A stretch of DNA of 64,000 nt from IMG/VR virus record IMGVR_UViG_3300029653_000083, positions 74,236 through 138,235 of that record. The stretch is one strand, 5' to 3'. The notes below the pieces were generated by a model. That model did no database searches. It was not told where the DNA came from and saw nothing but the letters and a program-made list of their open reading frames with translations. This document shows, one piece after another, positions 1 through 64,000 of the stretch. This DNA comes from a virus (taxonomy: Duplodnaviria; Heunggongvirae; Uroviricota; Caudoviricetes). A program made the translations under genes and the position numbers. The first letter of the stretch is position 1, and every line of letters starts with the position of its first letter.

Positions 1-579
1 GTGAACCATATCATCCATATCACGGTAGATTGTGGTGCTGGTACCATCCACCTTCACGGTCGGAGTCCACGCAATCCGCCTGATTTCATCCCAATACGCG
101 GTGAGATTCTGCACTCGCGTAGCGTCGGACTTGGAGCATGGCGCGTTGAAAGCGCCAACCATATCCCCGCCTTTCAAAGGCGGTAGTTCCTCGAATTTCC
201 ACACGTTCGCCTGCAAGGTGACGTCGGTGCCGACTGGAGTATCCTCCGGCACGCCAATAGCCGAGAGCGGCATGACCAAACCCTGACTGTATACGCCTCG
301 CAGTCTTGCGGTCTTCAACACATGTCCGGTGATTTCGCGTCCTTCGCCGGTAATCGTGTTGGACACTGGCACGGTACGCTGCCCACGTTTCTGCAATTCC
401 GCATACCGTGGGTCGTCGGCGGGCAGCATGGAGTCGATTTCGAAATATGCCACATGGTCGCCGGGCTTTAATCCCATGTCCTTGCCTACTACGACAATCC
501 ATCCGCCAATGCGAGCCTTCTCGATACGGTCTGCGTTCTCGATAGGGTACACTCCCTCAATCTTTTGAACGCTTACCAT
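1..579 (-). CDS. ATP-dependent RNA ligase family protein (DRB0094/Rnl-like), 3' end cut by window edge
   Basis: Manual minus-strand translation from ATG at ~577-579 is stop-free to position 1. It reads MVSVQKIEGVYPIENADRIEKARIGGWIVVVGKD..VAYFEIDSMLP..TVKVDGTS (KxDG nucleotidyltransferase motif I). Absent from ORF track because no stop lies inside the window. Confidence 0.6.
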   Translation of the reverse strand, partial: MVSVQKIEGVYPIENADRIEKARIGGWIVVVGKDMGLKPGDHVAYFEIDSMLPADDPRYAELQKRGQRTVPVSNTITGEGREITGHVLKTARLRGVYSQGLVMPLSAIGVPEDTPVGTDVTLQANVWKFEELPPLKGGDMVGAFNAPCSKSDATRVQNLTAYWDEIRRIAWTPTVKVDGTSTTIYRDMDDMVH

Positions 580-652
580 TTTTCTAACCATCAGGTTTTC
601 CTTTCTAACAGTAAGAGGGGAGAAGATGATATCGGCTCCTCCCCGAAAAATG

Positions 653-1540
653 TCAGTCCTTTTCGGACAGTGGAGTCAACCGCAACGGGAATCGTTCCTC
701 CAGTTCGAGGGCGATAAGAACCCTCTCGTCCACCGGAACATCATGTGAGGCCAGCTTGTCCAGCAAAGTTGACAGGCTGTAAGGGTCTCCCAGATGATAC
801 TGTTTGCCACGATACTGTTCCGGCAATGCCACGGGAGTGCGATGCTCCTTGCTCCACGGCTCGCTACGCAGAACATCCAACGTGAGGGGAGTGTTGGATT
901 CTTCCATCTTGCGACGCGCGTTCCAATACGTTTCGTCGCACTGGTATCGGCATTCCGGAACATCCACCTCATACTTTCCGTCCTTGTAACGGATGACCGT
1001 CACATAGCCGTGAATGTGGGAGTCCTCCTCCCATGGCGTGTAGATGAGCGTCTGATAATCCAATTCGTCGTACATTTGGTCGAGGCTGACGTTCAAGTAG
1101 ACGGATAGAAGCCTGACGGTGCCGAAGGAAGCGTGTTCGAGCGCATGCTGGTCGTGGCTCCAACGGTTGATATCCTCGATAATCTCGTCCACTGGCTTCA
1201 ACTGTTCCGGGTCGAGGTCGCGGATTTCGTCAACGGAATACGAATCGTATTCGTCGCATGCGATTTCCTCGGCAATCTCACGGACGGTCATGCCGCTGGT
1301 TGCGAGAATGGTTTCCAATCCGGACTGCGTGTCATGGCATAGCGGACAACCGCAGTATCGGATATTGCGCAGATTGCGCATCAACTCCGTATAATCCTTG
1401 CCTGTCGCATAATGGGTGCCGTCCGGCATGGCGTATCCGGGCTTCAAATGAGTGCGAAGCCCATCCTTGGTTTCCTGCGGGATGGTGTCGGAAACGTATT
1501 TGGCGTTCTCTCCGATAATCTGCTTTTCACTGGTGTCCAT
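653..1540 (-). CDS. hypothetical protein (295 aa)
   Basis: Long ORF, GC3-rich codon usage, GAAAGG RBS upstream of ATG. Confidence 0.55.
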   Translation of the reverse strand: MDTSEKQIIGENAKYVSDTIPQETKDGLRTHLKPGYAMPDGTHYATGKDYTELMRNLRNIRYCGCPLCHDTQSGLETILATSGMTVREIAEEIACDEYDSYSVDEIRDLDPEQLKPVDEIIEDINRWSHDQHALEHASFGTVRLLSVYLNVSLDQMYDELDYQTLIYTPWEEDSHIHGYVTVIRYKDGKYEVDVPECRYQCDETYWNARRKMEESNTPLTLDVLRSEPWSKEHRTPVALPEQYRGKQYHLGDPYSLSTLLDKLASHDVPVDERVLIALELEERFPLRLTPLSEKD

Positions 1541-1548
1541 AAAACGGT

Positions 1549-1821
1549 TCAGCCTTTCTTCTCGCTGGTTTTCTTGGTGGACGTTTTTCGGGTTTTCGGT
1601 GGTCTGTGGAATTCAAGAACGTTTTCCTCATTCAAGGATTTGCGTTGCAAGGTCATGACGGTTTTATGCGTGCGCATGCAATGCTGGCAGATGACCAATG
1701 TTCGAGCGTATGAGCATCGACCGTGACCGCCTGTTTGGACGACGGAGATGATGTACTTGTAGCCGGTGTCCAAGTCGGTGACTCTTCCGCACAACATGCA
1801 TGTGTATTTGGAACAAATCAC
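1549..1821 (-). CDS. hypothetical Cys-rich small protein (CxxC..CxxC)
   Basis: ORF track; GTG start overlaps stop of upstream gene (GTGA coupling). Confidence 0.4.
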   Translation of the reverse strand: MICSKYTCMLCGRVTDLDTGYKYIISVVQTGGHGRCSYARTLVICQHCMRTHKTVMTLQRKSLNEENVLEFHRPPKTRKTSTKKTSEKKG

Positions 1822-2045
1822 GATTCGTTCTCGCCATCTTTATCGAGTTCATTGCGAAGGATTTCCAAAGCCATGTCGATAGCCTCGTCCCAGCCTTTCC
1901 GCCATCCGATGACAAACGCTTCCGCCGGGGCGACTTTACCAAGCTTCGATTGGAGCAATGAGTGTACGGCCCTTTCTTTCAGTTCGTTTTCGTTCAAACT
2001 TTCTGCTCCTTTCCCTTGTCGGCCATCAGTGCGACGGCCAACCAT
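1818..2045 (-). CDS. hypothetical small protein
   Basis: ORF track; start uncertain, overlaps upstream gene by 20 nt. Confidence 0.3.
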   Translation of the reverse strand: MVGRRTDGRQGKGAESLNENELKERAVHSLLQSKLGKVAPAEAFVIGWRKGWDEAIDMALEILRNELDKDGENES

Positions 2046-2619
2046 GCCGGTAGTGGTGTATTCTGTAATTTCTGTGCTTCCTTCCGGGTTTCAGCCACGC
2101 GAAGGAACGGCTCCTTGTCTTCGGTGAGCATGTCGCCCGCCATTTTGACCGTTTTTTCGAAGTGGATAGAAGCTGTTCGGCCTTCTGGTCTCCGCCCCTC
2201 CACATGACTTGGAATCTAAGAGTTGCCCACAACCATGGATTGTCCCAAGAGTCCTTCGGAATATCGTTAGCCGCGAACAAGTGGAGCAAATGTCGGACAC
2301 GTCGGGTCAGGCTGGCTTTGCTTGCGGAATATTTGCCGCGTTTGGAACCAGAGAGGAACGCTTTCATTCCTGTGTCGAACGCGTCTGGATTGGTGTGTTG
2401 GAGCACGCTCCCGGACAGGATGGTGTCGTTCACGGTTTCGGCGCTGGTCAGATGCCATCCGTGGCAGACGGGGCAATGGTATGCGCGTTTCTCAGTGTGT
2501 TTCGGATTTCCTCGTCCTTTGATGACGGCCAAGGCGAGTTGGGCTTCCTTTTGGTTGGGGTAACGCACTTTGTTTCGGTTGAGAGTGCATTTACCTGCGG
2601 TCTTGTATAAGCTGTGCAT
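2026..2619 (-). CDS. hypothetical protein with N-terminal zinc-ribbon-like motif (HCPVCHGWH)
   Basis: ORF track; AAGAGGAG RBS; preceded by motif 2 and motif 1. Confidence 0.5.
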   Translation of the reverse strand: MHSLYKTAGKCTLNRNKVRYPNQKEAQLALAVIKGRGNPKHTEKRAYHCPVCHGWHLTSAETVNDTILSGSVLQHTNPDAFDTGMKAFLSGSKRGKYSASKASLTRRVRHLLHLFAANDIPKDSWDNPWLWATLRFQVMWRGGDQKAEQLLSTSKKRSKWRATCSPKTRSRSFAWLKPGRKHRNYRIHHYRHGWPSH

Positions 2620-2650
2620 GATGTCCGTCTCCTCTTACTGTTCAGCAAAA

Positions 2651-2685
2651 GGAAGTAGTAATACGGCAGTATTCCAATCCCAATC
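2651..2685 (-). promoter_or_regulatory. conserved element motif 2, copy a
   Basis: GATTGGGATTGGAATACTGCCGTATTACTACTTCC in gene orientation, ~35 nt upstream of CDS 2026..2619; 4 copies in window. Confidence 0.5.
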
Positions 2686-2749
2686 GTGCATGAGTTCGTA
2701 TGGGTCGATGTTTTTTCATGGTGTTCTCCTTTTTTGGAATGGTTTTTTA

Positions 2750-2770
2750 TGTGAACACCCCCAGTATAAC
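2750..2770 (-). promoter_or_regulatory. conserved promoter-proximal element motif 1
   Basis: tgtgaacacccccagtataac; family consensus TTGTGTGAACAATTCCAGTATA (gene orientation TATACTGGAATTGTTCACACAAA). Confidence 0.5.
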
Positions 2771-2778
2771 ATAAACCA

Positions 2779-2803
2779 TTAAAGAGGGCAACTACCCCCT
2801 CTT
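2779..2803 (-). terminator. putative hairpin terminator overlapping stop codon of 2792..3052
   Basis: AGAGGG-loop-CCCTCT stem followed by U-rich tract on minus strand. Confidence 0.3.
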
Positions 2804-3052
2804 CACAACCTTCGCACCATACTTATCAGCCCACTGACGAGCCAACGTCTTCGCCTGTTCCCTACAAGCACGACGACTGAAAGCCGCACTGAACGTATGA
2901 GAACGCTTCATATCCCAAACCTTCCCATTCTCACTATCATGCCGACGATACAATACAACCTTCAAAGCGATGACGGAACCATACTTGTCCCGCACCTTCT
3001 CAATGACCACGACCTTCTTGTTCTTGTGGCTTTTGTCGCTATGCTGGGACAT
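2792..3052 (-). CDS. hypothetical basic small protein
   Basis: ORF track; motif 1 variant upstream. Confidence 0.45.
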   Translation of the reverse strand: MSQHSDKSHKNKKVVVIEKVRDKYGSVIALKVVLYRRHDSENGKVWDMKRSHTFSAAFSRRACREQAKTLARQWADKYGAKVVKRG

Positions 3053-3091
3053 TCCGGCTCCTCCTAAAAAAGAAAAACAGCGAGCACAATA

Positions 3092-3116
3092 TTGTGCCCA
3101 CTGTTCCAGTGTAACA
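3092..3116 (-). promoter_or_regulatory. motif 1 (variant)
   Basis: ttgtgcccactgttccagtgtaaca upstream of CDS 2792..3052. Confidence 0.4.
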
Positions 3117-3291
3117 ATAGAGATTTGGAAAACGCTAAGAACTCAGTAATCCGACTCCAACCTCCGTGCGGCACCAAGCCCATGGTCGGTCAGCCTGATG
3201 TCCTCGTGTCCCAACAGAGTACGCCAATAGTCGGCATACCCGTTATCTATAAGGGACATAGCCGCGTCCTGATTATGTTCGTTAACCTCCG

Positions 3292-3861
3292 CTAAGCGTC
3301 CACGATGGTATGCGTCGCAGAGGAGCCTTTCGGCTTTTTTATCCAATGCATTCGCCTTTCGATATAATACGAGAACATGTACTTCCGACGCTCCCAGACC
3401 GGCGAATAAATCACATACTTGATGGTGTCCGTATCCCGCAGGATGACGCTGATTTCGCCAACACTGTCCCGTTGGATGAACTGCACGATACCTCGAACGG
3501 TTAGAGAACGCCGACTCAATAATATCCGGTCGCCAAGCTGAATTCGCTGCCCAACGAAACAATCATCTAATTCGGTCAGCAGTTCCGCACCGGTCTCGAT
3601 GGACGAGTGGAAACTGTTCAGCGGGTTACGGAGAAAACTTCCAACCTTACAGTTCCAGTCGCGCTGTGCGTCGTGCAAGGTTTGGAAGCCGACTCCGCCA
3701 GATGTTTGCAAACCATTATCCACTGGACAAAAGTGGGAGTATCCCCAACCTTTCGGCAGAAAATATTGCTCGTCGTCCCAAGTGCAGTGGAGTTCAGATT
3801 TAGCCCGATACTTAAATTCGGGAATGCTGTTACAGCATGGGCATGTAAGAAGGTTTCTCAC
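3292..3861 (-). CDS. hypothetical protein with N-terminal CPCC zinc-ribbon (Lar-like restriction-alleviation fold possible)
   Basis: ORF track; GTG start overlapping stop of upstream gene, GAAAGGA RBS; overlapping 3143..3562 ORF judged spurious. Confidence 0.45.
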   Translation of the reverse strand: MRNLLTCPCCNSIPEFKYRAKSELHCTWDDEQYFLPKGWGYSHFCPVDNGLQTSGGVGFQTLHDAQRDWNCKVGSFLRNPLNSFHSSIETGAELLTELDDCFVGQRIQLGDRILLSRRSLTVRGIVQFIQRDSVGEISVILRDTDTIKYVIYSPVWERRKYMFSYYIERRMHWIKKPKGSSATHTIVDA

Positions 3862-4115
3862 CCCAGTCCTTTCTGAGTCCTTAAGAGTTCGTCCAGTTTT
3901 TCCTCGATGCTTTCCAACCTCAAGCGCAACGCCTTCTGGCTTTCGTAGATGGCCGCAACCTCTCCTGAGACTTCGTAGAGGGTTTTGTTGCCATACATGT
4001 CATGCTTCTTGTCGGCCTGTTTCTCAAGCTTCGCTATCTCCCGCTCCCGTTGCGACGGCTTGCGTGATTTCAGATAGTCCCTGCATTCGGGACTGAACAT
4101 GTCCTCGTATCCCAT
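3858..4115 (-). CDS. hypothetical protein
   Basis: ORF track; start abuts stop of exonuclease gene. Confidence 0.5.
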   Translation of the reverse strand: MGYEDMFSPECRDYLKSRKPSQREREIAKLEKQADKKHDMYGNKTLYEVSGEVAAIYESQKALRLRLESIEEKLDELLRTQKGLG

Positions 4116-4700
4116 TTAGCGGCCAAATTCCTCTCTGCGCATGGCTTCATACAGCATGTTTTCCTGAGTCGCGTCGGACAAGGCGCGATGCTCTTCCACG
4201 TCACCGATACCATAGTCGCGGATAAGCACGGCAACCTTATGGCTTGGCTTTTCGGGATGGATTTTCCGGCTCATTTCCAACGTGTCCACGAACCGGTGTG
4301 GAAAGAAGAACATTCCACCGTTCACGGTTTTCATGGCCGCGTCCAAGAAACTTAAATCGAATGACGCGTTATGCGCCATGATGATGGTTCGCGGGCCAAG
4401 CCACTTGTCGAATCGGATGATGGCTTGGCTTACGTCGGGTTGTCCGATGACCATGCTGTCGTTGATTCCGGTGAGCGAGGTGATGTATTCGGGGATTGGC
4501 TGGTGTGGGTCAATCAGTTGCTCGTATCGGTCTACGAGTTTTCCGTCATGGATTTTCACGGCTCCGATTTCGATGAGTTTAGCCCCGTTTTCGGGTTTGA
4601 AGCCGGTGGTTTCGGTATCCAAGACCACGTAATCGTAGAGTGGTGTTTTCATTGGGTCGATTCTTCTGGGGTCTCGACTTTGGTATTTGTCCCAGCTCAT
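4116..4700 (-). CDS. DEDDh 3'-5' exonuclease (DnaQ / Pol III epsilon-like)
   Basis: Exo I VLDTETTG, Exo II HNASFDLSFL, Exo III HRALSDA motifs; AAGGAGAC RBS. Confidence 0.85.
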   Translation of the reverse strand: MSWDKYQSRDPRRIDPMKTPLYDYVVLDTETTGFKPENGAKLIEIGAVKIHDGKLVDRYEQLIDPHQPIPEYITSLTGINDSMVIGQPDVSQAIIRFDKWLGPRTIIMAHNASFDLSFLDAAMKTVNGGMFFFPHRFVDTLEMSRKIHPEKPSHKVAVLIRDYGIGDVEEHRALSDATQENMLYEAMRREEFGR

Positions 4701-4725
4701 GGTGTGGTCTCCTTGGATAAGTGAA

Positions 4726-4749
4726 TGTGTGGACGTTTCTAGTATAACG
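4726..4749 (-). promoter_or_regulatory. motif 1 (variant)
   Basis: tgtgtggacgtttctagtataacg, ~26 nt upstream of exonuclease start. Confidence 0.45.
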
Positions 4750-4750
4750 C

Positions 4751-5020
4751 CTATTTGGTGATGGCCTTGACACGCCCGTCCAGAACTGTTCTTACGACAT
4801 CCTCGAAGTCCGTGCCATCAGGCAATAAGTGGGAGTCTTGGAGGTTTCCGATAATCTCCACCAGTTCCGTATGCCCGTGCGGAGTGCGCTTATAGTCGCG
4901 GGTCGCACCCGCCTTGTATGCGCGACGCAACTGTAACGCCAACTGTTCCCGTGTGAGCGTGATGTAATCGCCTTCCTCGATGGGATACCGTTCTTCCAAT
5001 TCCTCGTTGAGAATGCTCAT
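4751..5020 (-). CDS. hypothetical protein
   Basis: ORF track. Confidence 0.45.
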   Translation of the reverse strand: MSILNEELEERYPIEEGDYITLTREQLALQLRRAYKAGATRDYKRTPHGHTELVEIIGNLQDSHLLPDGTDFEDVVRTVLDGRVKAITK

Positions 5021-5046
5021 TTTTTTTGTTTTTCCTTTCTGTTTTT

Positions 5047-5442
5047 TCAGACGTACATTCCCTCATGCCAGCCGTGTAGCAAACCCCATTCGGATAGTTT
5101 CCGGAACCATTTCTCGCATTCGTCAGCCACCTTGTTGGGATAATCCAACGTCGGGTTCACGTTGAGTAAATACTGGTAGTCGTAGGGTTGGCAGAAGTTC
5201 TCGTCCAACACGTCTATCTGCCAGTCGCTACCGTCCTTGGCAATCTCGACATTCAATGTCATGTCATGGTCGGGGGAGACTGAACAGCAGAGGTACCAAT
5301 ACCCCTCACGGTGGTCAGTGAACCCCAGTCGGCGCATGGTCGAATCTTCGGCGGGACTCATGCTAAGCGCCGCATTGTTCTGATGCTTCGTGTAGGTGAC
5401 GCCTATGGTCAAGAATCGGGGCGTGTTCTGAGTGTCGAACAT
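5047..5442 (-). CDS. hypothetical protein
   Basis: ORF track. Confidence 0.5.
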   Translation of the reverse strand: MFDTQNTPRFLTIGVTYTKHQNNAALSMSPAEDSTMRRLGFTDHREGYWYLCCSVSPDHDMTLNVEIAKDGSDWQIDVLDENFCQPYDYQYLLNVNPTLDYPNKVADECEKWFRKLSEWGLLHGWHEGMYV

Positions 5443-5450
5443 GTTCTCTC

Positions 5451-5822
5451 CTATTCTTCGCTTTCGCGCAGGTCGATTACCGGAATATGTGTATCGGTGG
5501 AATAGTGGACGGAATAAGGGTCGATTGTCCTATGCCGCCAGCTGACGCCACCTTCCACCGGCCAAGCCAGCCAGCCTATGCCGTCCAAATAGTTCAGAAT
5601 GCTGACGTGGACAATCCAACGGCACCATCTTGCAGGGCATATCACGTCGAACATGGGAGTATCCTCGGTTCCCGGTCGGCAGGAATGCCGTTGCCAAGAA
5701 CGCAGATACACGCGATAAAGCGCATAGGAATCATCTGTTGGCAGTTCCTCAGTGTCGAACACCGCGCGAGTTGGGTGGTCATCGAAGAGGATTCGTTTGC
5801 CGAATTTAGTTGCTTGATTCAA
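5451..5822 (-). CDS. hypothetical protein (TTG start)
   Basis: The first 17 codons of the 5451..5873 ORF are just the translation of motif 1 and its leader. AAGGAGG RBS precedes TTG at 5820-5822. Confidence 0.45.
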   Translation of the reverse strand: MNQATKFGKRILFDDHPTRAVFDTEELPTDDSYALYRVYLRSWQRHSCRPGTEDTPMFDVICPARWCRWIVHVSILNYLDGIGWLAWPVEGGVSWRHRTIDPYSVHYSTDTHIPVIDLRESEE

Positions 5823-5857
5823 TGCGTCCTCCTTTTTGGTTTTTGTCTTTGTTTTTG

Positions 5858-5880
5858 TTGTGAACAATCCCACTATAACA
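5858..5880 (-). promoter_or_regulatory. motif 1
   Basis: ttgtgaacaatcccactataaca. Confidence 0.5.
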
Positions 5881-5911
5881 CAAGGGGGGTAGAAAAACGC
5901 AACACGAAAAC

Positions 5912-6367
5912 CTAAGCCAGCGTTCGATTAAAAAAGAACTCTCTCTTCCCACCTCGATACAAACCCACACGCGAGCCAGACAAACGAAAACCAAAACGAC
6001 GGAAGAAACCCTCATACACCGGCAACAGTTCCTCCGGCACCGTCACCAGAGGAAACTGCTCGCACAGCAAACCCAACGCATATTCGACCAGAGCGGAACC
6101 GACTCCTCGATTCCGAAAGCCCTCGTAAACGCATAAAGTGCAAATCTTCCGTTCCGATGAAGTTCTCTTGAGAACGCAAAACCCCGCCAACCCATCATCC
6201 GTGCGGGCTAAAAGAATCGCACGGTCTTTCCCCAAGGAGGGGAGAACCGTGCGGTCGAACCACGTATCAAAGCCGGGATAATACGTTCGGATTATCTCCG
6301 GAATAGGAATAGAAGCCGCAGTTTCAGCATCCCGAACTACGTCAATCCTCAACGAAACTGAACACAT
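5912..6367 (-). CDS. GNAT family N-acetyltransferase
   Basis: Acetyl-CoA binding motif RNRGVGSALV; typical GNAT length. Confidence 0.7.
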   Translation of the reverse strand: MCSVSLRIDVVRDAETAASIPIPEIIRTYYPGFDTWFDRTVLPSLGKDRAILLARTDDGLAGFCVLKRTSSERKICTLCVYEGFRNRGVGSALVEYALGLLCEQFPLVTVPEELLPVYEGFFRRFGFRLSGSRVGLYRGGKREFFFNRTLA

Positions 6368-6587
6368 GAAAATCCGTCACACACTCGACATTGACATGAG
6401 TCGTATCATCCGGCCAAACATATAAAACCGGCATATAGCCGGACAGTTCTCGAACGGCGAGATTGCTAAAACCGTCCAAGTAGAGGGTTCCGGCCATGGG
6501 TTTGCCGTTCCAGTTGAAAATTGCGGGCTTGCCTTCGAGTTCCTTCCAGTTAATTCCGTCTTGGTAGGGGAGTTCTTTTAAGGTCAT
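6342..6587 (-). CDS. hypothetical protein
   Basis: ORF track; AAGGAAAA RBS; degenerate motif 1 at 6601-6627. Confidence 0.45.
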   Translation of the reverse strand: MTLKELPYQDGINWKELEGKPAIFNWNGKPMAGTLYLDGFSNLAVRELSGYMPVLYVWPDDTTHVNVECVTDFHVFSFVED

Positions 6588-6668
6588 TGGTTTTCCTTCT
6601 TTGGTGTGGACTATCTCACTCTAACACAACCGGAGTGGCGTGAAGAAGAAAAATCCCCCTCCCCACAT

Positions 6669-6884
6669 TCAGAATTCCGGCTCCTCGACATTCAGCAACA
6701 CCAGTTTCGGACGGCGGCGCAGAATCCTGCAATCCTCTGCCCACGCGTCCAAAATTTCGCAAGCCAATACGGGTGCTTCCGGAGCCAGAGTAGGCATGGT
6801 GTTCAGAATCGACTGGACGGAGTCTAAGTCTGCGAAGGGAAGTTCTGTCGCATTATTGGCTGCATCCAAAAAATAGTGGGGCAT
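6669..6884 (-). CDS. hypothetical protein
   Basis: Internal ATG at 6882-6884 preceded by GGAAGGAG RBS; longer track ORF has no RBS. Confidence 0.4.
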   Translation of the reverse strand: MPHYFLDAANNATELPFADLDSVQSILNTMPTLAPEAPVLACEILDAWAEDCRILRRRPKLVLLNVEEPEF

Positions 6885-7035
6885 TCGTGCTCCTTCCAAA
6901 AATTGAAAAGAAAAAGCCTGTGGGTAACGATTTTCCACAGGCATTCTTGGCTTATTATTCGATTTCGCGAGGCTTCAGAACTTTGTCTGAAACACCAGCG
7001 CAATCGCGCTCAATAATAGACTTTTTTACCGACTT

Positions 7036-7200
7036 TTATTCGTCGCACAAGTCGGTGTTGCGTCTGCCATATTTGTTTCGTTTCTTGGCTTGCGGATTCC
7101 AAGCGCTACCTGCATCCCATTCGATGTGAGTGGAACGGTTTTCCCTGTGAGTGTTGTTCTTGTTGGCATTGCCGGTGTTAATCCAGTCGTGGTTGCTCAT
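7036..7200 (-). CDS. possible small Asn/His/Lys-rich protein (54 aa)
   Basis: Manual: ATG at 7198-7200 to TAA; below the 60-aa threshold of the ORF track; weak RBS. Confidence 0.2.
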   Translation of the reverse strand: MSNHDWINTGNANKNNTHRENRSTHIEWDAGSAWNPQAKKRNKYGRRNTDLCDE

Positions 7201-7212
7201 TTTTTTCTACTT

Positions 7213-7587
7213 TCAGTAGCAGTCATCGCACCAACCGGTGTCCCCGCACGGATTCTCGTTTTCGTCGGTTAGCAGACAACCGCAACCGATGCAATACATG
7301 TTGTCCGGATTGTCGGACGAAGCGAAAAAACCTTCCCCGACAATGTTACCAGCCAAGTCGGTGATGGTGTAGATTGCCCGAGTATCGGCTTCCGGTGCGG
7401 GATAGCCGGACATGCCTAGAATCCTGTTGTACACGTTCGTCAGTAGAGTGCGAACGTTTCCCGCCTGACGAGTCCCATTCACAATGGGAGCCGTCAAATG
7501 GTCGAAGAATCCTACCGTCGTATCCCAAGAATGCTGACCTTCGTGGATTTCAATTTCCAGCTTTTCCCTACCGTCGGTGAATCGCAT
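7213..7587 (-). CDS. hypothetical Cys-rich C-terminus protein
   Basis: ORF track. Confidence 0.5.
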   Translation of the reverse strand: MRFTDGREKLEIEIHEGQHSWDTTVGFFDHLTAPIVNGTRQAGNVRTLLTNVYNRILGMSGYPAPEADTRAIYTITDLAGNIVGEGFFASSDNPDNMYCIGCGCLLTDENENPCGDTGWCDDCY

Positions 7588-7597
7588 TTTCGTTTTC

Positions 7598-7960
7598 CTA
7601 CAATTCCCTCATGGCCTTGTCTAAATCGGACACAATCGCGTCATACAGTCCGTCAACGTTCAACGATTCCAGCTTGTGCGACGGCAAATCCACGGGAGCG
7701 TATTCCCCGTCGTCGAAAGTCCAATGCTCGACCGAAACCGTGTATACTCCTCCACTCCAACGGTAGGAACGTCTGCCGTTATGTTGCGAGTCTGCCACAA
7801 GATAGTATTCGAACATCTTGCCCATGTATGGGCATTGGAATGCGACTTCGATTCCGTCTCCGAAGATGGCGTGGGTGGCGTGTGCGCCGGTCACGTATGG
7901 GATTTTGACGAGCTTGTCAATGAGTTTCCGGTAGGTGTCTTCGCTGATTTTCGAGTACAT
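7598..7960 (-). CDS. hypothetical protein
   Basis: Internal ATG (MYSKISED) with AAAGGA RBS; motif 1 at 7997-8020. Confidence 0.5.
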   Translation of the reverse strand: MYSKISEDTYRKLIDKLVKIPYVTGAHATHAIFGDGIEVAFQCPYMGKMFEYYLVADSQHNGRRSYRWSGGVYTVSVEHWTFDDGEYAPVDLPSHKLESLNVDGLYDAIVSDLDKAMREL

Positions 7961-7996
7961 TCTTTTTCCTTTTTCTGTATGGGTCAAACCCTTGTT

Positions 7997-8020
7997 TGTG
8001 TGGACGGTTCCAGTATATCA
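7997..8020 (-). promoter_or_regulatory. motif 1
   Basis: tgtgtggacggttccagtatatca. Confidence 0.5.
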
Positions 8021-8156
8021 TACAAATGACGACATCCCCAAAAAACAGCACACGCCCTACTTGACCTCAGCCTTCAATGTTTGTTGGAAGATACTTTGCG
8101 ACGGGGCCAGTCGAAGGACGGCTCCCCTTGACTGACCCGTGAGGTGCCGGATGGTT

Positions 8157-9011
8157 TCAGCCGTGCAACGCGGTGATGATTTCGTCAGCGGCCTTACGGA
8201 CATGCTCGGCGGTGGAACGTACAAGCTTGGGGTCGGCATCGCTCCACCCCGCCACGTAGCGGATGGAATACTCGCCGGTGTCCATTCCCATGTATTTGGC
8301 CACCACGTACGCGACGCTTTCCGCCTCGGTCTCATAGATGCCGCGATGCCGACCGTATTCACCTTCCGGCAACCCCTGATGGAGAAGCATGTGGGCCGTT
8401 TCATGCAGGATGGTCTTGGCGTCCTGCCTCGGGCTGTTCTGCTCGTTGAGCATGATTCGTCTGCTTCCATCCATCGTGGTGTAGCCTTTGACGTCCCTTC
8501 CCATCGACTCATGCCCCACTCGCCAATGTTTGGATTCGAGCCAAGCGGTCATGCGTCCGACGAGTCCGAGCGCGTCTGCGCCTTCAAGCTCGGACGGCTT
8601 CATCTGTTCGATGGGGTCGGTCTCCTTGTCGATGGGGTCGGTCTGGGATACGTCGAACACCGTCAAGATGGGATACCAGACTTTTTGGATAGGGTCGCCG
8701 TTCTCGTCTAACTGTGGGTTGCCGTCTTCGTCCTTGACGGTTCTGGTGCTGAAGCCGAAGATTTTCATGCCGTGTTCGCCTTTGCGCACGACGCGCCCGC
8801 GTGTCTGCCATTGGCGGAATCCGGCGACCAGCGATGAGTTGCCGTTCGATTGCATGAGCATTAGCAGGATGTTGTTCCAGCTATATTGGTGGAAACGTCC
8901 CATGAAATCGAGGTAGCGCTGCCAAGTGCCGGAGTTTCGCAGCTCCTTCACGCCGGTTTCGATGTCCTTGCGCAGTTCTTCGATTCGTTCCCCGTGTTGT
9001 TTGCTTGCCAT
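8157..9011 (-). CDS. ardC: ArdC-like anti-restriction protein (ArdC-N ssDNA-binding domain plus zincin HExxH peptidase domain)
   Basis: N-terminal WQRYLDFMGRFHQYSWNNILL..AGFRQWQTRGRVVRKGE typical of ArdC-N/DUF1738; C-terminal ILHETAHMLLH metallopeptidase motif. Confidence 0.8.
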   Translation of the reverse strand: MASKQHGERIEELRKDIETGVKELRNSGTWQRYLDFMGRFHQYSWNNILLMLMQSNGNSSLVAGFRQWQTRGRVVRKGEHGMKIFGFSTRTVKDEDGNPQLDENGDPIQKVWYPILTVFDVSQTDPIDKETDPIEQMKPSELEGADALGLVGRMTAWLESKHWRVGHESMGRDVKGYTTMDGSRRIMLNEQNSPRQDAKTILHETAHMLLHQGLPEGEYGRHRGIYETEAESVAYVVAKYMGMDTGEYSIRYVAGWSDADPKLVRSTAEHVRKAADEIITALHG

Positions 9012-9054
9012 TTCGTTGTTCCTTTTCGGTCACGTACGGGAGGTGTCAGCGCGG

Positions 9055-9315
9055 TCAGCAGCAGTATTCGTTGACTGCGTTGACGAGTTCAGCCATGCTC
9101 ATGCCGTACACGTCGCTGTGGCGGGGGTAGATGTCTTTTGCGAAGAGTCTGTTTTGCATGATAGTGCGGGCTTCGGGACTTTGAACGAGTTTCACGCTTT
9201 CGGGGAAGGTGCTTGAGAGGGCGTTGTCGTTGATTTGTTTGGCGTATTCGGCTGCTTGTTTTTTGGGCATTTTCTTGACGTTGATTGCGCCGCCGATGTA
9301 GTGGATTGCGTACAT
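9055..9315 (-). CDS. hypothetical protein
   Basis: Internal ATG with AAGGAG RBS; upstream 19 codons of track ORF are motif 1 read-through. Confidence 0.45.
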   Translation of the reverse strand: MYAIHYIGGAINVKKMPKKQAAEYAKQINDNALSSTFPESVKLVQSPEARTIMQNRLFAKDIYPRHSDVYGMSMAELVNAVNEYCC

Positions 9316-9346
9316 GTTATGTGCTCCTTTTTGCCTATCGCTCTTT

Positions 9347-9369
9347 ATGTAAACAATTCCACTATAGCA
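9347..9369 (-). promoter_or_regulatory. motif 1
   Basis: atgtaaacaattccactatagca. Confidence 0.5.
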
Positions 9370-9448
9370 CACTTGAGTGAAACCTCAAAACCCCAAAAAA
9401 ACAAAAGCGGGACACCAAAACAGCATCCCGCCTTCCCTCCGTCAAACC

Positions 9449-10415
9449 TTAATCAGACAAACCGGCACGGGCACGCATCTTGCGTTTAATCTCGCTACCC
9501 TTGGCGAACAGGCGCTCCATACGGGCCACGGTCTGCAACGCCTTCTTATACTCCTCCAATCGAGAAGAGATTTGCCAATTACGAGGTTCCGCCAACGACT
9601 CCTCAATCAGAGAATCGGGAACATCCCACATAAAGGACATAATCCAACGGCGGTTTTCCCCGCCCATGCGACGCCACAAGCGCACGGCACGCTTACCTTT
9701 GACCCATTCCGGATTATTAAACAAGACTTGGATGGCGGATTCGTCGGAGAGGGAGTCCAGCAATGGGTCTATGTCCGTTTCTTCCGCCAACGGTGCTGAT
9801 AGGATGCGGATGGTTTCATCATCGCTTTTCACCCAATGCTCGAAGCAGAGCCTATCGGCCAGCTTGTTTTCCACCATGTAGCGGATAACGTCGTAATCCG
9901 TTTCCTCCCAGTACAGGCTTGCAACGGTATGCTTTGCGGCGAGCTTGCGTAGTTCGGGGTCTTTGTCCTTAGCGAGGCTGGTCGCGGTCTTGTAGTTGAG
10001 TTTTCCCCTTGTATTCCAAATATTCGGCCACTTTGCGGCGAACGTCCCGACTCCGGTCTTTCAACACGGTTTCGCGTAATCCGTCGTATACGTTTCCGTC
10101 CTTGACTTCCATGTTGTATTCCAGTTTGCAGTTGACGTAGTAGTGGCGGAACGGTAGGGGGAGAGGGAATATTCTTCCACTCTGGTAGATGTTCTTAATG
10201 CTTTCCAGCAGGTCGATTCCCTTGTTGGTAAGCTTCCAACGGTCGCGTTCCTTGTTTAGTTCGATTAGGTTGGCTTCCTTGAATTTATCTAAGGGCTTCT
10301 GGTCGATGTATGCGCTCAGTCGTTGTGAATGGGTTTCATTGTCGAAGTCTTCGAAGCAGTAAACGAGGTTGGCAGTCCACTTTTTGGTAAGACTGTTGAT
10401 TGCGTCGTTGTCCAT
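9449..10415 (-). pseudogene. HEAT-repeat protein paralog of 11331..12254, split by a frameshift at a G4A4 homopolymer (~10000-10010)
   Basis: ORFs 9969..10415 and 9449..9877 together align colinearly with the 307-aa protein of 11331..12254. The N-terminal LPLPFRHYY.. and C-terminal DVPDSLIEE..LEEYKKAL segments are shared. A HEAT-like reading (KDKDPELRKLAAKH) continues in another frame across the 91-nt gap. Confidence 0.5.
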
Positions 10416-10437
10416 GGTTTCTCCTTCTCGGCATATC

Positions 10438-10461
10438 TTGTGTGAACAATTCCAGTATAGC
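10438..10461 (-). promoter_or_regulatory. motif 1
   Basis: ttgtgtgaacaattccagtatagc. Confidence 0.55.
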
Positions 10462-10576
10462 CTAAGTTGAGATAAAACACAACACGCAACCAAGCCAAAA
10501 CGAAGACGCAATCCCCGCCCATACGAAAAAAAAGGAATACGCCCACATGATTTTCCTGCGGGCGTATTCCCATGTT

Positions 10577-10885
10577 TTAGTTCAGAAGTCCGGAGCGATA
10601 CAGAATCCTGCGGATATTGATACTGTGGACGAAAGCGGTGTCAGGCTGTCCAACGAAGTCGGCAAGCTGCTCGTCGGAGCACGTCTCGTCAACGGCGGCA
10701 TCCAAAAACACCTCAGTCGGAGAGTCGAACATCCTACAGCCGACGCCAGCATGACCCTCGATGTGCTCAAACAAGGCGAAGTAGGTCATGTTCTCGTCCG
10801 CAACGCGCAACATGACATAGGAGGCATTGCCGTTGTGGAAGATGTTGTAGTCCTCTGCTCCGAATCGTGCGAAATACTCGTTCAT
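10577..10885 (-). CDS. hypothetical protein, paralog family A (with 16250..16591)
   Basis: MNEYFARFGAEDYNIF..FVHSINIRRILYRS matches MNKSTYFTQYGAEDYNIF..FVHNIHIRRLLHHS; GAGAGAAAGAG RBS. Confidence 0.55.
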   Translation of the reverse strand: MNEYFARFGAEDYNIFHNGNASYVMLRVADENMTYFALFEHIEGHAGVGCRMFDSPTEVFLDAAVDETCSDEQLADFVGQPDTAFVHSINIRRILYRSGLLN

Positions 10886-10904
10886 TGTGGCTCTTTCTCT
10901 CATA

Positions 10905-10930
10905 TTTGTGTGAACAATTCCAGTATATCA
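10905..10930 (-). promoter_or_regulatory. motif 1
   Basis: tttgtgtgaacaattccagtatatca. Confidence 0.55.
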
Positions 10931-11022
10931 TATTTAAGAGAAAGCGCAAAAGCGCAAAAAAACAAAAAGCCGTGCAAATACAAAAAGCATTCACACGACT
11001 CGGAAATTTTTACCACTATTAG

Positions 11023-11319
11023 TTAGTCAAAGTCCGACGGTTCACCATTGACGTAGTTCAAAAACTGGTCGAAGGCATATTGCGCGGTATCCTCATAACG
11101 GCATGGCTTCGGCTGTGCGTTCTTTTCCCGCTCTTTCTGCTCTATTAACTGGTCTATTTGGCTTTGCTCATTGCGGTGTTGCCACGCGAGAGGCTCGTTG
11201 CCTTGGGCTAGGTTCTCATACACCGTGTATTCGTGCCCACGATAGCTGTAGACAAGATAGACCATATGTGCGTCATATCCGTGCCCGTAGTATTTCCTAA
11301 TGAATGTCGCTTTTCGCAT
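11023..11319 (-). CDS. hypothetical protein
   Basis: Internal ATG (MRKATFIRKYYGHGY) with GAAAGGGG RBS, 11 nt after stop of upstream gene. Confidence 0.5.
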   Translation of the reverse strand: MRKATFIRKYYGHGYDAHMVYLVYSYRGHEYTVYENLAQGNEPLAWQHRNEQSQIDQLIEQKEREKNAQPKPCRYEDTAQYAFDQFLNYVNGEPSDFD

Positions 11320-11330
11320 TGCTGCCCCTT

Positions 11331-12254
11331 TCAGCCAATCTCGTGCTCGGCACGCTCCCAAATCTTCCGGCGAATCTCACTGTCCTCGGAAAACATGAAG
11401 CCAAGCTCCAACACTTGACGGACGGCTTCTCGGTATTCCTCCAAACGGTCATGCAAGGCCATGTACGCGTCGCTCTTGAACGCCTGATTGATGAACGAGT
11501 CCGGCATGTCGCGCATGACCTTGACCAGTCTGTAACGTCCCACCTCGTCCGCGTTCTCCCAAGCGTTCATGACACGCTCACAAGTGGCCCACTGCGGCTC
11601 GTCGGCCAGCACATGCGCCACATCCTGCGGGTTAAGACGGGCCAACACTTCATCCACCTTGCCGTCTTCGGTCAGGAGAGCCGCCTGAACGCGAATCTGA
11701 CTGTTGGGATTGTCCAGCCAATGTTCGACGCATTCCTTATCGAAGTTATGGTTATAGATAAGGGTTTTGACCACACGCTCGTCCGACTCCTCGAAGAAGA
11801 GGTGAGGGTCTGCGTTCTTTGCCGCCATGAGTCGAATCTGATAATCCTCGTCGTGGGCCAAACCGTTCGACGTTTCCTTGTCGAGCTTGCTGAACTTGTT
11901 GAGCATTGTGGCCGCTTTCTTGCGAATCTCGGCGCTCCTGTCATGTAGGGCCACTTTGGATAGTTCCTTGACGGGTAGTTTCTTTTCGTCGTATACGCGC
12001 CAGTCGAAGTAGTAGTTACGGACTTTCAGGGGTAGTTCGGAGAGTTTGCCGGAGTTGAAATGCTGTCTAATGTTGGCGAGTTCGTCTTCGCCTGTTTGGG
12101 TGAGAGTCCAGTCGCCCGTCTCGTTTTCCTGAATGAGTCCGGCTTTGGCGAGTTTGGTGATGTCGCGGTCGGGGAATACTCGGCGTTCGGGTTCGCGCTC
12201 GAATCGCATGAATTCGTAGATTGCGGTTTCGTTCCAGTTGATGTTGTCGCTCAT
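11331..12254 (-). CDS. HEAT-repeat protein
   Basis: Repeated D.s..IR..AA..L motifs (HDRSAEIRKKAATML, DEDYQIRLMAAKNA, NPNSQIRVQAALL); start MSDNINW with AAGGAG RBS; first 56 codons of track ORF are motif 1 read-through. Confidence 0.6.
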   Translation of the reverse strand: MSDNINWNETAIYEFMRFEREPERRVFPDRDITKLAKAGLIQENETGDWTLTQTGEDELANIRQHFNSGKLSELPLKVRNYYFDWRVYDEKKLPVKELSKVALHDRSAEIRKKAATMLNKFSKLDKETSNGLAHDEDYQIRLMAAKNADPHLFFEESDERVVKTLIYNHNFDKECVEHWLDNPNSQIRVQAALLTEDGKVDEVLARLNPQDVAHVLADEPQWATCERVMNAWENADEVGRYRLVKVMRDMPDSFINQAFKSDAYMALHDRLEEYREAVRQVLELGFMFSEDSEIRRKIWERAEHEIG

Positions 12255-12276
12255 TTCTGCTCCTTTTGGTTTCCTG

Positions 12277-12303
12277 TTTGTGTGAACAGTTCCAGTATAG
12301 TAC
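12277..12303 (-). promoter_or_regulatory. motif 1
   Basis: gtttgtgtgaacagttccagtatagta. Confidence 0.55.
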
Positions 12304-12330
12304 AGAATAGAGAAATGCTCAACCCCGAAC

Positions 12331-12696
12331 CTAATCAACCAAACGCCCGAAACCATCAAACGGAACCAACGAATACACCAACCAGCCAACAAGCGCCAGC
12401 AATGCAAGCGCCGCAATCGCATACACCAGCGTACCTACGAACAAGCCAGCCAAAAACACGTTCATCTGCCGTTTGCGTTGCTCCAGCAGCTCATACCATT
12501 CGCTTTCGCACCGGTCGAATGCGTCAGCATCCATGCCGGTGCCTCCATGGGCTTGAAGCCAATCGCGTACGGTCGGCATGGGAGGCAGCGGGTCGGATAT
12601 GCAAGCGTGCGGTACAAGCGCGGTTTTAAGCCCTTGCCAAACGCCGTTGAAAAAGAACGCGGGAAAACGTGCGGCCTTCACCGTGCTGGGTATCAT
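12331..12696 (-). CDS. hypothetical membrane protein (C-terminal TM)
   Basis: ATG at 12694-12696 overlaps stop of upstream gene (ATGA), AGGTG RBS. Confidence 0.45.
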   Translation of the reverse strand: MIPSTVKAARFPAFFFNGVWQGLKTALVPHACISDPLPPMPTVRDWLQAHGGTGMDADAFDRCESEWYELLEQRKRQMNVFLAGLFVGTLVYAIAALALLALVGWLVYSLVPFDGFGRLVD

Positions 12697-13412
12697 TTTT
12701 TCACCTGCTGCCTTCGTCCGACAATCTTCTTGCCGCCCACGCTCCGCAACCATGCCAAGCCATGACCATAGGAGACCATACCGGCTTCGACGGTTGGATT
12801 CTGCTGGAACATGTAATGCACTTCCGCGAGTCCATTGCCTCCGTTTGTTTGCAGAATACGAATCCCGTAATCCTTTTCGACTGCCTTGACCGCCATGTCC
12901 CGTTCGAGTTCGTCGAACCAGCCGTAGAGCGGGAGCATGGCGAATGCGGTCAATGCGCCTACGGCGATGAACCGCCAACATGTTTTCGCTCCTACCAACA
13001 ATGCGATTGCCGCCACGAGAATTCCAATGACGGCGATTCCCGTCAACAGTTGACGCCATTTGCCGTTGCAGTCGTATTCGACGGGCGCGTACGGGTTGGT
13101 GGGGGTTGGTGTTGGAGGTGCGGTTTTGTTGGTTTTGCGTGTGGCGGGCTTGTAGGCTTTCGGAGCGGTTTTGTTTACTGTTGAAGTAGTTTTCTCGCTC
13201 GTCTTGCTGGCGGTTTCGTCGGTGTTTTCGGTGGACTTGTCCGCTGTTTTCGGTTCGAATTTCAATGGTGGTGCCGGTGGGTTCAACATCTTTCGTTCCG
13301 TCTTCTTCACGATTTCTTGCAGTTCGATGGTGGTGGACGAGTCGGGTTCATCCATCGGTTCCTGACCTAACATCATGAGGTCGTTTTCCAGTGAGATGTT
13401 CCGTTCTTTCAT
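12693..13412 (-). CDS. hypothetical membrane protein with Thr/Pro/Lys-rich linker
   Basis: Start MKERNISL with AAAGGAAG RBS; two predicted TM helices near C-terminus; motif 2 upstream. Confidence 0.5.
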   Translation of the reverse strand: MKERNISLENDLMMLGQEPMDEPDSSTTIELQEIVKKTERKMLNPPAPPLKFEPKTADKSTENTDETASKTSEKTTSTVNKTAPKAYKPATRKTNKTAPPTPTPTNPYAPVEYDCNGKWRQLLTGIAVIGILVAAIALLVGAKTCWRFIAVGALTAFAMLPLYGWFDELERDMAVKAVEKDYGIRILQTNGGNGLAEVHYMFQQNPTVEAGMVSYGHGLAWLRSVGGKKIVGRRQQVKK

Positions 13413-13443
13413 GTAATTCTTCCTTTCTTTTTTGCCAAATATG

Positions 13444-13490
13444 AGAGAAGTAGAAGGAAGGAGTAATACGGCAGTCTTCCAATTCCAATC
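13444..13490 (-). promoter_or_regulatory. conserved element motif 2, copy b
   Basis: GATTGGAATTGGAAGACTGCCGTATTACTCCTTCCTTCTACTTCTC (gene orientation). Confidence 0.5.
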
Positions 13491-13500
13491 TTGGTGTGGG

Positions 13501-13809
13501 TCAGAGGATTCGGGTTCCCTTGCGGGTGACGAGCATGATTCTGTTTTCGTGACGGTTCTCGAAAACGTCCCAATTGCCACTCAGGACAGCCAAGCACACG
13601 TTGCCTTTGATGAGGTTCCAACGTTCGTCGCAGTTGGATACGACGTGCTTCCAGTTGATTGGATTGGGCTTGTGGTGGGAGGTTTCCACGATAGCTTCGT
13701 TCATGGGCTTGTCCGCGTAGGTGTGGTCGTAGGTGTTGTCTCCGGCGACTACGCTGATGGTGCCGTTGTCGTGGAAGATTGGCTGGTAGTAGGTTTTGGT
13801 GTCGTTCAT
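13501..13809 (-). CDS. hypothetical protein
   Basis: Internal ATG (MNDTKTYYQ) with AAGGAG RBS. Confidence 0.5.
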   Translation of the reverse strand: MNDTKTYYQPIFHDNGTISVVAGDNTYDHTYADKPMNEAIVETSHHKPNPINWKHVVSNCDERWNLIKGNVCLAVLSGNWDVFENRHENRIMLVTRKGTRIL

Positions 13810-13835
13810 TTGTTCTCCTTGGTTGGCTCCGCCTG

Positions 13836-13863
13836 TTTTATGTGGACATTTCCAGTATAGCAC
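13836..13863 (-). promoter_or_regulatory. motif 1
   Basis: gttttatgtggacatttccagtatagca. Confidence 0.5.
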
Positions 13864-13937
13864 GTTTGGATAAATATACAAAACAAGACACGTCCACACA
13901 AAAAGCCCCGCCAAAACGACGGGGCCACAAACCAAAA

Positions 13938-14138
13938 CTATCGATTCATGCTCAATCGAATCTTGACCGCGACGACCAGCAACGCGACTATGAGGGCGCA
14001 GACCGACACGACGCCGAACGTGCGGCCAAACGTGAACAGCCAAGTGCCGAACGAGTAGATGCCGAACGCGACTGCGGTGGTCACTCCACAGAACGCGATG
14101 GTGACGAGCGTCATGAGCAGAACATCCTTGATATGCAT
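13938..14138 (-). CDS. small membrane protein (2 TM)
   Basis: Internal ATG (MHIKDVLL) with AAGGAG RBS. Confidence 0.4.
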   Translation of the reverse strand: MHIKDVLLMTLVTIAFCGVTTAVAFGIYSFGTWLFTFGRTFGVVSVCALIVALLVVAVKIRLSMNR

Positions 14139-14174
14139 TTTTCTCCTTTTGGTGACGGGTTTTGCGAACCCTTG

Positions 14175-14200
14175 TTTGTGTGAACAATTCCAGTATACAT
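14175..14200 (-). promoter_or_regulatory. motif 1
   Basis: tttgtgtgaacaattccagtatacat. Confidence 0.55.
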
Positions 14201-14271
14201 CATGGTGGGATACGACACGCCAAACAAAAAGCGCCCCACCCATCCAAGGGAGAGGCGCTAAAACCCGACGG

Positions 14272-14649
14272 TCAGAACTCATACTCGCAATCGGAATCGA
14301 GATACCATTTGTCGCCGTAACCCCAAAGAACACGACGGATGGTCGCAGGGTCGTTCAGCTCCACGAACTTGGACGCCAATTCATCCACCGGCATGGCGGA
14401 AAAAGCCTTATCCACGGAACCGTAGAATCTATCCCATTCCGCCTGTTCGGCGTCGGAATCGACAAGCTCATGGAACCGTTCGGCAAGCTTTTTGTCCGGT
14501 AGGGTGACTTCCGCAAAATTCGTATCCTCTATGTCCAGCCAAGCGTTGAAACACTTGTCGGCCAAGGCTTCGACTGGGATGGTGAGGATGCTGGAATACG
14601 TGCCTTTCCACGCGTTCCTTTTGAAGAAGCTAACGTCTCTTGCCTTCAT
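14272..14649 (-). CDS. hypothetical protein
   Basis: Internal ATG (MKARDVSFF) with AGGAGGAA RBS. Confidence 0.5.
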   Translation of the reverse strand: MKARDVSFFKRNAWKGTYSSILTIPVEALADKCFNAWLDIEDTNFAEVTLPDKKLAERFHELVDSDAEQAEWDRFYGSVDKAFSAMPVDELASKFVELNDPATIRRVLWGYGDKWYLDSDCEYEF

Positions 14650-14662
14650 TTTCCCGTTCCTC

Positions 14663-15157
14663 CTATTCTTCCTCGCCGTCCGTCTGACGGAGCGGGACGA
14701 TACGGTTCCACTGTTCCTCATACTCGTCCTCCGCGTCCTTGGAACCATTGTCCAGCAGTTTGTTCAACGTGGCTCGTCCTACGTCGCTGAGACGGCTGAT
14801 GCTGCGGAGGATGCTCGCCACGTCGTCGGCTTCGTATAATTTGTTGCGATTGTCCAAAAGTTCCTGATACTTCGAGTCGGTGAGGTTCCAGAGATAGTCT
14901 TCCAGTAGTTTCCAGTCTTCTTTTTCGGCAGAGGGTACTGGAATCGGCTTGGTGAGCCGCCAATCTTCGAGAATGTCCGCCCAAGGGTCGGTCTTGACAT
15001 TGTATTCGCCAAGGTCTTCCTCGTGGGTGAGTTTTTCGATTCGCTGTTCTTCGCCATCCTCGTCCAAGTAGTCTATTGTGAGATATTCACTATCCACTGA
15101 CAAGGTGGAGAGTTCGCGTAGTTTGGTGATTTTGAGGTTGGTGATTGTCTTAATCAT
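14663..15157 (-). CDS. hypothetical acidic protein
   Basis: Internal ATG (MIKTITNL) with AAGGAGG RBS. Confidence 0.5.
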   Translation of the reverse strand: MIKTITNLKITKLRELSTLSVDSEYLTIDYLDEDGEEQRIEKLTHEEDLGEYNVKTDPWADILEDWRLTKPIPVPSAEKEDWKLLEDYLWNLTDSKYQELLDNRNKLYEADDVASILRSISRLSDVGRATLNKLLDNGSKDAEDEYEEQWNRIVPLRQTDGEEE

Positions 15158-15185
15158 TTTTGTTCCTCCTTGTTGGAATCTATCT

Positions 15186-15210
15186 TTTGTGTGAACAATC
15201 CCAGTATACC
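15186..15210 (-). promoter_or_regulatory. motif 1
   Basis: tttgtgtgaacaatcccagtatacc. Confidence 0.55.
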
Positions 15211-15269
15211 ATGTTTGGTAGAAAAACAAAAACAGCCCACCTCCCAAATCAGGAAGACGGGCTGAAAAG

Positions 15270-16094
15270 TCAGGCATTCAGCAAAGCATGGGACGAAACA
15301 CCCATTTCAGACAAGCCCAAACCCACATTGTTCGCGTCGCTCACACCACAAACGAACCCAGCCTTGCTACCACGGGCGGTGGCGACGCGAGCTGCTTCCA
15401 GTTCGAGATTGTCGAAATAGTCGTTGACACGCTGGCTCTTGCGGGCCACAAGCTCACGACCGGAGGGAATGTCCAAGCTCTGCTTGCGAAGCTCCTCGAA
15501 ACGTTCGCTTAAACGTTCGTTGAATCCACCGCGATAACCATAGTAGAACTTGGCGCGTGGATAATCACGACGCATGTACTGTTTGCATTCCGTCAGCGTC
15601 GGATAGGATTCATGTCCGTAATGCGTTTCGACGTATTCCTTGTTGTCCTCATAGTACGCTTTGGCGTGCTGGTCAATCATGTCCGCGTAGCTAGTGCGGG
15701 CGTGGACTGAGCAGTACAGGTCGATGCTTTGGAAGAGAATGACTGCGGCGTTCACATCGTCCTCCTCGCCTACGAACATGACGGCACGTTCCTCAATCCT
15801 TCCGCCACACCGGCTTTCGTGAAGGTAGGCGCGGCATTCGTTAGCTTGGGCGATGATGGTCGCAAGGTAGCCTTGCTGATGGTAGATGGTGGTTTTGCTT
15901 ACGTTCACGCCACGTTCGATGATTGGCTTGTTCGTGCGGGTGCGGTCGCGTTTCCAGTCTTCGATACGATATTCGTTGATGAGTTTCTGTGCCCGCTCGA
16001 ACGCCATTTGCGCCTCATTGTCACTGGAAGCTTCGTTTTCGGCTATTGCCATAAGGTTGTTGATACGTTCGATGATGGTGTTGATGTCGCTCAT
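15270..16094 (-). CDS. DUF2786-like domain protein
   Basis: N-terminal INNLMAIAENEASSDNEAQMAFERAQKLINEY resembles DUF2786 helical N-domain; AAGGAG RBS. Confidence 0.55.
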   Translation of the reverse strand: MSDINTIIERINNLMAIAENEASSDNEAQMAFERAQKLINEYRIEDWKRDRTRTNKPIIERGVNVSKTTIYHQQGYLATIIAQANECRAYLHESRCGGRIEERAVMFVGEEDDVNAAVILFQSIDLYCSVHARTSYADMIDQHAKAYYEDNKEYVETHYGHESYPTLTECKQYMRRDYPRAKFYYGYRGGFNERLSERFEELRKQSLDIPSGRELVARKSQRVNDYFDNLELEAARVATARGSKAGFVCGVSDANNVGLGLSEMGVSSHALLNA

Positions 16095-16122
16095 TTTTTA
16101 CTCCTTGTGTTTCAGACTTCTT

Positions 16123-16148
16123 TTTGTGTGAACAATTCCAGTATACCT
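16123..16148 (-). promoter_or_regulatory. motif 1
   Basis: tttgtgtgaacaattccagtatacct. Confidence 0.55.
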
Positions 16149-16249
16149 GAGTATGAACACAACACGCCCAAAAACACGCAAACAACCCTCAGAAAAACAA
16201 AAACGCTCCCCAGTCCAAAAGGCAAGAAGAACGCTATCCGACAAAAACC

Positions 16250-16591
16250 TCAGGCACCAAGCTTGGAATGGTGCAGAAGCCTACGGATATGGATATTGTG
16301 AACGAACCGACTATGACCATTAATCCTCTTGGCGAACTCCCCATCGGAATACTCACCATCCGGAATACCATTCAGAACGTTCTCCGGAATGTCTGGAAGG
16401 GACTCCGGAAGACGCTCAAACATGTAATAGTTGACACCCTCACATCCTTCGACATGCTCGAAAAGCATGAAGTAGGCACCCTCGGGGTCGTCCATGAAAC
16501 GGCTCAGAACATAGGACTTGGACTTGTTAGCGTTGGCGAAGATGTTGTAATCCTCGGCACCATATTGGGTGAAATATGTGGACTTGTTCAT
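16250..16591 (-). CDS. hypothetical protein, paralog family A
   Basis: Paralog of 10577..10885; AAGGAG RBS. Confidence 0.55.
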   Translation of the reverse strand: MNKSTYFTQYGAEDYNIFANANKSKSYVLSRFMDDPEGAYFMLFEHVEGCEGVNYYMFERLPESLPDIPENVLNGIPDGEYSDGEFAKRINGHSRFVHNIHIRRLLHHSKLGA

Positions 16592-16620
16592 TTTTTCTCC
16601 TTATGTCCTTCAACTTACTT

Positions 16621-16645
16621 TTGTGTGAACGATTCCAGTATACCT
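16621..16645 (-). promoter_or_regulatory. motif 1
   Basis: ttgtgtgaacgattccagtatacct. Confidence 0.55.
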
Positions 16646-16689
16646 CAAGAGAGGATAAAACACAAAAAGAGAGACGGGAACCAAAACGA

Positions 16690-16757
16690 AAACTGTTCCT
16701 CATTAACTTTTAAAGCATTATACTTATTATAATTATTATAAAATCAAGGAGACAGCA
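16690..16757 (+). promoter_or_regulatory. AT-rich sigma70-like promoter region for 16758..17915
   Basis: ~70% AT stretch with TATAAT/TATAAA hexamers and AAGGAG RBS in an otherwise 58% GC context. Confidence 0.45.
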
Positions 16758-17915
16758 ATGACCAACCCATTCAAACCAACCGCCGGACGCATACCCCCAA
16801 TTCTTGTTGGACGAGAAGAAATCATCGAAGACTTCGACTACGCCCTAAAAGACGGAGTAGGAAGCCCCGGACGACTGATGTTTCTCACCGGAGCCAGAGG
16901 AGTCGGCAAAACCGTAATGCTGGACACATTGGGAACACACGCTCAAAAACAAGGATGGCAAGTCTACAACGAAAGCGCTGACAGCGGTTTTACACAAAGA
17001 CTCGTGGACTCACTTACCGGCAAAGATACCACCCGCATATCTGCATACGACATGCCCAGTGTCGGACTGACGGGAAACACCGGAAACCTCGAACTGAGTC
17101 TGGGAAGAATCGAACTCGAACGCAAAGAGGAACGTTCCTTGACATTGCGCCAAGCAGTCGGCAAGCGTCTAGACAAAATGAACGAAAACAGGCAAGGAAT
17201 CCTCATCACCTTGGACGAAGTGCAATCCGGTTCCATGGATGAAATCAGAGCAATGTCTACCGCCGTGCAACATCTCATACGAGAGGGACGGAATATAGCT
17301 TTTATTTTCGCAGGACTACCCTCAGCCGTAAACGACGTGCTGTCAGACAACGCCATCACATTCCTCCAACGGGCAGAACGATACCATTTAGGTTCCGTGC
17401 CCACGGAGAAGGTTCTGAAAGCATTCGAGGAATCGTTCAGCGGGGAAAAGAAAGCCGGAATGGAAACCTTGATACGGTTGACCAATGCCACTCATGGTTA
17501 TCCGTTCATGATTCAGCTGGTGGGTTATTGGGCTTGGAGGGTTTCCGAAACCAACGGCCATGTGAATCAAGTGACCGAGGAGGACGCGGTCAAGGGTATC
17601 GAAAAAGCCCAAGCCAAACTAGGGGATATGGTTCACGCCCCAGCATTGCATGGCTTGCCATCCCATGCGGTGAACTATCTGCTTGCCATGTCGGTGGATG
17701 ATACGGTGTCGAATACAGGTGAAATCGCCCGTCGGTTGAACCGTTCGCCACAGTTCGCCAACGTGTATAGAACCAAGCTGATTGAGAACGATTTGATTGA
17801 GCCGGTCGGTTACGGTGAAGTCGCTTTCAAAATGCCGTATTTGCGGGATTACTTGCGTGAGCATGGGGCTTATTTGCAGATGCGGGAGAATATCAGCGAA
17901 CGCTCGGAGAACTAG
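16758..17915 (+). CDS. AAA ATPase with C-terminal winged-helix (ORC/Cdc6-like, ATPase_2 type)
   Basis: Walker A GARGVGKT, Walker B ILITLDEVQ; only plus-strand gene within the minus-strand island; 5' half lower GC. Confidence 0.7.
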   Translation: MTNPFKPTAGRIPPILVGREEIIEDFDYALKDGVGSPGRLMFLTGARGVGKTVMLDTLGTHAQKQGWQVYNESADSGFTQRLVDSLTGKDTTRISAYDMPSVGLTGNTGNLELSLGRIELERKEERSLTLRQAVGKRLDKMNENRQGILITLDEVQSGSMDEIRAMSTAVQHLIREGRNIAFIFAGLPSAVNDVLSDNAITFLQRAERYHLGSVPTEKVLKAFEESFSGEKKAGMETLIRLTNATHGYPFMIQLVGYWAWRVSETNGHVNQVTEEDAVKGIEKAQAKLGDMVHAPALHGLPSHAVNYLLAMSVDDTVSNTGEIARRLNRSPQFANVYRTKLIENDLIEPVGYGEVAFKMPYLRDYLREHGAYLQMRENISERSEN

Positions 17916-17988
17916 GTTTTGTTGTTCTGGGCGGTTTAGCATGGACAAGCTGGAAGAATTCAAGCTTGCCACCATTTGACATTTACCA

Positions 17989-18023
17989 GAAAGCCCCTCA
18001 ACTAAGGGGGCTTTCCTCTTTTG
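17989..18023 (+). terminator. rho-independent terminator
   Basis: GAAAGCCCCT-caactaa-GGGGGCTTTC followed by CTCTTTTG. Confidence 0.55.
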
Positions 18024-19031
18024 CTATCCCTTGTGCGTTTTCTCATACCATTCCACGAATCCCAGCATGGCTTGCTGGAATGATGGTTTGAATTCGCCGT
18101 TTACGGGAATGTTTCTGTTGAGTGGCGTGGTCTTATAGTTTTCCGGTAAGGGTGTGGCGCACCATTCGGGTGGTATCCGGTCGGTGAATGGTTCCTCGCA
18201 ATCGTCGCTGAACATGAGTCCTACGGGCTTGCCGTTGAGGAGGATTGTTGCGTGGGGGCTGATTTGTCCTTTCGCCAACCGGTATTCGCCTTTTGTCGTG
18301 TGTATTGGATAGTGGAAGGTTTCAGGTAGTCCTCCCCGCCGGTATTCGTCGCGTAATAGTCGAATCGGATTATAGTAGCGTTCCAATGCGGGGTATGCCC
18401 ATTCGCATCCGCTCCAACAGTCGCGTACCCTGTCCATTCCGTCCCAGTTTTCTTTCGGATTGGGTTGGATGCTGAGTTTGCGGTATCGGTCGGTTTGGCA
18501 CCAGCGGGTGGGATTGTTCAGGGCATAGTTTGGCGTGGTTTGTTCGGCTAACCGTATGAGAGTGCTGAGGGTGCATGAAGCATAATGTTGCTTGTCGTAT
18601 CGTGCGACAAGCCGATACGGGTCGGCATCATCCTTGTTAAACACAGGCTTCAACACGCGTAAATGTTCCTCCGTTACGGGAATATCAAGGTCGGCTGGTA
18701 AACCCAACACTTCCATCCAACCTCCAAGCCTGTTCGTATCCCACTTGTAATCCTTGCAGTATTGCGCTTGCAACAGCCAAACCATCCAACGGCGCACATT
18801 CCGCATCAGTACGGGATGGGACGCGAATTCGAGAGGACGCCCCAGCATGTCATGATTCACATTATCCGGCGTGGTAATACTGGTTCGATTACCGTACTCG
18901 TCCACTGCCGTCACGACGATATTGTGTCCGGCGTCCACAGCCTTGAACATGTCGCTGATGTTGTCTTCCACGAACGTGGGCGGAATGAGACGCGACTGGA
19001 CTTGACCATTAATCGGCACGGAGAGCATCAT
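18024..19031 (-). CDS. hypothetical protein (335 aa)
   Basis: ORF track. Confidence 0.55.
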   Translation of the reverse strand: MMLSVPINGQVQSRLIPPTFVEDNISDMFKAVDAGHNIVVTAVDEYGNRTSITTPDNVNHDMLGRPLEFASHPVLMRNVRRWMVWLLQAQYCKDYKWDTNRLGGWMEVLGLPADLDIPVTEEHLRVLKPVFNKDDADPYRLVARYDKQHYASCTLSTLIRLAEQTTPNYALNNPTRWCQTDRYRKLSIQPNPKENWDGMDRVRDCWSGCEWAYPALERYYNPIRLLRDEYRRGGLPETFHYPIHTTKGEYRLAKGQISPHATILLNGKPVGLMFSDDCEEPFTDRIPPEWCATPLPENYKTTPLNRNIPVNGEFKPSFQQAMLGFVEWYEKTHKG

Positions 19032-19639
19032 TCACCATCCTCACTATTAGAGGCGAGTCGGGTTCGGAGTTCCCTCAACCGGCCTAACCGTTCCTCCATA
19101 GCCTGAATACGAACGTCAACCGCAGTCAACGTGTCACCATCCGGCTCAGACAACTCATACTTGCCGGACGACAGTCGTTCCAGAAAACTGGTTGGAACAT
19201 CCCATACCAATAATCGGAGTTTGTCGGGACTGAGATTCAACCCCGTGTATAAGCCGGTTTTAGGCCACATGCCATCCACGAGAGCCACATTCGGCATCAT
19301 GCGCGGTGGACGGTCGGGCTGATATTTTTCGACTAGGATTCGACCAGCGAACCAGATAATGTCGCTATCCTGCTTGGAGTACGCGTACAAGTAGTCGTAG
19401 GGGTCGATGGTGACTGTGACACGCTTTTCAGCGTCCACGCCCTTATGCCACCAGAAGTATTTGTCTAAAGCTTCGAACACCAGCCTTTCCACACGCATAT
19501 CGAACGTCCAAGTCTTCAACTTGTCATCAAACGTTCCACCCAACGCGCGGGAGCGACGGGCGAACAACGGATTATATGGAGCCTTAACCTTCAAACGGCC
19601 ATCACTGCGAGTGACCGTAATATCATCAAAACCTGCCAT
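19028..19639 (-). CDS. hypothetical protein (203 aa)
   Basis: ORF track; ATGA overlap with downstream gene. Confidence 0.55.
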   Translation of the reverse strand: MAGFDDITVTRSDGRLKVKAPYNPLFARRSRALGGTFDDKLKTWTFDMRVERLVFEALDKYFWWHKGVDAEKRVTVTIDPYDYLYAYSKQDSDIIWFAGRILVEKYQPDRPPRMMPNVALVDGMWPKTGLYTGLNLSPDKLRLLVWDVPTSFLERLSSGKYELSEPDGDTLTAVDVRIQAMEERLGRLRELRTRLASNSEDGE

Positions 19640-19908
19640 GACAGTTTCCTTTCACTCAAACGGCATACTCTGACCAATGCGCTGATAACCTCTAAAGCCC
19701 CACATGGGCGAAGTCCCGAGGAAGGAAATGCAAGTAAACCCAGTGTAACACCAAGCTGGGAAGAAAAACTAGCCGACAAGCATGCCGAGTGAAATACGAT
19801 ACAATCCAAGCCTCACGAAATCTCATCCAAACGATTGAGGAAGCGGAAGATTCTGCGCCACCGCTTCCAGCAGATTACACCCCTCCACCAATCTGGAAAG
19901 TCCGGAAA

Positions 19909-21138
19909 TCACGGGTGAAAAGCCAGCTTCCGCATTTCACAATGCCTCCGATACCACGCTTTCTCCCGAGCGCACAGTCCACGACGGTGAGTTAGACCCG
20001 ACAGTGTGCTCTCATGGCTCGTCCAAGAATCCTGAACTGTCCGCAATCCCACATGCACGCCATCATATGAGCGGATAAGGTTACGCGCATGCCGTCGGCT
20101 TGCACGCAACGCCTTATGGTGCATGCGGATAAGAATACTGCCGTCATCCTGTACGCTGTATACGCGTTTCAGGAATGTGAGTTGACCGGTGCGACAGTCC
20201 ACTATGCGGGTCTTGCGCTTGTTCAACCGCAATCCCAATTGATTGACATGCCGCTCGTAACCGGCCAGCACACGTTCGGCCTGTTCACGATTCTTGCAGA
20301 AACAGTAGGCATCATCCATATACCGTCCGTAGAATCCTTGCGACATGCACCAGTGGTCAACCTTGTTCAAATACCAGATAGCCATGGTTTGGCTTGTCTG
20401 ATTGCCTAAACCCAAGTGAGGTTCGTCCAATACGAAGATTCTCAATACGGTTAGAATCCGTTCCACATCCTGCTTCTCCCGTCCGGTGCGGGCGATGCTC
20501 CGGTACAGGGTGGAAATCATATCGAACGCTCGTTGGGAGCTGATACTTCCGAAATAGTTGGAACAGTCGAAGATGACAGCATACGGATGCTCCCATTTGC
20601 CCAAAGCCCGCTTATAGTGTAGTTCGAACCGTTTTCGGGCGAACGATGTTCCACGTTTCGGTAGGCTTGCCGCATTATCGTATATCAGTTGGCTTTCCAC
20701 GATGGGGACGAGACTGTTGTCGCATAAGGCGCGTTGCACCACCCGGTCTCGGAAGGATACCGCGCTGATGTGGCGGAGTTTGCCTCGTTCGGAAATGTCG
20801 AATCGGATTGGCGCTCTCTTCTTGTATGTGCCGTCCTCTAATTCTTGGGCGAGTTTCCAACAGTTGACGGCACGCCTATTGTCGAAGTTCAACACTGTGT
20901 TTTTCCATGTGACGCCGCGTTTGCATTTTCTTGCGGCTTGGTAGAGCGCGTCGAATCCGAATGTTTGTTGGAAGTCGATGTAACGGTGGAGCTTCCTGTA
21001 CTTATCATCCGAGCGTTGTTGCAGTCTGCGTTGGCGTCTTCTACGTCTTTGACTCGCATTCACGATTTTAATGCTTCCTTCACTAGGGAAAGAGAAAAGA
21101 ATGGTTGAGGGCAGGTCGTCGGCAACAACCCAAGACAT
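19909..21138 (-). CDS. diversity-generating retroelement (DGR) reverse transcriptase
   Basis: RT motifs RHISAVSFRDRVVQRAL, FDCSNYFGSI, YMDDAY. Motif 4 reads LGNQTSQ (SQ signature of DGR RTs rather than the QGxxxSP of group II/retron RTs). TR lies 195 nt upstream. Alternative GTG start ~21060 possible. Confidence 0.85.
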   Translation of the reverse strand: MSWVVADDLPSTILFSFPSEGSIKIVNASQRRRRRQRRLQQRSDDKYRKLHRYIDFQQTFGFDALYQAARKCKRGVTWKNTVLNFDNRRAVNCWKLAQELEDGTYKKRAPIRFDISERGKLRHISAVSFRDRVVQRALCDNSLVPIVESQLIYDNAASLPKRGTSFARKRFELHYKRALGKWEHPYAVIFDCSNYFGSISSQRAFDMISTLYRSIARTGREKQDVERILTVLRIFVLDEPHLGLGNQTSQTMAIWYLNKVDHWCMSQGFYGRYMDDAYCFCKNREQAERVLAGYERHVNQLGLRLNKRKTRIVDCRTGQLTFLKRVYSVQDDGSILIRMHHKALRASRRHARNLIRSYDGVHVGLRTVQDSWTSHESTLSGLTHRRGLCAREKAWYRRHCEMRKLAFHP

Positions 21139-21332
21139 GCAATGATGTTGGACGCCCAGCTTAAGGGGCGAGTATCCGTCGTTCCCGACAGTCTTAATAT
21201 CTCCCTCAACCTATTTCACACGCAACCCATTTTTCGAGGGGCCGCGCATTCGACCATATCCCCTTCCCCTTCGGGAGGCTTTCACCCATTGGGCTACTGG
21301 CCTATCTGATGTTAGTTTTTGGTAAGAGGAAT

Positions 21333-21486
21333 CGGGGACAACGGAGTAGCGATTGTTGGCATTGTTGTTGTAGCTGGGGTCGCCGTTCGAGTTCACTTGG
21401 AGGAAATTGTTGTTGTTGTTCGGGTTGGGCGAACGCTCCCACCAATTGTTGTTGTTAGCACCAAGAGGAGTGGAACCGGAAACGGT
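21333..21486 (-). repeat. DGR template repeat (TR)
   Basis: 154 bp, intergenic; 128/154 identical to 22131..22284; 25/26 mismatches at TR adenines (coding strand). Confidence 0.85.
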
Positions 21487-21528
21487 GTCACCATAGTTTG
21501 GATATGGCCGATTTTGTTCAATTATATT

Positions 21529-22044
21529 TTAGGCTTGCGCCCGAGTATCCATTATAGTGTTCGTTTTCGACTCGGCGTTTTTAGCTTTCTTCAACTGGTC
21601 TCGCTCATACTTGACGGCTCCGGTGAACACGCCCATCGCCTTGTAGAGGGTTCCCGCATAGTTCACGAATTTCTTCTCCTTGACGACGGGATTGTATCTG
21701 GGGTCGCCTTCCGGATATTTCCTGTAGGCTTCCAAGTCTTTTTCCCGTGGAGGAAACTCCATCCAATCGTCCACAAGACCGGAGAGTGAGTTCAGCATGC
21801 CTTGGGCCTTGCACAACAGTTGCAGTTTCATCTCATGCTCTTCTACAGTGCTTGCATAAATGATGTCGGCACTGTAGGCGGAGGAGTACATTTCGTAGGC
21901 GATATGCATGACATGCACGGTTTCAATGCAGTTACGGCTTTTAGGCCATTTGCGGAACAGATTTCTGGTAGCCAAGAGCACGATTCTGGCCTGATTCGCA
22001 TATTCGCTTTTGGCTTTTGTACGTTTGCTTGCGGGAACCGTCAT
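21529..22044 (-). CDS. putative DGR accessory variability determinant (Avd-like, basic helical protein)
   Basis: Position between VR-containing target and TR/RT; basic, helical composition; AAGGAG RBS. Confidence 0.5.
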   Translation of the reverse strand: MTVPASKRTKAKSEYANQARIVLLATRNLFRKWPKSRNCIETVHVMHIAYEMYSSAYSADIIYASTVEEHEMKLQLLCKAQGMLNSLSGLVDDWMEFPPREKDLEAYRKYPEGDPRYNPVVKEKKFVNYAGTLYKAMGVFTGAVKYERDQLKKAKNAESKTNTIMDTRAQA

Positions 22045-22076
22045 AGGACTCCTTTTGTGTGAGATTTGAGTTTGGA

Positions 22077-22104
22077 GGGGTGGTGGGGATGAACCCCACC
22101 ACCC
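22077..22104 (-). other. GC-rich stem-loop downstream of VR (DGR-associated hairpin)
   Basis: GGGGTGGTGGGG-atgaa-CCCCACCACCC; 11-bp stem, 12 nt after target stop codon. Confidence 0.5.
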
Positions 22105-22116
22105 AAGGATTGGGGA

Positions 22117-23049
22117 TTAGAAGGAGAAAGCGGGGACAACGGAGCAGCGATAGCCGGCACTGAAGCCGTAGCCGGGGTCGCCGTACGACTTCACTAGGAG
22201 GAAATAGTAGTTGCCGTCCGGGTCGGGCGAACGCTCCCACCAACTGAGGCTGTCAGCACCAAGAGGAGTGGAACCGGAAACGGTCTTGTAGATGCCGGAG
22301 AGAATGCTATTACCCGACCAGTTATTTGTCACCTTACCGTGGAAATACTCGTATTGGCTTCCCTCCTGATTCAACGCTTGGAAACCACCAGAGGTCTTCC
22401 AACCATCGTATAAGGTTGGTACGAGTTCACGGTAGGAGACGAGCCATACTTTGTCTGCCGTGGCTGACGCGCTTGAACCGACTGTGCTTCCGTAGGCCAT
22501 GTTGTTGGTTTGTTTCAGCACGGTTGTGACGTTGTTTTGGAAGTCGGTTGGGAATTGGTTCCAGATTTCACCATTGTTCATCTGATTGCGGAGAAGACTG
22601 TCACGCCAGCCGCCATTATTGGTGTGACTATTGTTCATGGCATACGCTTTCGGTAACGCGTTCCAAGCCATGAACGTCAATCCTGCTTTTCGTCCACTTC
22701 CGTCGGCTTTGTCGTCGTGGAGGATGCCGATGAGTCGGAATGGGAGGTTCGAGCCGTCTGATAGGGTGAGCGTGCCTTTGACCCCGTCGGTCAGGTTCTT
22801 TTCCATTGCGGCATAGTATGTGCTTCCTTTGCCTTTCTCGCTTAAATCGTCGGCAATCTGTTTCAATCCCGCCGCGTTATAGCCCGCGTAGCAAACCTTG
22901 TCCACGCCAGTATTGCATTTGGCTGGTTCGGCGGCTATTGCACTACCGGTGAGGAAGCCGCCGCAGACCGCGCTCATGATGGCGAGGGTGGCGAGGAGCC
23001 GCCGAACCATGTGACGGCTCCCGTGTGATTGTGTGGCGTGTTCGCCCAT
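22117..23049 (-). CDS. DGR target: secreted variable protein with C-terminal CLec-like variable region
   Basis: Start MGEHATQ with AAAGGAA RBS 12 nt after adhesin stop; signal peptide MVRRLLATLAIMSAVCGGFLTGSAIAAEP; last 51 codons are the VR; ends GYGFSAGYRCSVVPAFSF. Confidence 0.75.
   Translation of the reverse strand: MGEHATQSHGSRHMVRRLLATLAIMSAVCGGFLTGSAIAAEPAKCNTGVDKVCYAGYNAAGLKQIADDLSEKGKGSTYYAAMEKNLTDGVKGTLTLSDGSNLPFRLIGILHDDKADGSGRKAGLTFMAWNALPKAYAMNNSHTNNGGWRDSLLRNQMNNGEIWNQFPTDFQNNVTTVLKQTNNMAYGSTVGSSASATADKVWLVSYRELVPTLYDGWKTSGGFQALNQEGSQYEYFHGKVTNNWSGNSILSGIYKTVSGSTPLGADSLSWWERSPDPDGNYYFLLVKSYGDPGYGFSAGYRCSVVPAFSF
22131..22284 (-). repeat. DGR variable repeat (VR)
   Basis: See TR; lies inside the 3' end of CDS 22117..23049. 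Confidence 0.85.
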
Positions 23050-23060
23050 TCTTGTTCCTT

Positions 23061-26000
23061 TCACTGTTCTTCCTTCTTTCGTAGGAGGATGATTGCCGCG
23101 ACGAGTCCGCTGATGCTGACGAGCATGAGGAGCGGCAACAGCAATCCCATGCCCGTGTGCGGCATGGTCGCCAACCATGTTTCAGGCAGGACACCCGCAT
23201 CCACATGCTCCTTGGTTGGAGCATCTTGGGTGAGGGTGATGGTCAGCTTGTTGGCTTCATCCGTGTAAGCATCCGAATCAGTGGAGCTTCCATCCGTCGC
23301 AGGAGTCTTGTCTCCCACATCCGGCGTGGTGAAGTCCCGGTGGTTCACTTTGGTGAATTGGATACGGTATTTGTTGCCGTTCGCGTCCAGACGTTCGAAA
23401 ATGTACTTGCCATCCTTGTCGGTCTTGGTGGTTGCCAACTGTTTGCCGTTCTCGTCAGTCAGAATGACCGTCTGACCGGCGAAATGCGTGTTCTCACCTT
23501 CATCTTGAATGCCGTTCTTGTTGGTATCCTCCCAATACAGGCCGCTGATGGAACCGAGTTTCTTCGCGGTGGTGGTTGGTGTGATGATGGTGCCGACTTG
23601 GTCGCAGGAGTCCTCATCGGACGTGCTGAACCAGTGTTGGCGTCCTTCCTCCGTATAGTCGGTGTCGGTGCGGCATGTCGGATTGCCGGTCACGTCATTC
23701 GTGTTCGTATCCAGTTTGGATGCGTTCGGAGGGTCCGGCTTGGTTTTGCCGCTTGCATGTGGCGTGCCTGAGTATGGCGTGTGTTCGGAGGTGAACCATG
23801 CTTGGTTGAGAATGGTCTTCGTATTCTTCTTGACCCACTCGTCTTTCTCAGTTGGAGACCACTTGGTAGTATCCGCAGTTTCACGGTCAACGGTGCCAGT
23901 GAAATGGTAGATGACATAGCCGCCCGACTCAATCGCATACGGCAGATTGTACGTGCGGGTCGTCAACCCCTTCTCCGTGGACTCGCTCAACGGTTCGACC
24001 GGTACGGCGGTCGGGTCGGACGATACGACCATTCCCTTCAAACCGGTGGAACGTGCGCCACCCGTCTTGCCGTCACCATACGGGTCGAAGCCCGCAATCA
24101 TGACCTGCTTGCCGACAATGAGCACGTCACGGTCGCCGCCCGCAACGTCGGATGCGGTAATGCCCGTATCGATTGGCGTGGAAACAATATCCGCGTTGCC
24201 GCTCGTACTGCCGTTGGTCCAATACCTGCCTGTACCGGTCTTACCGTTCGCTAATTGGCCGTCACCATTCCAGCCAGCCGCCCACAAGTGTTGGTTCTTG
24301 TCGATGGCGTAGAAAGTGTTGTATCCGCCACCGATACGGGTGATGTACCTCAGATTAGACACATTGGACTGGCCGATACCGCTATCACCTCCGCCGACGA
24401 GCACTATCACTGTACCCGCGTCAGTCAACCCGTAGGCGTTGCCGAATGAGGCGACAACTTGCGTGAAACCAATAGAGAAAAACTCGTCGCCGTCCACCAC
24501 ACAACCGCCGTAGGACGTCAACGCGACCCACCTGTACGTGCTGGCGCTGACCTGCGTGAACGTTTTACCCGACTGGATTTGCGTCCACGTTGAATACGAG
24601 GTGGAACTGACTTTTCCGACCACCCACAAGGTGCCGTCACTTGCTATCGCCACAGTGAACTGGTTGCCGCACGCCACGTCAACAAACGTCTTATCTTCTG
24701 CGACTAGAGTCCACTGGTCACGATTATCCGTATCACCCGTACCCAATTGGCCTTTACCGTTCCAACCAGTCGTGTACAAGTGGCCGTCCGTGCTGATGGC
24801 GGCGGAATGCTTGCCACCGGCGGCGACTTTCAGCCAACTACCGTTGACGATGGTCGGCTTGTTCACGTTCGTTGGGGTAGCGGTATTCGTCGTGTCAGGC
24901 TTGAAACCTAATTGACCATACTGGTTGTTACCCCACGCATACAACAAGCCCTCGTTCGTCAACACAAACTTATGGTCGCCACTCGTCGCAACCTGCTTCG
25001 CACCACCAGACTCGATAGAAACCGTACCGGCGGTAGCGGAAACATCATGCACGTTGGCGCTCATACGGTCAGAAACGACACTGGAAGTATCAAAACGACT
25101 AGTGCCAGAATTCTGTACTTTGACATCCCAGTTGATGACGCATTTCGTATCGGTGCAACTGGTGCCGGTGACGGTTTTGTCCACGGTGGCTTTCGGGTCT
25201 GGTTTCGCATACCCGTAGTCCACGTTCTTCTGGTCTGCGCCGATGCCTAGGTGGATGTCGTCGGACGTGTCTTTCGCGTTGGACTTGATTTTGTTCGACC
25301 AGCTTCGCGTGTTCGTCACGTTTTCGAGCTTGCCATAGTAGGTTTTGACCTGCGTCTGCACGCCATCACCCGTACTGGTGCCAGTGTTGCGTTTCACCGA
25401 AGTACGGTAGGTGCCGGAGTGGAGCAGGTTGAACTCGTAGTAGCCGTCCTTGTCGGTCTTCACCGTTTTGACGGCCTGCCAGCCGCCGCTTGAATCCTGC
25501 TTGCCGAGGGTGACTTCCACTCCTTCGATACGTTCTTCACTGTCACCGATGAGCGTGTTCTCATCCTTATCCCACCAGACGGTGCCGCTGATGCTACCGG
25601 CCACTACCTTCGCCACGTCAGGCCACGGCTGGTTGCCCGCCGGTTTGTCGGAAGCGTCGGAATAATAGTTACGGCCAAGCCACAGCGTGTACTTGTCGTC
25701 TTTCACATTGTCGGATGGGGTGAGCGTGATGGCGCCGTTCACCGCCGAATAGGACAGTTTATCGTCGGACGCGACGACTGTGCTGGTCAGTCGGATGGCG
25801 ATGATGTTCTTCTTCTCGATGGAGGACAATTCATCCCATGTCTTCCACTCGTAGTCAGCCGGATTATCCGACTTCTTTCCGGTGGTGGTTGAATAGTAGA
25901 CGGTCGTACTGGTCGAATTGTCCATATTGACCGTGACGGGCTGGGTCAGTTCGTAGGAGCCATGATAGTTGCTGTATCCACGCTCATATTCGACCAGCTT

Positions 26001-28439
26001 GTCCTGCACGTACTTCTCATCACCATTCGCAGGAAGCAGTAGCATGCTATCCATGGTGCCGGTATGTCCGCCGCCCTTGCCGTACACGTTGAACTCCCAA
26101 GTAAGCGGGTCACTGATTTCAGCCTTCGTGGTCTTCACACGCATGATGCCATTGTTGGTTTCCGCATTGGAGACAGGGAATGGGACGCTGGGCGTATTGC
26201 TTTTGATGGTTTGGGCTTGCAATGCGCCGTTCTCGTCAACGTCCACGCTCATATTCGCACTGGCGGTCACAGTCCCGGTGGCGAGATTGGATACGATGCC
26301 ACTGAAATGCAGGTCAGGCAAAGTGGCCGACCCCATACGGTCTACTTCCGGCGTGACTTTGCCGGAACGTGGCGTGAACACGAGATTATTCCCGTCCACT
26401 TTCATCTGCCAGAACGAATCATCACAGGTCGGATTGTACAAGCCTTTCGGTTTCGGCACCGTGATGGTCGGCGTCATGCTCGTATTGGACAGGAGAATGG
26501 TGCGCAATTGTTCCGTGACCGTATAATCCACTCGCATGCCGGGAGTCAAATCGACTGCGCTTCCGGACGGGTGATTGGAACTGTTGTTCGCATACACTTG
26601 ATTGCCTTCACCATCGTAGGCTTTTAGACTGATGTCGATACTGGTGGTCGGGTCTACCGGCTTGGCAATCCACACCCAATTGGTGACGCTCGCCTTATCG
26701 TCTTCGGTAAGCCATGCGGTCAGCGTATCCAAAGCTTCCACATTGCCTTTGGACACGTCGGCTATGGCGAGCGTGTTGAACGTGACCTGAACGTTCGGCG
26801 CACCCTTTCCCAAAGTCAAAGTGTCGGGGTTGAACGTCACCCGAATCTTCTTGACGTTCGGAGCGTCTGTGTCGGATGGTTCCCCGTCATGCCAATTGTC
26901 TTTGCTATCATCCCATTGAACTTTGTAGTCGGAAACCGGAGCGCCGTTCTGGGTGACTTCCAAGCTTCCATCCCACCGCATGCGCGTATTATCCCACTCG
27001 TCCTGCATGGTCGGCGTAGTGTTTTTAAGCTTGTCCGCCGTAACGTTCGCCGCATACATTTCCAAAATGGTTTTGACTTGCGTTCCACGGGACACGGTGT
27101 CGCCGGAACCGTCGGAATAGTAATGGTAGATGTCGGCTTTGCCTTCGGCGGCGTCGAACGTCAGATTCTCCTTGTCGAACATGGTCTTGGACGCAGTGTT
27201 AGGACGTTGCAGTCCTTTGCCGAACAGTGGAATCTTGCCAGCTGGAGTCGGCTTGAGCCGTTGGATGATGGCTCGTGACCAGTCATTATTCGCGTACGGG
27301 TAGCCGACGCGGGCACCCGTATCCTTGTTGTAGGTGCTCTTGTCCCGTCCAATGTTCCAGCCGGGTTCTCCACCTTTGCCCATGTTCAACAGTGCGTCGC
27401 CGTTATCGTCTTTGACGCTGAACACGGTTTCGTCGGGAACAAGGTGGACATCGTAATATTTGACGTCTCCTTCTTTCATGTTTTTGAGCGCGTCGGTTCC
27501 GGCGGGAATCCTGTAGCTGATTGTCGCCGCCGCACCGTTCTTGCCACTGGATACGGTCAGATACTGTTCTTTATCACTGTTACGGGTAATCCGCTGACCG
27601 CCTACAGTCCACACGGTGTTCTGCGGGAAGTCGGAAATATCCACTTTGGTAGTCCAATCGATGCTGGTGGACGCGCCCTTCGTGGACGAATAACCCGGAT
27701 AGGTCAACGCGTCGGCACGAATAGTGAAATCGCCGGTCGCGTCGGTGTTCTGACTCCAATAAGTACGATGCTCATACGAGTATTGGCCTTTCACCGGATT
27801 GCCGCCATTGTCAATGACCAAGTCAGCCGCCGGAGCGGATACTACAGTCAGCTCATCCGTACGATACGTGGTTGACGTTCCACCTTCGCGGGCGACGACG
27901 ATTTTCGGAATCTGACCCGGCTTGACCAAGCCTCCCGTGTCTTTTGCTTTCAGATAGAAGGTTTGGGTCATGGTTTCCACGCCACCGGCTGGAACCGTGT
28001 AGGAGCAGGAGCCGTCACTGTTTTTCTTCGCGGTGACGAGTTGTCCCGGCTGGCAGAAGCCACCACCGTCAGCAGTCTGCAAATACGGCGCGTCGTCCAA
28101 GTCGAACTTCACGTTGATGGTACGCTTGCCCGCCGCGTTGAAGTTCAACGTCAATGAATATTCGACCGTATCACCGGATGCGACCACGCCATCGGTAGGG
28201 GAATCATCGCCCGTGGCGAACCCGTTCTTCGAATTCACGAACGTTTGCGAACTCGTGCCATGCCCCGTACCGTCGGCTTTCTTAACGATTTTCGCAGTAG
28301 CATACGCAGGTTTCAACTCGTCCGCATGCGCTTTTGGAGAGGCTACCGGATTGGTCATGCATGTCAGGCCGGATGCCAGTGTGGCGATTGCGGCCAATAA
28401 TGCTACCGGATGTGCCACATGCTTTTTGAGAATACCCAT
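23061..28439 (-). CDS. giant cell-wall-anchored adhesin (RCC1 beta-propeller repeats, CnaB/SdrD-B-like domains, MPHTG sorting signal)
   Basis: Signal peptide; RCC1 repeats (YAWGNNQYGQLG, TTGWNGKGQLGTG); GxxWxDxNxNGxxD CnaB-like motifs twice; C-terminal TMPHTG + hydrophobic + RKKEEQ. Confidence 0.8.
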   Translation of the reverse strand: MGILKKHVAHPVALLAAIATLASGLTCMTNPVASPKAHADELKPAYATAKIVKKADGTGHGTSSQTFVNSKNGFATGDDSPTDGVVASGDTVEYSLTLNFNAAGKRTINVKFDLDDAPYLQTADGGGFCQPGQLVTAKKNSDGSCSYTVPAGGVETMTQTFYLKAKDTGGLVKPGQIPKIVVAREGGTSTTYRTDELTVVSAPAADLVIDNGGNPVKGQYSYEHRTYWSQNTDATGDFTIRADALTYPGYSSTKGASTSIDWTTKVDISDFPQNTVWTVGGQRITRNSDKEQYLTVSSGKNGAAATISYRIPAGTDALKNMKEGDVKYYDVHLVPDETVFSVKDDNGDALLNMGKGGEPGWNIGRDKSTYNKDTGARVGYPYANNDWSRAIIQRLKPTPAGKIPLFGKGLQRPNTASKTMFDKENLTFDAAEGKADIYHYYSDGSGDTVSRGTQVKTILEMYAANVTADKLKNTTPTMQDEWDNTRMRWDGSLEVTQNGAPVSDYKVQWDDSKDNWHDGEPSDTDAPNVKKIRVTFNPDTLTLGKGAPNVQVTFNTLAIADVSKGNVEALDTLTAWLTEDDKASVTNWVWIAKPVDPTTSIDISLKAYDGEGNQVYANNSSNHPSGSAVDLTPGMRVDYTVTEQLRTILLSNTSMTPTITVPKPKGLYNPTCDDSFWQMKVDGNNLVFTPRSGKVTPEVDRMGSATLPDLHFSGIVSNLATGTVTASANMSVDVDENGALQAQTIKSNTPSVPFPVSNAETNNGIMRVKTTKAEISDPLTWEFNVYGKGGGHTGTMDSMLLLPANGDEKYVQDKLVEYERGYSNYHGSYELTQPVTVNMDNSTSTTVYYSTTTGKKSDNPADYEWKTWDELSSIEKKNIIAIRLTSTVVASDDKLSYSAVNGAITLTPSDNVKDDKYTLWLGRNYYSDASDKPAGNQPWPDVAKVVAGSISGTVWWDKDENTLIGDSEERIEGVEVTLGKQDSSGGWQAVKTVKTDKDGYYEFNLLHSGTYRTSVKRNTGTSTGDGVQTQVKTYYGKLENVTNTRSWSNKIKSNAKDTSDDIHLGIGADQKNVDYGYAKPDPKATVDKTVTGTSCTDTKCVINWDVKVQNSGTSRFDTSSVVSDRMSANVHDVSATAGTVSIESGGAKQVATSGDHKFVLTNEGLLYAWGNNQYGQLGFKPDTTNTATPTNVNKPTIVNGSWLKVAAGGKHSAAISTDGHLYTTGWNGKGQLGTGDTDNRDQWTLVAEDKTFVDVACGNQFTVAIASDGTLWVVGKVSSTSYSTWTQIQSGKTFTQVSASTYRWVALTSYGGCVVDGDEFFSIGFTQVVASFGNAYGLTDAGTVIVLVGGGDSGIGQSNVSNLRYITRIGGGYNTFYAIDKNQHLWAAGWNGDGQLANGKTGTGRYWTNGSTSGNADIVSTPIDTGITASDVAGGDRDVLIVGKQVMIAGFDPYGDGKTGGARSTGLKGMVVSSDPTAVPVEPLSESTEKGLTTRTYNLPYAIESGGYVIYHFTGTVDRETADTTKWSPTEKDEWVKKNTKTILNQAWFTSEHTPYSGTPHASGKTKPDPPNASKLDTNTNDVTGNPTCRTDTDYTEEGRQHWFSTSDEDSCDQVGTIITPTTTAKKLGSISGLYWEDTNKNGIQDEGENTHFAGQTVILTDENGKQLATTKTDKDGKYIFERLDANGNKYRIQFTKVNHRDFTTPDVGDKTPATDGSSTDSDAYTDEANKLTITLTQDAPTKEHVDAGVLPETWLATMPHTGMGLLLPLLMLVSISGLVAAIILLRKKEEQ

Positions 28440-29344
28440 TAGTGTTCCTTCTTTGCGTGGTTTTTTCTACGGATGATGAGAATGGTGATGATGATTACCG
28501 CAAGCCAGAAGCCGCCGACGTACAGCATGAGCCATTGGTTCGTGTGGTCTTTCGGCGCGTTTTCGGGTTTGGGCGCGGGGTGTGGCATGCTGGCGCGCGT
28601 GCCGGTCACCAAGAGTCGCTTGTTGTTGATGCCGTATGGCGTGCAGGTCAATAGTGTGGAGAGGTCTTTTCCGGCGACGATTTTCAGTTTAGAAAAGTCG
28701 GATGGGTCTACCACACTAATATCCGTGACCTTGTAAGCGAGCATATGTCCGGCGGTTATCAAATAGAAGACGTCTCCCTTTTTGGCTTCACTGCCGAAGC
28801 CTCGCAGCTTGTCGAACATGAGCTGGTCGGCCAAACCCGTGTGAGCGGATATGACAGTATGCGTGTTCTTGCCACCGACGGGGAGACTGGAACCGTATAA
28901 GTGTCCAGCTCCAGCGGCCAACACATTTTGCGACGTGCCATGCCGGATGGGCAGGTTGATGCCCAAGCGTGGATATTTGATGGTAGCCATGACCCCATCC
29001 TTGGGGGTGGATAGTTGCTTCCGATACGTGTTGTCCGTTTCGGACTTGTTGACGCCCGTCCAAGGGTCTTCCGCCTCACCAAGAATGGGCTGGCCTTCCT
29101 CGTATAGGCGTTGATTGTAGGCTTGCGCGTCCGCATACTCTTGGGCGATTCGTTTCACGTCAGTGTTTTCCACGGCTTGCGCGTGGGAGTCGGTCAACCG
29201 GTTGGATTGGCTGCTGTTCGAAATCATGAGAATGAATGGGATGGTTCCGGACAGGGCGGATAGGATTAGGCAGAGAAGTCCCGCTATGGCTCGATTTCCC
29301 AAGCCTTTCGGTTTCGCCGTATGTTTTCCCAAAACCCCTCCCAT
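28439..29344 (-). CDS. class C (pilus-associated) sortase
   Basis: DPW lid motif, His motif ISAHTG, catalytic TLLTCTPYG, C-terminal TM anchor. Confidence 0.85.
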   Translation of the reverse strand: MGGVLGKHTAKPKGLGNRAIAGLLCLILSALSGTIPFILMISNSSQSNRLTDSHAQAVENTDVKRIAQEYADAQAYNQRLYEEGQPILGEAEDPWTGVNKSETDNTYRKQLSTPKDGVMATIKYPRLGINLPIRHGTSQNVLAAGAGHLYGSSLPVGGKNTHTVISAHTGLADQLMFDKLRGFGSEAKKGDVFYLITAGHMLAYKVTDISVVDPSDFSKLKIVAGKDLSTLLTCTPYGINNKRLLVTGTRASMPHPAPKPENAPKDHTNQWLMLYVGGFWLAVIIITILIIRRKNHAKKEH

Positions 29345-29451
29345 GCGGTTATAAAGAATCTAAAAAGTGGCGTGTCGATATTTGGGTTCCCGACACGCCA
29401 AGCGGAACATTTCATGCTTTTCCAACCGTCAAACGGTCAGAAAAGTTTTCT

Positions 29452-29479
29452 CATACGGCAGTATTCCAATCTCCAATCT
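29452..29479 (-). promoter_or_regulatory. conserved element motif 2, copy c
   Basis: GATTGGAGATTGGAATACTGCCGTATGA (gene orientation), ~115 nt upstream of sortase start, overlapping pilin 3' end. Confidence 0.45.
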
Positions 29480-31209
29480 CACGCCTTGCGACGAAGCAGC
29501 AGGGCGGAAGCGCCAGCCAACAGGACGGTCATCACGCCGAAGATGGACAGCCAGACCGCACCGGTCTTCGGCATGTCAGCGATGTTGCGGGCGTTGATGA
29601 CGGTCACTCCATCGTCACTGGTCTTGGAGGCCAGATGGTTGGCATCATCCTTGAACTTGGTGAGGGACGAAGTGCTGGTGTTATGGTCTTTGGACTGGGC
29701 CACGCCAACGGTCAGAGTGAACTCCGGCAGAATGCTGCCGCCGAACGGACTCTTGGTTTCAGTCACCGTGTAGGCACCGTACAAGCCCTTCAAGGTGATG
29801 ACGCCATTGTTCTTATCGGTGGTGGTGATGTCGGCGCTTGCGGTAGCGGCCTCAGTCGAGTCGGCAACACGATACTCGTTATCACCCACCTTGACGAACT
29901 TGACGATATTGCTCTTGGCATCCTTGATGTTGAACACGGCACCCGCGAGCGGAGCATTGTTCGTATCGGTCTTGGTCAGAGTGAACTTGCCGACGTACAC
30001 GTAGTTGGTGTCGCCCGGAGTCTTCTCATGGTCGGTGACGGTGTTCGGATTATGGGAGTATTCGACCTCGCTCGTGTTGGTGTCAACACCGTCCACGTGG
30101 GCGTTCTTGTTCACGGTCATGTCATAAGTGACAAGCACTTCCGCATCGACCGGGAACGTGGTCTTGGCGGCGATGATGTCGGAAGAACCATCAGCGGTCG
30201 GGGCGAACAGGATATGGAACTTGCCCGCCTCGGTCGTCACCTTGTAATCCTTGCCAGCAGTCAAAGCCTTACCACCGACAGTGACATTCACACTATCCGG
30301 GTTGAAAGTCAGACCATCCGAATACGTATCGTTGAGCGCATAATAATAATGGTCGTAGCCAGTCCAAACAGGCACCGCGCCGCCCATCGTGAAAGAGACC
30401 TTCTTGCCGATGGAGGTCTTGGCTACCGCATAATATTTCTTCCCTGCTTGGCGAGCCCCCTCATCCTCATGGTCCTCACCGATTTTCTCATCCACATCAC
30501 CATTCTCAACAGAGGTGATAGCCTTCCTGACTGCGGCGTCATGCACCTTATAGTCCACGGTGCCCAGCGTGTAGGTCTTGTCGCCGTTCTTCAACGTGGT
30601 CTTGCCGTCGATGCCGGTGCCGTTGAACATGACGATGGACGCCTGACCGGCCGTGGTGGTGTCCACGACCGCATACACGCCCGGACGGACTGATGCGGTC
30701 ATATGCTTGGCGTCGGCGCCCTTGGCGAACGCGGTGCCCTTGTCGCCGGTGACGGCGGCCTCGTTCTTCAACTGGTCGATGAAGTCACGAAGCTTGCCAG
30801 CCCACGGGCTGTTCTCGGAATCAAGGAGATTCTGCACGACCCACACCATCGGATTGGACGCATTATAGTCGTATCCGGCAGTCTGGTCTTTCTTGGACTG
30901 GGTGTCAATATGGGCTTTAGTCAGTGCGTCAGCAATGGCAGAAGCCTTGCCCGCGTCAATCAGGTCAAAGCCGGTAATATTAGTACCATCAGTCTGCGCA
31001 TACGAATAGTAGGCGAGCGGCACAGCCTTCAACGTGCGATTGCTAATATCACCATTAGCAGCGACGGTCAACGTCTGACGAGCAGCCTCACCAAGCTTGG
31101 ATGCGTCAACACGAGTATCAGCCGCCATGGCGGAGCCAACTCCAGCCAAACCCATGGCACCGGCCACAAGCGTGGCGACCGTTGCCTTCAACAGGTTTTT
31201 GGTTTTCAC
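29479..31209 (-). CDS. sortase-dependent pilin / fimbrial subunit (MPKTG sorting signal, E-box)
   Basis: Signal peptide; E-box-like YTVTETKSPFGG; C-terminal ADMPKTG + hydrophobic + RRKA; adjacent class C sortase. Confidence 0.7.
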   Translation of the reverse strand: MKTKNLLKATVATLVAGAMGLAGVGSAMAADTRVDASKLGEAARQTLTVAANGDISNRTLKAVPLAYYSYAQTDGTNITGFDLIDAGKASAIADALTKAHIDTQSKKDQTAGYDYNASNPMVWVVQNLLDSENSPWAGKLRDFIDQLKNEAAVTGDKGTAFAKGADAKHMTASVRPGVYAVVDTTTAGQASIVMFNGTGIDGKTTLKNGDKTYTLGTVDYKVHDAAVRKAITSVENGDVDEKIGEDHEDEGARQAGKKYYAVAKTSIGKKVSFTMGGAVPVWTGYDHYYYALNDTYSDGLTFNPDSVNVTVGGKALTAGKDYKVTTEAGKFHILFAPTADGSSDIIAAKTTFPVDAEVLVTYDMTVNKNAHVDGVDTNTSEVEYSHNPNTVTDHEKTPGDTNYVYVGKFTLTKTDTNNAPLAGAVFNIKDAKSNIVKFVKVGDNEYRVADSTEAATASADITTTDKNNGVITLKGLYGAYTVTETKSPFGGSILPEFTLTVGVAQSKDHNTSTSSLTKFKDDANHLASKTSDDGVTVINARNIADMPKTGAVWLSIFGVMTVLLAGASALLLRRKA

Positions 31210-31388
31210 CTTTGTTTTCCTTTCCTTACTAGACCCGGCGCGCGTTCATTCCTCGAACGGGGTCAATATCGGATTACATTCCTAATATACCGCACGCACC
31301 CTCATTAAAAACCTTGAAAGAATGCTTTCAGCCCTTAAAAATAAGGAGGGCATGGCTTCCCATACCCTCCAACATATCCCTGAACGGG

Positions 31389-32786
31389 TTAGTTTCCGGA
31401 CTGTTCGGAACCTTTCCCACCTAGTGCGGAACCGGCGGCATGACCGGCCACCATACTGTTCAGCAAGGCTTTCAAATCGATGCCCAAGGATTGAGACAAT
31501 CCCTCACTCAACTGGCTCACACTGTTCACCGTGTCGCCCACGAGCTTCGTGCTGTTTCCGTCGCCATACATGGTGATGTGGTCAACCTTGGTGAGCGGTT
31601 CGGCGGCGGCTCGAACCATGTCGGGGAGAATCTGAATGTACTGTTGGGCGAGGATGTACGTGTTGTTCATCGAGTTGTACGCCTCGCCCTGAGCGCGGAT
31701 TGCCTCCGCCTCGCCCACGCCCTTGGCCTGTGCGGCGGAACCTTCAGCCTTGCCTTTGACCTCGGTCGCGTGCGCGTCCGCGTCGGCGGTGGATTGGGTG
31801 GCCTGAGCCTCCTGCTGGCGTAGATACAGTTCCGCATCCGCATGCTTGCGGGTCGTGTACACTTGCGCGTCGGCCTGCTGTTCGGCGGCGTATCTGTCGG
31901 CGTCGGCCTTCTTGCGGATGGTCGCGTTCAGTTTTTGCTCTTCGATTTCGGCGTTCTTCTGTTCGAGGACTGCCTTCTTTTCGGCGGCGGCGATTTCCGC
32001 CTCCTGCTCCTTGACCTTGAGGGTCTTGGACTGTTCGGCGGCGGTGATGCCCTTCACCGCGTCAGCCTCGGCCTGCGCCTTGTCGGAGATGGATTGGAGT
32101 TCGGCTCGTTTCAGGTCGAGCTGGTTCTGACGGACGGCCACATCCTGTTCCGCGTTGATGGACGCGAGCTTCGCATTCCGGCTGATTTCGGCGGCCATTT
32201 CAGCGCCCATGTTGGCGATGACGTTCTGACGGTCGGTGAAGTCTTGAATGTTGAACGTGGTCAATTGAAGGCCAAGCCGTTCCATGTCCACGCGGGCGGA
32301 TTCGGCCACGGTCGCAGCGAACGTGTCCCTGTTCTCCATGAGCTCCTTCAACTCGGTCTTGCCGATGACCTCGCGCAGCTTGCCCAAAAGCACCTGCGTC
32401 ACGTCCTTCTCCATGCGCTCCTTGGACTGGTTCAGATAGTTCTTGGCGGCGTTCTCCAACGCCTTCACCTGTTTACCGTTCTCGTCCACGGTCATGGTCT
32501 CGGATGCTATCTGGAAGTTCGCGACGGCGTTCACGTCGATGAGGATTGCGTCCTTCGTCGGAATCGGCGTGTCGGTTCTCAGGAGCGACTGCACCGCTCC
32601 GAGGGAGAGCTAGTCCACGCGCATGATGAAGGGTATGATGAACGCGCTTCCGCCGGAAACGAAGCGTCGTCCACCCGGCCCGGTGATGACCATGACTCGG
32701 TCGGCGGGGCAGACCTTGTAGCTTGCGGTTGCGAGCAGGATGATGAGTATCGCCACTGCCGCGACGATTATCAATGTTGTTGGCAT
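31389..32786 (-). pseudogene. flotillin / SPFH (band 7) family protein interrupted by in-frame TAG at ~32610-32612
   Basis: N-terminal TM + SPFH start (MPTTLIIVAAVAIL..GGSAFIIPFIMRVD) is in the same frame as ORF 31389..32594 (LSLGAVQSLLRTDTPIPTKDAILIDV..); separated only by one amber codon. Confidence 0.6.
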
Positions 32787-32837
32787 TGACTTTTTCCTTT
32801 CTTTTTTGTGGGAGTACCCACTATGACAGAACTTGTT

Positions 32838-34178
32838 TCAGAACTCGTTTTCGAAACCTGCGGCCATGTCCGCGAATTTGGAGCATTCGCCCATGAACGC
32901 AAGGTTGAACGTTTCGGTAGGCCCGTTGCGATGTTTGGCGAGAATCACGTCGGCTTCGCCCGGACGTTCCTCACGGTCGTAGTATTCGGGACGATGCACG
33001 AGAAACACCATGTCGGCGTCCTGTTCGATGGAACCGGACTCTCGCAGGTCGGACAGTTCCGGCTTCTTGTCGGCACGCTGTTCCGCATTACGGTTCAACT
33101 GGGACAGCACGACCACGGGACATTGCAGTTCCTTGGCGAGCATTTTGCATTGGCGGGAGAAGTTCGACACTTCCTGCTGACGGTTCTCGACGGTTTTACC
33201 GGAGGACATGAGTTGCAGGTAGTCGATGACGATAAGCTTCAACCCGTTGACCTTGCGGCTGAGAGCACGGCATTTCGCACGGATGGTGCTCATGTTGATG
33301 ATGGCGGAATCATCAACCCACAATGGTGCCTTCTCGACCTGATGGCAGAGCGCGTTGAGTTTGTTCCAATCATTCGAGTTCAGATTCTCGGGATGTTGGA
33401 ACGATGCGAGACGGATGCCTGTTTCGGCTGCGAACATGCGTTGCATGAGTTCGTGACCGCCCATTTCCAGACTGAAAATCACAGTCGGCAGACCCTTGTG
33501 CAGTGCGGCGTTACGCGCGAAATCCATGCCGAGAGTACTCTTGCCCATGCCCGGACGTCCCGCGACTATGACCATTTGTCCGGCTTGCAATCCGTGTGTC
33601 AACGCGTCGATGTCACGGAAGCCGGTGGGTGTTCCGAACTCGTTCGGATTCTGTGACATTTCATCCAACTGTTGGAGCATTTCGTCGGACAGACGGTATG
33701 CGGTCTTCAACTCGTCGTCTTCGGAACGACTCGAATCCTCCAACGAGAACGCGGCCTCCAACGACTTGCTGAGCACATCTTCGGCTGACGCGTCGGACAC
33801 GTTGCTCATCTGCTGCAACTGTTGTCCGACCACGTTGATGTGGCGGAGGATGGCCGCGTCACGAATCTGCTTGATGAAATAGTCACTGTTGTTCGACGTG
33901 GGCGCGGAGCCGACAAGCTGGGCGATATAGTCGATACCGCCGACCTGTTCCAACTGTCCGTTGTCCATCATGTGCGAGGACAGCATTTGCGCGTCCACAC
34001 GGTTATTGTCTGCGGCCAGTTCCTTTATATTATGAAAGATGGTCTGGTTGGTCGGCTGGTAGAAGTCCTCTTCGGAAAGTTGGCTGATGACCTTGTCCAA
34101 CGTTTCCGAGTCTTGAAGCATGGCCCCCAACAATACTTGTTCGGCCATATCCTTGTGGATTGGTGTGGGGACGCTCAC
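32838..34178 (-). CDS. dnaB: replicative DNA helicase DnaB
   Basis: Walker A GRPGMGKST, Walker B LIVIDYLQLM, RecA-like C-domain and DnaB N-domain. Confidence 0.9.
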   Translation of the reverse strand: MSVPTPIHKDMAEQVLLGAMLQDSETLDKVISQLSEEDFYQPTNQTIFHNIKELAADNNRVDAQMLSSHMMDNGQLEQVGGIDYIAQLVGSAPTSNNSDYFIKQIRDAAILRHINVVGQQLQQMSNVSDASAEDVLSKSLEAAFSLEDSSRSEDDELKTAYRLSDEMLQQLDEMSQNPNEFGTPTGFRDIDALTHGLQAGQMVIVAGRPGMGKSTLGMDFARNAALHKGLPTVIFSLEMGGHELMQRMFAAETGIRLASFQHPENLNSNDWNKLNALCHQVEKAPLWVDDSAIINMSTIRAKCRALSRKVNGLKLIVIDYLQLMSSGKTVENRQQEVSNFSRQCKMLAKELQCPVVVLSQLNRNAEQRADKKPELSDLRESGSIEQDADMVFLVHRPEYYDREERPGEADVILAKHRNGPTETFNLAFMGECSKFADMAAGFENEF

Positions 34179-34552
34179 TTGTCGCCGTTCTCCTTCTTGC
34201 CGGTGTTGGTCTGATTCTTGTTCAACGTCTCATACAGGCGGTGTTCCGCTTGCCAACGTTTGACACGGGATTTGCTGGGATGGTTGACCCACCGGTATAC
34301 GCAACGTTCTATGCGCTTGTATCCGAGGACTTCCGGCCCGAGATTGTGACTGCGGAATATCTCCGAGGGACGTTCCCCTTGCAGATATCGGAGGGTCACT
34401 TCGTCTTGGAATTGGGTGGTGAAGATTACCCACCATCCGTGCTTGTTTTTCAAGACGTTGACGACTTCCGGTCGTCTTCCCAAGGCCAAAGCCTCGTCTG
34501 CGGTCAGAAGCTTCGCCGGGGATGTGTTCGGTTTTTTCGGTTTTTCGACCAT
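34175..34552 (-). CDS. hypothetical protein (possible HTH)
   Basis: ORF track; 4-nt overlap with dnaB. Confidence 0.5.
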   Translation of the reverse strand: MVEKPKKPNTSPAKLLTADEALALGRRPEVVNVLKNKHGWWVIFTTQFQDEVTLRYLQGERPSEIFRSHNLGPEVLGYKRIERCVYRWVNHPSKSRVKRWQAEHRLYETLNKNQTNTGKKENGDK

Positions 34553-34574
34553 GCTTTGTTTGTCCTTTCCAAGG

Positions 34575-36338
34575 TCAGATTGCGTCCGGGAACTGTTCGT
34601 TCGGAGAGAATTTGAGGAGTTTCACAGTCGCTCCCTCACGCCATTTGTTCCACGCTTTGATGGTGATTCCGACGATGCGTCGGCGGGTTGGACGGTCGCT
34701 GTGCGCTCCACGCTTGTTGATGTCGAACAGCGTGTTGCGGAGTACGAGAATGGGGCTTCCCTCGTCAAGGTTGGCGCCGGTGGCGAGCATGTCGAAGAAC
34801 CGTTCGCACGCCTCACCGTCGATTTCGTTGAACGTCCAGTAGAGGAGCGCGGCCATGCTGATGGACATGAGATGGTTGCTTTTCGTGTAGAACGTGCTGG
34901 CCTGTCGTAGCGTATCCTCCAATTGCGGAGTGCTTTCGATGAATGCCAACAGTTCATTTCGGGTCGGTGACATGTTGTTGACGCATGCGGCTTCCACACC
35001 CAACTGTTCGCTCAGATAGATGGAACGGGCCACGGTGGAAAGCTGTTTGGCGTTGTTACGGCCTTTCAGTTCGAGCACGTTAGCCATGGTGCGGCTCTTG
35101 CCCGCATCCATGGTCTCCTGCGTGTCTTCGGGCAGTCCGCGAATGACCAGAGTGCGGAACGGAACACCGGATTCGACGCATGCGAGGAGCCTGTGCTGGC
35201 CGTCCAACAAGCGTCCCGTGTTGCTGAATTTGATGGCTTCGCCGTTCATTTTCCAAGCCTTCTGCGCCATGGTTCGGGCGAACAGTTCGACCTGTGTGCG
35301 GCTCACGTTGCGGTTGTTGGTGTTCACGCCGAGCATTTCCTTGGCAACGTCCGGAGTGATGGTTTCGACCCGTCCGGTGATGCTATCCCAATCGTATTCG
35401 TCGGTTTCACCGGCATAGGATGGCGTGGCCTTGGGTGCTGGCTCTTCCGGTTTCAAATGGATGAGCAACGTGGTTTTCGGAGCGCCGGAATGACGTCTGA
35501 TTTCGGTTTTCGGTGGTTTCACTTCGACCGTCTCGTACTGTTCGGATTCCTCGACCTGATTCATGGCGAACGCGAACGCTGTCATGGTGAAAGCGAGCAT
35601 GAACCTGTCCACGCTACGTTTCGGAGGGAACTGTCTCATCCCGTCGATGATGCGGGTGGCGTCCGAATGGGTGATGTATGGGCAGTGGTTCACAACCGTG
35701 TCCAGTCCGTCCTCGTATTCCTTATGGGTGAGGAAGACGAATGGTGCGAGGGGAGTACGCGCCTGTGCCATTCCCCTGAAGCATTGGCCGACCTCATTGT
35801 AGATTTCACCAACCTGACGGTAACGTGAAACAGTGTCGATGCCGTACTCGTCCACGGGATTCGTGTACTCGTATTCGTTGCTTTTGAAGATGCGTTCGTT
35901 GTATCGACTGGCTTCGCGTAGTCCGGGGCAACGTCCGAAACCGAGTGTGGTTCCGCTGCTTTTCGTACCGTCAGTCCGTTTCAGATTGTTCTTGCTCAGC
36001 CAGTAGGCTTCCATGTCCGCGATGAATGTTTTCGCCGCGACTTTCTTGTCGAGGTTTCGTCCGGTCATACGGGCGAAGTATTCGCCTTCGACGCCGGTGA
36101 GTACCGGCAGTCCGGTTCCGACGAACAGATTATCAGGCAGTAGGCCGTACCATTCGGGGTTGATTTCATGGTCGCTCATGTAGGAGAGAATCCGTCCTAC
36201 GCTGTCACGGTCGATGAACACGGTTCGCGCGTTGGCGAACGGGTCAACGTCGAGATTCAACGCCTTGCATGTCGGGAGGAGGTCTTTCTGAATCATGGTC
36301 ATGAACCGTGGTTCGGTTTTAATGTCTTTATTAGGCAT
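34575..36338 (-). CDS. ParB/sulfiredoxin-domain protein (587 aa)
   Basis: C-terminal half carries ParB-N-like motif FSNTGRLLDGQHRLLA; N-terminal half unassigned. Confidence 0.55.
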   Translation of the reverse strand: MPNKDIKTEPRFMTMIQKDLLPTCKALNLDVDPFANARTVFIDRDSVGRILSYMSDHEINPEWYGLLPDNLFVGTGLPVLTGVEGEYFARMTGRNLDKKVAAKTFIADMEAYWLSKNNLKRTDGTKSSGTTLGFGRCPGLREASRYNERIFKSNEYEYTNPVDEYGIDTVSRYRQVGEIYNEVGQCFRGMAQARTPLAPFVFLTHKEYEDGLDTVVNHCPYITHSDATRIIDGMRQFPPKRSVDRFMLAFTMTAFAFAMNQVEESEQYETVEVKPPKTEIRRHSGAPKTTLLIHLKPEEPAPKATPSYAGETDEYDWDSITGRVETITPDVAKEMLGVNTNNRNVSRTQVELFARTMAQKAWKMNGEAIKFSNTGRLLDGQHRLLACVESGVPFRTLVIRGLPEDTQETMDAGKSRTMANVLELKGRNNAKQLSTVARSIYLSEQLGVEAACVNNMSPTRNELLAFIESTPQLEDTLRQASTFYTKSNHLMSISMAALLYWTFNEIDGEACERFFDMLATGANLDEGSPILVLRNTLFDINKRGAHSDRPTRRRIVGITIKAWNKWREGATVKLLKFSPNEQFPDAI

Positions 36339-36882
36339 GGTTTCCTTCCTTCAATCGTTTCAGCATCCGGTAGGTTTTGGGAGCGCAACCGGATGGATTG
36401 TGTTCCTCTTTCCGATACTGTTTTTCGAGTTCGCTCCAATGGTCGATGATGGTTTTCCAATCGTCCGACACGTCGCGCATGAGACTCAGATAGGCACGTG
36501 CGACTGGCACCATGTCGAACATTCCGAGTATCCGACGTAGGTCTCCGGGGTCTTTCGGAGTGTCCTCGCAACCATGTTCGCGCGTGCCGTTCACGGTCAT
36601 TGTGATTCCGGTGAGCCGTTGGACGATGGCGAGCGAGCTGAGGCCCACGTCACCGTTGGCGAGCCATGCGGCGAACAGTTCCAACGGAAGTCTGGGACTG
36701 TCCGTCATGCCGTCGGAGGCTGGGTTGAGGTTGGCAACGAGCCTGTTCTTCGGAACGTCCGCGATGATGTCCGGCTGGGTTTCGGAGTCGGGCATCCGAC
36801 CGTAGACGAGATGGTTATTGACGAGTATGGACGGTTGTCGGCCACCATATACGCCGATGGTGCAAACGGTGTCTTCGACCAT
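36331..36882 (-). CDS. hypothetical protein
   Basis: ORF track; 8-nt overlap with downstream gene. Confidence 0.5.
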   Translation of the reverse strand: MVEDTVCTIGVYGGRQPSILVNNHLVYGRMPDSETQPDIIADVPKNRLVANLNPASDGMTDSPRLPLELFAAWLANGDVGLSSLAIVQRLTGITMTVNGTREHGCEDTPKDPGDLRRILGMFDMVPVARAYLSLMRDVSDDWKTIIDHWSELEKQYRKEEHNPSGCAPKTYRMLKRLKEGNHA

Positions 36883-36885
36883 GGT

Positions 36886-37110
36886 TCACGCTTCCATCCA
36901 GTGGATGCTTTCGTTGAGGAAGTCTCTGATTTTGCGGAGGGTTTCTATGTCGTTGACGACGACGCTGGTCGCGGTGTCGCTGTCGGTGATGGTGAACATG
37001 AGTTCCTTGCCGAAGCTGGGGGATTGGAGGATGGTGAGCTTGTTTGTTCCCTCGTTGTCGATGACTTGGAGTGTGGATGTGTTGCCGTTGTCGTATTTGG
37101 TTGCGCTCAT
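36886..37110 (-). CDS. hypothetical protein
   Basis: ORF track. Confidence 0.45.
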   Translation of the reverse strand: MSATKYDNGNTSTLQVIDNEGTNKLTILQSPSFGKELMFTITDSDTATSVVVNDIETLRKIRDFLNESIHWMEA

Positions 37111-37237
37111 TGTTTCTGTGGTCTTTCCCGTTCTTGTGGAATGTTTTGTGTGGGCGAGGTCAGCTTAACACATTAGGTGGGGGTGTGCAACCGTTCGGGG
37201 ATTCGCGGTCGGATGATTTGCGTTCGACCATACCCTT

Positions 37238-37264
37238 TGTTATACTGGAATCGTCCACAAAAAA
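37238..37264 (+). promoter_or_regulatory. motif 1 (plus orientation)
   Basis: tgttatactggaatcgtccacaaaaaa in divergent intergenic region. Confidence 0.5.
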
Positions 37265-37310
37265 AGGGAGCCACACACTCCCAACCACGCCAGAAAAAAA
37301 AGAAGAAACC

Positions 37311-37487
37311 ATGAGCAAACAGACGGAAAACAACATCAACCTGACATTGACACTCATCACAATCGTCAGCGCACTCCTCATGTGGAGACAGGATTACGGC
37401 CACGTGGTAATGGCAATCACCAGCATCACATTTCTACTCAGCTCCACCGCACTGTTCGCTCACTTCATCAAGAAACTCGACGCCTAA
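37311..37487 (+). CDS. small membrane protein (2 TM, 58 aa)
   Basis: Internal ATG (MSKQTENNINLTLTLITIV..) downstream of motif 1. Confidence 0.4.
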   Translation: MSKQTENNINLTLTLITIVSALLMWRQDYGHVVMAITSITFLLSSTALFAHFIKKLDA

Positions 37488-37557
37488 AAAACAAAAAGGA
37501 ATGCCCCAGCCCGAACGGACTGGGGCATAGGCATGTTCGCAAGAACGAAGGAAACCA

Positions 37558-37938
37558 ATGGACGATAAAAACAACACCGAACGAGAGCCGAGAACCGAAG
37601 TGGAACGACTCCTGTTCAAAAACGAACGCATGCAGGACGCGTTACTCAGCCTCAAGGACACCATGAGCAGAATGATTGGCGAAGGCCGACTGCCAAACGA
37701 CGACGAGGTACACCAATGGTTTGAGGGAATCGACCGCAAACTCGAACACGAGGCCGCTGACCGTGAGGTGTTGCTGTTCAACCATGGGGCCATGACCACA
37801 GTGCTCCCGAAGTCCACTGAACGATACCAACCCGACCTTCAAGTCCGATATCAGGAAATTCTCACCACATGCAACAAAGCGTATGCGGACGCCGACTACA
37901 AATATTGGATTGGCCGTTTCCAACAGGCCGGACTCTGA
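37558..37938 (+). CDS. hypothetical protein
   Basis: ORF track. Confidence 0.5.
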   Translation: MDDKNNTEREPRTEVERLLFKNERMQDALLSLKDTMSRMIGEGRLPNDDEVHQWFEGIDRKLEHEAADREVLLFNHGAMTTVLPKSTERYQPDLQVRYQEILTTCNKAYADADYKYWIGRFQQAGL

Positions 37939-37997
37939 CCTGAAAAACGCAATCCGAGCACAGTGGACAACACTGAAAGGAGTATTCGGACAGGACA

Positions 37998-38339
37998 ATG
38001 CCGGAAACCATACAGACATACCATCCAACGTTCGAGAAGGCCAAGAAGCTCTTCAACCTGCGTAAAAGATTGTGGGAGATAGCCGACGGTAAAAGCGACG
38101 GAACAATCTCATATGAGGAGGCGAACCATCTCGCCGTGGACGCGGTGGCGACCGCCAACGGAGGAATGCCACGCGCCACGAGCGGCCCCATGGTACGACT
38201 CTGCAAGCTTTGCACCAACGGTTGGATTCGTGAAGCGGCAAACGAGATGGGCTTGGTTTACCCGGACTTGGACTGCCCGGAACGGTGGGGCAAACATCGA
38301 GACCATAGCCGTAAAAAGGAAAGGAAGGCAACGGTTTGA
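37998..38339 (+). CDS. hypothetical protein, tandem paralog B1
   Basis: Shares C-terminal CTNGWIREAANEMGLVYPDLDCPERW with the next gene (CENGWIREAVRKIPELYPYLDHPDLW). Confidence 0.5.
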   Translation: MPETIQTYHPTFEKAKKLFNLRKRLWEIADGKSDGTISYEEANHLAVDAVATANGGMPRATSGPMVRLCKLCTNGWIREAANEMGLVYPDLDCPERWGKHRDHSRKKERKATV

Positions 38340-38677
38340 GCGGCAACGGATTCGGCAAGGAAGACATAAGCAGAACAGCCATTCCGGCACGCCCATACGC
38401 CAAGGATATGGCTACCATCAACCGTCTGATAGCAAGGTTGCAAACCATTTCGGACGATAAGGCCAAAGGGAAAATCACATTCCAACAGGCGAACAAGAAG
38501 GCTGTGGAAGCAATCCACAAGGCACGGAACACCAAGTCGAAGTCCCTGCAACGCAAGCCATTAGATTATTTAGAACGTATCTGCGAGAACGGTTGGATTC
38601 GGGAAGCTGTGCGAAAGATTCCCGAACTGTACCCGTATCTCGACCATCCAGATTTGTGGCTTCGTAAAGGCGTCTGA
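38336..38677 (+). CDS. hypothetical protein, tandem paralog B2
   Basis: See B1; ATGA overlap. Confidence 0.5.
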   Translation: MSGNGFGKEDISRTAIPARPYAKDMATINRLIARLQTISDDKAKGKITFQQANKKAVEAIHKARNTKSKSLQRKPLDYLERICENGWIREAVRKIPELYPYLDHPDLWLRKGV

Positions 38678-38907
38678 TGTATTCCAAAGAGCAGATATGT
38701 TGCATGGTTTCTCTCATAATATTGTCGGCGTTGAGCTTGGCCGCGCTGGTGCATTACGCTCGACTGTCGATAGGGAGAATGAGTCGGATGCCTGACGAGA
38801 AATCCCGTTCAGACCTGTTCAACTATCGGCTGATGACCGTCGTGTCACTGCTGGTGTTGTCGGTTTCGGTGGGTTCCATCATCGTCTACGGTTCCTCTCT
38901 CAAATAG
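38677..38907 (+). CDS. small membrane protein
   Basis: ORF track; two hydrophobic segments. Confidence 0.4.
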   Translation: MYSKEQICCMVSLIILSALSLAALVHYARLSIGRMSRMPDEKSRSDLFNYRLMTVVSLLVLSVSVGSIIVYGSSLK

Positions 38908-38947
38908 ATTGGAAGACTGCCATATTACTAATTCCTTCTACTTCTCA
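38908..38947 (+). promoter_or_regulatory. conserved element motif 2, copy d
   Basis: GATTGGAAGACTGCCATATTACTAATTCCTTCTACTTCTC ~55 nt upstream of AAA ATPase start. Confidence 0.5.
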
Positions 38948-39003
38948 AACATTGACCATAACGTTTATTGACAAAAATCATTTTCAGAAAGCAGGAAGGT
39001 CAG

Positions 39004-39960
39004 TTGTTAAACAGCACGGAAATGCTTCGACTGGTCAGAGCCGCATGCAACGGAGACCATTTGAAACTGTCCCAGCAAATCGACTTGCTGGCCGACTCGG
39101 TGGAGAAAGCCAAGCCGACCGCCTACACTACGAATCTGCGTCGGCTGGCAGAGTCGGAACGAGAGAAGGGACTGTCCGTCAACACGAATCTGGCACCGGT
39201 TGACGGGTTGACCGAACCGTTGCTCCCACCGGACGGTACTCATAAGCCTGTGTGGGATAAGACCATGCGGGGATTGTTGGACGGACTGGTTGCCGAATAT
39301 GGGAAACTGGATGTCCTGACCGCGCATAATCTCGCTCCCCGTAATCGAATCATGCTCACGGGAGCGCCCGGCACAGGCAAGACCACCTTCGCTTCCATCC
39401 TGTCGGAGAGGCTTGGACTGGACGGGGTCATCCTTCGTGCAGACCGTGTTATCAGCAGTCAGCTCGGTAAGACGTTAACCAATATCGCCTTGGTGTTCGA
39501 CCGGCTCCACATGGAACGCAAGCTCCTGTTCATAGACGAATGCGACATGCTTCTGGCACGACGCGACAACTCCCATGACGTTGCCGAAATGCGTCGGGCA
39601 ACCAATCTCATGTTACAGAAAATAGACCTGCTTCCGGAGGATTGCATTCTCATCTGCGCGACCAACATGGACGGTCTCATCGACCGTGCCGCATGGCGTC
39701 GGTTCGACGTTCGAGTTCGCATGACACTTCCCGACAAGACTACGACAAGGCTTATTATCATGCACCGGCTTAAGGAGTTGAATATCCAAGCCGACGTTCG
39801 ACCATGCGACATCAATGTAGAGAACATAAGTCCAGCCCTTATCGTCCAAACAGTGGACAATCTTGCCCGTAAGACTTTGATTTCCGGTTCGGAAACCATT
39901 CCGGCCGACCTGTTCGTCAATGCTTTCAACTCTCTGAAGATGGAGGTTTCCAACCAGTGA
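39004..39960 (+). CDS. AAA+ ATPase
   Basis: Walker A LTGAPGTGKT, Walker B LLFIDECD, sensor-1 ICATN; TTG start with AGGAAGG RBS. Confidence 0.75.
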   Translation: MLNSTEMLRLVRAACNGDHLKLSQQIDLLADSVEKAKPTAYTTNLRRLAESEREKGLSVNTNLAPVDGLTEPLLPPDGTHKPVWDKTMRGLLDGLVAEYGKLDVLTAHNLAPRNRIMLTGAPGTGKTTFASILSERLGLDGVILRADRVISSQLGKTLTNIALVFDRLHMERKLLFIDECDMLLARRDNSHDVAEMRRATNLMLQKIDLLPEDCILICATNMDGLIDRAAWRRFDVRVRMTLPDKTTTRLIIMHRLKELNIQADVRPCDINVENISPALIVQTVDNLARKTLISGSETIPADLFVNAFNSLKMEVSNQ

Positions 39961-40223
39961 ACCGTGACGGATACAAGTTCGATATCAATGTCCGCAGAAA
40001 CGGTTTCATGTCATATCTGTGGAGTGCTGAAGTGGAAGATGAAGGATTCTTCACTCCCATTGCGAACGGTACTGCCCACACTCTCAACGGCGGCAAGAAA
40101 GCCGCTATGAAACAAGCGAGAAAGTGGGCGCAACACCAGCTCGCCCACCCCAGTGAAAAGGAAAGGTGGGCGGAATGTACGACGATGAGCAACACCAAAA
40201 CCAGACACCGGCGAAGTCACTGA
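39957..40223 (+). CDS. hypothetical protein
   Basis: ORF track; GTGA overlap. Confidence 0.4.
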   Translation: MNRDGYKFDINVRRNGFMSYLWSAEVEDEGFFTPIANGTAHTLNGGKKAAMKQARKWAQHQLAHPSEKERWAECTTMSNTKTRHRRSH

Positions 40224-40474
40224 AACGTTCCGGAAGGCAACCGAAACTATCCGACGTCGTCATGCTCGACCGGGGTTGTCAACTGTGGATTCGTGAAGCC
40301 CGTAAAGGGAACATCACTGACACGTCGAAGACCTTGGAGAAGATTCGGTATCAGCTTCGATTGGAACGTCGTGTGGCCGGACAATCCGGTTCTGGACTTC
40401 GTAGACCTGTGGGTAGGGATAAAAAACCCGATACGGATGGGAACGGTTCAAAGCCGGATAGGAAAGACTTGTAA
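40166..40474 (+). CDS. hypothetical basic protein
   Basis: ORF track; start uncertain. Confidence 0.35.
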   Translation: MGGMYDDEQHQNQTPAKSLKRSGRQPKLSDVVMLDRGCQLWIREARKGNITDTSKTLEKIRYQLRLERRVAGQSGSGLRRPVGRDKKPDTDGNGSKPDRKDL

Positions 40475-40482
40475 CCCATTAG

Positions 40483-40520
40483 GGTGCCGGTGGACGGTGC
40501 TGTCAACCGGCACCTTTTGG
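40483..40520 (+). terminator. rho-independent terminator
   Basis: GGTGCCGGT-13 nt loop-ACCGGCACC followed by TTTTGG. Confidence 0.6.
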
Positions 40521-40598
40521 TATCCGACCTCACAATACTGGGGGTATCATTGTGTTATCGACGGAACCACACGCCCGTCATTTTTATAAGGAGACACA

Positions 40599-41363
40599 AT
40601 GAACGAAGGAACCTATGGGCTGGAGACCCTGAAAGCCGACTATCATACGATACTCGGCTACGATATCGGCTATCTCACCGCGGAATCCTATCCACTGTTC
40701 GCACCCTATCGTGCGAAAACCAAGAACAGTTTCTCCGGTAGAGTACCGAGACTGTTAAGCATAATCATCACCACTCTCATTAACACGCCAAGCCGCGAAT
40801 GGGATGCGGAAACCCGCACGCTCACCATCGGCGACGACTTCTTCTTCCTCGCCAACAAATGCGGTTTGAACAGTGGAGGAGACGGACGCACTACCGTCCG
40901 GAACCAGCTTCTCATGCTCTCGTCAATCCAGTTCACCGGAGCGGACGGAGTCAAAGTCACGCCGGTCGAACACACCGAAATCACCGCCGACAGTCTCACT
41001 ATCGAGCATCGGAAAATCACGTTCACGGAACCGTTCGTAAAAATGATGACAAGGAACGTCCGGCAGATGCCGTTGAAGTGTCTGTACCCCAACGCGGGTA
41101 GCGCCATAGCGATAGACCTGCTCGCATTGGCGGCATTGTATTGTCCGAACGACCATAGGCTCATCATCGAACGGGCAGACCTTCCATCACTGCTTCCAGC
41201 AAGCAGGCAAAGCCTCTCCAAGCAGAATCTTCTAAATAGATTCAAGGAGTTAAACGACAGTCAGAACGAGTGGACGTATCGTATAACGAAATACAGTGTG
41301 ACCATCAGCCCGTTCGGAGTGTACTCATCCGAAGACGCTTTGAGATTACGTCGCAGACAATAG
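40599..41363 (+). CDS. hypothetical protein (254 aa)
   Basis: ORF track; AAGGAG RBS; degenerate motif 1 upstream. Confidence 0.5.
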   Translation: MNEGTYGLETLKADYHTILGYDIGYLTAESYPLFAPYRAKTKNSFSGRVPRLLSIIITTLINTPSREWDAETRTLTIGDDFFFLANKCGLNSGGDGRTTVRNQLLMLSSIQFTGADGVKVTPVEHTEITADSLTIEHRKITFTEPFVKMMTRNVRQMPLKCLYPNAGSAIAIDLLALAALYCPNDHRLIIERADLPSLLPASRQSLSKQNLLNRFKELNDSQNEWTYRITKYSVTISPFGVYSSEDALRLRRRQ

Positions 41364-41373
41364 TCCAAGCATG

Positions 41374-41410
41374 AAAAGAGGGGAGCCGACCGTAAGGCCG
41401 ACTCCCCTCA
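41374..41410 (-). terminator. rho-independent terminator for 41430..42152
   Basis: Minus-strand RNA forms 14-bp stem (2 GU) with UUAC loop followed by UUUUC. Confidence 0.6.
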
Positions 41411-41429
41411 ATGATGTCGGGTTGGAAAC

Positions 41430-42152
41430 TCAGATTTTCAGCTCATCGATAACGGAAAGGTCAACACCGTCACCCCAATTATCGACAATCTTGCTCAGGT
41501 TCTTACGCATTCCGGCAGGAGACTGGTCGTCAACCGGACGTCCGAAATTCTTCTCCGGCGCGACCGCGTTCAGCACGGAGAACAGCAGGTTGGTCATATC
41601 CTTGCCCTGCGCGAACACCAACGTCACCTCTGCGGCAATCATGCCCGGCTCGGCTGTAGCCAACCCTTCCAACGCGGACGCGAACTCAGAGATTCGACGT
41701 TGGTTCTTCGGCTCAGTCAATGCGTCCAGCACTGCTTCCGGAGTGCTCTTCTTCGTATCAGTCAACGCCTTGGCGAGAGAAACCACACGCTCGTCATCCA
41801 ACGATTTGACAAGAGGAATCAGCTTCTTGCCGAACTGTTCCTCGATGTGCGGCATGGTCTTCTCACGCGGTTTGCGATTGGAACGGCCCTTACCCTTCCC
41901 CCTCGGCTTGTCTTCGGTTTCAGTGGACTCAGCGTCCACGTTCACATCCTCACCATCAGCCGGTGCGGACACGTCAGAGACAGGCTCCGAACTCTCCTGA
42001 TTAAGAGAATCGGATTCCGTCTGCGACTCCTCGACAGAAGACTGCTCCGGTTCAGCATAATTGTCGGAACCGTAACCATTGTCCTGCTCCGACTGCTGGT
42101 TGTTGTTGAATCCCCAATTGGTGAAGTCTGGCATCATACCTTCTTTCGTCAT
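41430..42152 (-). CDS. hypothetical acidic protein with disordered N-terminus
   Basis: ORF track. Confidence 0.5.
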   Translation of the reverse strand: MTKEGMMPDFTNWGFNNNQQSEQDNGYGSDNYAEPEQSSVEESQTESDSLNQESSEPVSDVSAPADGEDVNVDAESTETEDKPRGKGKGRSNRKPREKTMPHIEEQFGKKLIPLVKSLDDERVVSLAKALTDTKKSTPEAVLDALTEPKNQRRISEFASALEGLATAEPGMIAAEVTLVFAQGKDMTNLLFSVLNAVAPEKNFGRPVDDQSPAGMRKNLSKIVDNWGDGVDLSVIDELKI

Positions 42153-42199
42153 ATCCAGCGAACACTCCGGTCGTACAGGCTGTTAACAGTCGGAACGAG

Positions 42200-43040
42200 G
42201 TGTTCTGTATTTTCAATTCACGAGTGTAACGCCCGACAGCATCCCTAAACGGGGAAAACGGGAAAAACAATTCCCCGCGCCGCCCGCGCCGGTAGTTCCA
42301 ACAGAAAAGCGGAACCAAAAAGAGTCCCCAACAAATATGAAAAAAGGAACAACACCCGACCATTATCAGAAAAAACATGAAAACCATCCAGTCCACGCCG
42401 GTAGGTCAACATGAATAGCAGACTCAAAAAAAAGAGAAAAACCAAAAATCAAAAAGACTAAAAGAAAGGAAGCACTACCCACCAAAAAATCAGAAAAAGA
42501 AACCAAACACCATCACATCAAAAAAGAATAACCAAGAAAATCAGAAAGAAAAGAAAAACCAAAAGGAAGAAAAGGAGAATATAAGAGCAGCAATCTTAAT
42601 CAAATAGAAGCAACAGAAGAACAGGACAATAAAAGAAGAAACACCTACCCCTAAATCGGGAATACAACGTATGAAAACAACAGAAGCAACGCAACCATCC
42701 ACAAAGGAACAGCACATCAACCCATATGGCATACAAAACAGAAGAACAACAGCACCAAACACCCCAAGAAACAAAAAAAGCCAAGCAACAGCACCACAAG
42801 GCAACAGGTCAAGCACCAGCACCAGCACAAACAACAACCAACAGCCACTACAACAACAAAAACAACAAAAAGGTCAATAGTCTCACTAACAAGGTCAACG
42901 ACAATCAAAACAAGGTAACATCAATACAGGAACAGCCAATGCAATGAAAAAAAGCAACAGCAAAACCAACAAAAAACTAAATATCAAAAAACTATAAATG
43001 CCAGAACTCGGACAAAACCGTAAACGTTCCGATGAAAACA
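42200..43040. other. strand-asymmetric A/C-rich low-complexity non-coding region (candidate oriT / leading-region control region)
   Basis: Plus strand almost devoid of T over ~0.85 kb, poly-A tracts and (A)nC repeats; divergent intergenic position next to T4SS genes. Confidence 0.4.
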
Positions 43041-43047
43041 ACGGAAC

Positions 43048-44262
43048 ATGACCCATCAGGAGGCGGTCTTATTGGAAAAACGAACGATTTCCCTGATAAT
43101 CGGCTCCGGAGGGCTTCTCACAACCATCAAAAAGGCCCTTACGAGAGCTGGAAACATGCGTTGGCAGGTGCCCGCCGCAGACAATATTCAAGCACAGGCC
43201 GACTATCTGGTAAGACATCCGGTGCCCTCCGGGTTCAAGGGAATCATCTTCACTGACAGGGCTGGAAACTGGCTTCCGATAGCCAACGCCGGATACATGG
43301 TCTACTGGTGCAACACCGGTCAGATACCGGTCGGAGCCATAGGCATGAGCGAACAGATGTTACGCATGAGCGTGGCTGATTTCGCACGGACTTATTGGGG
43401 AATCCAGCTTGCGGACAAGCGTCTCGTAGTCGATATCCTCCAAAACAAAGTGAAGGAAACTGCGGTTCTCCTACCCATCACATCCAACACCGGAGGAGTG
43501 GGGAAGACCACGTCCAGCCGACAGTTGGCAGACCGTGCGTCGCAAGCCGGATTGCGTGTTCTGCTCATCGACGGCAACATCAGACAGTCCAGTCAACGTA
43601 GTTTTTTCGACCCGAGACAGGACAAGCCATTGCATACGATAGCCGACTGGCGACCGGGCATGCAGGTGCAGGTCGGAGCCAATCGAGGACGTGACCTTGG
43701 GGTTCCATACGACATCTGTTTCGCACCTCCAGCAGGCGTCGGAGTGGACTGGCAGATATACCGTCAGTACATCCAAGCGGCACGCCGACTGTGGGATTTC
43801 GTCGTGCTCGACCTTGACCGAATCAGCGCGGACGATTTGGATGATAGGGAGAATATCGCCAACGGTTTACTGCTTCCATACATTCAATCGGGAGACCCTT
43901 GTCTGGTTATCATCAAGGCTGGAAGGCAGACGCAGATAGACGCGTTGAATCTGCTGACGGCCTTGGCTGAGCATCATCTTCCGAAGGAACTCATCGGAAT
44001 CAAGGACACCGTTCCGGTCGGACTGCAAGGTTACAGACGACTCGACTATACGAGATACGGAACGTTTCTCGGAACCGAATATCAGACGGTCGAGGCAAGC
44101 AACCATATCGCCAACGGTGATGTCAGATGGGATGACCCCGGTCTTGCTTTTGCTAGGGAGAACATTCTTAACTGGGCTTTGCCCGACCGTGGTTTCAATC
44201 CGGAAAGATTCAATCCGAACGCTAAGAACAGTGAAGGAAAGAAAGGTCGTGGGCGTAAGTGA
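43048..44262 (+). CDS. MinD/ParA/CpaE-superfamily P-loop ATPase with ~140-aa N-terminal domain
   Basis: Deviant Walker A ITSNTGGVGKTT; LLIDGN; architecture like CpaE/TadZ. Confidence 0.55.
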   Translation: MTHQEAVLLEKRTISLIIGSGGLLTTIKKALTRAGNMRWQVPAADNIQAQADYLVRHPVPSGFKGIIFTDRAGNWLPIANAGYMVYWCNTGQIPVGAIGMSEQMLRMSVADFARTYWGIQLADKRLVVDILQNKVKETAVLLPITSNTGGVGKTTSSRQLADRASQAGLRVLLIDGNIRQSSQRSFFDPRQDKPLHTIADWRPGMQVQVGANRGRDLGVPYDICFAPPAGVGVDWQIYRQYIQAARRLWDFVVLDLDRISADDLDDRENIANGLLLPYIQSGDPCLVIIKAGRQTQIDALNLLTALAEHHLPKELIGIKDTVPVGLQGYRRLDYTRYGTFLGTEYQTVEASNHIANGDVRWDDPGLAFARENILNWALPDRGFNPERFNPNAKNSEGKKGRGRK

Positions 44263-45455
44263 CATTCGATGACCGTTTTCTTTTCGACCCGAACGACGAG
44301 AATCTTTGGAAGACCGGAAGCATTGCCGACTGGTATAAAGGCAACGACATGTTCGAGATGGAGCATCCCGGATTGTTCGCGCAGACCCACCCGTGGTTCG
44401 TTGCGAACAAACTGTTCGCGGAGACAATGGTGAAAGCGAACAGCGAACTCGTTTCGAGTATCCTCGGCGCATTGTTCACTTGGAAGACATGCACGGTTGA
44501 CCAACTACGTGCGGGACTTTCCATCAAAGGCGCTCCCGCTTTCGAACGTGACGAACCGAACCTGTATGGTGCGATGAACCGTTTGGGAATCATCAACGTC
44601 GGTTTCAGTCAGGCGGAACGATTGTACGGTCAGACCGTGAATCATGTTTGGCTTTCACCGTCGAACAGTCCACGTCTTATCAACCGTGCGATGAAATTGT
44701 ACGGGATGGAAAAGTGGATGCGTGAGACGATGGCGGTTTCCTATTACGCGGGGAATCGTTTCCATGTTCGGCATAACACTTATGCGGCGCACGCGGGATT
44801 GATGTTGGCACGCGATTCACGCGTGAAATTCTCATCCGGTGATGGTTGGGGAAAATTCCGTAGCGTTGACCCACAGGCTGTTGCCGAGTCGAAGGTCGGC
44901 AAGGCTTGCGCGACCGACGTGGTGACGTTGTGCCGGAACAATGTGTTGGCGGGTATCGAAATCCAAACGTCCAACAGCGAATTGGATAAGAAGATGCAGA
45001 ACTGGGCTAAGATGCTCGCCTATTCTCCGATGAAGCGTCGCGGACTCATCTGCGTATGGTTGCAGATACCGAAGGCAAACGAAGGTTACGAATCGTTCAA
45101 CGCGGTGGTACAACGCACGCAAGGCATGACGGAAATGGTCGTGGGCAATCCTACCGTGTCGCAACGAATGGGAATCGCGGTCTGGGACGAATGGTTCGAG
45201 CATGGGATGCCGACCGACAGGTTCGGTGACTATACGGATATGAGTGGAACACGACGCAACATTTTCTCCGACGAGTGGGCGCAATATACTCCGCAGGTTC
45301 GTGACGTTCGCAAAGTCAGCGAATGGGGTTGGGACGTGACGCGAGACATCATAAAGAAGGATTGGGGTTGGGATGTTTCCGGTTGGACAATGCCGGAAGC
45401 GTACCGTGGCGGTTTCTACGGTTTCATTGGAAAGGATTGCGATGGTCTCCACTGA
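44259..45455 (+). CDS. hypothetical protein (398 aa), T4SS-associated
   Basis: ORF track; GTG start overlapping upstream stop. Confidence 0.5.
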   Translation: MTFDDRFLFDPNDENLWKTGSIADWYKGNDMFEMEHPGLFAQTHPWFVANKLFAETMVKANSELVSSILGALFTWKTCTVDQLRAGLSIKGAPAFERDEPNLYGAMNRLGIINVGFSQAERLYGQTVNHVWLSPSNSPRLINRAMKLYGMEKWMRETMAVSYYAGNRFHVRHNTYAAHAGLMLARDSRVKFSSGDGWGKFRSVDPQAVAESKVGKACATDVVTLCRNNVLAGIEIQTSNSELDKKMQNWAKMLAYSPMKRRGLICVWLQIPKANEGYESFNAVVQRTQGMTEMVVGNPTVSQRMGIAVWDEWFEHGMPTDRFGDYTDMSGTRRNIFSDEWAQYTPQVRDVRKVSEWGWDVTRDIIKKDWGWDVSGWTMPEAYRGGFYGFIGKDCDGLH

Positions 45456-45882
45456 GGAATCATTCCAACAGACGCAGGACGCGTTGGATGTAGCAAGATT
45501 GGAACGTGCGCGGGCTTTGCAACAGGTTCAGACATTATGTGAGACGGGACGTAGACATTTGGTCATTCCGTTTCTGATGGCGAACATGCAACGTGTTCCC
45601 GCATTACGGAAGATACGACTCTGGCAATTGGATTCGATAATGTTCAACACTTCCCGGCGGATTGCGAACAAAACAATCCGCGTCATGCGTGAAACCATCA
45701 ACGATGATTCGAGCGTGAACGACGGTTACGTGACATTGGGTTGGGCTTTGGAGTCGAAGGAGAAAACCGTCCGTATGACTACATGGCTTCTCCAATTGTC
45801 GTTACGTGAGAAGCTTTCCACTTTCCAGAAGCCGGAAGGTTTCCCATACGCGCAGTTGTATCAGCAGAGCACGAATGATTAA
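45442..45882 (+). CDS. hypothetical protein
   Basis: ATG overlapping stop of upstream gene. Confidence 0.4.
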   Translation: MVSTEESFQQTQDALDVARLERARALQQVQTLCETGRRHLVIPFLMANMQRVPALRKIRLWQLDSIMFNTSRRIANKTIRVMRETINDDSSVNDGYVTLGWALESKEKTVRMTTWLLQLSLREKLSTFQKPEGFPYAQLYQQSTND

Positions 45883-45907
45883 ACAAAAAAGGAAAGGAAG
45901 GTAAAAC

Positions 45908-48568
45908 ATGGGTAATCCGAACTGGTATCAGATAACCAGAACGTTGCAACAGTTAGACCCGGACGAGCAACGTTCTAAAGTGGAGAGCATTCCAGCCGAA
46001 CTGGATGGTTGCACCCTTCTCCTCATCAAGAAGGGCGAGGAGCCGGTCAAGGAATATATTTACGGTGACGGCGAGGGAATCGTCAACGCCGGACAGTTGG
46101 CTGGTTTTGACGCGAGACTGGTCGAAGACGACGACGGGCCGGTGTTGCCGGATGGCGTGAACAGTGCGGCGCATCCTCTTGTACCATTTCGCGCCCGGTT
46201 GAACTCGAAAAGCAACATGGAGAAGATGCGGACGAACTATTCCGGCGTTCGTACAAGCATCGAGAAGGTCATGCCGCCGGACAGTTATGTGAGCGTCACG
46301 CTTCGCAATCAGGGATACTTCGAGCAGATTCGCATTCGTAATTGGATTAGCGACGAATACAATGCGGTGGAGGATTCAAGCGAACTCGCTTCGACCAACA
46401 CGATGTGCGCCCGTGTGAGTTTCGGTTGCCGTCAGGCTTCGCGTAACCGACAGCTTGCGCAGAAGATTGGTCAAATCATCTGTCCGCTCATATCCAACAT
46501 GTCCAGTCATGCGAGCCGTCCGAAATTCGGTTTGCTGTTCGTCAGCATGCTGTTGGAAGTGTTGTCCGTGATTTGGAGTGTGTGCGGTCTTGCAAGAGGA
46601 TACGTGATGGATGGCGTGTTCCCATTGTTCCATTCCGCTTGGGGTTTCGGAATCGCGCTTCCACTGCTTGCGGTGACGTTGGTCGTGTTCCTGTTCCTCA
46701 TGCTGTTGTCGTGCATTCCGTTCGTTTACATTCCGCGACCTCAGATTGCCGGTGGCGCGGTGGCTCTCATGCTTTACCTGCTGTTGGGGTTGCTTCCGCT
46801 CCCGACATTCATTCCGATTCTTTTCGTTCCTCTTCTTGTATTCGCGTTCATCCGTTGGAAGAATTGGACGTTGTGGGATGACATTTTCCAAACGCCACGC
46901 AGATATTATGCGATTGCGAACGACCGTGGCGCGAACGAGTCCGATAATCAGACCCGTCTTGGCGTGCGAACTCATAAGGAGCGTGTGTCGGCTTATGGTG
47001 CGCAACGTACCACGTTGATTCTTTCCCCGATTATCGTGAGTTCCGTGTTCACTCCGGTCACTCAGGGAGTGGCGATGAAGCAGGAGTTGCATCCGGTTCC
47101 GGAAGTATTGTCTCATGATGGCATCTTCCTCGGGAAAGACGATACGGGACGTAACTGTTATCTCGACCCGTCGCAATTGTTCGGCGGTATCGCCATCAAC
47201 GGTGAAGCCGGTTCCGGTAAGACAGTTCTCACTCATGGCATCAGCCAGTGGGCAATCAGCGCACGAGAAACCACCAGTCCGAAAATCTGGGGGCGCGACT
47301 CCCGTATCATCCATTTTTGGATGAAGGATGATACCGGCGTCAACGTGTTGGAACGTTATCGCAAACGTCACGGTTTCACCAGTCCGCAGCGAGTCGTCTA
47401 CTTGGCAGACCCGAACAGTGTATGTTTGGACATGCTTGGCATGAAGGACGGGAACAATGCGATGGAGACTGCGGCGAGCGTGGCGAAAACCATGCGCTAC
47501 TCGTTCGATGACGGTGATATTCTGAACGACTCGCAGAACATCATCACCCAAGCGTTGACCATCGGCGTGGCGGTTGACCGTTACGTGCAGGAGGAGCGCA
47601 AGCATAATCCCGAATCCGCGAACAAGGATTGGGAAAGCGAGATTGTGAAACGTTGCCACCAGCTCGAACAATCGTATCCGGGTGCGGAACAGTTGCGAAT
47701 GCAGTTGAGTCCAATCGGATGGGCCGTCGTCGCATTATGCGGTTCCGACGGTCAGGCCGGTTCCGCGAAAGCGTTGGGCCATGTGTGCCGCGCGTTGAGC
47801 ATGGAGTTGAAGAGTGGCTACATGTTCGAGGAGATGACGTATGCGGCTCGTGCGGCCGAACAATTGTATGGCCGTCCGGATGCGGCTGGTCATACGGTTC
47901 GTTCCGACCGTGACATTCTTACGAAGACGAACGCTTCGTTGAACAAGGTGAACCAGTTCCTTCCCATCGAACACATGTTCACCGCACGCCGCGGCAAGGT
48001 GACTTGGACGAACATTCTCGACCATGCTGGCGATTATCACATTGTGCTCGCACCACATAATGGTTATTCGTTGCCGGAACGTATGGATAAGATTCTCGGC
48101 GGCTGGCTCATGTACCGTTTCTGGAATACGGTGTTCGCGCATTGCAAGGATTGGGACAAGGCGGGCAAGTGGACGATGCTCGTGTGCGACGAGTTGAGCC
48201 TGTTGGCTAACGGCAATGATGGCATCATGCCCGCATTGCGCGAGCAGGGCCGTTCGTTCGGTCTTCTTCTCGTGTTCGCCACCCAGTATCCGACCCAGTT
48301 GTCCGACGCGATGTTGGATTCGTTCATCGGCTATTCGACGTTCATCACATACAATACGACGATTCCGCGTATCGCCGATATGACGGCGAAGCGTCTGACG
48401 AACAATGACGGGGAGGATGGTTGGCGTTCAGGTGCGGTCATGAATCTTCCGCGTTATGCGGCGGCTGTTCGCACTCGAACCCAAGAACAGTTGCAGCCGA
48501 CATTCCTTGTCCATGTGAACGATTTCGATAACGGTTATCGCAATGGTGACATGGACGATGATGACTAG
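45908..48568 (+). CDS. type IV coupling protein (VirD4/TraG/TraD family)
   Basis: TM helices; Walker A NGEAGSGKT; Walker B MLVCDELSLL; VFATQYPTQL; AAAGGAAGG RBS. Confidence 0.8.
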   Translation: MGNPNWYQITRTLQQLDPDEQRSKVESIPAELDGCTLLLIKKGEEPVKEYIYGDGEGIVNAGQLAGFDARLVEDDDGPVLPDGVNSAAHPLVPFRARLNSKSNMEKMRTNYSGVRTSIEKVMPPDSYVSVTLRNQGYFEQIRIRNWISDEYNAVEDSSELASTNTMCARVSFGCRQASRNRQLAQKIGQIICPLISNMSSHASRPKFGLLFVSMLLEVLSVIWSVCGLARGYVMDGVFPLFHSAWGFGIALPLLAVTLVVFLFLMLLSCIPFVYIPRPQIAGGAVALMLYLLLGLLPLPTFIPILFVPLLVFAFIRWKNWTLWDDIFQTPRRYYAIANDRGANESDNQTRLGVRTHKERVSAYGAQRTTLILSPIIVSSVFTPVTQGVAMKQELHPVPEVLSHDGIFLGKDDTGRNCYLDPSQLFGGIAINGEAGSGKTVLTHGISQWAISARETTSPKIWGRDSRIIHFWMKDDTGVNVLERYRKRHGFTSPQRVVYLADPNSVCLDMLGMKDGNNAMETAASVAKTMRYSFDDGDILNDSQNIITQALTIGVAVDRYVQEERKHNPESANKDWESEIVKRCHQLEQSYPGAEQLRMQLSPIGWAVVALCGSDGQAGSAKALGHVCRALSMELKSGYMFEEMTYAARAAEQLYGRPDAAGHTVRSDRDILTKTNASLNKVNQFLPIEHMFTARRGKVTWTNILDHAGDYHIVLAPHNGYSLPERMDKILGGWLMYRFWNTVFAHCKDWDKAGKWTMLVCDELSLLANGNDGIMPALREQGRSFGLLLVFATQYPTQLSDAMLDSFIGYSTFITYNTTIPRIADMTAKRLTNNDGEDGWRSGAVMNLPRYAAAVRTRTQEQLQPTFLVHVNDFDNGYRNGDMDDDD

Positions 48569-48597
48569 CTTTTAGCGTTCATCATATTGCTTTTCAA

Positions 48598-48636
48598 AAT
48601 CCGTTCGGAACTTTCAACTTCCGGACGGATTTTTTA
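48598..48636 (+). terminator. rho-independent terminator
   Basis: TCCGTTCGGAA-loop-TTCCGGACGGA followed by TTTTTT. Confidence 0.6.
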
Positions 48637-48734
48637 TACCTAAAAACCTCGCTATGACTGTAAACAACCGCGTAGGTTGATAGGATGAAAAATGCAGGAG
48701 AGTTCCGTTTGGAAAACGAAAGGGAACTCAAAAA

Positions 48735-49079
48735 ATGGGTGGAACCATTACCTTGGCTGGAAGCAGCCTTGAGAGCACCTATCATAAGATGTTCGACACC
48801 ATTTTGAGCAGTAGCGCGGGAACCGTGTTGACCAACATCGGTCTTGCCGCCGCAGTGCTTCTCGCACTCGGCCTTATCGTCGGTGGCATTTGCAAGGCGT
48901 TGGGACGCCAAAACAAGCTCGTGCAGATGTTCTGCCCGAACATCGGACGTATTCTCGTCGTCCTCGCAGTCGGATTCATTCTCGCTGGCCCGACCTTCAC
49001 CATTCCGGCAATTCTTAAGTTGATTGACTGGTTCGTTGACGCGGTTGGCGGCAGTGGAAAGACCTATCTGGGAATCTGA
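48735..49079 (+). CDS. small membrane protein (possible VirB2/TrbC-like)
   Basis: ORF track; two TM segments. Confidence 0.45.
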   Translation: MGGTITLAGSSLESTYHKMFDTILSSSAGTVLTNIGLAAAVLLALGLIVGGICKALGRQNKLVQMFCPNIGRILVVLAVGFILAGPTFTIPAILKLIDWFVDAVGGSGKTYLGI

Positions 49080-49184
49080 CATCCGCAGAAGGAAAACCGG
49101 AGTGGATATGCGAAGAGGACCTTTCCGGTTCTGTTCCCACTCCGGTTTTCTTTTAAGAACCTTACGTACGAAAAGAGTTGAATC

Positions 49185-49607
49185 ATGAGCGATGAGGAAG
49201 ACGAAGGATACAAAGGCCCCTTGCATCCGAGGTTGACAATGGACGACATCACGGAAGTGTCCGGCCCGGAGGAAATCGAACGGAAGAACACGTTCCAGAT
49301 AACCAAGAACACTGAGGCCCGTTCCAAAACCGTGTTCTCCGTTATCGTCGGCGCATTGGCGGGCTTGGCTCTTTGCCTCATATTCGCCCCGTTGCTCGGA
49401 TACATGTTCAGCTCGTTCTTCGTACTGTTGGGCGGAATACTGGCTCCGTTCTTCGCAGTCGGCACCATTAGAGACCGCACCCAACAGACACGGTGGAAGA
49501 GAACCTTGCAGGATATGAAGAGCCGCAAGATTGAAGGGCAGGTCTTCTACCCGAATTCCACTCAGCCGGAAAACATTATCGACCTTCAAGAAATGGAAAT
49601 CCGTTGA
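49185..49607 (+). CDS. membrane protein (2 TM)
   Basis: ORF track. Confidence 0.45.
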   Translation: MSDEEDEGYKGPLHPRLTMDDITEVSGPEEIERKNTFQITKNTEARSKTVFSVIVGALAGLALCLIFAPLLGYMFSSFFVLLGGILAPFFAVGTIRDRTQQTRWKRTLQDMKSRKIEGQVFYPNSTQPENIIDLQEMEIR

Positions 49608-52600
49608 ATACAAAATATCGAGACCCAGTGAAACGGGCGGGTAGAAGGAACCTGCTCGTCATTCTGATGTTGTGCGTGGTCATGACATTGTTCGTCTTGC
49701 CGTCCAGCGTGTTCGCCGCACAGGTCAACGATTCGACCACGACGATAACATGCGCCAACGGCGGGACTGACAGTGCTACATCAGACATCTCTAGTTGTCT
49801 TCCTTCCGGACGTTGGGGAAACTACGTTGGGGAAATCACTTCGCGTACGGAACCGTACAGTGGCAGCGATGTCGCCGGTTGGTTCTCGAACGTCAAGCAG
49901 ACCATCAGCTCGCAGACCCATATCGTCCTTCCCAACATTCTGATGCAGTTGACTCAGGTCTGCTGGTCTTCCGCATTGTCCATCAGCCAGTTCGCCGCTT
50001 CGTTCGAACCGATGAAACAGGCTGGTGCGAACATCGACTCCGCAGTGTCCACCATGGTGACGAGTCTGATGGACGGCGGTATCCCCGCCACCATCGCAGT
50101 GCTCGGCATCGTGGCTTGGGTTGGCGCGGCTGGATTCCAAATCGGCACCGTCAAAGAGGCGAGCAAACGAATCGTCATCATGGTTCTCTGCTTCGCTTCA
50201 ATCACGATGCTTGGAGCTGGAGCGGCCAAAACCGGAAAGAACGCCACAGAACCGGCGACCGGAAGCCCATGGTGGGTCGTGCAGACAATCAACAACACCA
50301 TCAACAAGCTTTCGGTCAACCTCGACCTTGACGGCATGGCAGACAGTGATAAAAACATGATGTCCTACCATCATGCGGCGAACGGTGCGAAAACCAATTG
50401 TCAGGATTACCTGTACTTCATGCATCAGGCGTATGACGAACAGGCGAAGTCCAACGGCAATCAGGATACAAGCAACATCACCAAGGCCATCAACCGTATT
50501 TGGGAGGAGACCTCCCTTCGCTCGTTCGTGACCATGCAGTACGGAAACCCGCAGACCACCGGAACATCCTCGTTCCGTATCGCGGAAAACGCCCGGCAAG
50601 GTTACTGCCACGTGTTGGAGATGAAAGCCAACACGAACACGACCATCCAGAAGGATTTGACCAACAAGGCCATGGCGTTGCACATCAGCGACCAGCGAGC
50701 CAAATGGTTGTTCTCCGTGGACGGTTGGGTAGACCCGCGTAATCCTTACTTCACCGACAAACCGTTGGAAAGGGAGAACGCGACATATCTCAGCCGTGCG
50801 GGCGTGTTCTGGGAAACCTGTGGCACGAAACGCAATCAGGAAATCTACGCGCGAGCCGGATGGGCGACACTCATCAACAACCTCGGTGACACAGGAACCA
50901 AGAACATCAAGAACGGCAGTACGAAAGTACGTGTCAAGATTGACGACTTGGACAATGTGAAACCGACCAACGGTGGCAAAGGCGTGATGGACGCGAAACA
51001 GAACGGCAGTGAAGACGAAACCATCCAACAGACCACTTCGGTCTGCCAGACGATTCTCAAACAGGGTTCCGTAATCTTCTCCCGTTCCACCGATATCAAC
51101 AAGGAGGATGACGGAACATATAAAGACCAGCAGAACGACACCAACTGGGGCGACTCCGCTACGGTCGGATGGCGTTTCGACGTGCCGAACGTTTCCGGAA
51201 CTTGGAGTGAGGCGAATCTTCGTGACGCTCAGGATGATTCCACTGTCACGGGCGGTGCGAAGAAAACCATCGACTACATGTATGGCAACAACAACGTCGA
51301 TACGTTGGGTGCTTGCGGAACACTTATCGGAGGCATCGTCAATCTCGTGGTCTGGGGATTGTTGAGCCTTGTTCTAATACTGACGAAGCTCATGCTGATA
51401 ATGATGGCGTTGTTCCTCGTGGTCACGTTCCTTGTCCAAGCGTTCCCGATTGGCGAGAAGCCGAAGAACGCGTTGAAGAACTGGGCGACGTACACCTGCC
51501 AGTTGAGTATGGTAGGAGCGTTGTACGGTGCGCTCGGTACTCTCGCAACATTCATTTGTGGCCTGACGTTGAAGTTCACCTCTGCCAGCAGTGGTTCGTT
51601 CACCTACCAGTTGATTGCGGGATTGAGTCCGGTGTTGGCTATCGCCGCAATCGGCATGTTCTGTTCGAAAGTGTTGAAGTGGGGTAATCCGTTCAGCATC
51701 AACGCTCTCATGGGAATGGCGGGTGGAACCGCAATGGCTTCCGGTCTTCGCAAGGGAATGCACATGATTGGACAGCACCGTATGATTCGCGCCATGCGTG
51801 GCGGATTCCGTCGTGGCGGCAATGGTGTCGGACGTTTGTCCACGAACGGTACCGGCGCTGGCATGGCCCATAACGGAGCACGTCAAAGCGAGACCGTCCT
51901 AAGCAAGATGAGCCGCGCACAACAGGATTCGTTGAGTCAGGGCGATAGGAATCTGATGAATCGTAACGCCAAGGAGTTCGAGGCGATTCAGACGCGTGGA
52001 CGCGGAAGCAAGAACTGGGCACGAATGGACAAGAGCACAGTGAGAGGAAGTCTTGCCGGTGCGAAACTCCATTTTGAGGATTCCACGGGCAAGTTCAAGG
52101 GACGGTTGAACAAAGCCGTTTCCAAGTTCCATGGCGAGGACAATACGGAGGCGTTCGCCCATAGTATCGCCCAACGTCACCCGGGCATGTCCCTCAACGA
52201 TGTGCAACGCAAAGCACAAAGGATGAACCATCTGAACAATGCCGGACGCAAACTCCAAGGTGCGGCAAGAGTCGCCGGAGCCGGAGCCGCAATGGCCGGT
52301 GCCGGTCTCGCTTTCGCCGCACGAGCCGCGAAGAGCGCACCGTTGCGTAACGTCGTAGCACGTGGCGCGAAGGTCGCCGCGAAAGCCGCTGTCACCGGAG
52401 CTTTGTTCTCCAATCCGATTACCGCACCGTTGGGATTGATTGCCGCTGGAAAGCTGGCCGCCGACCGTAACCTGCATCATGGTATAGCGGTGGGTGCGGG
52501 AGCCGCGATGGATAAAATCCGCGACATCAGGAACGCCGCTCCCGGCAGTATGAGAGAACGCGACCAGTGGCGTCGCGACGTGTTGGGCATGGCTAATGGT

Positions 52601-53611
52601 GACGCTCCGTTGTCGTCTCCGTTCTCCGGCGCCGGTGACGGTGGTTCCGACAATGGTGACAGTCCTATGCCTTCTCCGTCGGCTCCGAATCCGGATGTCC
52701 CAACCCAAACCGGTGGTGTCGGTGGCGCGTCGCCGATTCCGACGGACGCGCAGACTGAGACGATTCCGATTGGCGCTCCGACTGGTCCGATTCCAGCGGA
52801 CGCCCAAGGACAGCATGCTCCGGTGTTGACTGAACAGTCCGCGTTCAATCAGGTTCGTGAGGGAATGATGGCCGACTTCGTGGATAACCAGCACATGTCC
52901 CAAGAGGATGCGGAACAGGCTTTCCAAGAGGCCGTCTCCTCCGGCGAGGTCGATAATTCCGTCCAAGCGTATATGAGCCAGAACAATCAATCTCCTAATG
53001 AGAATGCGACAGCTCAACCCGAAACGAACGCCAACCAGCCGGTGTACAACACTGAGACAGGTGAGATTGTTGGTGAGACCCTACCCTCCGGAACGATGGA
53101 CGCCGCCGTGTCCTCCGCCTCCACTTGGCAGAAGGCAACCGACAATGCGACTCCGATGCCTGAATCGGTGAACAATTCACTGCAACAGGCGTACATGCGC
53201 GAGAATCCGGTGCAACAGTCTCCGGAGGAGCATTTGCGGATGGCTCAGGAGGAATGGACTGCGACGACCGGACTGCCGGGGTCTACGATGCCGTCGGGTG
53301 CCGAACGGGCTATGAACCCGAATGGAATTCAGCCGAGTAGAAAATTCACGGTGGATTCCGGGCAGACGCAACAGCAGGGTTCGGTACAGGCGCAAGCTCC
53401 GCGACAGCAGTCTCAACCGCAGCCACAAGCTCAGGTAAGACAACAGCCGTCGGTTCGAATGCAACCGCCAACCACACCTTCCCCGACCGTCAAACAGCCG
53501 GTGGACGCCAACCCGTCAAACCTGACAGGTTTCCCCTCCGTAGGCAATCTTCGTATGAAGAAACCGCCGACCGGAGGACAGCCGACACCCAAACCGCCGT
53601 TCATGAAGTGA
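49604..53611 (+). CDS. VirB6/TrbL-like polytopic membrane protein with long Ala/Gly- then Pro/Gln-rich C-terminal tail
   Basis: Signal peptide, multiple TM helices mid-protein, ~600-aa low-complexity tail; TTG start overlapping upstream stop. Confidence 0.55.
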   Translation: MNTKYRDPVKRAGRRNLLVILMLCVVMTLFVLPSSVFAAQVNDSTTTITCANGGTDSATSDISSCLPSGRWGNYVGEITSRTEPYSGSDVAGWFSNVKQTISSQTHIVLPNILMQLTQVCWSSALSISQFAASFEPMKQAGANIDSAVSTMVTSLMDGGIPATIAVLGIVAWVGAAGFQIGTVKEASKRIVIMVLCFASITMLGAGAAKTGKNATEPATGSPWWVVQTINNTINKLSVNLDLDGMADSDKNMMSYHHAANGAKTNCQDYLYFMHQAYDEQAKSNGNQDTSNITKAINRIWEETSLRSFVTMQYGNPQTTGTSSFRIAENARQGYCHVLEMKANTNTTIQKDLTNKAMALHISDQRAKWLFSVDGWVDPRNPYFTDKPLERENATYLSRAGVFWETCGTKRNQEIYARAGWATLINNLGDTGTKNIKNGSTKVRVKIDDLDNVKPTNGGKGVMDAKQNGSEDETIQQTTSVCQTILKQGSVIFSRSTDINKEDDGTYKDQQNDTNWGDSATVGWRFDVPNVSGTWSEANLRDAQDDSTVTGGAKKTIDYMYGNNNVDTLGACGTLIGGIVNLVVWGLLSLVLILTKLMLIMMALFLVVTFLVQAFPIGEKPKNALKNWATYTCQLSMVGALYGALGTLATFICGLTLKFTSASSGSFTYQLIAGLSPVLAIAAIGMFCSKVLKWGNPFSINALMGMAGGTAMASGLRKGMHMIGQHRMIRAMRGGFRRGGNGVGRLSTNGTGAGMAHNGARQSETVLSKMSRAQQDSLSQGDRNLMNRNAKEFEAIQTRGRGSKNWARMDKSTVRGSLAGAKLHFEDSTGKFKGRLNKAVSKFHGEDNTEAFAHSIAQRHPGMSLNDVQRKAQRMNHLNNAGRKLQGAARVAGAGAAMAGAGLAFAARAAKSAPLRNVVARGAKVAAKAAVTGALFSNPITAPLGLIAAGKLAADRNLHHGIAVGAGAAMDKIRDIRNAAPGSMRERDQWRRDVLGMANGDAPLSSPFSGAGDGGSDNGDSPMPSPSAPNPDVPTQTGGVGGASPIPTDAQTETIPIGAPTGPIPADAQGQHAPVLTEQSAFNQVREGMMADFVDNQHMSQEDAEQAFQEAVSSGEVDNSVQAYMSQNNQSPNENATAQPETNANQPVYNTETGEIVGETLPSGTMDAAVSSASTWQKATDNATPMPESVNNSLQQAYMRENPVQQSPEEHLRMAQEEWTATTGLPGSTMPSGAERAMNPNGIQPSRKFTVDSGQTQQQGSVQAQAPRQQSQPQPQAQVRQQPSVRMQPPTTPSPTVKQPVDANPSNLTGFPSVGNLRMKKPPTGGQPTPKPPFMK

Positions 53612-53714
53612 CGTCGGTTTGACCATCCGGCGTCGAATGTTTTGAGCATCTTCCACAGCATTCGACGCCGGTTTCCCTTTCGAAAAACCTTCCAACGTCA
53701 AGGAGATTAGAAAA

Positions 53715-54068
53715 ATGGAAGAGGTAGGAAACCAAGCCGCTGACACTGCGGGACGAACGTTGGGTGACGTGCTCACTGTGTTCTTCTCTTGGGTGTTCAC
53801 GCCGACGGGCGCAATCCTCACTTTGTTGATGATTATTATTTGCGCCGGTAGTGTCGTGTTCGCCATCTTGCAGAAAAGCACCCGCGCGTTGATGACCGCG
53901 TTGACCATCTGCGCGTTCCTGTTGTTCGTGTGGATTATCACCGGTGTCTTGGAGGTCATGGGTTTGCCCGTGCGTGAATGGATGAAGGATATCGCGGCCC
54001 AGATGCCTGATATCGGTTCACTGTTCATGGAGTTCCTTCGCAAACTGGTGTTCACTGCTACCGAGTAA
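53715..54068 (+). CDS. small membrane protein
   Basis: ORF track; AAGGAG RBS. Confidence 0.45.
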   Translation: MEEVGNQAADTAGRTLGDVLTVFFSWVFTPTGAILTLLMIIICAGSVVFAILQKSTRALMTALTICAFLLFVWIITGVLEVMGLPVREWMKDIAAQMPDIGSLFMEFLRKLVFTATE

Positions 54069-54076
54069 AAACGAAA

Positions 54077-54119
54077 GAAAGCCGTATCCGTTTCATCGCG
54101 GACGCGGCTTTCTGTTTTT
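54077..54119 (+). terminator. rho-independent terminator
   Basis: GAAAGCCG-loop-CGGCTTTC then TGTTTTT. Confidence 0.6.
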
Positions 54120-54287
54120 CTGTTCCGCCTGTAAACCTGTACGCCGTTCCATTGTTTTACTGGAATGTTTCTCCGAACGGTTTTCCAGTTCGGCGTGCCG
54201 ACTTTTCGCCGTTGTTATCATCGAAACAAAAAACATACCCCCACCATGATTCCGTCCACACCGGAAGCAGAAAAAGGAAACCAGAAC

Positions 54288-54950
54288 ATGAGAGTCAAAA
54301 ACCATACGGTCATCATCACCGTCGCAATCATCAAAGGCGGTTCAGGAAAAACAACCACATCAATGGCATTGGCCGAACTATTGCACAAACGCGGGGAACA
54401 AGTCACAGTCTTGGACTCCGACAACACGGGCGGCGCGACCATGTGGGAAATGTACGTCGAACAGGAAAACCGCAGACGCAGACAGGACAATCCGGACGCG
54501 AAACCATACACGCTCGGCTTCCCCGTCGTGCAAACCAACGAAGCCGTATTGAACAATCCGGAACTCATCCGCGAAAAATATTCAGGCTGGGTCATCATCG
54601 ACACCCCACCGTCCGACGCGGGAGTGGTACAGGCGGCGATAAACGCGGGCGACGTGGTGATAATCCCATGCCAGCCATCCGTATCCGATTTGACCCACGC
54701 GGGACGCACATACGCGGCGGCACGCAACGGCATCGTCCTGTTGACACGCGTGAAGCCGAGAACGAAACTCGCCCGGAACAGCATCAGCGAACTGGATGAG
54801 GAAGGCATCGCACGGTTCGAAACCGTCATCACGGAACGTGAAGCCGTCAAGAACATGTACGGCACAACCGAAATCGACAACAAGGAATATTCCAGCGTCG
54901 TGCAGGAACTCATCGACTATCTGTCTGAAATCAATCTGGTGGAAGAATAA
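54288..54950 (+). CDS. parA: ParA family partition ATPase
   Basis: Deviant Walker A AIIKGGSGKTTT; internal ATG with AAAGGAAA RBS. Confidence 0.8.
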   Translation: MRVKNHTVIITVAIIKGGSGKTTTSMALAELLHKRGEQVTVLDSDNTGGATMWEMYVEQENRRRRQDNPDAKPYTLGFPVVQTNEAVLNNPELIREKYSGWVIIDTPPSDAGVVQAAINAGDVVIIPCQPSVSDLTHAGRTYAAARNGIVLLTRVKPRTKLARNSISELDEEGIARFETVITEREAVKNMYGTTEIDNKEYSSVVQELIDYLSEINLVEE

Positions 54951-54980
54951 AAACAGGAGCAGGGGAGTAAGTAGGCAATC

Positions 54981-55436
54981 ATGGTCAAGAACATCAAACG
55001 CAACGCTTTCGCAACAGGAATGCAGGACAAGCGTGACATGCGCCCATTGGAATCACCGGAAAACATTAGCGAACCGAACACGGAGCAGGAACCGACACAG
55101 GCCGTTCCTGAAACGCGGGAACCGTCAGACCAGTCAGTCCAAACGTCCGCCGACATGCACGCCCAAACGCTCACGGAGGAAGAAGCCGACCGTCGGGCAC
55201 GGCTCATCACCGACATAACCCATCCTGAAACACCGGCACCATCCGAAACGCATCAGCCGCCGAAAGAGAAAAGAATCGGCAGCAACGTCACCGTCGAGAA
55301 CTGGCGGGCATGGAAATTGAAAAGCATCGAATACGGGACGAAACAGGCTGTATTGTTGAATGCCGCGATGGACTACTGCTTCCAGCAGGGACACTTCGAC
55401 CAGACGCTCATCGACAAGTACGAGCAGAAGGAATAG
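54981..55436 (+). CDS. putative partition adaptor / centromere-binding protein
   Basis: Immediately downstream of parA; disordered acidic N-half, conserved C-terminal domain. Confidence 0.35.
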   Translation: MVKNIKRNAFATGMQDKRDMRPLESPENISEPNTEQEPTQAVPETREPSDQSVQTSADMHAQTLTEEEADRRARLITDITHPETPAPSETHQPPKEKRIGSNVTVENWRAWKLKSIEYGTKQAVLLNAAMDYCFQQGHFDQTLIDKYEQKE

Positions 55437-55544
55437 GTTCCGGTATACTAATATTCGGATGAACAAAAAGACTTCACCGAAGTCTTCCAGATGGGGCGAC
55501 ACTCACAACAGAGCGGACGCCCCATTGGTTTCTCTAAAACACAG

Positions 55545-56414
55545 TTAGGATACGAACGGGTTCATCGGCTCTTCATCGTCTGCCACGCCCGCGTCCGTGT
55601 CGGCATCATCGTTAGCCGACTGGATGGAAGGGAGACTGGGACGGACTATGACACCGGTTTCCGTGACTTCGACTTTCAATTCCGGCCATGCGAGCTGAAT
55701 CTTCTCCAACGCTCTCTTGAACTTGCGTCTGAATTCACGCATCGGATACCCGTCATACTTGAACTGCATCAACAGGGCTTCCCATGTCACGCGCGTCTCA
55801 TGGCGCATGGCATGGGCACGGAACGCGAGCCACTGGTATACGTCCAACGCGAGGGCATCGTTGCGAAGCTGGCGAACGATGGATGGGTTGAGAGGAACGC
55901 AGTTCTCCGTCAGCAGTGCCCACATCTCGGGGGAGAACTTTATGTAAGACTTCTTCGCCCCGTCATCGTCGTAGTTGAGTGACACTATGTTGGCAACGAA
56001 GAAAGAGTGGGCTGTGAATCCGCCAGTGGACCAGTTTTCAAGGACGATGGAGGTTGTCGCTAGATTCCTGACCATGTTCATTACCGTCTCCTTGCTGGAC
56101 CCTGAATAGTGGATTCCAGTGCTCTTGCAGAATGAACGATAGGTGTCGTCCAAGTAGACGGTATGATTCTCTGCATCCACACAGTCGCTACTGTTCTTGA
56201 TGAGAGAACGGATGTGGATGAGGAACATTCTGGGGGCTGCTCCGTATGCCCATTCTCCGGTGGAGGCCGAGACTGTGATTGACGAGTTTCCGTTAATTTT
56301 TCTCATGGACTGAGATTCCGGTTTCGACTGCGGCAGGAAACTCAGCTTAGACATAACCGACGGCGTGTAGTTGTATGTATTCGACTTGTAGAGGTCTTTG
56401 CTATGATTGGTCAT
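55545..56414 (-). CDS. plasmid replication initiator (Rep, iteron-type)
   Basis: wHTH-like ALDVYQWLAFRAHAMR..W..L..QF; iterons directly upstream. Confidence 0.65.
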   Translation of the reverse strand: MTNHSKDLYKSNTYNYTPSVMSKLSFLPQSKPESQSMRKINGNSSITVSASTGEWAYGAAPRMFLIHIRSLIKNSSDCVDAENHTVYLDDTYRSFCKSTGIHYSGSSKETVMNMVRNLATTSIVLENWSTGGFTAHSFFVANIVSLNYDDDGAKKSYIKFSPEMWALLTENCVPLNPSIVRQLRNDALALDVYQWLAFRAHAMRHETRVTWEALLMQFKYDGYPMREFRRKFKRALEKIQLAWPELKVEVTETGVIVRPSLPSIQSANDDADTDAGVADDEEPMNPFVS

Positions 56415-56656
56415 GTGACCACGACTCCTTCAGTGTTAGGTGGTTGCCATTCCCCGGCTGGTTCCAACAGTGCGGGGATTTTCTTTTCTCAGAACAGTAT
56501 ACGTCACTACCTACCCCTTATAGATTCTTTTCTACCCTCCGTCTTTTTGTAGCTTCGAACTGCTTGCGAAAAAGGTCGAACGGGGCATGAGGAAGTGCCA
56601 CAGAACGTGAGAAAGCGGAACCAAAAGTTGGAACTTCTGACACACATAGACAAAAA

Positions 56657-56741
56657 AGTGGGCACTTTCGACACGGAAAGTGGGCACTTTCGACACGGAA
56701 AGTGGGCACTTTCGACACGGAAAGTGGGCACTTTCGACACG
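56657..56741. repeat. iterons: 3.8 tandem copies of 22-bp AGTGGGCACTTTCGACACGGAA
   Basis: Perfect direct repeats read directly; ~240 bp upstream of rep start. Confidence 0.85.
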
Positions 56742-56779
56742 CTTTCAACCCGAAACGCCTACTCCCATAAGGGATTTCG

Positions 56780-56930
56780 ACACCTGCAAAAGGTATACAA
56801 AAGATTACAAAAGATATTAATATCCCTTGTATTCCCTTCTTTTTCAAAAAACAAGTTTTTCAAAAAGAAGCAAAAAATCAAAAAATTAGAATAAAACCAT
56901 TTTTTGATTCTACGTTCAGACAGGGTGAAC
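56780..56930. other. AT-rich region (candidate DNA unwinding element of oriV)
   Basis: ~75% AT, adjacent to iterons. Confidence 0.45.
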
Positions 56931-57167
56931 CCTGAGCAACGATTATCCTCAATGCTGTTTTTCGTTTCAACAACGTTGACGTTTAGACAGGTCTGAATGT
57001 TTTCGAGGGAAGAGAGAAAAAGAAAAGTTCCGGAAAAAGAAAAACAGAGAAGCCGACACCGCCGGTGGATGCATGTAGAAAACCCCGAAGCCGATATAGG
57101 AAACCTCGGACGGAAGGTAGACTTGAAGACAGTGCATGACAAGCGGAAATGAATTCGGAGCGGAACT

Positions 57168-58448
57168 GTGTTCGGAAGCAAGAAAGACAAGAACGGCAAA
57201 CAGCCGATGGGCCAGCAGAAGGCGAAGCAGAACCCGAACAATGAGACCGACCTGTTCGCTGATGAAAAAGAACGCAAGGACGAGATAGAACTCACCGCGT
57301 GGAAGAAGGCGTTGAAGAACACACAGAAGTGGAAGGTTCTCATCATCCTGTTCATCTGCACCGGTCTGGTCGCCCCGATGATTTCCGTCCGCGCAATCAA
57401 CACGTTGAACGAAATGGGTTCCTACCTGACGGAGAAGTACAAGGAAATCAGCGGCGACAAGCCCGGCAAGCAGGTCGCATTGCAAGCCGTGTACAGTTGG
57501 CTGGATGATGACAAGGGCGCTTTCCAATATGGGTATGCGAATTTGTGGTGGAATGGTGCCACTGAAGTCAGCACTTCCACGTCGGATGATTCCGATGGTG
57601 CCACGACTCAGTATTGGAGCCATCAGATGTCCCTCACCGATAAGTCGGATGGAAGCACGAGGGATATCACCCAGCTTGTCGCCGTCACCGATGGTGTGGC
57701 TACTGCGGTGGGAACGCCGACCGTGCTTCCCAAGACCGTCACTTCGAACAGCAATACGGACACGTACCGTCCCGACGGTTACATTCAGCTTGACCAGAAC
57801 ACAAGCCTGACGAACGTGGTCAGCGCTTGGTCTAAAGCGTACATCGGCAAAGACGCCAACGCTTTGACGGTACTTGTCGGAGACCCGAACAGCGACCACA
57901 TGTACCAGCCAGCAAGCTTGGGTTCGTATCTGAACTCGTCCCTCGACTGGCTTGTGCAATGCACCAAGGACGGCAAGACCGTTGACAAGCAGAACAAGTC
58001 CGACAATCCCGAATGGGCGGCGGCGAGCGTCAGCATCTCGTTCAAACCCTACGAGAAGAAGGTTGACGCAAGCACCGCCAACGACCCGAACGCGGACACT
58101 GGTTCAACGAGCAACGTGGAGACGAGCGTCACCGTCCTCATCCATAATCCGACCCGTGGTAGCGCGAAAATCGTTGACTGGGGTGCCGAAGGCAGTCTGA
58201 CCACGTTGAAGGCGTTCAGCAATGCCATCGACCGTTCGCTGATTGGCTCTTCCAGCAGTGATGACGATGATGATTCTTCCGATTCCAGTTCATCGGATTC
58301 CGATAGCGGTTCCGGTGATGACGGTTCCGACAATGACGATTCCGACTCCTCCGATTCGGATTCGTCCGACAACAACGGCAGTAGTTCATCCCAGAATTCC
58401 GATGACGGTTCCGTAACCGGCGACCCCAATGAGGGGCCGAACGACTAA
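57168..58448 (+). CDS. bitopic membrane protein with Ser/Asp-repeat C-terminal tail (possible TcpC/VirB8-like)
   Basis: Single N-terminal TM; ~300-aa extracellular domain; C-terminal SSDDDDDSSDSSSSDSDSGSGDD repeats. Confidence 0.45.
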   Translation: MFGSKKDKNGKQPMGQQKAKQNPNNETDLFADEKERKDEIELTAWKKALKNTQKWKVLIILFICTGLVAPMISVRAINTLNEMGSYLTEKYKEISGDKPGKQVALQAVYSWLDDDKGAFQYGYANLWWNGATEVSTSTSDDSDGATTQYWSHQMSLTDKSDGSTRDITQLVAVTDGVATAVGTPTVLPKTVTSNSNTDTYRPDGYIQLDQNTSLTNVVSAWSKAYIGKDANALTVLVGDPNSDHMYQPASLGSYLNSSLDWLVQCTKDGKTVDKQNKSDNPEWAAASVSISFKPYEKKVDASTANDPNADTGSTSNVETSVTVLIHNPTRGSAKIVDWGAEGSLTTLKAFSNAIDRSLIGSSSSDDDDDSSDSSSSDSDSGSGDDGSDNDDSDSSDSDSSDNNGSSSSQNSDDGSVTGDPNEGPND

Positions 58449-58623
58449 TCCGAAAGGAAAACTAAATTGACAGGACATAACAAGCCCAGTGAGGGTGACA
58501 AGTTCGCTGAGTTCATCAACAGCAATGGCCCGTTGACCGGTGCGATTATCGCCATCGCGTTCATCGTGTGTCTCGTCATCAGCATCATCTTGAACCTGTG
58601 ATGAGATTTTTTGGAGGTTTCCT

Positions 58624-59649
58624 GTGGCTAAGAAGAAAGGCGGAATGTCCGCCGGTTCCCTGCTTGGCGGCATTCTGGTCGTGTTGACGGCCATGGTGCT
58701 CATCGTGAATCTTGGATTGTGGACTCCCATGTCGAAGATTTTCGGATTGCCGGAAATCAACAGTCTATCCCAGTTGATGCCGGGTGAGGATTCCAAGGTG
58801 AAGCCGGATGTGAAATTAGGGTTGAAGGAGCCTTCCTTGAAGTCGTCCGGCTCCAATTCGCAAACCAATACTCCAGAAGCCGCAGAAACGCCCTCAGAAA
58901 CGACGCAGACACAAAATGGGGACAATTCCTCAAGTCAAGCACAAAAAGCCTCCACAAGCGTTCCTGAAGGTGCTTTAAGCCCTATCAGCACGAAACAGGC
59001 GCTTGACAAACTCGCTGACATCGAAACCGCAACCCCGCACACCAAAGGATACAATCGCAAAACCGACTTCGGCACATGGCAGAACAGCAACCAGCTCTGC
59101 GGATACGGCACCACCCGCGACTACATCCTCAAACGCGACATGACCGACGTGACCATGGACAAGAACTGCAAGGTGCTCACCGGCACCCTCCAAGACCCAT
59201 ATACAGGCAATGCCATCAAATTCCAGCGCGACACCTACGAGACCGTCAACGGCAAACAGAAGAAAACAGGCGGAGACAGCATGGCCGTCCAAATCGACCA
59301 TGTGGTGGCTGTCAACGACGCTTGGGCCAGCGGACTGTGGAAGGACTCGCGCAAGGGCGACCGCATCACCTATGCGAACGACCCGGAAGTGCTCGTCGCG
59401 TCCGAAGGAGAAGCGAACAACATCAAACAGCAGGGCGTGAACCTTGTTAAGGACGAGGCGTTGAACGGTTCCTCGACCAGGTGGAAGGACGCAACGCCCA
59501 GCATTTGGCTCCCGTCCAACAAGACGTACCAATGCTCGTATATGGCTAAACGCGTGTACATCAAAGACAAGTACAAACTGTCCATGAGCAGTTGGGAAAA
59601 AGCCGAAACGAAGTCGTTCCTCACGCAATGCGTGGCCGACGGGAACTGA
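58624..59649 (+). CDS. membrane-anchored secreted nuclease (DUF1524 / HNH-like)
   Basis: N-terminal TM; Ser/Thr linker; QIDHVVAVNDAWASGLW....NDPEVLVASEGEANNIKQ matches DUF1524. Confidence 0.55.
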   Translation: MAKKKGGMSAGSLLGGILVVLTAMVLIVNLGLWTPMSKIFGLPEINSLSQLMPGEDSKVKPDVKLGLKEPSLKSSGSNSQTNTPEAAETPSETTQTQNGDNSSSQAQKASTSVPEGALSPISTKQALDKLADIETATPHTKGYNRKTDFGTWQNSNQLCGYGTTRDYILKRDMTDVTMDKNCKVLTGTLQDPYTGNAIKFQRDTYETVNGKQKKTGGDSMAVQIDHVVAVNDAWASGLWKDSRKGDRITYANDPEVLVASEGEANNIKQQGVNLVKDEALNGSSTRWKDATPSIWLPSNKTYQCSYMAKRVYIKDKYKLSMSSWEKAETKSFLTQCVADGN

Positions 59650-59667
59650 TAGCCGGTTTCTCCATGA

Positions 59668-59729
59668 GACCCGTCGCCTGTAATCTATGGTTATAGAGAT
59701 TCCATATGAGGGCGGCGGGTCGTCTTTTT
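59668..59729 (+). terminator. putative terminator (long loop)
   Basis: GACCCGTCGCC..32 nt..GGCGGCGGGTC then TCTTTTTG. Confidence 0.35.
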
Positions 59730-59937
59730 GCGCGAGAGATAAGGGTTCATCTAGAAGAGAAAAACACCCGTTAAACCCCTTGTTGGGAAAATTTTTCCTG
59801 TTTTTCCGGTTTTTCACCAGATGAATGTTCGAGGTCGTTTACTGTAACAGTTGAGACCGGGTTTTCGTGGTATATCTTCCACCATCTGGTTTCTTTCCCG
59901 GTCTCTGTGGAACGCTCCTCACGGGGAGTGTGTTTCG

Positions 59938-59982
59938 GGTTCCGCCACCCGTGTGTGGATTCTTTTTTTGGGTGGCGGAACC
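59938..59982. other. 13-bp perfect inverted repeat with 19-nt loop
   Basis: GGTTCCGCCACCC / GGGTGGCGGAACC then ATTTTCTTTTC. Confidence 0.5.
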
Positions 59983-60027
59983 ATTTTCTTTTCTAATCGA
60001 CATTGTGGCGATTTGAGAAGAGAATGA

Positions 60028-60053
60028 TGTTATACTAGAAGCGTTCACACAAT
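60028..60053 (+). promoter_or_regulatory. motif 1
   Basis: tgttatactagaagcgttcacacaat. Confidence 0.5.
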
Positions 60054-60082
60054 AACAGAAAAAGCCAGCCAAGGAGAAAAAC

Positions 60083-60454
60083 ATGAGCAACTACTTCAAC
60101 AGCATCGAACATCAAATCAACCTCATGCTCGACAGGGAACAAGACCTCCAAGACGAACAGGAACAGCGCCTACGGGATATTCACGACGGCATCGGAGACT
60201 ACGTGCTGTTGCCCGAAGGCGACCCGTGGAACATCGATGACTACGAGCAAGACCCACAGCCCACCAACGTCAACAACACTTGCAGTCACGGACTCTATGT
60301 TGACGAAGGTGTGAAATCTGGAACCATGTATCATCTCAACCCTGACCTCGGACTGTGGGCGGCTTGTGACGACTACGAGGACATAGAAAAAATGGTCAGG
60401 GAAGGCAAAACGCTCACCCAGCCCATCGACGATTACGATTCGAAGCTCGCCTGA
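60083..60454 (+). CDS. hypothetical acidic protein
   Basis: ORF track; AAGGAG RBS. Confidence 0.5.
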   Translation: MSNYFNSIEHQINLMLDREQDLQDEQEQRLRDIHDGIGDYVLLPEGDPWNIDDYEQDPQPTNVNNTCSHGLYVDEGVKSGTMYHLNPDLGLWAACDDYEDIEKMVREGKTLTQPIDDYDSKLA

Positions 60455-60497
60455 GAAAGAATTTTTCCTGCAACCTTCCTTGTTTGCGAAAAACTAC

Positions 60498-60523
60498 GTT
60501 ATAGTGGAACCAGTCACAAACAA
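60498..60523 (+). promoter_or_regulatory. motif 1
   Basis: cgttatagtggaaccagtcacaaaca. Confidence 0.5.
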
Positions 60524-60536
60524 GAAAGGTTCCTTT

Positions 60537-60869
60537 TTGAACACCGAAACGGACATCACGGACAGTCAAACCCAAGAACGTTCCCGTCCGCGCAAAGACC
60601 TTGACACCGTAGGAGGGTTCCTTGACTCCTGCAAGGACGAGACGCCAATCCTGCTTTACTTCAACACAAACGACGGAATACAAAGAATCCCCCACATCCT
60701 AGGAGACCCGCCCACCGTCGGACAACTCCGACTCAACAAATATCTGCGGCCACTGAAAATCCAACGAAGAGTCCGCTACCAGATTGCCGGAACCAGCGAC
60801 ACCGGCTGGGTCATCCGGGTCGATGAACGATTCAAGAAAAAGAAATACGTCAAAGCGTCGAAAGCCTGA
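60537..60869 (+). CDS. hypothetical basic protein (TTG start)
   Basis: Track ORF start lies upstream of motif 1; TTG after AAAGG RBS chosen. Confidence 0.4.
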   Translation: MNTETDITDSQTQERSRPRKDLDTVGGFLDSCKDETPILLYFNTNDGIQRIPHILGDPPTVGQLRLNKYLRPLKIQRRVRYQIAGTSDTGWVIRVDERFKKKKYVKASKA

Positions 60870-60873
60870 ATAC

Positions 60874-61623
60874 TTGGAATATCAGAACAACACCGTGAAC
60901 AAAAACTGCCTATACTCCAACGGAGACCGGGAAGCAGTCTTGCAGACCATCTTCCGTAGGGGAGTCCTCCCACAGGTCGTGGTGTACGCGCTCGGACTAC
61001 TGGTGGCGGTATGGCTTCTCGCATATTCGAACTCCCTGACGGGAGGATGGAAAATCATCTTCCTGTTCCTGTCCATCCTGAACTTCGTGTCCGGAATCCG
61101 AGGACTCGTCAAGGTAAGCGCCAGCTGGACAACGCTCCGTGACTGCGCGTATCCGAACATCGACGCGAACGCGGCTGAAACATGGGATTTGGCAGTATGG
61201 CTCGCCAACAGTCCGCAATTCGGAGGAACCCCAATCCGGGATATGCGACAGCAGGAACTACGTGAGGCATTGGATGAGTACGGGCCACTGTTCCAAGCGA
61301 ACAATCCCGAAGACGTGACCATCCAACTGAACCGGTTGGAACGGCTCATGCACGAAGTGGATTGGACAGGCCAATACGTTCATGCTCTCCTTCTATTCCG
61401 ACAGTTGAAAGACTCGCATCTCAAATATTGGAGCCAACTGGACGGAGCCTACCGTCAAACGTTAATAAAACTGACGTCAGGCATGCGTTTGGAAAACCTA
61501 CGCGAAGACGTGCAACTCTCCCCACACCGCATGGTCATCTTGGACGGATTGCAGATTAACTGCGGACTGCACGGTACCGCAGGAAAGTACACCGTCGGCT
61601 ATGAGGACGGCGGTGTACTGTGA
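60874..61623 (+). CDS. hypothetical membrane protein
   Basis: Start uncertain (TTG 60874 or GTG 60895). Confidence 0.4.
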   Translation: MEYQNNTVNKNCLYSNGDREAVLQTIFRRGVLPQVVVYALGLLVAVWLLAYSNSLTGGWKIIFLFLSILNFVSGIRGLVKVSASWTTLRDCAYPNIDANAAETWDLAVWLANSPQFGGTPIRDMRQQELREALDEYGPLFQANNPEDVTIQLNRLERLMHEVDWTGQYVHALLLFRQLKDSHLKYWSQLDGAYRQTLIKLTSGMRLENLREDVQLSPHRMVILDGLQINCGLHGTAGKYTVGYEDGGVL

Positions 61624-61937
61624 ACTATCAGATGCTACGGGACGCTCGTAGTGGACGAATCCACATGTTCTCCGACAATTGCTGGATGCTCCGGGACTGG
61701 GTGGCGAAAAACATCGGGCTGGAAGAGAACGGCGTAGCACTCATACGCAGACTCGACCTGTTGGAAATGGAAAAATACTCCACCAAAATGATGGACAATC
61801 CCGAATCGTCCAGCGAGGAATACTGGCAAGCGAAAACCATGCATGACGGCGTGGTCAGAACCTTCAAAGAACTATCGCCGGTGGCGCTACTCGAATACTG
61901 GGACTGTCTGAACGACACTCCCGTCAACATCCTCTGA
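61620..61937 (+). CDS. hypothetical protein
   Basis: GTGA overlap with upstream. Confidence 0.45.
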   Translation: MNYQMLRDARSGRIHMFSDNCWMLRDWVAKNIGLEENGVALIRRLDLLEMEKYSTKMMDNPESSSEEYWQAKTMHDGVVRTFKELSPVALLEYWDCLNDTPVNIL

Positions 61938-61974
61938 GCTTAGAAAAACCCCAAAACCTCTGAAAGGAGCAGCA

Positions 61975-62418
61975 TTGGACGAAGAATCCTCCACCCAACG
62001 TTTCCGTGTCCTCATGGCCGGTATCAGCGAAGGTGAGACCAGAATCCTCTACAACATCGAAAATGGAAGGTTGACCGCCGACATTCTCAAAAGCAACATC
62101 GGCAGACGACTGCTGGATGCCGGACTCATCCGACGTAACGGGCAATCAGCCCCGTCCCTCACCAAGGATGGCATGCGCCTCGTATCCACGCTCGCCCAAG
62201 GCGAGGCAGACCGTCCAATCCGACTATACGAGCGCAACAGCGAAACGCTGCTCCGCCAAGCCGGACAGGGAACGGCCAACGCATACAAGACCGGTTTCGA
62301 AAACGCCGCCGTCGAACTGTTGACCGACCGGCTTGTCCGACTTGACATCGCCTCCGGAACCCTCACCCTGCTTCCTGCGGGAACGGAACTCCTGTCCAAG
62401 CTCGACAAGGCGGCTTGA
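61975..62418 (+). CDS. hypothetical protein
   Basis: AAAGGAG RBS. Confidence 0.5.
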   Translation: MDEESSTQRFRVLMAGISEGETRILYNIENGRLTADILKSNIGRRLLDAGLIRRNGQSAPSLTKDGMRLVSTLAQGEADRPIRLYERNSETLLRQAGQGTANAYKTGFENAAVELLTDRLVRLDIASGTLTLLPAGTELLSKLDKAA

Positions 62419-62419
62419 C

Positions 62420-62623
62420 ATGCTGGGCTGGCTGACTCAACAGAACGTGCTTGTGGCGATTGCTATTGGAGCCATCATCCTACTGCTCATGTTCCTCATC
62501 CCCGCCGTCGAGGAACTGGTCGGCACGTATACTCCGTTGGGAGAATTCTGCGAAAGGCCGAACATGAGATGGGCTGTGGTCATCCTGACCATCGTAGCGG
62601 TTCTCACGGTAGTGGTCATCTGA
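62420..62623 (+). CDS. small membrane protein (68 aa, 2 TM)
   Basis: ATG directly after stop of upstream gene. Confidence 0.4.
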   Translation: MLGWLTQQNVLVAIAIGAIILLLMFLIPAVEELVGTYTPLGEFCERPNMRWAVVILTIVAVLTVVVI

Positions 62624-62638
62624 CTTTTTCCCTTGACG

Positions 62639-62666
62639 GGGACGGCTTGATGCCGTCCCTTTTTTG
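62639..62666 (+). terminator. rho-independent terminator
   Basis: GGGACGGC-ttgat-GCCGTCCC followed by TTTTTTG. Confidence 0.75.
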
Positions 62667-62738
62667 TTTCCCGCATCAAGTATGGGACAGTGTTCCAGCC
62701 GACTAATCTAGGAAAGGAAAGACTCGAAAGGTGGAAAC

Positions 62739-63023
62739 GTGAAAGGCTTCCTAAAGAACCTATTGGCTTTGACCGGGCTGGCGTCCATCATCACCATGCT
62801 CGGCTCCCTCGCATATGTGGATAAGAAACTACATGATGTGGGCAACGAATACAAGTACGGCCCCGCACGGCATCTGGAGTATTTGAGCGCGCTGTTGCAC
62901 TCCTTCAACCGTTCTATAGATGTTATTGCCGCCGACACGCATCGGAAGGTGTGCGATGAGGAGAATCGGAAGTATGACCGTTTGGAGGATGAGCGGGAGA
63001 GGGCTTGGAGCGCGGCCCGCTGA
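62739..63023 (+). CDS. hypothetical secreted/membrane protein
   Basis: GTG start, signal-like N-terminus. Confidence 0.4.
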   Translation: MKGFLKNLLALTGLASIITMLGSLAYVDKKLHDVGNEYKYGPARHLEYLSALLHSFNRSIDVIAADTHRKVCDEENRKYDRLEDERERAWSAAR

Positions 63024-63050
63024 GTATTTGGTTTTCTTTGCGTCTGTCTA

Positions 63051-63077
63051 TGTTATAGTGGAACTGTTCACATAAAA
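63051..63077 (+). promoter_or_regulatory. motif 1
   Basis: tgttatagtggaactgttcacataaaa. Confidence 0.5.
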
Positions 63078-63095
63078 CAGATTCGAAGGAAGACT

Positions 63096-63353
63096 ATGAA
63101 CCAAAAAGTCCTCATCACTCTCAACAACGGAGCGAAACGTATCGTATACCGTGACGACCTCTGCCACGAGCTGGCCGACCTGCTCCGGCTCTACCTGCAC
63201 GCCGACGCGTTGCCGGGAACAGGGGAACGTTGGGAACTGTTGAGGACGCTTGCATCCACTCTCATTGGTCGCGCTATCGAAAAAGGGCTTTTTGAGGACT
63301 GCGCCCGCGTGAACGTGTATCCGGTTTCTTTCCAAATGGTTCGGCCTGATTGA
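63096..63353 (+). CDS. hypothetical protein
   Basis: GAAGGAAG RBS. Confidence 0.5.
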   Translation: MNQKVLITLNNGAKRIVYRDDLCHELADLLRLYLHADALPGTGERWELLRTLASTLIGRAIEKGLFEDCARVNVYPVSFQMVRPD

Positions 63354-63368
63354 CATATTCAACAAACT

Positions 63369-63396
63369 GAGTTACAGTGGAACTGTTCACACATAT
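63369..63396 (+). promoter_or_regulatory. motif 1
   Basis: gagttacagtggaactgttcacacatat. Confidence 0.5.
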
Positions 63397-63417
63397 AGAC
63401 CCAAAGGAGAAAACCAA

Positions 63418-63681
63418 ATGACCGTCAACGAACTCATCGAACAATTAAAGAACCTACCCAAGGAAGTACGCGAACGCCCCATCATGGACGGCAATCCGAA
63501 CAATGAATACTGGTTGGCCGACCTCCGCGCGATTTCAGTCGCCAAGGTCGTTGTATCCGGCGATGGCGCTTGTAACATGTACGACCCGGTACTTTCCGAC
63601 GAGGAAAACATCGAAGAACTGGAAGACAGATACGACATGTCAATGCATGTCGAACATCGGGCATTGGCATTCTTCAATTGA
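63418..63681 (+). CDS. hypothetical acidic protein
   Basis: AAAGGAG RBS. Confidence 0.5.
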   Translation: MTVNELIEQLKNLPKEVRERPIMDGNPNNEYWLADLRAISVAKVVVSGDGACNMYDPVLSDEENIEELEDRYDMSMHVEHRALAFFN

Positions 63682-63697
63682 GATAGGGGTCGTACAA

Positions 63698-64000
63698 ATG
63701 GACGCGAACACTCCCATTAACATTCCCATCCGTCTTGAACAGTGGATACATGACAACTACATGGAAGTCGAAACCATTATCATCGATGCCCGGACAATCC
63801 TAGACGCAACCGATTTCGATAATCTTCCCGAATGGGAGGATTGGGATACGGACTTCATCGCGGAGGACGCTCAAAGAATTGGGCTGCTGAAAATGTGGTC
63901 TGGGCCATTCACCGTCGAACTATTCAACTGTGACGAGTATCCCGACTATCTCGAATGGCGCAAAACTCATAAGACCGTCGAAGGTGCCGCAGAACACATT
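63698..64000 (+). CDS. hypothetical protein, 3' end cut by window edge
   Basis: ATG at 63698, stop-free to window end. Confidence 0.4.
   Translation, partial: MDANTPINIPIRLEQWIHDNYMEVETIIIDARTILDATDFDNLPEWEDWDTDFIAEDAQRIGLLKMWSGPFTVELFNCDEYPDYLEWRKTHKTVEGAAEHI

Follow-up and report, generated by a model that had tools for sequence, protein, structure and literature searches.

Genes of the minus-strand array

The left end of the window, the whole 64,000-nt stretch of DNA analysed here, carries a one-directional array of small genes. Our own gene calls gave 31 minus-strand genes between positions 653 and 16591, and adding the GNAT ORF and the gene calls of the metagenome brings the island to about 33 genes on a single strand, in agreement with a first-pass annotation that had placed about 30 small minus-strand genes at 0.6 to 16.6 kb. 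These genes have a median length of 120 aa (149 aa across the remaining window) and are separated by spacers of no more than 180 nt, with TnpB/IS605 insertions present within the array. The right edge proposed earlier, at 16642, is correct, as the promoter motif described below has no copy between 16642 and 37241. The proposed left edge only reflects where the window was cut: the array runs on to the left for at least another 9 kb, with six more motif copies. The island is transcribed opposite to the conjugation genes. However, the minus-strand block spans from 37 kb to past the window start, well beyond the island, and co-orientation is thus not island-specific. The features are listed below.

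1–591, minus: 5' part of an Rnl5-type RNA ligase gene, final gene of unit 15 (motif 2746), cut by the window edge
653–2768, minus: unit 15; motif 2746–2768, then a 25-codon ORF (2719–2642)
2026–2619, minus: unit 15 gene; 197 aa, basic, HCPxCxGWH zinc ribbon
1818–1997 and 1549–1797, minus: unit 15 genes, the second with CxxC
653–1540, minus: unit 15 gene; 295 aa, acidic orphan
2792–3113, minus: unit 14; weak motif 3091–3113 (12.7 bits), gene 2792–3052 (86 aa, basic)
3292–4746, minus: unit 13; motif 4724–4746, DEDDh (RNase_T/DnaQ-like) exonuclease 4116–4700, genes 3858–4115 and 3292–3861
4751–5877, minus: unit 12; motif 5855–5877, orphans 5451–5822, 5047–5442 and 4751–5020
5912–6623, minus: unit 11; weak motif 6601–6623 (15.8 bits), gene 6342–6587 (81 aa), GNAT acetyltransferase 5912–6367
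6669–8017, minus: unit 10; motif 7995–8017, genes 7598–7960, 7213–7587 (acidic, two CxxC), 7036–7200 and 6669–6884
8157–9366, minus: unit 9; motif 9344–9366, gene 9055–9315 (86 aa), ArdC-like gene 8157–9011 (ArdcN ssDNA-binding domain and HETAH metalloprotease domain)
9449–10459, minus: unit 8; motif 10437–10459, genes 9969–10415 and 9449–9877 (split copy of the 307-aa wHTH/HEAT-like protein)
10577–10927, minus: unit 7; motif 10905–10927, gene 10577–10885 (paralogue of 16250–16591)
11023–12299, minus: unit 6; motif 12277–12299, genes 11331–12254 (307 aa; weak wHTH and HEAT matches) and 11023–11319
12331–13859, minus: unit 5; motif 13837–13859, genes 13501–13809, 12693–13412 (membrane protein) and 12331–12534 (membrane protein)
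13938–14197, minus: unit 4; motif 14175–14197, gene 13938–14138 (66 aa, two TM segments)
14272–15208, minus: unit 3; motif 15186–15208, genes 14663–15157 (164 aa, net charge -20, lineage-restricted orphan) and 14272–14649 (acidic)
15270–16145, minus: unit 2; motif 16123–16145, DUF2786+DUF7168 protein 15270–16094
16250–16642, minus: unit 1; motif 16620–16642, gene 16250–16591 (113 aa); right-hand array boundary
37241–37263, plus: motif copy outside the island, driving the first plus-strand gene where two gene arms diverge
44259–45455, plus: wHTH + PD-(D/E)xK nuclease-fold protein, adjoining the coupling protein 45908–48568
60031–63395, plus: second cassette array; motif copies 60031, 60500 (weak), 63054 and 63373; extends past the right window edge

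Most functions proposed at first pass were recovered by domain and family searches. The ArdC-like protein combines an ArdcN domain (E 4e-12) with an HExxH Peptidase_M78 domain, matches an anti-restriction PHROG and has an identical counterpart at NCBI named 'ArdC-like ssDNA-binding domain-containing protein [Bifidobacterium adolescentis]'. It is the only island gene of a recognised anti-defence family and stands second in its own unit rather than next to the promoter. The DEDDh exonuclease (RNase_T, E 6e-32; PADLOC DEDDh, 2e-36) shares 56% identity with an exonuclease of the plasmid pMP7017 that is likewise motif-driven, and the DUF2786 protein (phrog_421) also has a motif-driven homologue there (30% identity). 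The GNAT acetyltransferase matched PF13508 in the metagenome gene calls and phrog_13728 (acetyltransferase, 1e-19). The RNA ligase proved to be of Rnl5 type (E 4e-36 to Naegleria NgrRnl, KVDG at residue 180); the window holds residues 1–197 of 351 (1–591), and the full gene lies at L005:10950–12005 (PF09414 RNA_ligase). Small CxxC zinc-ribbon-like proteins were found as claimed. The accompanying Lar-like claim did not hold up, as ten small island proteins scanned singly gave no Pfam match at E ≤ 1; nor did Lar of pMP7017 give a tblastn match. As for the supposed HEAT-repeat paralogues, the paralogy stands and the HEAT assignment does not, being weak and under the Pfam cut-off: 9969–10415 and 9449–9877 form a split copy of 11331–12254, fused as a 321-aa protein in L015, while 10577–10885 and 16250–16591 are paralogues of each other. 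The 307-aa protein (11331–12254) has a pMP7017 homologue that is motif-driven too. About 26 of the 33 island genes, mostly orphans, have no family assignment; the unit 15 genes matched solely PHROG families without assigned function, the unit 12 orphans matched no domain or PHROG family, and the fold matches of one structure-modelled island orphan were uninformative.

A promoter motif shared with pMP7017

Judging from its homologies, the window is part of a ~220 kb B. adolescentis conjugative megaplasmid, a distant relative of the experimentally conjugative pMP7017 (PMC8313286). Its T4CP (coupling protein) is 59% identical to those of pMP7017 and B. longum megaplasmids, and the backbone at 37.5–61.6 kb is syntenic with pMP7017. 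Proteins identical to those of the window are named from B. adolescentis isolates and also occur on 180–231 kb contigs from human gut metagenomes.

The motif that precedes each unit reads TGnTATACT-GGAAnTGTTCACAcAAA. Searching with TGTGAACAATTCCAGTATA at up to three mismatches gave 16 matches against 0.02 expected, and a PWM scan placed 15 copies in the island (13 strong), all in the sense of the genes. Fourteen precede a called start codon by 4–38 nt; next after the copy at 2746 comes the 25-codon ORF. Across the window there are 20 copies, all gene-sense, 18 of them 4–47 nt upstream of a called start, and further copies flank the window on both sides. The earlier claim that each gene has its own copy was incorrect: 15 copies serve about 33 genes (about 2.2 per unit), which implies about 15 operons. 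The logo comprises a weak -35 TTG, a 17-nt spacer, an extended -10 TGnTATACT and an invariant downstream half, in which the 17-nt element GGAAnTGTTCACAcAAA, fused to the promoter, covers about -6 to +12; this element is nearly invariant and not palindromic. The motif promoters are predicted to be short, double-strand and of host sigma-A type, and no Frpo-like ssDNA hairpins were found around -35/-10 at island promoters. About 8 of the 15 copies have a terminator hairpin immediately upstream. The arm consists of about 15 short transcription units, each with a sigma-A promoter and one to five small genes.

In pMP7017, a 34-bp 'plasmid-specific regulon' motif (19 copies, 56 genes) has been proposed as a transcription-factor site, and RNA-seq found its promoters active in established log-phase cells, six of them highly (Dineen et al., 2024, PMC10832533). 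The motif described here is this plasmid-wide motif, and hence neither new nor island-specific; the first-pass notion of a dedicated shared promoter stands as to sharing among units and fails as to dedication to the island. Our own scan of pMP7017 (190 kb) found 26 copies over both strands, including those upstream of ssb, DUF2786, the exonuclease and the RNA-ligase operon. Proteins of the two lineages are 30–68% identical and non-coding DNA outside the motif has no detectable similarity, the motif being the sole DNA conserved apart from coding regions. Across motif copies the lineages differ by consistent substitutions (GAATATGTCC vs GGAATTGTTC). No recognisable HTH or RHH regulator was found among those motif-driven genes that the two lineages have in common.

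Variability of the array and cassette boundaries

The array differs among plasmids sharing an identical neighbouring ATPase gene. Region 7980–9054 (ArdC and the downstream promoter 7995) is missing in variants L017, L021 and L023, unit 7 is missing in L021, whose junction falls within motif copies 10437 and 10905, and similarity to L021 and L023 stops exactly at 12299, the unit 6 motif. Three deletion junctions fall inside motif-copy pairs (overlaps of 31–65 nt), and 8 of 20 breakpoint clusters lie in motif windows covering 7% of the region (P about 4e-5). Since alignment ends are expected at any conserved motif, this enrichment is evidence for cassette boundaries at motifs and not for recombination at those sites. 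Among 99 IMG/VR loci, which are not independent as many come from one dataset, we counted 433 motif copies and 88 cassette types, and 19 of 25 frequent types had more than one successor type. These comparisons between plasmid variants show an array that is hyperplastic, with gene-content breakpoints sitting on motif copies, often with an upstream terminator.

Possible roles of the array and related systems

The array is probably a hyperplastic accessory arm of the megaplasmid, made up of co-regulated cassettes of an establishment or anti-defence type. Its genes would belong to a plasmid-wide co-regulated set, with a plasmid-encoded factor probably binding the invariant element. The promoters may fire in a cell that still lacks the regulator and be damped later, as described for Reg576 of p576 and ArdK/CUP of pKM101; tight repression is unlikely, because several pMP7017 motif promoters are highly active in established cells. 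The invariant element could also act in the RNA leader, or be simply a strong promoter module. The repeated motif may double as a portable recombination joint, at which cassettes would be gained, lost and reordered to give a diverse pool of small genes. Establishment or anti-defence functions are plausible for the ArdC-like protein, the exonuclease, the RNA ligase and many acidic orphans, and we hypothesize an anti-defence role for orphan genes.

A doubtful though conceivable account is that of a plain accessory ORFan region, in which duplication and recombination would have spread the motif as no more than a strong, portable, constitutively active promoter with a 5' leader, and there is neither a dedicated regulator nor a special establishment or anti-defence role. 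Steady-state activity of the pMP7017 promoters, the failure to find a regulator, the preponderance of orphans, the paralogous duplications and split genes, and the TnpB/IS605 insertions would all fit. However, the near-invariance of 17 nt downstream of the -10 across lineages at 30–68% protein identity, amid otherwise undetectable non-coding similarity, argues for selection on the element itself, the consistent lineage substitutions fit co-evolution with a trans factor, and ArdC, exonuclease, DUF2786 and ssb genes are motif-driven in one or both lineages. It is unlikely that the array is a true leading region of the F, ColIb-P9 or IncN type, which would lie next to oriT, enter first and be expressed early off the transferred strand. 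From the leading-region-like model put forward at first pass, the ArdC-type gene with nucleic-acid enzymes, the uniform orientation opposite to the conjugation genes and the common promoter are retained, and the dedicated element is lost. Hypervariability is also reported for leading-region anti-defence islands (PMC11541004), and as the array extends leftward beyond the window, an oriT further left would give an F-like gene orientation. Yet neither a relaxase nor an oriT is known from this plasmid family, Pfam and NCBIfam found no relaxase in the window, and every T4CP-matching plasmid in PLSDB, Bifidobacterium megaplasmids included, is typed non-mobilizable. The only candidate relaxase in the window, the wHTH + PD-(D/E)xK protein beside the T4CP, is at least 27 kb off; island genes point away from it, so that the entering strand would be coding, not template. 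The short double-strand promoters and spacers also speak against this reading, as do arrays of the same motif that flank the transfer genes on either side and occur throughout pMP7017, the activity of pMP7017 motif promoters in established cells rather than silence until transfer (PMC10832533), and domain and homology searches of the island that found no ssb, psiB, ArdA or methyltransferase.

An early region of a large phage or phage-plasmid is very improbable. IMG/VR files these elements as viral genomes (100–217 kb UViGs), several genes match PHROG families (exonuclease, DUF2786 phrog_421, acetyltransferase, anti-restriction) and in architecture the array is reminiscent of the hyperplastic early regions found in T4-type phages (PMC2839356); against this, the window encodes a T4SS coupling protein, a CD3337/EF1877-like membrane protein, ParA, RepA with iterons and sortase/pilin genes, contains no capsid, portal, terminase or tail family, has no match in the phage genome collection, and shares its backbone synteny with an experimentally conjugative plasmid (PMC8313286).

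As a putative co-regulated establishment array, the island has several known parallels. Leading-region anti-defence islands (Samuel et al., 2024, PMC11541004) likewise combine one-directional small, mostly uncharacterised genes with an anti-restriction gene. A mapped oriT serves as the reference point for defining those islands, in which Frpo ssDNA promoters, SSB, methyltransferases and anti-CRISPRs are frequent; none of these was identified in the sequence here. Repressor-controlled establishment genes including ardC have a precedent in the Gram-positive conjugative Bacillus plasmid p576 (PMC6294495), whose ardC-containing cluster is also transcribed opposite to the conjugation genes from several sigma-A (extended -10) promoters with a common short repeated element; expression there is explained by de-repression once the plasmid has entered and not by ssDNA promoters. 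In p576, four promoters occur in 7.9 kb, their repressor is a known RHH protein and their operator is a direct-repeat heptamer around the -35, whereas in the window we found at least 20 promoters, no recognisable regulator among the conserved motif-driven genes and, downstream of the -10, a 17-nt element that is not repeated. In the IncN pKM101 leading region, as summarised in PMC6289460 (citing Delver & Belogurov, 1997), repeated conserved upstream sequences (CUP/ArdK) similarly hold promoter and operator before anti-restriction and other early genes. There, the oriT-adjacent location and the repressor are known experimentally, whereas a position next to oriT and a regulator are putative for the window array; the CUP element has no sequence relationship to the window motif.

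In the PeSL cassettes of T4-type phages (PMC2839356, PMC4122927), a conserved stem-loop and promoter composite is likewise found on the flanks of small ORFan genes of hyperplastic regions, at the junctions where related genomes differ by insertion, deletion or replacement. Unlike these phage cassettes, the plasmid array has a host sigma-A extended -10 promoter with an extra invariant 17-nt downstream element, and a terminator hairpin at only about half of the motif copies. Closest is pMP7017, of the same backbone family, whose motif has the same core (TG-Y-TATACT then G(A/G)A..TGT(C/T)CACA(T/C)AAA, overlapping the -10), lies no more than 60 nt upstream of start codons and drives in part the same genes (exonuclease, DUF2786, wHTH/HEAT-like protein and two small backbone genes). 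The window represents a different lineage, with a B. adolescentis host and 30–68% protein identity, that would escape the ≥70% identity screens of Dineen et al. (2024, PMC10832533). Its consensus departs from that of pMP7017 at several positions, and its motif is packed, unlike in pMP7017, at one per ~1.1 kb in an array of more than 16 kb. The motif itself is already published; what is new is the hyperplasticity of the array and the coincidence of breakpoints with motif copies, a link between motif and indel junctions that is absent from Dineen et al. (2024, PMC10832533) and seen here.

The element and its relatives

The 886-aa protein encoded at 45908-48568 was 59% identical to a protein of Bifidobacterium megaplasmids (B. 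breve pMP7017 and several from B. longum) and approximately 27% identical to annotated type IV coupling proteins (T4CP) of Arthrobacter plasmids. Synteny was observed between 37.5-61.6 kb of the window and 55.8-34.8 kb of pMP7017, a conjugative megaplasmid of 190 kb, and the T4CP, partition and replication genes of the pMP7017 backbone were all found. The window also encodes ParA, a CD3337/EF1877-like membrane protein and a RepA_C protein, the gene of which lies beside iterons that likely represent the vegetative origin (oriV):

56633-56741: five 22-bp iterons in tandem (GAAAGTGGGCACTTTCGACACG), next to the RepA_C gene (55545-56414, minus strand)

The rep gene is inverted or replaced in some plasmid variants found on metagenome contigs (L010 and L011 versus L009).

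Proteins identical to those of the window carry NCBI names from Bifidobacterium adolescentis isolates and occur on contigs of 180-231 kb from many human gut metagenomes; one 87-aa protein of this plasmid lineage was listed in 2149 index blocks. The same elements are filed in IMG/VR as viral contigs of 100-217 kb. Protein identity between the window lineage and pMP7017 ranged from 30 to 68%. Megablast of the island (the small minus-strand genes at 0.6-16.6 kb) against plasmid and phage collections returned no close DNA match, and a scan of genome contigs with the T4CP gave no match. Our literature search found no publication on a B. adolescentis megaplasmid, and the one published survey of relatives of pMP7017, with identity thresholds of at least 70%, would have missed the window lineage. 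It is apparently a second, undescribed megaplasmid lineage of roughly 200-231 kb, which human gut metagenomes show to be common in B. adolescentis.

Rfam and tRNA scans of the window returned zero matches. A complete diversity-generating retroelement (DGR) was present on the minus strand at 19909-23010, with 29 mismatches over 168 nt between its repeats, 25 of them at template adenines:

19909-21063, minus strand: DGR reverse transcriptase
21319-21486, minus strand: DGR template repeat
21529-22044, minus strand: Avd-like protein of 171 aa
22117-22284, minus strand: DGR variable repeat, at the 3' end of the gene for a secreted DUF6273 protein (22117-23010)

Layout and content of the small-gene array

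The first-pass annotation had described the first 16.6 kb as a one-directional island of small genes, and this island is real. In a codon-usage-trained gene call, the interval 653-16591 contained 31 minus-strand genes and no credible gene on the plus strand. With a GNAT ORF (5912-6367) and a longer gene form (3292-3861) included, and after comparison with the gene calls of identical metagenome contigs, the total was approximately 33 genes on a single strand. The median protein length was 120 aa in the island versus 149 aa in the remainder of the window. The minus-strand block continues beyond 16.6 kb to 37.1 kb, interrupted by a single plus-strand ATPase gene, and this stretch contains the DGR, a sortase/pilin cluster and genes for an SPFH protein, DnaB and a ParB-like protein; the plus strand carries most genes from 37.3 kb onward. 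Co-orientation therefore characterises an arm of 37 kb or more, and what is distinctive in the first 16.6 kb is the small size of the genes and the density of a promoter motif. The lone opposite-strand gene bounds the array:

16758-17915, plus strand: AAA_16 ATPase, 52% identical to its pMP7017 orthologue

In pMP7017, this orthologue likewise adjoins a minus-strand copy of the motif, so the array/ATPase junction is conserved between the two lineages.

No family could be assigned to approximately 26 of the 33 island genes. For the others, the earlier annotation was largely correct, apart from a motif count that was too high and an unsupported Lar call:

1-591, minus strand: Rnl5-type RNA ligase, of which only residues 1-197 lie within the window
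4116-4700, minus strand: DEDDh/RNase_T exonuclease, confirming the DnaQ-like assignment
5912-6367, minus strand: GNAT acetyltransferase, as proposed
8157-9011, minus strand: ArdC-like protein (ArdcN domain, HETAH metalloprotease domain, PHROG anti-restriction match)
15270-16094, minus strand: the proposed DUF2786 protein, with DUF7168 alongside

Both domains expected of ArdC were present. The N-terminal ArdcN ssDNA-binding domain (PF08401) was matched with 46.8 bits (E = 4e-12) against a Pfam cut-off of 22.6, and the C-terminal half carries the HETAH (HExxH) motif and a Peptidase_M78 match (E = 2e-8). A match to the anti-restriction family phrog_7245 extends across residues 13-276; a comparison with PDB sequences, solved ArdC structures included, gave no match. 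By its sequence, 8157-9011 encodes a bona fide ArdC-type protein with a predicted anti-restriction role. The RNA ligase claim was also borne out, the protein being of the Rnl5 type (DraRnl/NgrRnl): similarity to Naegleria NgrRnl (E = 4e-36) covers residues 2-317, KVDG (KxDG) occurs at residue 180, and an N-terminal OB-like domain and an adenylyltransferase domain were found, with matches to PF09414 and PF21189.

Paralogy was likewise found among the genes described as HEAT-repeat paralogs, but the HEAT assignment itself fell below the Pfam cut-off. The gene at 11331-12254 has a split copy (9969-10415 plus 9449-9877), which occurs as a fused 321-aa form in the related plasmid contig L015, and in a second pair 10577-10885 matches 16250-16591. 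Several small island proteins contain CxxC pairs and many are strongly acidic. No Lar homologue was found in the window by tblastn with pMP7017 Lar or by Pfam searches of the small island proteins, leaving the Lar-like call without support. The tblastn searches of the window with pMP7017 Lar, ssb, two methyltransferases and WhiB returned zero matches, and neither domain searches nor tblastn revealed ssb, psiB, ArdA or a methyltransferase in the island. Most island and backbone proteins remained unassigned after searches with Pfam, NCBIfam, PHROGs and PADLOC, which detected no relaxase, Lar or defence system. For one acidic orphan protein, the structure was modelled and the fold comparison was uninformative.

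Outside the island, 60083-60454 (plus strand) encodes a strongly acidic protein of 123 aa (net charge -20) with no family match, which is motif-driven both here and in pMP7017 (36% identity). Together with the next gene, coding for a basic 110-aa protein, it is among the few motif-driven genes conserved family-wide. A second repeated element of 45 nt was noted within the array at 2644-2688 and 13449-13493 (87% identical), with the near-palindrome GTAATACGGCAGTATTCC inside. One copy lies in a 25-codon ORF and the other in the spacer 13412-13501.

The promoter motif and the joints of the array

The sequence TTTGTGTGAACAATTCCAGTATA recurs on the plus strand of the window, where a search allowing up to 3 mismatches gave 16 matches versus 0.02 expected. 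A PWM scan located 15 motif copies in the island (13 strong, 2 weak) and five outside, named here by their start coordinates:

2746, 4724, 5855, 7995, 9344, 10437, 10905, 12277, 13837, 14175, 15186, 16123, 16620: strong copies (at least 26.8 bits), sense to the minus-strand genes
3091, 6601: weak copies in the island
37241, 60031, 60500, 63054, 63373, plus strand: copies outside the island

Between 16642 and 37241, the scan found none. All 20 copies are sense to the next gene, and 18 sit 4-47 nt 5' of a called start codon, within a limit of 60 nt. After the copy at 2746, the 25-codon ORF comes first, and the called start lies 48 nt downstream of the copy at 37241. On the gene strand, the motif logo comprises a weak TTG at -35, a 17-nt spacer, TGn, TATACT and a near-invariant GGAAnTGTTCACAcAAA, after which come an A-rich leader and then a Shine-Dalgarno sequence; the promoter contains GGAAnTGTTCACA. 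These features identify the motif as a sigma-A extended -10 promoter fused to a conserved element at roughly -6 to +12. An ECF-type promoter with GGAA as the -35 was rejected, as the region 16-17 nt downstream is not conserved, and so was a palindromic operator, the conserved element having no dyad symmetry. Directly upstream of approximately 8 of the 15 island copies is a GC-rich hairpin with a T-run, so the composite there is a terminator plus a promoter. With 15 copies for approximately 33 genes, the array comprises approximately 15 operons of one to five genes each. The statement that each gene has its own copy was thus overstated; the ArdC-like gene is the second in its unit (a motif copy and its genes).

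A shared promoter is already published for this plasmid family. Dineen et al. (2024; PMC10832533) described in pMP7017 a 34-bp motif, AWAYATGY-TATACT-GAATATGTCCACATAAAAWA, that overlaps the -10, was first seen at six highly expressed genes with 13 further sites added later, and was predicted to drive 56 genes (24% of pMP7017). It was present in related plasmids, absent from bifidobacterial chromosomes, and proposed to be a transcription-factor binding site (PMC10832533). The window motif fits this consensus overlapping the TATACT -10, and the window-derived PWM recovered 26 copies on both strands of pMP7017, including sites 5' of ssb, DUF2786, the exonuclease, the RNA-ligase operon and cas genes. 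More copies lie beyond the window, to the left and right. With copies around pMP7017 and on both sides of the window, the motif is therefore plasmid-wide in the family and no signature of the island: the element proposed as a dedicated shared promoter is shared, but not dedicated.

In line with absence from chromosomes, the exact motif pattern had just 7 single, unrelated matches, consistent with chance, in 185,579 species-representative genomes; in IMG/VR, the motif search returned 99 multi-copy loci, all on large contigs of the same element type. A search for conserved non-coding DNA between the window and pMP7017 lineages, made as a route to oriT, turned up the motif alone, the only such DNA alignable between them. 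Each lineage has substitutions that are consistent across its copies. Together, these two observations argue for selection on the motif sequence, and they would fit co-evolution with a trans-acting factor. Family searches of candidate genes did not identify a plasmid regulator of the motif.

Array gene content varies among contigs that carry an identical neighbouring ATPase gene. Relative to the window, three contigs with related plasmid variants lack the following segments:

9375-13836: absent from L017, junction inside motif copies 9344/13837, alignments overlapping by 31 nt
10490-10893: absent from L021, junction in motif copies 10437/10905, overlap of 65 nt
9409-10904: absent from L023, junction in motif copies 9344/10905, overlap of 64 nt
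7980-9054 (ArdC and the promoter after it): absent from L017, L021 and L023, which are natural variants without the ArdC cassette

The similarity of L021 and L023 to the window stops exactly at 12299, where a motif copy has its upstream edge. Of 20 breakpoint clusters, eight fell inside motif windows covering 7% of the region (P ~4e-5), a figure to be read knowing that alignments stop naturally at any conserved motif. Across the window and the 99 IMG/VR loci, which are non-independent samples, 433 motif copies delimited 320 motif-to-motif intervals (median 0.9 kb) of 88 types, and 19 of the 25 frequent types had more than one successor type. Indel and replacement junctions between related genomes thus coincide with the motif, as in PeSL-type cassettes. 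With these two caveats, the alignments demonstrate a hyperplastic array, a cassette-shuffling hotspot whose joints are the motif, which is new here. The link between motif and junctions suggests how such arrays diversify. IS605-family TnpB genes (OrfB_IS605/Cas12f-like) were also seen at different array positions in different variants (L005:16820-18262, L021:6018-7459).

Transfer polarity and comparison with known systems

Neither of the two pMP7017 papers mentions a relaxase or oriT, and all T4CP-matched plasmids in PLSDB, Bifidobacterium megaplasmids included, are typed as non-mobilizable. Pfam and NCBIfam revealed no relaxase in the window, and the neighbourhood of the Arthrobacter T4CP homologue was of no help toward one. 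A candidate adjoins the coupling-protein gene:

44259-45455, plus strand: 398-aa protein with a winged helix and a PD-(D/E)xK restriction-endonuclease fold

This protein has no match in Pfam or NCBIfam, and its family comprises 26 clusters only, all from such elements. Its AlphaFold model reached a pLDDT of 85.7, and the residues D220, E234 and Q236 are invariant. The restriction-endonuclease fold is known from some relaxases (MOBC/TraX); the fold, the conserved acidic residues and the position beside the coupling protein agree with that type. The protein is therefore a candidate, not an established, relaxase. Although the plasmid family is typed as non-mobilizable, it conjugates in experiments, and this protein may supply its missing relaxase.

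Three candidate oriT or origin regions were examined: the A-rich 42.2-43.07 kb, the divergence point at 37.1-37.3 kb and the iterons at 56.6 kb, of which only the iterons were interpretable (oriV). The 0.85 kb at 42200-43070 has no convincing ORF and had no Rfam match; its plus strand is extremely rich in A/C and poor in T/G (AT skew of 0.36, 2 kb bin). It lies between a minus-strand gene and the operon of the ParA-like protein, relaxase candidate and T4CP, and may serve as a leader, an oriT region or an RNA.

The island had been likened to a plasmid leading region. An F-like leading region adjoins oriT, and the strand that enters is the template. If oriT were near the relaxase candidate, which is at least 27 kb from the island, the island genes would point away from it, so the entering strand would be coding, not template; distance, gene direction and ordinary double-strand promoters would then count against such a region. 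The F-like orientation would result from a possible oriT situated outside the window, to the left of the array. The promoters themselves are short sigma-A promoters with unpaired -35 and -10, not ssDNA hairpin promoters of the Frpo/ssi type, and the island hairpins, upstream of the promoters in spacers of at most 180 nt, are terminator-like and not Frpo-like. Among hallmark genes of leading regions, only the ArdC-like gene was present; ssb, methyltransferase and Lar were not found in the window. In pMP7017, steady-state RNA-seq recorded motif promoters active in established cells (PMC10832533). Taken together, the evidence does not support the narrow leading-region reading, leaving it a rather unlikely one, and the current picture of leading regions is unchanged.

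By analogy, the model with the best support is the "establishment gene" scheme of the Gram-positive plasmid p576. In that plasmid, ardC and its neighbours run in the opposite direction to the conjugation operon; their sigma-A promoters have in common an operator for a plasmid-encoded repressor, and the genes are de-repressed after entry (PMC6294495). We infer that the motif units would similarly be held by a common plasmid regulator and de-repressed after entry, and that array genes would have anti-defence roles. Among Gram-negative systems, the p576 scheme has its analogue in the CUP/ArdK regulon of pKM101.

To our knowledge, pMP7017-type megaplasmids are the only known large conjugative elements of bifidobacteria, a group whose restriction systems make transformation difficult. 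In the B. adolescentis lineage, a dense, fast-changing array of co-promoted small genes surrounds the ArdC-type protein. Compact and amenable to experiment, this array can be mined for candidate anti-restriction or establishment genes, and the motif provides a defined promoter/operator for Bifidobacterium genetics. To the published motif, our analysis adds the lineage assignment, the motif-jointed shuffling hotspot and the candidate relaxase.

Among described systems, the array is most closely paralleled by the PeSL promoter-terminator cassette of T4-type phages (PMC2839356, PMC4122927). A tentative and rather doubtful reading is that the array is a plasmid version of this principle. A portable terminator-promoter-operator module would tag every cassette, one plasmid-specific regulator binding at ~-6 to +12 would govern each of them, and the module would supply the homology for continual cassette exchange. 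The resulting pool of at least 88 cassette types would encode small, mostly acidic orphan proteins, many of which would be new factors that serve anti-defence or establishment when a Bifidobacterium recipient is entered. If true, this would concern megaplasmids that are widespread in adult-gut Bifidobacterium. PeSL is a composite of terminator stem-loop and promoter, whereas here a clear hairpin with a T-run accompanies approximately 8 of the 15 copies.

Follow-up and report, generated by a model that had tools for sequence, protein, structure and literature searches.

Solitary repeat units of a type II-C CRISPR-Cas9 system on a megaplasmid-related element: possible RNA decoys between sibling elements

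The window analyzed here, a 64-kb stretch of DNA from a megaplasmid-related element, contains exactly four matches to an 18-nt core, ATTGGAAKACTGCCRTAT, against 0.13 expected by chance as estimated from shuffles, and four copies were reached in 0 of 100 shuffles. The cores lie at 2661-2678, 13466-13483 and 29453-29470 on the minus strand and at 38908-38925 on the plus strand, spaced 9-16 kb apart, with no further core match anywhere in the window. No tandem array was found in the window, nor were cas9, cas1 or cas2 found there by tblastn. All four copies are intergenic and on the same strand as both flanking ORFs, and the next ORF begins 31-107 nt downstream of each. A sequence-only reading of this DNA had described a four-copy motif, non-coding and co-oriented with genes, and in these respects our results agree with it.

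Copy 1 (c1; 2644..2679, minus strand) is a full 36-nt unit, GATTGGAATACTGCCGTATTACTACTTCCTTTTGCT, identified below as a solitary type-A CRISPR repeat. It is located in a 5' leader between ORF 2026-2619 and a motif-1 promoter box (TATACTGGGGGTGTTCACA; 2750..2768, minus strand) with a -35-like TTGCCC 17 nt upstream, which bears out its earlier placement between motif 1 and the gene. This box, present in 17 copies in the window versus 0.14 expected, is predicted to drive the transcript that contains c1, and matches the 34-bp promoter motif published for the Bifidobacterium megaplasmid pMP7017 (PMC10832533). Copy 2 (c2; 13449..13484, minus strand; AATTGGAAGACTGCCGTATTACTCCTTCCTTCTACT) is a full unit between ORF 13501-14187 and ORF 12693-13412. 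Copy 3 (c3; 29453..29471, minus strand; GATTGGAATACTGCCGTAT) is a half unit of the 5' 19 nt only, located between a SpaA-type pilin gene (29479-31209) and a sortase gene, with a terminator-like hairpin and T-run (GGCGTGTCG...CGACACGCC ACTTTTT; 29361..29399, minus strand), read directly from the sequence, standing between c3 and the sortase gene. In the relative L109, the stem of this hairpin carries a compensatory G-C to U-A change. Copy 4 (c4; 38907..38942, plus strand; GATTGGAAGACTGCCATATTACTAATTCCTTCTACT) is again a full unit, whose first G is the final base of the TAG stop of ORF 38677-38907, and is followed by an AAA ATPase ORF from 39004. The 3' extension TTCCTTCTACTTC is exact in c2 and c4 only.

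The GATTGG(n) that had been taken as the start of the motif is present at c1-c3 and missing from c4; rather than opening the motif, it duplicates part of the unit's own 5' end. The duplication is 6-7 nt long and of variable length among relatives. It was read directly next to c1 (2680..2685, minus strand), begins 10 nt past the upstream stop codon at c2 (GATTGG, 13485-13490), and directly adjoins the TGA stop of the pilin gene at c3 (GATTGGA, 29472-29478). The distances from the upstream stop codon are thus 10 nt for c2, 0 nt for c3 and -1 nt for c4. Since these three start at or near an upstream stop, and c3 is cut off from the next gene by a terminator, the units are associated with the upstream gene's 3' end no less than with the gene downstream. 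In addition, several units, c3 and homologous sites in relatives among them, show the order stop codon, unit, terminator and separate motif-1 promoter, and so do not qualify as upstream elements of the gene that follows. The earlier proposal of a regulatory DNA or RNA element therefore holds insofar as such an element is likelier than a leader peptide, but not in tying it to the downstream genes. The leader peptide had been rightly rejected: the only candidate small ORF of c1 carries a 1-nt indel in relatives, c4 stands in a different frame with respect to the stop upstream, and both variable core positions are non-synonymous. The sequence-only reading had also named absence from homologous loci as a sign against the element. 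Such absence was not seen, and copies are present at homologous sites in 8-19 relatives each (c1 and c2 sites occupied likewise in 8 relatives; the c4 site common to 19 sequences, with G16A restricted to the window lineage), although this conservation says little because the relatives are only 1-6% diverged.

The identity of the unit is not readable from the window alone, since outside sequence is needed. In IMG/VR contigs that are 94-99.9% identical to the window over most of its length, and that are distant relatives of pMP7017, a 36-nt repeat, GATTGGAAGACTGCCGTATTACTACTTCCTTCTACT, forms arrays with a 64-bp period, 17-34 repeats and spacers of mostly 28 nt. We call this repeat type A. The arrays flank cas9 (1108 aa; Pfam Cas9_a/RuvC_III/HNH/Cas9_Topo), cas1 and cas2, and their degenerate first repeat, the terminator adjoining it and the newest repeats beside cas2 fit the type II-C architecture (PMC12080349, PMC3737331). 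The type-A system resides on sibling megaplasmid-like elements of the window's own family. Against the array consensus, c1 is identical at 33/36 positions and c2 and c4 at 34/36 each, while c3 is identical at 18 of 19 to repeat positions 1-19 (T at loop position 9), diverges beyond 19, and retains only the tracrRNA-pairing 5' part. SRUFinder (PMC10651486) defines solitary repeat units (SRUs) by at least 90% identity over at least 90% of the repeat for full matches or 50-90% of it for partial matches, with no other full or partial repeat within ~100 bp. By this definition c1, c2 and c4 are full matches at 92-94% identity and c3 is a partial match (19/36 nt covered, 53%; 95% identical), only the 6-7-nt partial duplications adjoin c1-c3, and all are intergenic, on a megaplasmid-related element and away from cas genes. 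We are therefore almost certain that the four motifs are SRUs of the type-A type II-C CRISPR-Cas9 system, in crRNA sense.

The strand follows from the tracrRNA, which is located directly upstream of cas9 and consists of a motif-1 promoter, anti-repeat, hairpin and terminator. Three repeat types (A, B and C) co-vary with three anti-repeat types; across the 17-pair repeat/anti-repeat duplex 97% of positions are paired, compared with 30-42% when the register is slid, and three pairs show compensatory changes in both partners. This co-variation fixes the crRNA strand, so that the window copies stand in crRNA sense within the predicted plasmid transcripts. Their duplexes with the type-A anti-repeat reach -14.6 to -20 kcal/mol (-20 kcal/mol for c1), versus -6.5 to -13.7 kcal/mol with types B and C. 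In the predicted SRU/tracrRNA duplex a small internal loop separates a lower stem of 8 bp from an upper stem of 6 bp, with a further 5 bp possible.

With the repeat known, a CRISPR-independent cis-regulatory element (operator, promoter or leader) for the gene downstream becomes highly improbable. The co-oriented ORF close behind every copy would suit it, as would the internal promoters carried by Neisseria and Campylobacter type II-C repeats (PMC12080349) and the TATACT or TATTAT of some array variants. However, a consensus scan found no sigma-70-type promoter in the array repeats, whose common variant offers TATTAC only; at c3 and several relatives' sites a terminator comes next and then a separate motif-1 promoter; conservation falls on the half that pairs with the tracrRNA and not on the one nearer the gene; and the downstream genes are unrelated. 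A repeat-embedded promoter of the Neisseria/Campylobacter kind was considered in its own right and rejected: the repeat ends in CTTCCTTCTACT, with no conserved -10 at its 3' end, and its -10-like hexamers (TATTAC, TATTAT, TATACT) lie mid-repeat and depend on the array.

Across the family we compared 18 site classes, each an independent insertion site. There are no mismatches at the 13 tracrRNA-paired core positions, a pattern that partly reflects the limit of at most 3 core mismatches in the unit search and could partly be how array repeats themselves vary. Core mismatches are confined to loop position 9 or position 18, while 3'-half positions differ in 2-12 of the 18 classes. In at least four site classes, c3 among them, the 5' half is perfect while the 3' half has decayed or is missing; the converse, a 3' half standing alone, was not found in 1.04 Mb of family sequence. 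The units thus preserve the 5' module that is predicted to pair with the family's tracrRNA. Within 3 kb of the units, 34 motif-1 promoters point the same way as the unit and 4 the other way; orientation to these promoters, together with that to genes (4/4 in the window), predicts sense transcription.

These patterns bear on whether the units are simply relics or recombination scars, that is, array or mini-array fragments left by repeat-repeat or spacer-target recombination or by aberrant Cas1-Cas2 activity, which would persist neutrally and at most serve as short homology patches promoting mosaicism. In some relatives the 5' edge of a unit is a rearrangement breakpoint, which fits a recombination origin and requires no RNA function: a methyltransferase ORF runs on in L149, whereas in L131 and L087 it ends at the SRU and unrelated DNA follows, and in L069 and L103 it is tRNA genes that are truncated at the unit. 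The variable GATTGG duplications at the 5' border, the existence of half units and mini-arrays, and a downstream gene in L072 that differs from ~45 nt past the unit point the same way. Neutral scars, however, should insert in either direction and decay uniformly, whereas the units are strongly biased toward the direction of transcription, are all intergenic, and decay asymmetrically, sparing exactly the tracrRNA-paired bases; the cas9-less pMP7017 also retains a half unit. We consider neutral relics an unlikely explanation on balance.

There is evidence of conflict within the family. Spacers flanked by type-A repeats match family members, the window among them, and two protospacers were found. 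In the window, positions 57304..57331 (minus strand) match at 27/28 a spacer between type-A repeats of a sibling mini-array in L065, and the backbone gene containing this protospacer has plasmid homologues in PLSDB only on Bifidobacterium megaplasmids. Contigs with a type B or C system of their own also carry type-A SRUs, and the complete megaplasmid pMP7017, without cas9, has one intergenic, co-oriented half unit, namely the tracrRNA-pairing half only. As in RNA anti-CRISPRs (Racrs), then, the mimicked system threatens the element, as seen from the family-matching spacers and from type-A units in type B/C or cas9-less elements. Elements with the cognate type-A Cas9 carry type-A SRUs too, at the same sites, so that the units would dampen their own system as well.

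We tentatively propose, with somewhat less than even confidence, that the SRUs act as RNA decoys, or Racr-like anti-CRISPRs, that blunt Cas9 interference between rival megaplasmids. The unit would be transcribed within ordinary plasmid mRNA, as part of a 5' leader, inter-cistronic spacer or 3' UTR, and its 5' 17-24 nt would anneal to the tracrRNA anti-repeat. Cas9 would take up the SRU/tracrRNA hybrid, with or without RNase III cleavage, and the loaded complexes would bear as "guide" the plasmid's own sequence upstream of the unit. As the plasmid's matching DNA continues into the repeat and not into a PAM, such complexes would be harmless to it, yet would compete with genuine crRNAs for Cas9, dampening interference when sibling megaplasmids co-reside or enter. 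SRUs on mobile elements are known to act as RNA anti-CRISPRs, one of them co-transcribed 11 nt after a gene, though functional demonstration of type II Racrs is absent from that work (PMC10651486). A decoy or crRNA-mimic role is the best-supported mechanism that we can infer.

The same geometry would also serve hard-wired guide units, like extraneous crRNAs, scaRNA or crlRNAs, in which the upstream 20-28 nt, often an ORF 3' end, would act as spacer and, with tracrRNA and Cas9, repress partially matching promoters or cleave siblings that have the same gene but no protective repeat after it. The guide of a type II crRNA lies 5' of the repeat, as here; some units lie ~20 nt past a promoter, like a stand-alone crRNA gene (cluster 9); siblings have empty sites; in L141 the 14 bases of the upstream flank next to the repeat recur at another family locus; and extraneous crRNAs are documented for type II-C (PMC12080349). 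On the other hand, at 14 of the 18 sites the 14-nt flank seed has no second target in the 1.04 Mb of family sequence, the other four being accounted for by the same site in an empty or rearranged form or by one 18-nt match of unclear meaning. The sequence after empty sites shares no motif with the two known protospacer flanks, and type-A units persist in plasmids with type B or C tracrRNA, which pairs less well. We regard such guides as quite unlikely. A crRNA-like regulator of the scaRNA, crlRNA or CreA type, which calls for a spacer-like flank partially matching, beside a PAM, a promoter or gene elsewhere, was rejected as a candidate given the 14/18 flanks without a second locus in the 1.04 Mb of family sequence.

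The units could instead be mRNA processing or stability tags, in that SRU-tracrRNA pairing would make an RNase III site cutting polycistronic transcripts, linking how the neighboring genes are expressed to whether a type-A system is present, with the tracrRNA as a trans-acting small RNA. Their position at cistron boundaries and in 3' UTRs, co-oriented with transcription, is in keeping with this, and the length of the duplex (8 + 6 bp, possibly 5 more) resembles a natural RNase III substrate. Yet the flanking genes (pilin/sortase, AAA ATPase and genes of unknown function) share no functional theme, the SRU type does not follow the plasmid's own tracrRNA type, and RNase III processing is reportedly dispensable in characterized type II-C systems, as work on N. 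meningitidis is said to have found. We think such tags improbable. There is also a slim chance that the units are a "self-marking and weapon" system of the plasmid rather than passive decoys. A repeat placed after chosen sequences would make the plasmid's own mRNA ends into Cas9 guides, its own DNA being immune with the repeat occupying the PAM position, while siblings with the same gene but without the repeat would be cut, possibly by the rival's own Cas9 and tracrRNA; the breakpoints at SRU borders would be scars of Cas9-driven recombination. If so, CRISPR repeats would be both markers and junctions of megaplasmid mosaicism.

Among known systems, the conjugative Bifidobacterium megaplasmid pMP7017 and its relatives (PMC10832533, PMC8313286) share the window's backbone (DnaB 53% and another backbone protein 52% aa identity) as well as a tmRNA plus tRNA array, sortase-dependent pilus genes and the motif-1 promoter. 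pMP7017 has a type I-E CRISPR and no cas9, whereas many members of the window family carry type II-C Cas9; the family's GC content of ~52% is a further difference. The SRU motif is not described in those passages of the two papers that a term search retrieves. Francisella scaRNA, S. pyogenes tracr-L, CreA/CreR, crlRNAs and regulatory mini-arrays (Workman 2021; Shmakov 2023; bioRxiv 10.1101/2024.12.27.630466) are likewise non-array repeat RNAs that use the effector for non-immune ends. They have a spacer-like segment partly matching a promoter and usually lie beside cas genes, whereas the present units are scattered over the plasmid, and a second target was not found for most of them. The extraneous crRNA (ecrRNA) of type II-C arrays (PMC12080349) is also a repeat with a non-acquired upstream flank, which can still anneal to tracrRNA and supply Cas9 with a guide that confers no immunity. 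Its counter-measures, a degenerate extra repeat and an upstream terminator, are present at the family's own arrays. However, the ecrRNA is an unwanted by-product at the array end, while the window units are full-strength repeats dispersed in predicted transcribed operons with no shielding terminator. Phage and plasmid SRUs and Racrs (Faure et al. 2019; Camara-Wilpert et al. 2023, PMC10651486) are likewise single intergenic repeats on mobile elements, away from cas. Racrs use a promoter close by or are co-transcribed with the gene ahead of them, as is RacrIC1, 11 nt after acrIC5. For the present units we propose a like action, mimicry of the crRNA repeat that would tie up Cas components. In validated Racrs the mimicked systems are those of the host, and binding is directly to Cas6, Cas7 or Cas5 (PMC10651486); here the cognate system is type II-C, so mimicry would run through tracrRNA pairing, and it resides on sibling plasmids, sometimes the same plasmid. 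The window family also differs in copy number, with no fewer than four units per 64 kb and 16 or more site classes. SRUs are thus an already known class in mobile elements, of which the window units are further members.

The motif described in the sequence-only reading as an upstream element of four genes does occur in four copies. Its 18-nt core, ATTGGAAKACTGCCRTAT, is found exactly four times in the window, at 2661-2678(-), 13466-13483(-), 29453-29470(-), and 38908-38925(+), where 0.13 copies are expected, and none of 100 dinucleotide-preserving shuffles of the window reached four. Read from the sequence, the units are 36 nt long at 2644-2679(-) (copy c1), 13449-13484(-) (c2), and 38907-38942(+) (c4), while 29453-29471(-) (c3) is a half unit of 19 nt. 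All four are intergenic and point in the same direction as both flanking ORFs, and a motif search in related plasmids found each of them kept at its homologous site in 8-19 relatives. The leading GATTGG(n) of the original motif is present at c1-c3 and absent at c4, and corresponds to a partial duplicate of the unit's first six bases. These duplicates border the 5' end of the units at 2680-2685, 13485-13490, and 29472-29478, and also occur in relatives (clusters 0, 3, and 4 of solitary copies sharing flanks). Among near-identical relatives, the junction between flank and unit is the most variable spot, with GATTGG, GATTGGA, or GATTAG duplicates gained or lost; slippage might account for this, as might nicking at the repeat border.

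The earlier proposal of a regulatory element upstream of genes holds in part, in that the motif is real, intergenic, and co-oriented, but "upstream element of the next gene" does not describe the units consistently. Measured from the stop codon of the upstream gene, c2 starts after 10 nt, c3 after 0 nt, and c4 at -1 nt; c1 is in a leader with a promoter-like site 65 nt upstream, and a terminator-like hairpin (29361-29399) lies between c3 and the sortase gene. A sigma-70 promoter inside the repeat is unsupported. The lack of a -10 box, the terminator at c3, and the existence of separate promoters argue against a CRISPR-independent cis-regulator or promoter, which we consider very improbable. 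A conserved leader peptide had been rejected previously, and we concur. In the c1 leader, at 2700-2745(-), an inverted repeat (GGTGTTC...GAACACC) spans the transcript start and a Shine-Dalgarno-like AAGGAGAACACC; the latter belongs to a small ORF that is not conserved, and the inverted repeat is a possible leader hairpin 5' of c1.

The identity of the motif became apparent from a core scan of IMG/VR, which returned more than 100 loci. In several of these it is repeated with a period of 64 bp, reaching 34 copies. The latter are CRISPR arrays in which a 36-nt repeat, GATTGGAAGACTGCCGTATTACTACTTCCTTCTACT, alternates with spacers mostly of 28 nt, and they adjoin cas1, cas2, and cas9 (1108 aa; its Pfam domains were originally defined on Actinomyces Cas9); cas9-cas1-cas2 with an array is a type II-C layout. 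Since the full window copies are identical to the array consensus at 33-34 of 36 positions, they are solitary CRISPR repeat units (SRUs). In bacterial and archaeal genome contigs, the 18-mer core gave 47 matches, all chance matches with random tails (~69 expected by chance from the size of the genome collection), and in the same scan the repeat was absent from every species-representative genome. The 36-nt repeat had no match in phages, and 20-kb pieces of the window, searched by megablast, had none among PLSDB plasmids or INPHARED phages either.

The window is 94-99.9% identical to many array-bearing contigs of 100-217 kb and therefore belongs to the same element family; these relatives carry a tmRNA and a tRNA array. 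It encodes a SpaA-type pilin, a sortase, DnaB, a ParA-like ATPase, a GmrSD-like nuclease, and a reverse transcriptase (a 409-aa ORF at 19909-21138(-) with an RVT_1 domain, E=3e-13). Within the window we found no cas genes or tracrRNA, no Rfam match at gathering thresholds, and no tRNA with ARAGORN. Two of its backbone proteins, one of them DnaB, share 52-53% identity with their counterparts in the Bifidobacterium megaplasmid pMP7017 and in B. longum megaplasmids. The window also holds 17 copies, compared with 0.14 expected, of an extended -10 promoter box, TATACTGGnnnnGTYCACA (motif 1), always in gene direction, for example at 2750-2768(-), 10441-10459(-), 16127-16145(-), and 37241-37259(+). 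Motif 1 corresponds to the 34-bp promoter motif published for pMP7017, which has been proposed to be a transcription-factor site there (PMC10832533).

To find the tracrRNA, cas9 loci were fetched with 6-kb flanks. RNAduplex and local alignment within array loci gave noise, with one match being a repeat-like insert in a tRNA gene. Directly upstream of cas9, on the cas9 strand, is a conserved region of ~170 nt (at about 5800-6000 in relative L155, and also in L151-L158 and L159-L172) consisting of a motif-1 promoter, ACGGCAAGTTTCAATC, a hairpin, TCCGGTGACAGACCGGA, and a strong terminator. The terminator's T-run abuts the cas9 start codon, so cas9 expression may depend on read-through. The 5' part of the repeat finds its complement in CAATC...ACGGCA, the 3' part of the anti-repeat sequence. 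This gene and cas9 occur together in 16 contigs and fall into three types: type A pairs the repeat 5' part GATTGGAAGACTGCCGT with the anti-repeat ACGGCAAGTTTCAATC, type B GTTTGAATATATGTCGT with ACGACATATAGTTTAAAC, and type C GTTTGGATATATGCCGT with ACGGCATATAGTCTAAAC, and Cas9 proteins across the types are 84-95% identical. In the alignment of repeats and anti-repeats, the 17-pair duplex is 97% paired, compared with 30-42% in slid registers, and three pairs have changed on both sides among types. From this covariation, we conclude that the RNA is the tracrRNA and that the crRNA sense is the strand reading GATTGG. The predicted pairing of the window copies is strongest with the type-A anti-repeat; a close relative of the window (L167) is of type C, and the window is 64 kb of its replicon. 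The family array is transcribed towards cas2, with a degenerate first repeat abutted by a terminator and with the newest, perfect repeats proximal to cas2, in agreement with published type II-C architecture (PMC12080349, PMC3737331). Anti-repeats for actinobacterial type II-C loci were not found in an earlier survey (PMC3737331). Between the last tRNA gene and the array, relative L069 has a conserved region at 3800-3965(+) (homologues in L071, L076, and L141). It contains a motif-1-like box and a possible ORF of 35 codons whose C-terminus is hydrophobic, MNSLMGNNQAMSNAKQKAESTGVFLSTLLLLRVFV, and its terminator abuts the degenerate first repeat.

By their flanks, solitary copies in about 1 Mb of family sequence group into 22 clusters, and 18 of these represent genuine sites of the family. 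An ORF-based orientation test was crude and noisy, and promoter orientation was used instead: within 3 kb of the 18 sites, 34 motif-1 promoters share the unit's strand and 4 oppose it; 16 sites have such a promoter, and at 14 of them the nearest one runs in the unit's direction. The units thus lie in the crRNA sense relative to local promoters, and from this bias they are predicted to be transcribed in that sense. Many are just 3' of a stop codon, before a terminator or motif-1 promoter, and others just 3' of a promoter; adjacency to a stop codon is a tendency rather than a defining rule, holding in 4-5 site classes, with other units 10-60 nt downstream or after promoters. The units also retain the tracrRNA-pairing module. 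All 13 pairing positions within the searched core are invariant in 18 of 18 site classes, in a search that demanded at most three core mismatches and with array repeats varying at the same positions; core mismatches occur solely at position 9 (a predicted internal loop, and the K of the original motif) or position 18. Positions of the 3' half differ in 2-12 site classes, and in at least four classes, including c3, the 3' half is lost or scrambled while the 5' 17 nt are perfect. No solitary 3' halves were found in the same ~1 Mb.

Solitary repeats mark rearrangement breakpoints: in cluster 12, a DNA-methyltransferase-like ORF runs on in relative L149 and stops exactly at the solitary repeat in L131 and L087, where the stop codon TGA is formed by T and the repeat's GA, with unrelated DNA beyond. 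Such breakpoints, located at the 5' edge of the units, and the variability of the GATTGG duplications support a view of the units as neutral relics or recombination scars. However, their orientation bias and asymmetric decay speak against this explanation, which we regard as unlikely, though the least so of the alternatives. Separately, solitary repeats in L069 (1630-1665(+)) and L103 (- strand, cluster 17) directly abut tRNA genes truncated in the D-loop or after the anticodon stem, of which siblings have intact copies, and a 107-nt tRNA gene in L076 (8103-8209(-)) has a repeat-like insert of about 36 nt, GATGGAAATATTTGCCGTATTGATTCTTCTTTCTGCT.

Two of 97 unique spacers match other members of the family, and from these two protospacers no PAM could be called. 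One of the two spacers belongs to a mini-array of three repeats in L065; it agrees with window 57304-57331 in 27 of 28 bases and with other siblings in 28 of 28, which is evidence that these plasmids target each other. The protospacer is inside a 426-aa backbone gene shared only with Bifidobacterium megaplasmids; comparison ruled out that this gene is a RepA/RepB homologue of pMP7017. The gene adjoins a 22-bp unit, AAAGTGGGCACTTTCGACACGG, repeated in tandem in four perfect copies at 56655-56741, with a long A+T-rich stretch after them; the arrangement resembles iterons and is a possible origin or partition site. Another mini-array, in L050 (- strand) within a tRNA cluster, has two intact repeats and a third that is degenerate in its 5' half; the spacer preceding the latter, ACAGGAAACCAAAAGGAGCAAAAATGAG, resembles a ribosome-binding site and start codon and had no target in the sequence examined. 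Type-A solitary units occur in contigs whose own system is of type A, B, or C, and one type-C-like solitary unit is present in the family. The complete plasmid pMP7017, from Bifidobacterium breve, has a type I-E system and no cas9, and it carries a half unit, GATTGGAAGACTGCCGTATTTAT, at 182188-182207(-) of NZ_KM406416.1 (L150 2501-2520), identical in L049, which is intergenic, co-oriented, and 3' of a stem-loop that follows a stop codon.

Taken together, the units would be transcribed within plasmid mRNAs and pair with tracrRNA. They could be tags for tracrRNA- and RNase III-dependent mRNA processing, which we consider improbable. The unit RNAs may instead enter Cas9 in a crRNA-like manner, with the plasmid's own upstream sequence as guide; such guides would be harmless to the plasmid itself because the place of the PAM is taken by the repeat, as it is in all arrays. 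If the units were hard-wired guides or regulators, they would use the same flanks, yet no second target was found in the family sequence for most of them, and this reading seems rather unlikely. The simplest consequence would be competition with real crRNAs, and we tentatively favor, at somewhat less than even confidence, an RNA decoy of the RNA anti-CRISPR (Racr) kind, in a tracrRNA-dependent version, acting in conflict between sibling megaplasmids. The main objection to the decoy comes from elements that possess the cognate type-A system themselves, since these bear such units too. Of the roles considered for these solitary type II-C repeats, crRNA mimicry in inter-plasmid conflict is the most likely.

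Should the proposal hold, these units would provide a natural example of a tracrRNA-directed RNA that inhibits or mimics Cas9, and large conjugative plasmids of gut Actinomycetota would be fighting each other by Cas9 and repeat mimicry. Further products of the analysis are a family of Cas9 orthologues that are compact at 1108 aa, together with their tracrRNA, which in actinobacterial type II-C systems had been difficult to find; three repeat/anti-repeat pairs that co-vary and may be orthogonal; and a short RNA module (about 19 nt) as a candidate Cas9 modulator. A false lead is removed as well, and annotations of the sortase and ATPase operons should not list the motif as a promoter or operator.

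As a class, SRUs are already established in phages and plasmids, and some of them are proven RNA anti-CRISPRs; a survey that included IMG/VR reported them for every CRISPR type except VI (PMC10651486), and in that paper we came across no type II SRU that had been tested functionally. What is unusual here is the proposed dependence on tracrRNA pairing. Also unusual are half units that retain the tracrRNA-pairing module alone, several copies per plasmid and inside operons, and three co-varying Cas9 repeat/tracrRNA types within one plasmid family. Relative to Racrs (PMC10651486), the units described here would be an RNA decoy adapted to a tracrRNA-dependent system.

What the first reader, a model, noticed from the sequence alone, without database searches (positions are those of the whole stretch)
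2750..63396. About 20 copies of a conserved ~23-bp gene-proximal element (motif 1) forming a plasmid-wide regulon
Motif 1 has the consensus TTGTGTGAACAATTCCAGTATA (gene orientation GTTATACTGGAATTGTTCACACAAA). It recurs 25-45 nt upstream of the start codons of at least 20 separate small genes or operons. On the minus strand: 2750, 3092, 4726, 5858, 6601 (degenerate), 7997, 9347, 10438, 10905, 12277, 13836, 14175, 15186, 16123, 16621. On the plus strand: 37238, 60028, 60498, 63051, 63369; a degenerate copy lies near 40535. It is always co-oriented with the downstream gene and followed by an RBS. It is not palindromic. It contains a -10-like TATACT followed by about 17 further conserved nt, which is unusual for a housekeeping-sigma promoter. 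It looks more like a dedicated promoter (alternative sigma or phage-type RNAP) or a promoter plus operator for one regulator. Many ORF-caller N-terminal extensions (YTGIVHTK, YWNCSHK, IYPNVLYWK) are simply this motif translated.
Basis: seen in the sequence. Interest (0 to 1): 0.8.

Follow-up and report, generated by a model that had tools for sequence, protein, structure and literature searches.

The report
Shared promoter box of bifidobacterial megaplasmids
About 20 small genes and operons in this window start with the same 28-base promoter module, which was already described in 2024 on the related Bifidobacterium megaplasmid pMP7017; this is a diverged new lineage of it, and the factor that reads its conserved box is still unknown.

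Summary
There are 20-22 co-oriented, intergenic copies of tGyTATAsTGGAAyTGTYCACAYAAAA, against about 0.01-0.1 expected by chance.

The window is not a phage. It is a distant relative of the Bifidobacterium conjugative megaplasmid pMP7017, with syntenic backbone proteins at 30-69% aa identity. Dineen et al. 2024 (PMC10832533) already reported a 34-bp motif overlapping the -10 on that plasmid, in 19 copies driving about 24% of its genes. A matrix trained only on pMP7017 sites finds 20 of the window's copies.

The anatomy looks like a housekeeping-sigma promoter: a weak -35 TTG at 16-18 bp, TG, and TATAsT. It is fused at an invariant 6-nt spacing to an asymmetric box, GTYCACAYAAA, across the predicted start site. 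I found no sigma or RNA polymerase gene in the window, so the "dedicated polymerase" reading is not supported.

My best reading is promoter plus operator for one plasmid-encoded factor, which remains unidentified. An RNA-leader role or a factor-free promoter part are not excluded.

One new point: homology breakpoints between related plasmids pile up exactly in the motif, about 5 times the density in other intergenic DNA. The motif therefore also marks the junctions of shuffled gene cassettes.

This is a new member of a known kind, of moderate to low interest.

The parts
2744..2771 (-). Motif copy TGTTATACTGGGGGTGTTCACATAAAAA. Heads ORF 2026-2619.
   Evidence: 32.3 bits with the pMP7017-trained matrix. 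A terminator-like hairpin at 2805-2780 lies just upstream.
3091..3116 (-). Degenerate copy TGTTACACTGGAACAGTGGGCACAAT. Heads ORF 2792-3052.
   Evidence: Read directly from the sequence. It overlaps hairpin 3107-3074 and falls below the matrix threshold.
4722..4749 (-). Motif copy. Heads the DnaQ-like 3'-5' exonuclease gene 4116-4700.
   Evidence: 17.7 bits. Pfam RNase_T match at 7e-32. The pMP7017 orthologue 82026-82622 also carries a copy, at 81973.
5853..5880 (-). Motif copy. Heads small ORFs 5451-5654, 5047-5442 and 4751-5020.
   Evidence: 20.1 bits; 41.6 bits with the window matrix.
6599..6626 (-). Degenerate copy with TAGAGT as -10. Heads 6342-6587 and the GNAT gene 5912-6367.
   Evidence: 15.5 bits; 31.8 bits. 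GNAT assignment from Pfam.
7993..8020 (-). Motif copy. Heads 7598-7960 and 7213-7587.
   Evidence: 27.4 bits. Homology with L078 starts exactly at TATACT.
9342..9369 (-). Motif copy. Heads 9055-9315 and the ArdC-like gene 8157-9011.
   Evidence: 26.6 bits. Pfam ArdcN and Peptidase_M78 matches. Terminator 9435-9403 lies upstream.
10435..10462 (-). Motif copy. Heads 9969-10415.
   Evidence: Exact 22-mer match; 19.9 bits.
10903..10930 (-). Motif copy. Heads a small ORF whose start codon lies about 20 nt downstream of the box.
   Evidence: Exact 22-mer match; 25.3 bits. Terminator 11001-10967 lies upstream.
12275..12302 (-). Motif copy. Heads 11331-12254.
   Evidence: 23.7 bits. Ten homology breakpoints fall at 12290-12299.
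13835..13862 (-). Motif copy of the pMP7017 type (GTCCACATAA). Heads 13501-13809.
   Evidence: 41.8 bits. Homology with L037 ends at the downstream edge of the box. Terminator 13926-13904 lies upstream.
14173..14200 (-). Motif copy. Heads the 66-aa membrane ORF 13938-14138.
   Evidence: Exact 22-mer match; 15.2 bits.
15184..15211 (-). Motif copy. Heads 14663-15157.
   Evidence: 21.8 bits. A strong terminator at 15264-15233 lies about 20 nt upstream.
16121..16148 (-). Motif copy. Heads the DUF2786 gene 15270-16094.
   Evidence: Exact match. The pMP7017 DUF2786 orthologue 27466-28245 has a copy at 28296.
16618..16645 (-). Motif copy. Heads 16250-16591 and is divergent from the AAA_16 ATPase gene 16758-17915.
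   Evidence: 17.1 bits. pMP7017 has the same divergent arrangement, with a copy at 173731 and the ATPase gene at 173878.
32801..32828 (-). Weak copy TGTCATAGTGGGTACTCCCACAAAAAAG. Heads 32610-32786, the SPFH gene and the pilin/sortase/adhesin cluster.
Evidence: 15.2 bits; 25.2 bits.
37143..37170 (-). Weak copy. Heads the 36886-37110 ... ParB-like nuclease ... DnaB (32838-34178) operon.
   Evidence: 12.0 bits; 24.4 bits. The orthologous position in pMP7017 (56114, plus strand) is a strong copy.
37238..37265 (+). Motif copy. Heads the long transfer operon, which includes the IetA-like ATPase, a ParA-like gene, the 886-aa coupling-protein-like ATPase and the 1335-aa membrane protein.
   Evidence: 34.8 bits. 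Orthologous to the pMP7017 copy at 56076 (-).
60028..60055 (+). Motif copy. Heads 60083-60454.
   Evidence: 20.5 bits. The orthologue pMP7017 34788-35150 has a copy at 35202.
60497..60524 (+). Degenerate copy GTTATAGTGGAACCAGTCACAAACAAG. Heads the ORFs at 60.5-61.9 kb.
   Evidence: 29.9 bits with the window matrix. The orthologous pMP7017 region has a copy at 36124.
63051..63078 (+). Motif copy. Heads 63096-63353.
   Evidence: 30.5 bits. A homology breakpoint falls at 63075.
63370..63397 (+). Motif copy with TACAGT as -10. Heads 63418-63681.
   Evidence: 11.3 bits; 33.7 bits.

Best explanation
The motif is the family-specific promoter module of pMP7017-type bifidobacterial conjugative megaplasmids.

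Upstream half. This is an ordinary housekeeping-sigma (sigma-A) promoter of the extended -10 kind: a weak -35 TTG about 17 bp upstream, TG, then TATAsT. This is shown by its anatomy here and by the RNA-seq published for pMP7017.

Downstream half. Exactly 6 nt after the -10 hexamer lies an asymmetric 11-12-bp box, GTYCACAYAAA(A). It would span +1 to about +11 if transcription starts at its G. That start site is inferred, not measured.

Proposed mechanism (inferred). The box is the binding site of one plasmid-encoded, sequence-specific protein that sits on the start site of every backbone and cargo operon. It is most likely a repressor and probably binds as a monomer or asymmetrically. One factor could then switch transfer, replication-helicase, pilus and anti-restriction/establishment cassettes together.

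Second consequence. Because every cassette begins with the same ~28 bp, the motif also acts as the crossover point where gene cassettes are exchanged between related plasmids. The coincidence of breakpoints with the motif is shown; the recombination mechanism is inferred.

Confidence by step:
- Sigma-A promoter module homologous to the pMP7017 motif: about 0.9.
- Cassette junction: about 0.7.
- DNA operator for a plasmid-encoded factor: about 0.45.
For: - Copy number and chance: 13 near-exact copies against 0.01 expected; 20 real copies found with a matrix trained only on pMP7017 sites, against 0.125 in shuffles.
- Replicon identity: the 886-aa coupling-type ATPase is 59% identical to those of six Bifidobacterium megaplasmids. 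Window 37-61.6 kb is syntenic with pMP7017 56-35 kb at 30-69% aa identity.
- Published precedent: a 34-bp motif overlapping the -10, in 19 copies driving 56 genes, absent from bifidobacterial chromosomes, and called a likely TF site (PMC10832533).
- Orthologous genes keep the motif in both lineages although proteins have diverged to 30-56% identity. Examples are DUF2786, the DnaQ-like exonuclease, 60083/34788, and the divergent pair 37143/37238 matching 56114/56076.
- Sigma-A features: TG in 57-69% of copies; TTG at 16-18 bp in 52% against 15% in shifted controls. Information peaks at -35 TT (0.6-0.7 bit) and runs near 2 bits from TATAsT to CACA.
- Rigid coupling: the hexamer-to-box gap is 6 nt in 14/14 window sites, 20/21 pMP7017 sites and 191/193 IMG/VR sites.
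- The box almost never occurs without the -10: 13 and 23 occurrences against 0.45 and 1.15 expected, with few orphans.
- The motif is confined to these plasmids: in PLSDB only the six Bifidobacterium megaplasmids carry it, with 15-19 places each. The window-type pattern hits only 1 contig in 185,579 species genomes.
- Junctions: breakpoint density is 7.7 per 100 bp in the motif, 1.4 in other intergenic DNA and 0.46 in coding DNA. Homology stops exactly at either edge of the motif in L078 and L037.
- Terminator-like hairpins lie within 40 nt upstream of about half of the copies in 1-17 kb.
Against: - No regulator has been identified. None of the window's ORFs has a significant DNA-binding domain match.
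- The best conserved candidate lies outside the window: an XRE-like/ImmA pair (pMP7017 24932-26028; L039 5299-6113). In pMP7017 it has a 17-bp palindrome upstream rather than the box.
- The box is asymmetric and single, which is unusual for classical dimeric operators.
- Several motif promoters are among the most highly transcribed units of pMP7017 in steady state. This does not fit tight repression.
- An invariant 6-nt spacing is equally what one expects if the box must sit at the very 5' end of the RNA, or if all copies descend from one duplicated part.
- The start site has not been mapped at nucleotide resolution.
- BLAST alignments naturally run through a shared motif, so breakpoint pile-up at its edges shows that cassette boundaries coincide with the motif. 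It does not show that recombination happens there.
Confidence: 0.5

Rival explanations
1. RNA-level leader. The sigma-A promoter is as described, but the conserved box acts after transcription. GUYCACAYAAAA would be the obligatory 5' end of all plasmid mRNAs. It would be recognised by a plasmid-encoded RNA-binding protein, RNase or small RNA, or would set mRNA stability or translation. It would then work as a "tag" marking plasmid transcripts.
For: - The invariant 6-nt spacing puts the box exactly at the predicted +1.
- The box is asymmetric and always co-oriented with the gene.
- Leaders are short, A-rich and unstructured, 33-38 nt.
- Two pMP7017 boxes without a -10 (60373 and 107051) sit at the canonical ~30-33 nt from an RBS and ATG, inside transcribed regions.
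Against: - No conserved structure: fold z-scores run from -0.74 to +0.70.
- The apparent pairing of 5' GUUCA with AUGAAC/AUGAGC start regions shows no compensatory change. GTCCA sites have 0 of 44 and 0 of 19 GRY second codons.
- No antisense copy of the box suggests a partner RNA.
- Conservation continues upstream of +1 (G at -6/-5), which an RNA role does not explain.
Confidence: 0.2
2. No dedicated factor. The 28 bp is simply a strong, -35-independent promoter "part" (extended -10, G-rich discriminator, favourable initial transcribed sequence). It spread with gene cassettes and is kept uniform by recombination or gene conversion between copies.
For: - The motif coincides with cassette junctions.
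- Each lineage has its own homogenised consensus, GGAATTGTTCACAC against GAATATGTCCACAT, as concerted evolution predicts.
- Motif promoters include highly expressed units.
- Cassettes at 75-99% aa identity are shared between lineages whose backbones are only 30-69% identical.
Against: - Eleven consecutive positions downstream of the -10 stay near 2 bits across lineages whose proteins share only 30-59% identity, while all other intergenic sequence is randomised. RNA polymerase contacts are not known to need that much specificity.
- Strong chromosomal promoters of bifidobacteria lack the box (PMC10832533).
- Motif-headed units differ widely in expression. For example, the cas genes are mostly silent.
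Confidence: 0.15
3. Dedicated transcription machinery. The whole ~28 bp is the promoter of a plasmid-encoded alternative sigma factor or phage-type RNA polymerase.
For: Contiguous conservation over ~26-28 bp, strict orientation and restriction to the plasmid resemble T7-type promoters.
Against: - No Sigma70 or RNA polymerase domain in the window's ORFs.
- The large proteins are an adhesin, a membrane T4SS-type protein and a coupling ATPase.
- No sigma factor or RNA polymerase is annotated on pMP7017. Its large unknown proteins read as surface proteins or a VirB4-like ATPase.
- The motif carries canonical sigma-A features at canonical spacing.
Confidence: 0.05
4. The motif is primarily a site-specific recombination site, analogous to an integron attC. 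The promoter-like look would be incidental.
For: Breakpoints are concentrated in the motif.
Against: - No integrase or resolvase domain in the window.
- No inverted-repeat or hairpin architecture.
- The motif also heads conserved backbone operons that are not shuffled.
- RNA-seq places transcript starts at it in pMP7017.
Confidence: 0.05

Closest known systems
34-bp promoter-overlapping motif of Bifidobacterium breve megaplasmid pMP7017 (Dineen et al. 2024, Microb Biotechnol 17:e14405; PMC10832533)
   Same: - Position-for-position homologous: AYATGYTATACTGAATATGTCCACATAAAA against tGTTATACTGGAAyTGTTCACACAAAA.
- Same 6-nt gap between the -10 hexamer and the box, and the same distance to the RBS and start codon.
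- Similar copy number.
- Same orthologous genes downstream.
- Same plasmid backbone.
   Different: - The window belongs to a separate lineage that is absent from PLSDB. Its G+C is 52.8% against 57.4%, and backbone proteins are 30-69% identical.
- The consensus differs at about 5 positions: GG for GA, AT for TA, and T/C and C/T in the box.
- The paper did not report the rigid spacing, the -35 and TG statistics, or the junction role.
PeSL (promoter-early stem-loop) mobile regulatory cassettes of T4-type phages (PMC2839356; PMC4122927)
   Same: - A repeated composite terminator/promoter unit precedes many small, mostly unknown ORFs in a plastic region.
- The repeats coincide with the insertion, deletion and replacement junctions between relatives.
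   Different: - This is a plasmid, not a phage.
- The conserved part here is the -10 plus a start-site box, not a -35/-10 early promoter plus stem-loop.
- The motif also heads conserved backbone operons.
Stoperator/operator sites of Cluster A mycobacteriophages, bound by a monomeric immunity repressor (PMC9283540; PMC6550527)
   Same: - Also on a mobile element of an actinobacterial host.
- Also short, asymmetric sites present in tens of copies, all oriented with transcription, and a single element-encoded protein controlling the whole genome.
   Different: - Stoperators lie mostly away from promoters, inside transcribed DNA, and stop elongation. Here the box is locked 6 nt from a -10 in over 95% of cases.
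- No homologue of that repressor was detected by sequence among the candidates tested.
Global plasmid regulons with repeated operators (IncP-1 KorA/KorB, IncN CUP/ArdK, inc18 omega heptads). Named from my own knowledge, not checked in papers here.
   Same: One plasmid-encoded factor is thought to act at many promoters of transfer, maintenance and anti-restriction genes.
   Different: - Those operators are palindromes or heptad arrays at variable positions. Here there is a single asymmetric box at a fixed position.
- The regulator here is unknown.
T7-type single-subunit RNA polymerase promoters. Named from my own knowledge.
   Same: About 23-28 bp of contiguous conservation spanning the start site, with strict orientation.
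   Different: - They need a cognate polymerase, which was not found here.
- The motif has sigma-A -35, TG and -10 features.

Membership tests
pMP7017-family 34-bp promoter motif (Dineen 2024) | Sequence matches the consensus AWAYATGYTATACTGAATATGTCCACATAAAAWA | tested here: met
   A matrix built only from 26 pMP7017 sites gives 21 hits (20 of them real copies) at >=10 bits, against 0.125 in shuffles. About 5 lineage-specific substitutions.
pMP7017-family 34-bp promoter motif (Dineen 2024) | Overlaps a -10 element and lies within ~60 bp upstream of a start codon with an RBS | tested here: met
   Start codon at a median 50.5 nt after the first T of TATAsT, with an RBS in 16 of 18 copies.
pMP7017-family 34-bp promoter motif (Dineen 2024) | Many copies spread over a pMP7017-type megaplasmid backbone | tested here: met
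   20-22 copies in 64 kb. Backbone synteny with pMP7017 at 30-69% aa identity.
pMP7017-family 34-bp promoter motif (Dineen 2024) | Absent from chromosomes and restricted to these plasmids | tested here: met
   1 contig hit in 185,579 species genomes. In PLSDB only the six Bifidobacterium megaplasmids carry it.
pMP7017-family 34-bp promoter motif (Dineen 2024) | Transcripts start at the motif | not testable with these tools
   No RNA data exist for this lineage. For pMP7017 the evidence is RNA-seq coverage only.
Housekeeping-sigma (sigma-70/sigma-A) extended -10 promoter | -10 hexamer TAnnnT preceded by TGn | tested here: met
   T0 97%, A1 100%, T5 100%. TG at -15/-14 in 57-69% of copies.
Housekeeping-sigma (sigma-70/sigma-A) extended -10 promoter | -35 TTGnnn at 16-18 bp | tested here: met
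   Weak but position-specific: 52% against 15% in shifted controls, with 17 bp the commonest spacing in the window lineage. Information content 0.6-0.7 bit.
Housekeeping-sigma (sigma-70/sigma-A) extended -10 promoter | Start site 6-8 nt after the hexamer | not testable with these tools
   Inferred only. G is present at 96% at the predicted +1.
Phage-type RNA polymerase or alternative-sigma promoter | Cognate polymerase or sigma gene encoded on the element | tested here: not met
   No such Pfam domain in the window's ORFs, and none annotated on pMP7017. The rest of this plasmid, outside the window, was not seen.
Stoperator-type asymmetric operator (Cluster A mycobacteriophages) | Short asymmetric site, many copies, oriented with transcription | tested here: met
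   No conserved dyad, and all copies are co-oriented with their genes.
Stoperator-type asymmetric operator (Cluster A mycobacteriophages) | Most sites lie away from promoters, within transcribed DNA | tested here: not met
   The box is 6 nt from a -10 in 14/14, 20/21 and 191/193 cases. Only a handful of orphans exist.
Stoperator-type asymmetric operator (Cluster A mycobacteriophages) | Cognate two-domain monomeric repressor | tested here: inconclusive
   The XRE-like candidates have no sequence match to solved repressors. No structure comparison was made.
PeSL-like mobile regulatory cassette | Composite terminator plus promoter preceding small ORFs in a plastic region | tested here: met
   Terminator-like hairpins lie within 40 nt upstream of about 7-8 of the 15 copies in 1-17 kb. 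These are small, mostly unknown ORFs.
PeSL-like mobile regulatory cassette | Repeats coincide with replacement/indel junctions between relatives | tested here: met
   39 of 163 breakpoints fall in 505 bp of motif. That is 5.5 times the density in other intergenic DNA and 17 times that in coding DNA. Examples.
Global plasmid repressor regulon (KorA/KorB, omega type) | Identified regulator gene and a palindromic or tandem-repeat operator | tested here: not met
   The box is single and asymmetric. No regulator was identified.

The most novel reading that the evidence does not exclude
The GTYCACAYAAA box is not a classical operator. Instead it is a plasmid-wide mark read in an unusual way, in one of two forms:
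- It is the obligatory 5'-terminal leader of every plasmid mRNA, recognised by a plasmid-encoded RNA-binding factor. That would let the plasmid treat its own transcripts differently from host ones.
- It is bound by a monomeric stoperator-type silencer that has been recruited to sit at +1 of every promoter.

In either form, the same 28 bp also serves as the homologous-recombination anchor that lets megaplasmids swap promoter-equipped cassettes.
Probability: 0.15. Interest if true: 0.7.

Novelty: new member of a known kind. Interest (0 to 1): 0.35.

Why it matters
pMP7017-type megaplasmids were reported in about 10% of the microbiome samples mined, mostly from infants and/or mothers (PMC10832533). 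They carry anti-restriction, CRISPR, toxin-antitoxin, pilus and transfer genes.

If one box-reading factor controls a quarter or more of the plasmid, it is the master switch for transfer and establishment of the largest known bifidobacterial mobile element. The 28-bp module would also be a ready-made, plasmid-specific expression part for Bifidobacterium engineering.

The window shows that the module is conserved in a second, uncultured lineage, so it is under strong selection. It also shows that the module marks the seams at which cargo cassettes are exchanged. That could explain how these plasmids diversify their defence and anti-defence cargo.

The basic discovery, however, is already published.

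Tried and rejected
- **Phage origin.** Megablast and tblastn against phage records found nothing. PHROGs hits were weak. Relatives are filed as "viral" in IMG/VR, but the backbone is that of a conjugative plasmid.
- **Dedicated polymerase or sigma.** No such domains were found. The 1335-aa and 886-aa proteins without Pfam hits are a membrane T4SS-type protein and a Walker-A coupling ATPase.
The nearby perfect 22-bp x4 repeats (56655-56741) are unrelated to the box.
- **Clusters of TCCACA heptads, as in inc18 omega.** Only one cluster exists in pMP7017 and none in the window.
- **Pairing of the leader's 5' end with the start codon.** It appears in minimum-free-energy folds but shows no compensatory change, so I rejected it.
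- **CRISPR/Cascade targeting of the 34 bp.** I discarded this on inspection of the per-position information content: the less-conserved positions do not recur every sixth base, as type I-E targets would be expected to show (from my own knowledge). This is an argument from pattern, not a formal test.
- **The box as an alternative -35 (TTCACA), or the GGAAC as an ECF -35.** No -10 partner sits at the right distance.
- **Regulator hunt.** NCBIfam, PHROGs, Pfam and PDB sequence searches of the conserved small proteins gave nothing significant. The proteins searched were 37558-38677, 40599-41363, 36886-37110, the AAA_16 ATPase and the XRE-like/ImmA pair from related loci.
- **Rfam.** No RNA family was found in the window.

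Full report

Yes. The 22-mer TATACTGGAATTGTTCACACAA occurs 13 times with up to 3 mismatches, against 0.01 expected. An iterated position matrix recovers 21-22 sites.

All real sites are intergenic and co-oriented with the next ORF. Each is followed by an AAGGAG-type ribosome-binding site and a start codon 43-56 nt after the first T of TATACT.

- Nineteen of the 21 listed positions are confirmed.
- 3092 is a degenerate copy that overlaps a hairpin.
- 40535 has only a -10-like AATACTGG and no downstream box.
- Two weak copies were missed, at 32801-32828 (-) and 37143-37170 (-).
- The translated-motif remark is correct (YTGIVHTK and related strings).

**2. What is the replicon?**

Nucleotide searches of plasmid and phage records found nothing. 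Protein content points to a Gram-positive conjugative element:
- DnaB, a ParA-like protein, a SpaA/Cna-B pilin, a class C sortase and a 1792-aa adhesin.
- ArdC, a DnaQ-like exonuclease and DUF2786.
- A RepA_C replicase.

The 886-aa Walker-A membrane ATPase is 59% identical to proteins of six Bifidobacterium megaplasmids, including pMP7017 of B. breve JCM 7017. Window 37-61.6 kb is syntenic with pMP7017 56-35 kb at 30-69% aa identity.

More than 100 stretches from IMG/VR contigs of 100-217 kb carry the window-type motif, and many are 85-99% identical to the window. The window is therefore a second, so far uncultured lineage of the pMP7017 megaplasmid family. The "viral" label of its relatives is probably a misclassification.

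**3. It is already described.**

Dineen et al. 2024 (PMC10832533) combined RNA-seq with motif searching on pMP7017. They reported:
- 19 copies, predicted to drive 56 genes (24.1% of coding capacity).
- Presence in pMP7017 homologues and absence from bifidobacterial chromosomes.
- An interpretation as a likely transcription-factor site. No factor was named.

My scan finds 26 copies on pMP7017. A matrix trained only on those finds 20 of the window's copies, against 0.125 hits in shuffles. The two consensus sequences align position for position.

Orthologous genes carry the motif in both lineages. These are DUF2786, the exonuclease, 60083/34788, and the divergent pair that heads the transfer and helicase operons. 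In PLSDB the motif exists only on the six Bifidobacterium megaplasmids, at 15-19 places each. The window-type variant occurs on none of them. No other paper in the library contains the box sequence in a relevant context.

**4. Anatomy (new detail).**

I pooled 295 unique sites from related loci, 18 from the window and 26 from pMP7017. Conservation is contiguous from TG at -15/-14, through TATAsT and a G, to GTYCACAYAAA.

- **Upstream half.** It behaves like a housekeeping-sigma promoter. TG is present in 57-69% of copies. A TTG lies 16-18 bp upstream in about 52% of copies, against 15% in shifted control windows.
- **Spacing.** The gap between the hexamer and the box is exactly 6 nt in 14/14, 20/21 and 191/193 cases.
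- **Coupling.** The box hardly ever occurs without the -10.
- **Predicted start.** With the usual 6-7 nt from hexamer to start, transcription would begin at the G of the box (96% G). The box would then span +1 to about +11. This is inferred, not measured.
- **Symmetry.** The box has no dyad that is conserved between lineages.
- **Leaders.** They are short, A-rich and unstructured.

**5. How does it work?**

A dedicated polymerase or sigma is not supported. No such gene exists in the window or in the pMP7017 annotation, and the sigma-A signals are present.

Eleven near-invariant positions persist after the -10 in lineages whose proteins share only 30-59% identity. That calls for a sequence-specific reader.

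I favour a DNA-binding factor sitting on the start site (about 0.45). It is probably a repressor that binds asymmetrically, by analogy with monomeric actinophage immunity repressors (PMC9283540).

Points against:
- No regulator was found.
- Several motif promoters are highly expressed in steady state.
- The rigid spacing fits equally well a box that must be the 5' end of the mRNA.

Two tests bear on that RNA rival. A leader/start-codon pairing seen in the folds failed a covariation test. No structure or antisense partner was seen.

A factor-free "strong promoter part" kept uniform by recombination cannot be excluded. It explains the depth of conservation poorly.

Candidate factors conserved in both lineages are listed here, but none is supported beyond conservation:
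- An XRE-like/ImmA pair outside the window.
- The AAA_16 ATPase at 16758-17915, which lies divergent from a motif copy in both lineages.
- The small proteins at 37558-38677.

**6. A second role: cassette seams.**

In 1-17 kb almost every small ORF or ORF pair has its own motif. About half of these also have a terminator-like hairpin within 40 nt upstream.

I aligned the window to related loci and counted internal homology breakpoints:

| Region | Breakpoints per 100 bp |
|---|---|
| Motif | 7.7 |
| Other intergenic DNA | 1.4 |
| Coding DNA | 0.46 |

In L078, homology begins exactly at TATACT. In L037, it ends exactly after the box.

Some cassettes are 75-99% identical in protein between the two lineages, although backbones are only 30-69% identical.

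This mirrors the PeSL promoter/terminator cassettes that mediate modular shuffling in T4-type phages (PMC2839356; PMC4122927). One caveat applies. Alignments run through any shared motif, so the data show that cassette boundaries coincide with the motif. They do not show where strand exchange occurs.

**7. Verdict.**

- The element is a new lineage-variant of a published, plasmid-family-specific promoter motif.
- What this analysis adds: the rigid spacing, the sigma-A statistics, conservation at orthologous promoters across deep divergence, the exclusion of two RNA ideas, and the junction role.
Finding it is the one question of real interest left.

Noticed in passing
window 55545-56414 (-) and 56655-56741: A RepA_C-type replicase (34% aa identity to a pMP7017 RepA) lies next to four perfect 22-bp direct repeats, AAAGTGGGCACTTTCGACACGG. 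These are probably the iterons of a replication origin.
   Followed up: partly
window 38968-39960 (+): An AAA ATPase inside the transfer operon matches IetA of the Iet anti-phage system (PADLOC E = 5.5e-62). No IetS-type protease gene is seen next to it.
   Followed up: partly
window 19909-21138 (-): A stand-alone reverse transcriptase (Pfam RVT_1). It cannot be assigned to a specific defence RT class, and Rfam finds no group II intron or retron RNA nearby.
   Followed up: partly
window 23061-31209 (-): A sortase-dependent pilus/adhesin cluster: a SpaA/Cna-B pilin, a class C sortase and a 1792-aa RCC1/SdrD-repeat surface protein. The weak motif copy at 32801-32828 lies upstream of it.
   Followed up: partly
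IMG/VR loci L002-L102 (contigs of 100-217 kb): The close relatives of this window are catalogued as viral contigs. Their backbone is that of a conjugative megaplasmid (coupling ATPase, VirB4-like protein, RepA, ParA), so this is probably a misclassification.
   Followed up: partly
pMP7017 187.1-189.5 kb against L067, L010 and L033: A block of small genes shares 75-99% aa identity between the two plasmid lineages, while backbone genes share only 30-69%. This suggests recent cassette exchange between the lineages.
   Followed up: no
L039 about 5040-5300; also L044, L053 and L102: Upstream of an XRE-like/ImmA gene pair in the window lineage lie two back-to-back degenerate motif promoters. They are accompanied by one or two extra GTCCACACAA-like boxes, tandemly duplicated in L044. 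In pMP7017 the same gene pair has a 17-bp perfect palindrome upstream instead.
   Followed up: partly
pMP7017 60354-60385 and 107051: These are boxes without a -10. One lies in a short intergenic gap of the dnaB operon and is preceded by two further TCCACA repeats. The other lies inside an annotated HTH gene, 33 nt before an internal RBS and ATG. They could be decayed promoters or boxes that work independently of a promoter.
   Followed up: no
window 16758-17915 (+) and pMP7017 173878-175044: A conserved AAA_16 ATPase (52% aa identity) is transcribed divergently from a motif copy in both lineages. Its only weak similarity to a solved structure is to the DnaA AAA+ domain.
   Followed up: partly
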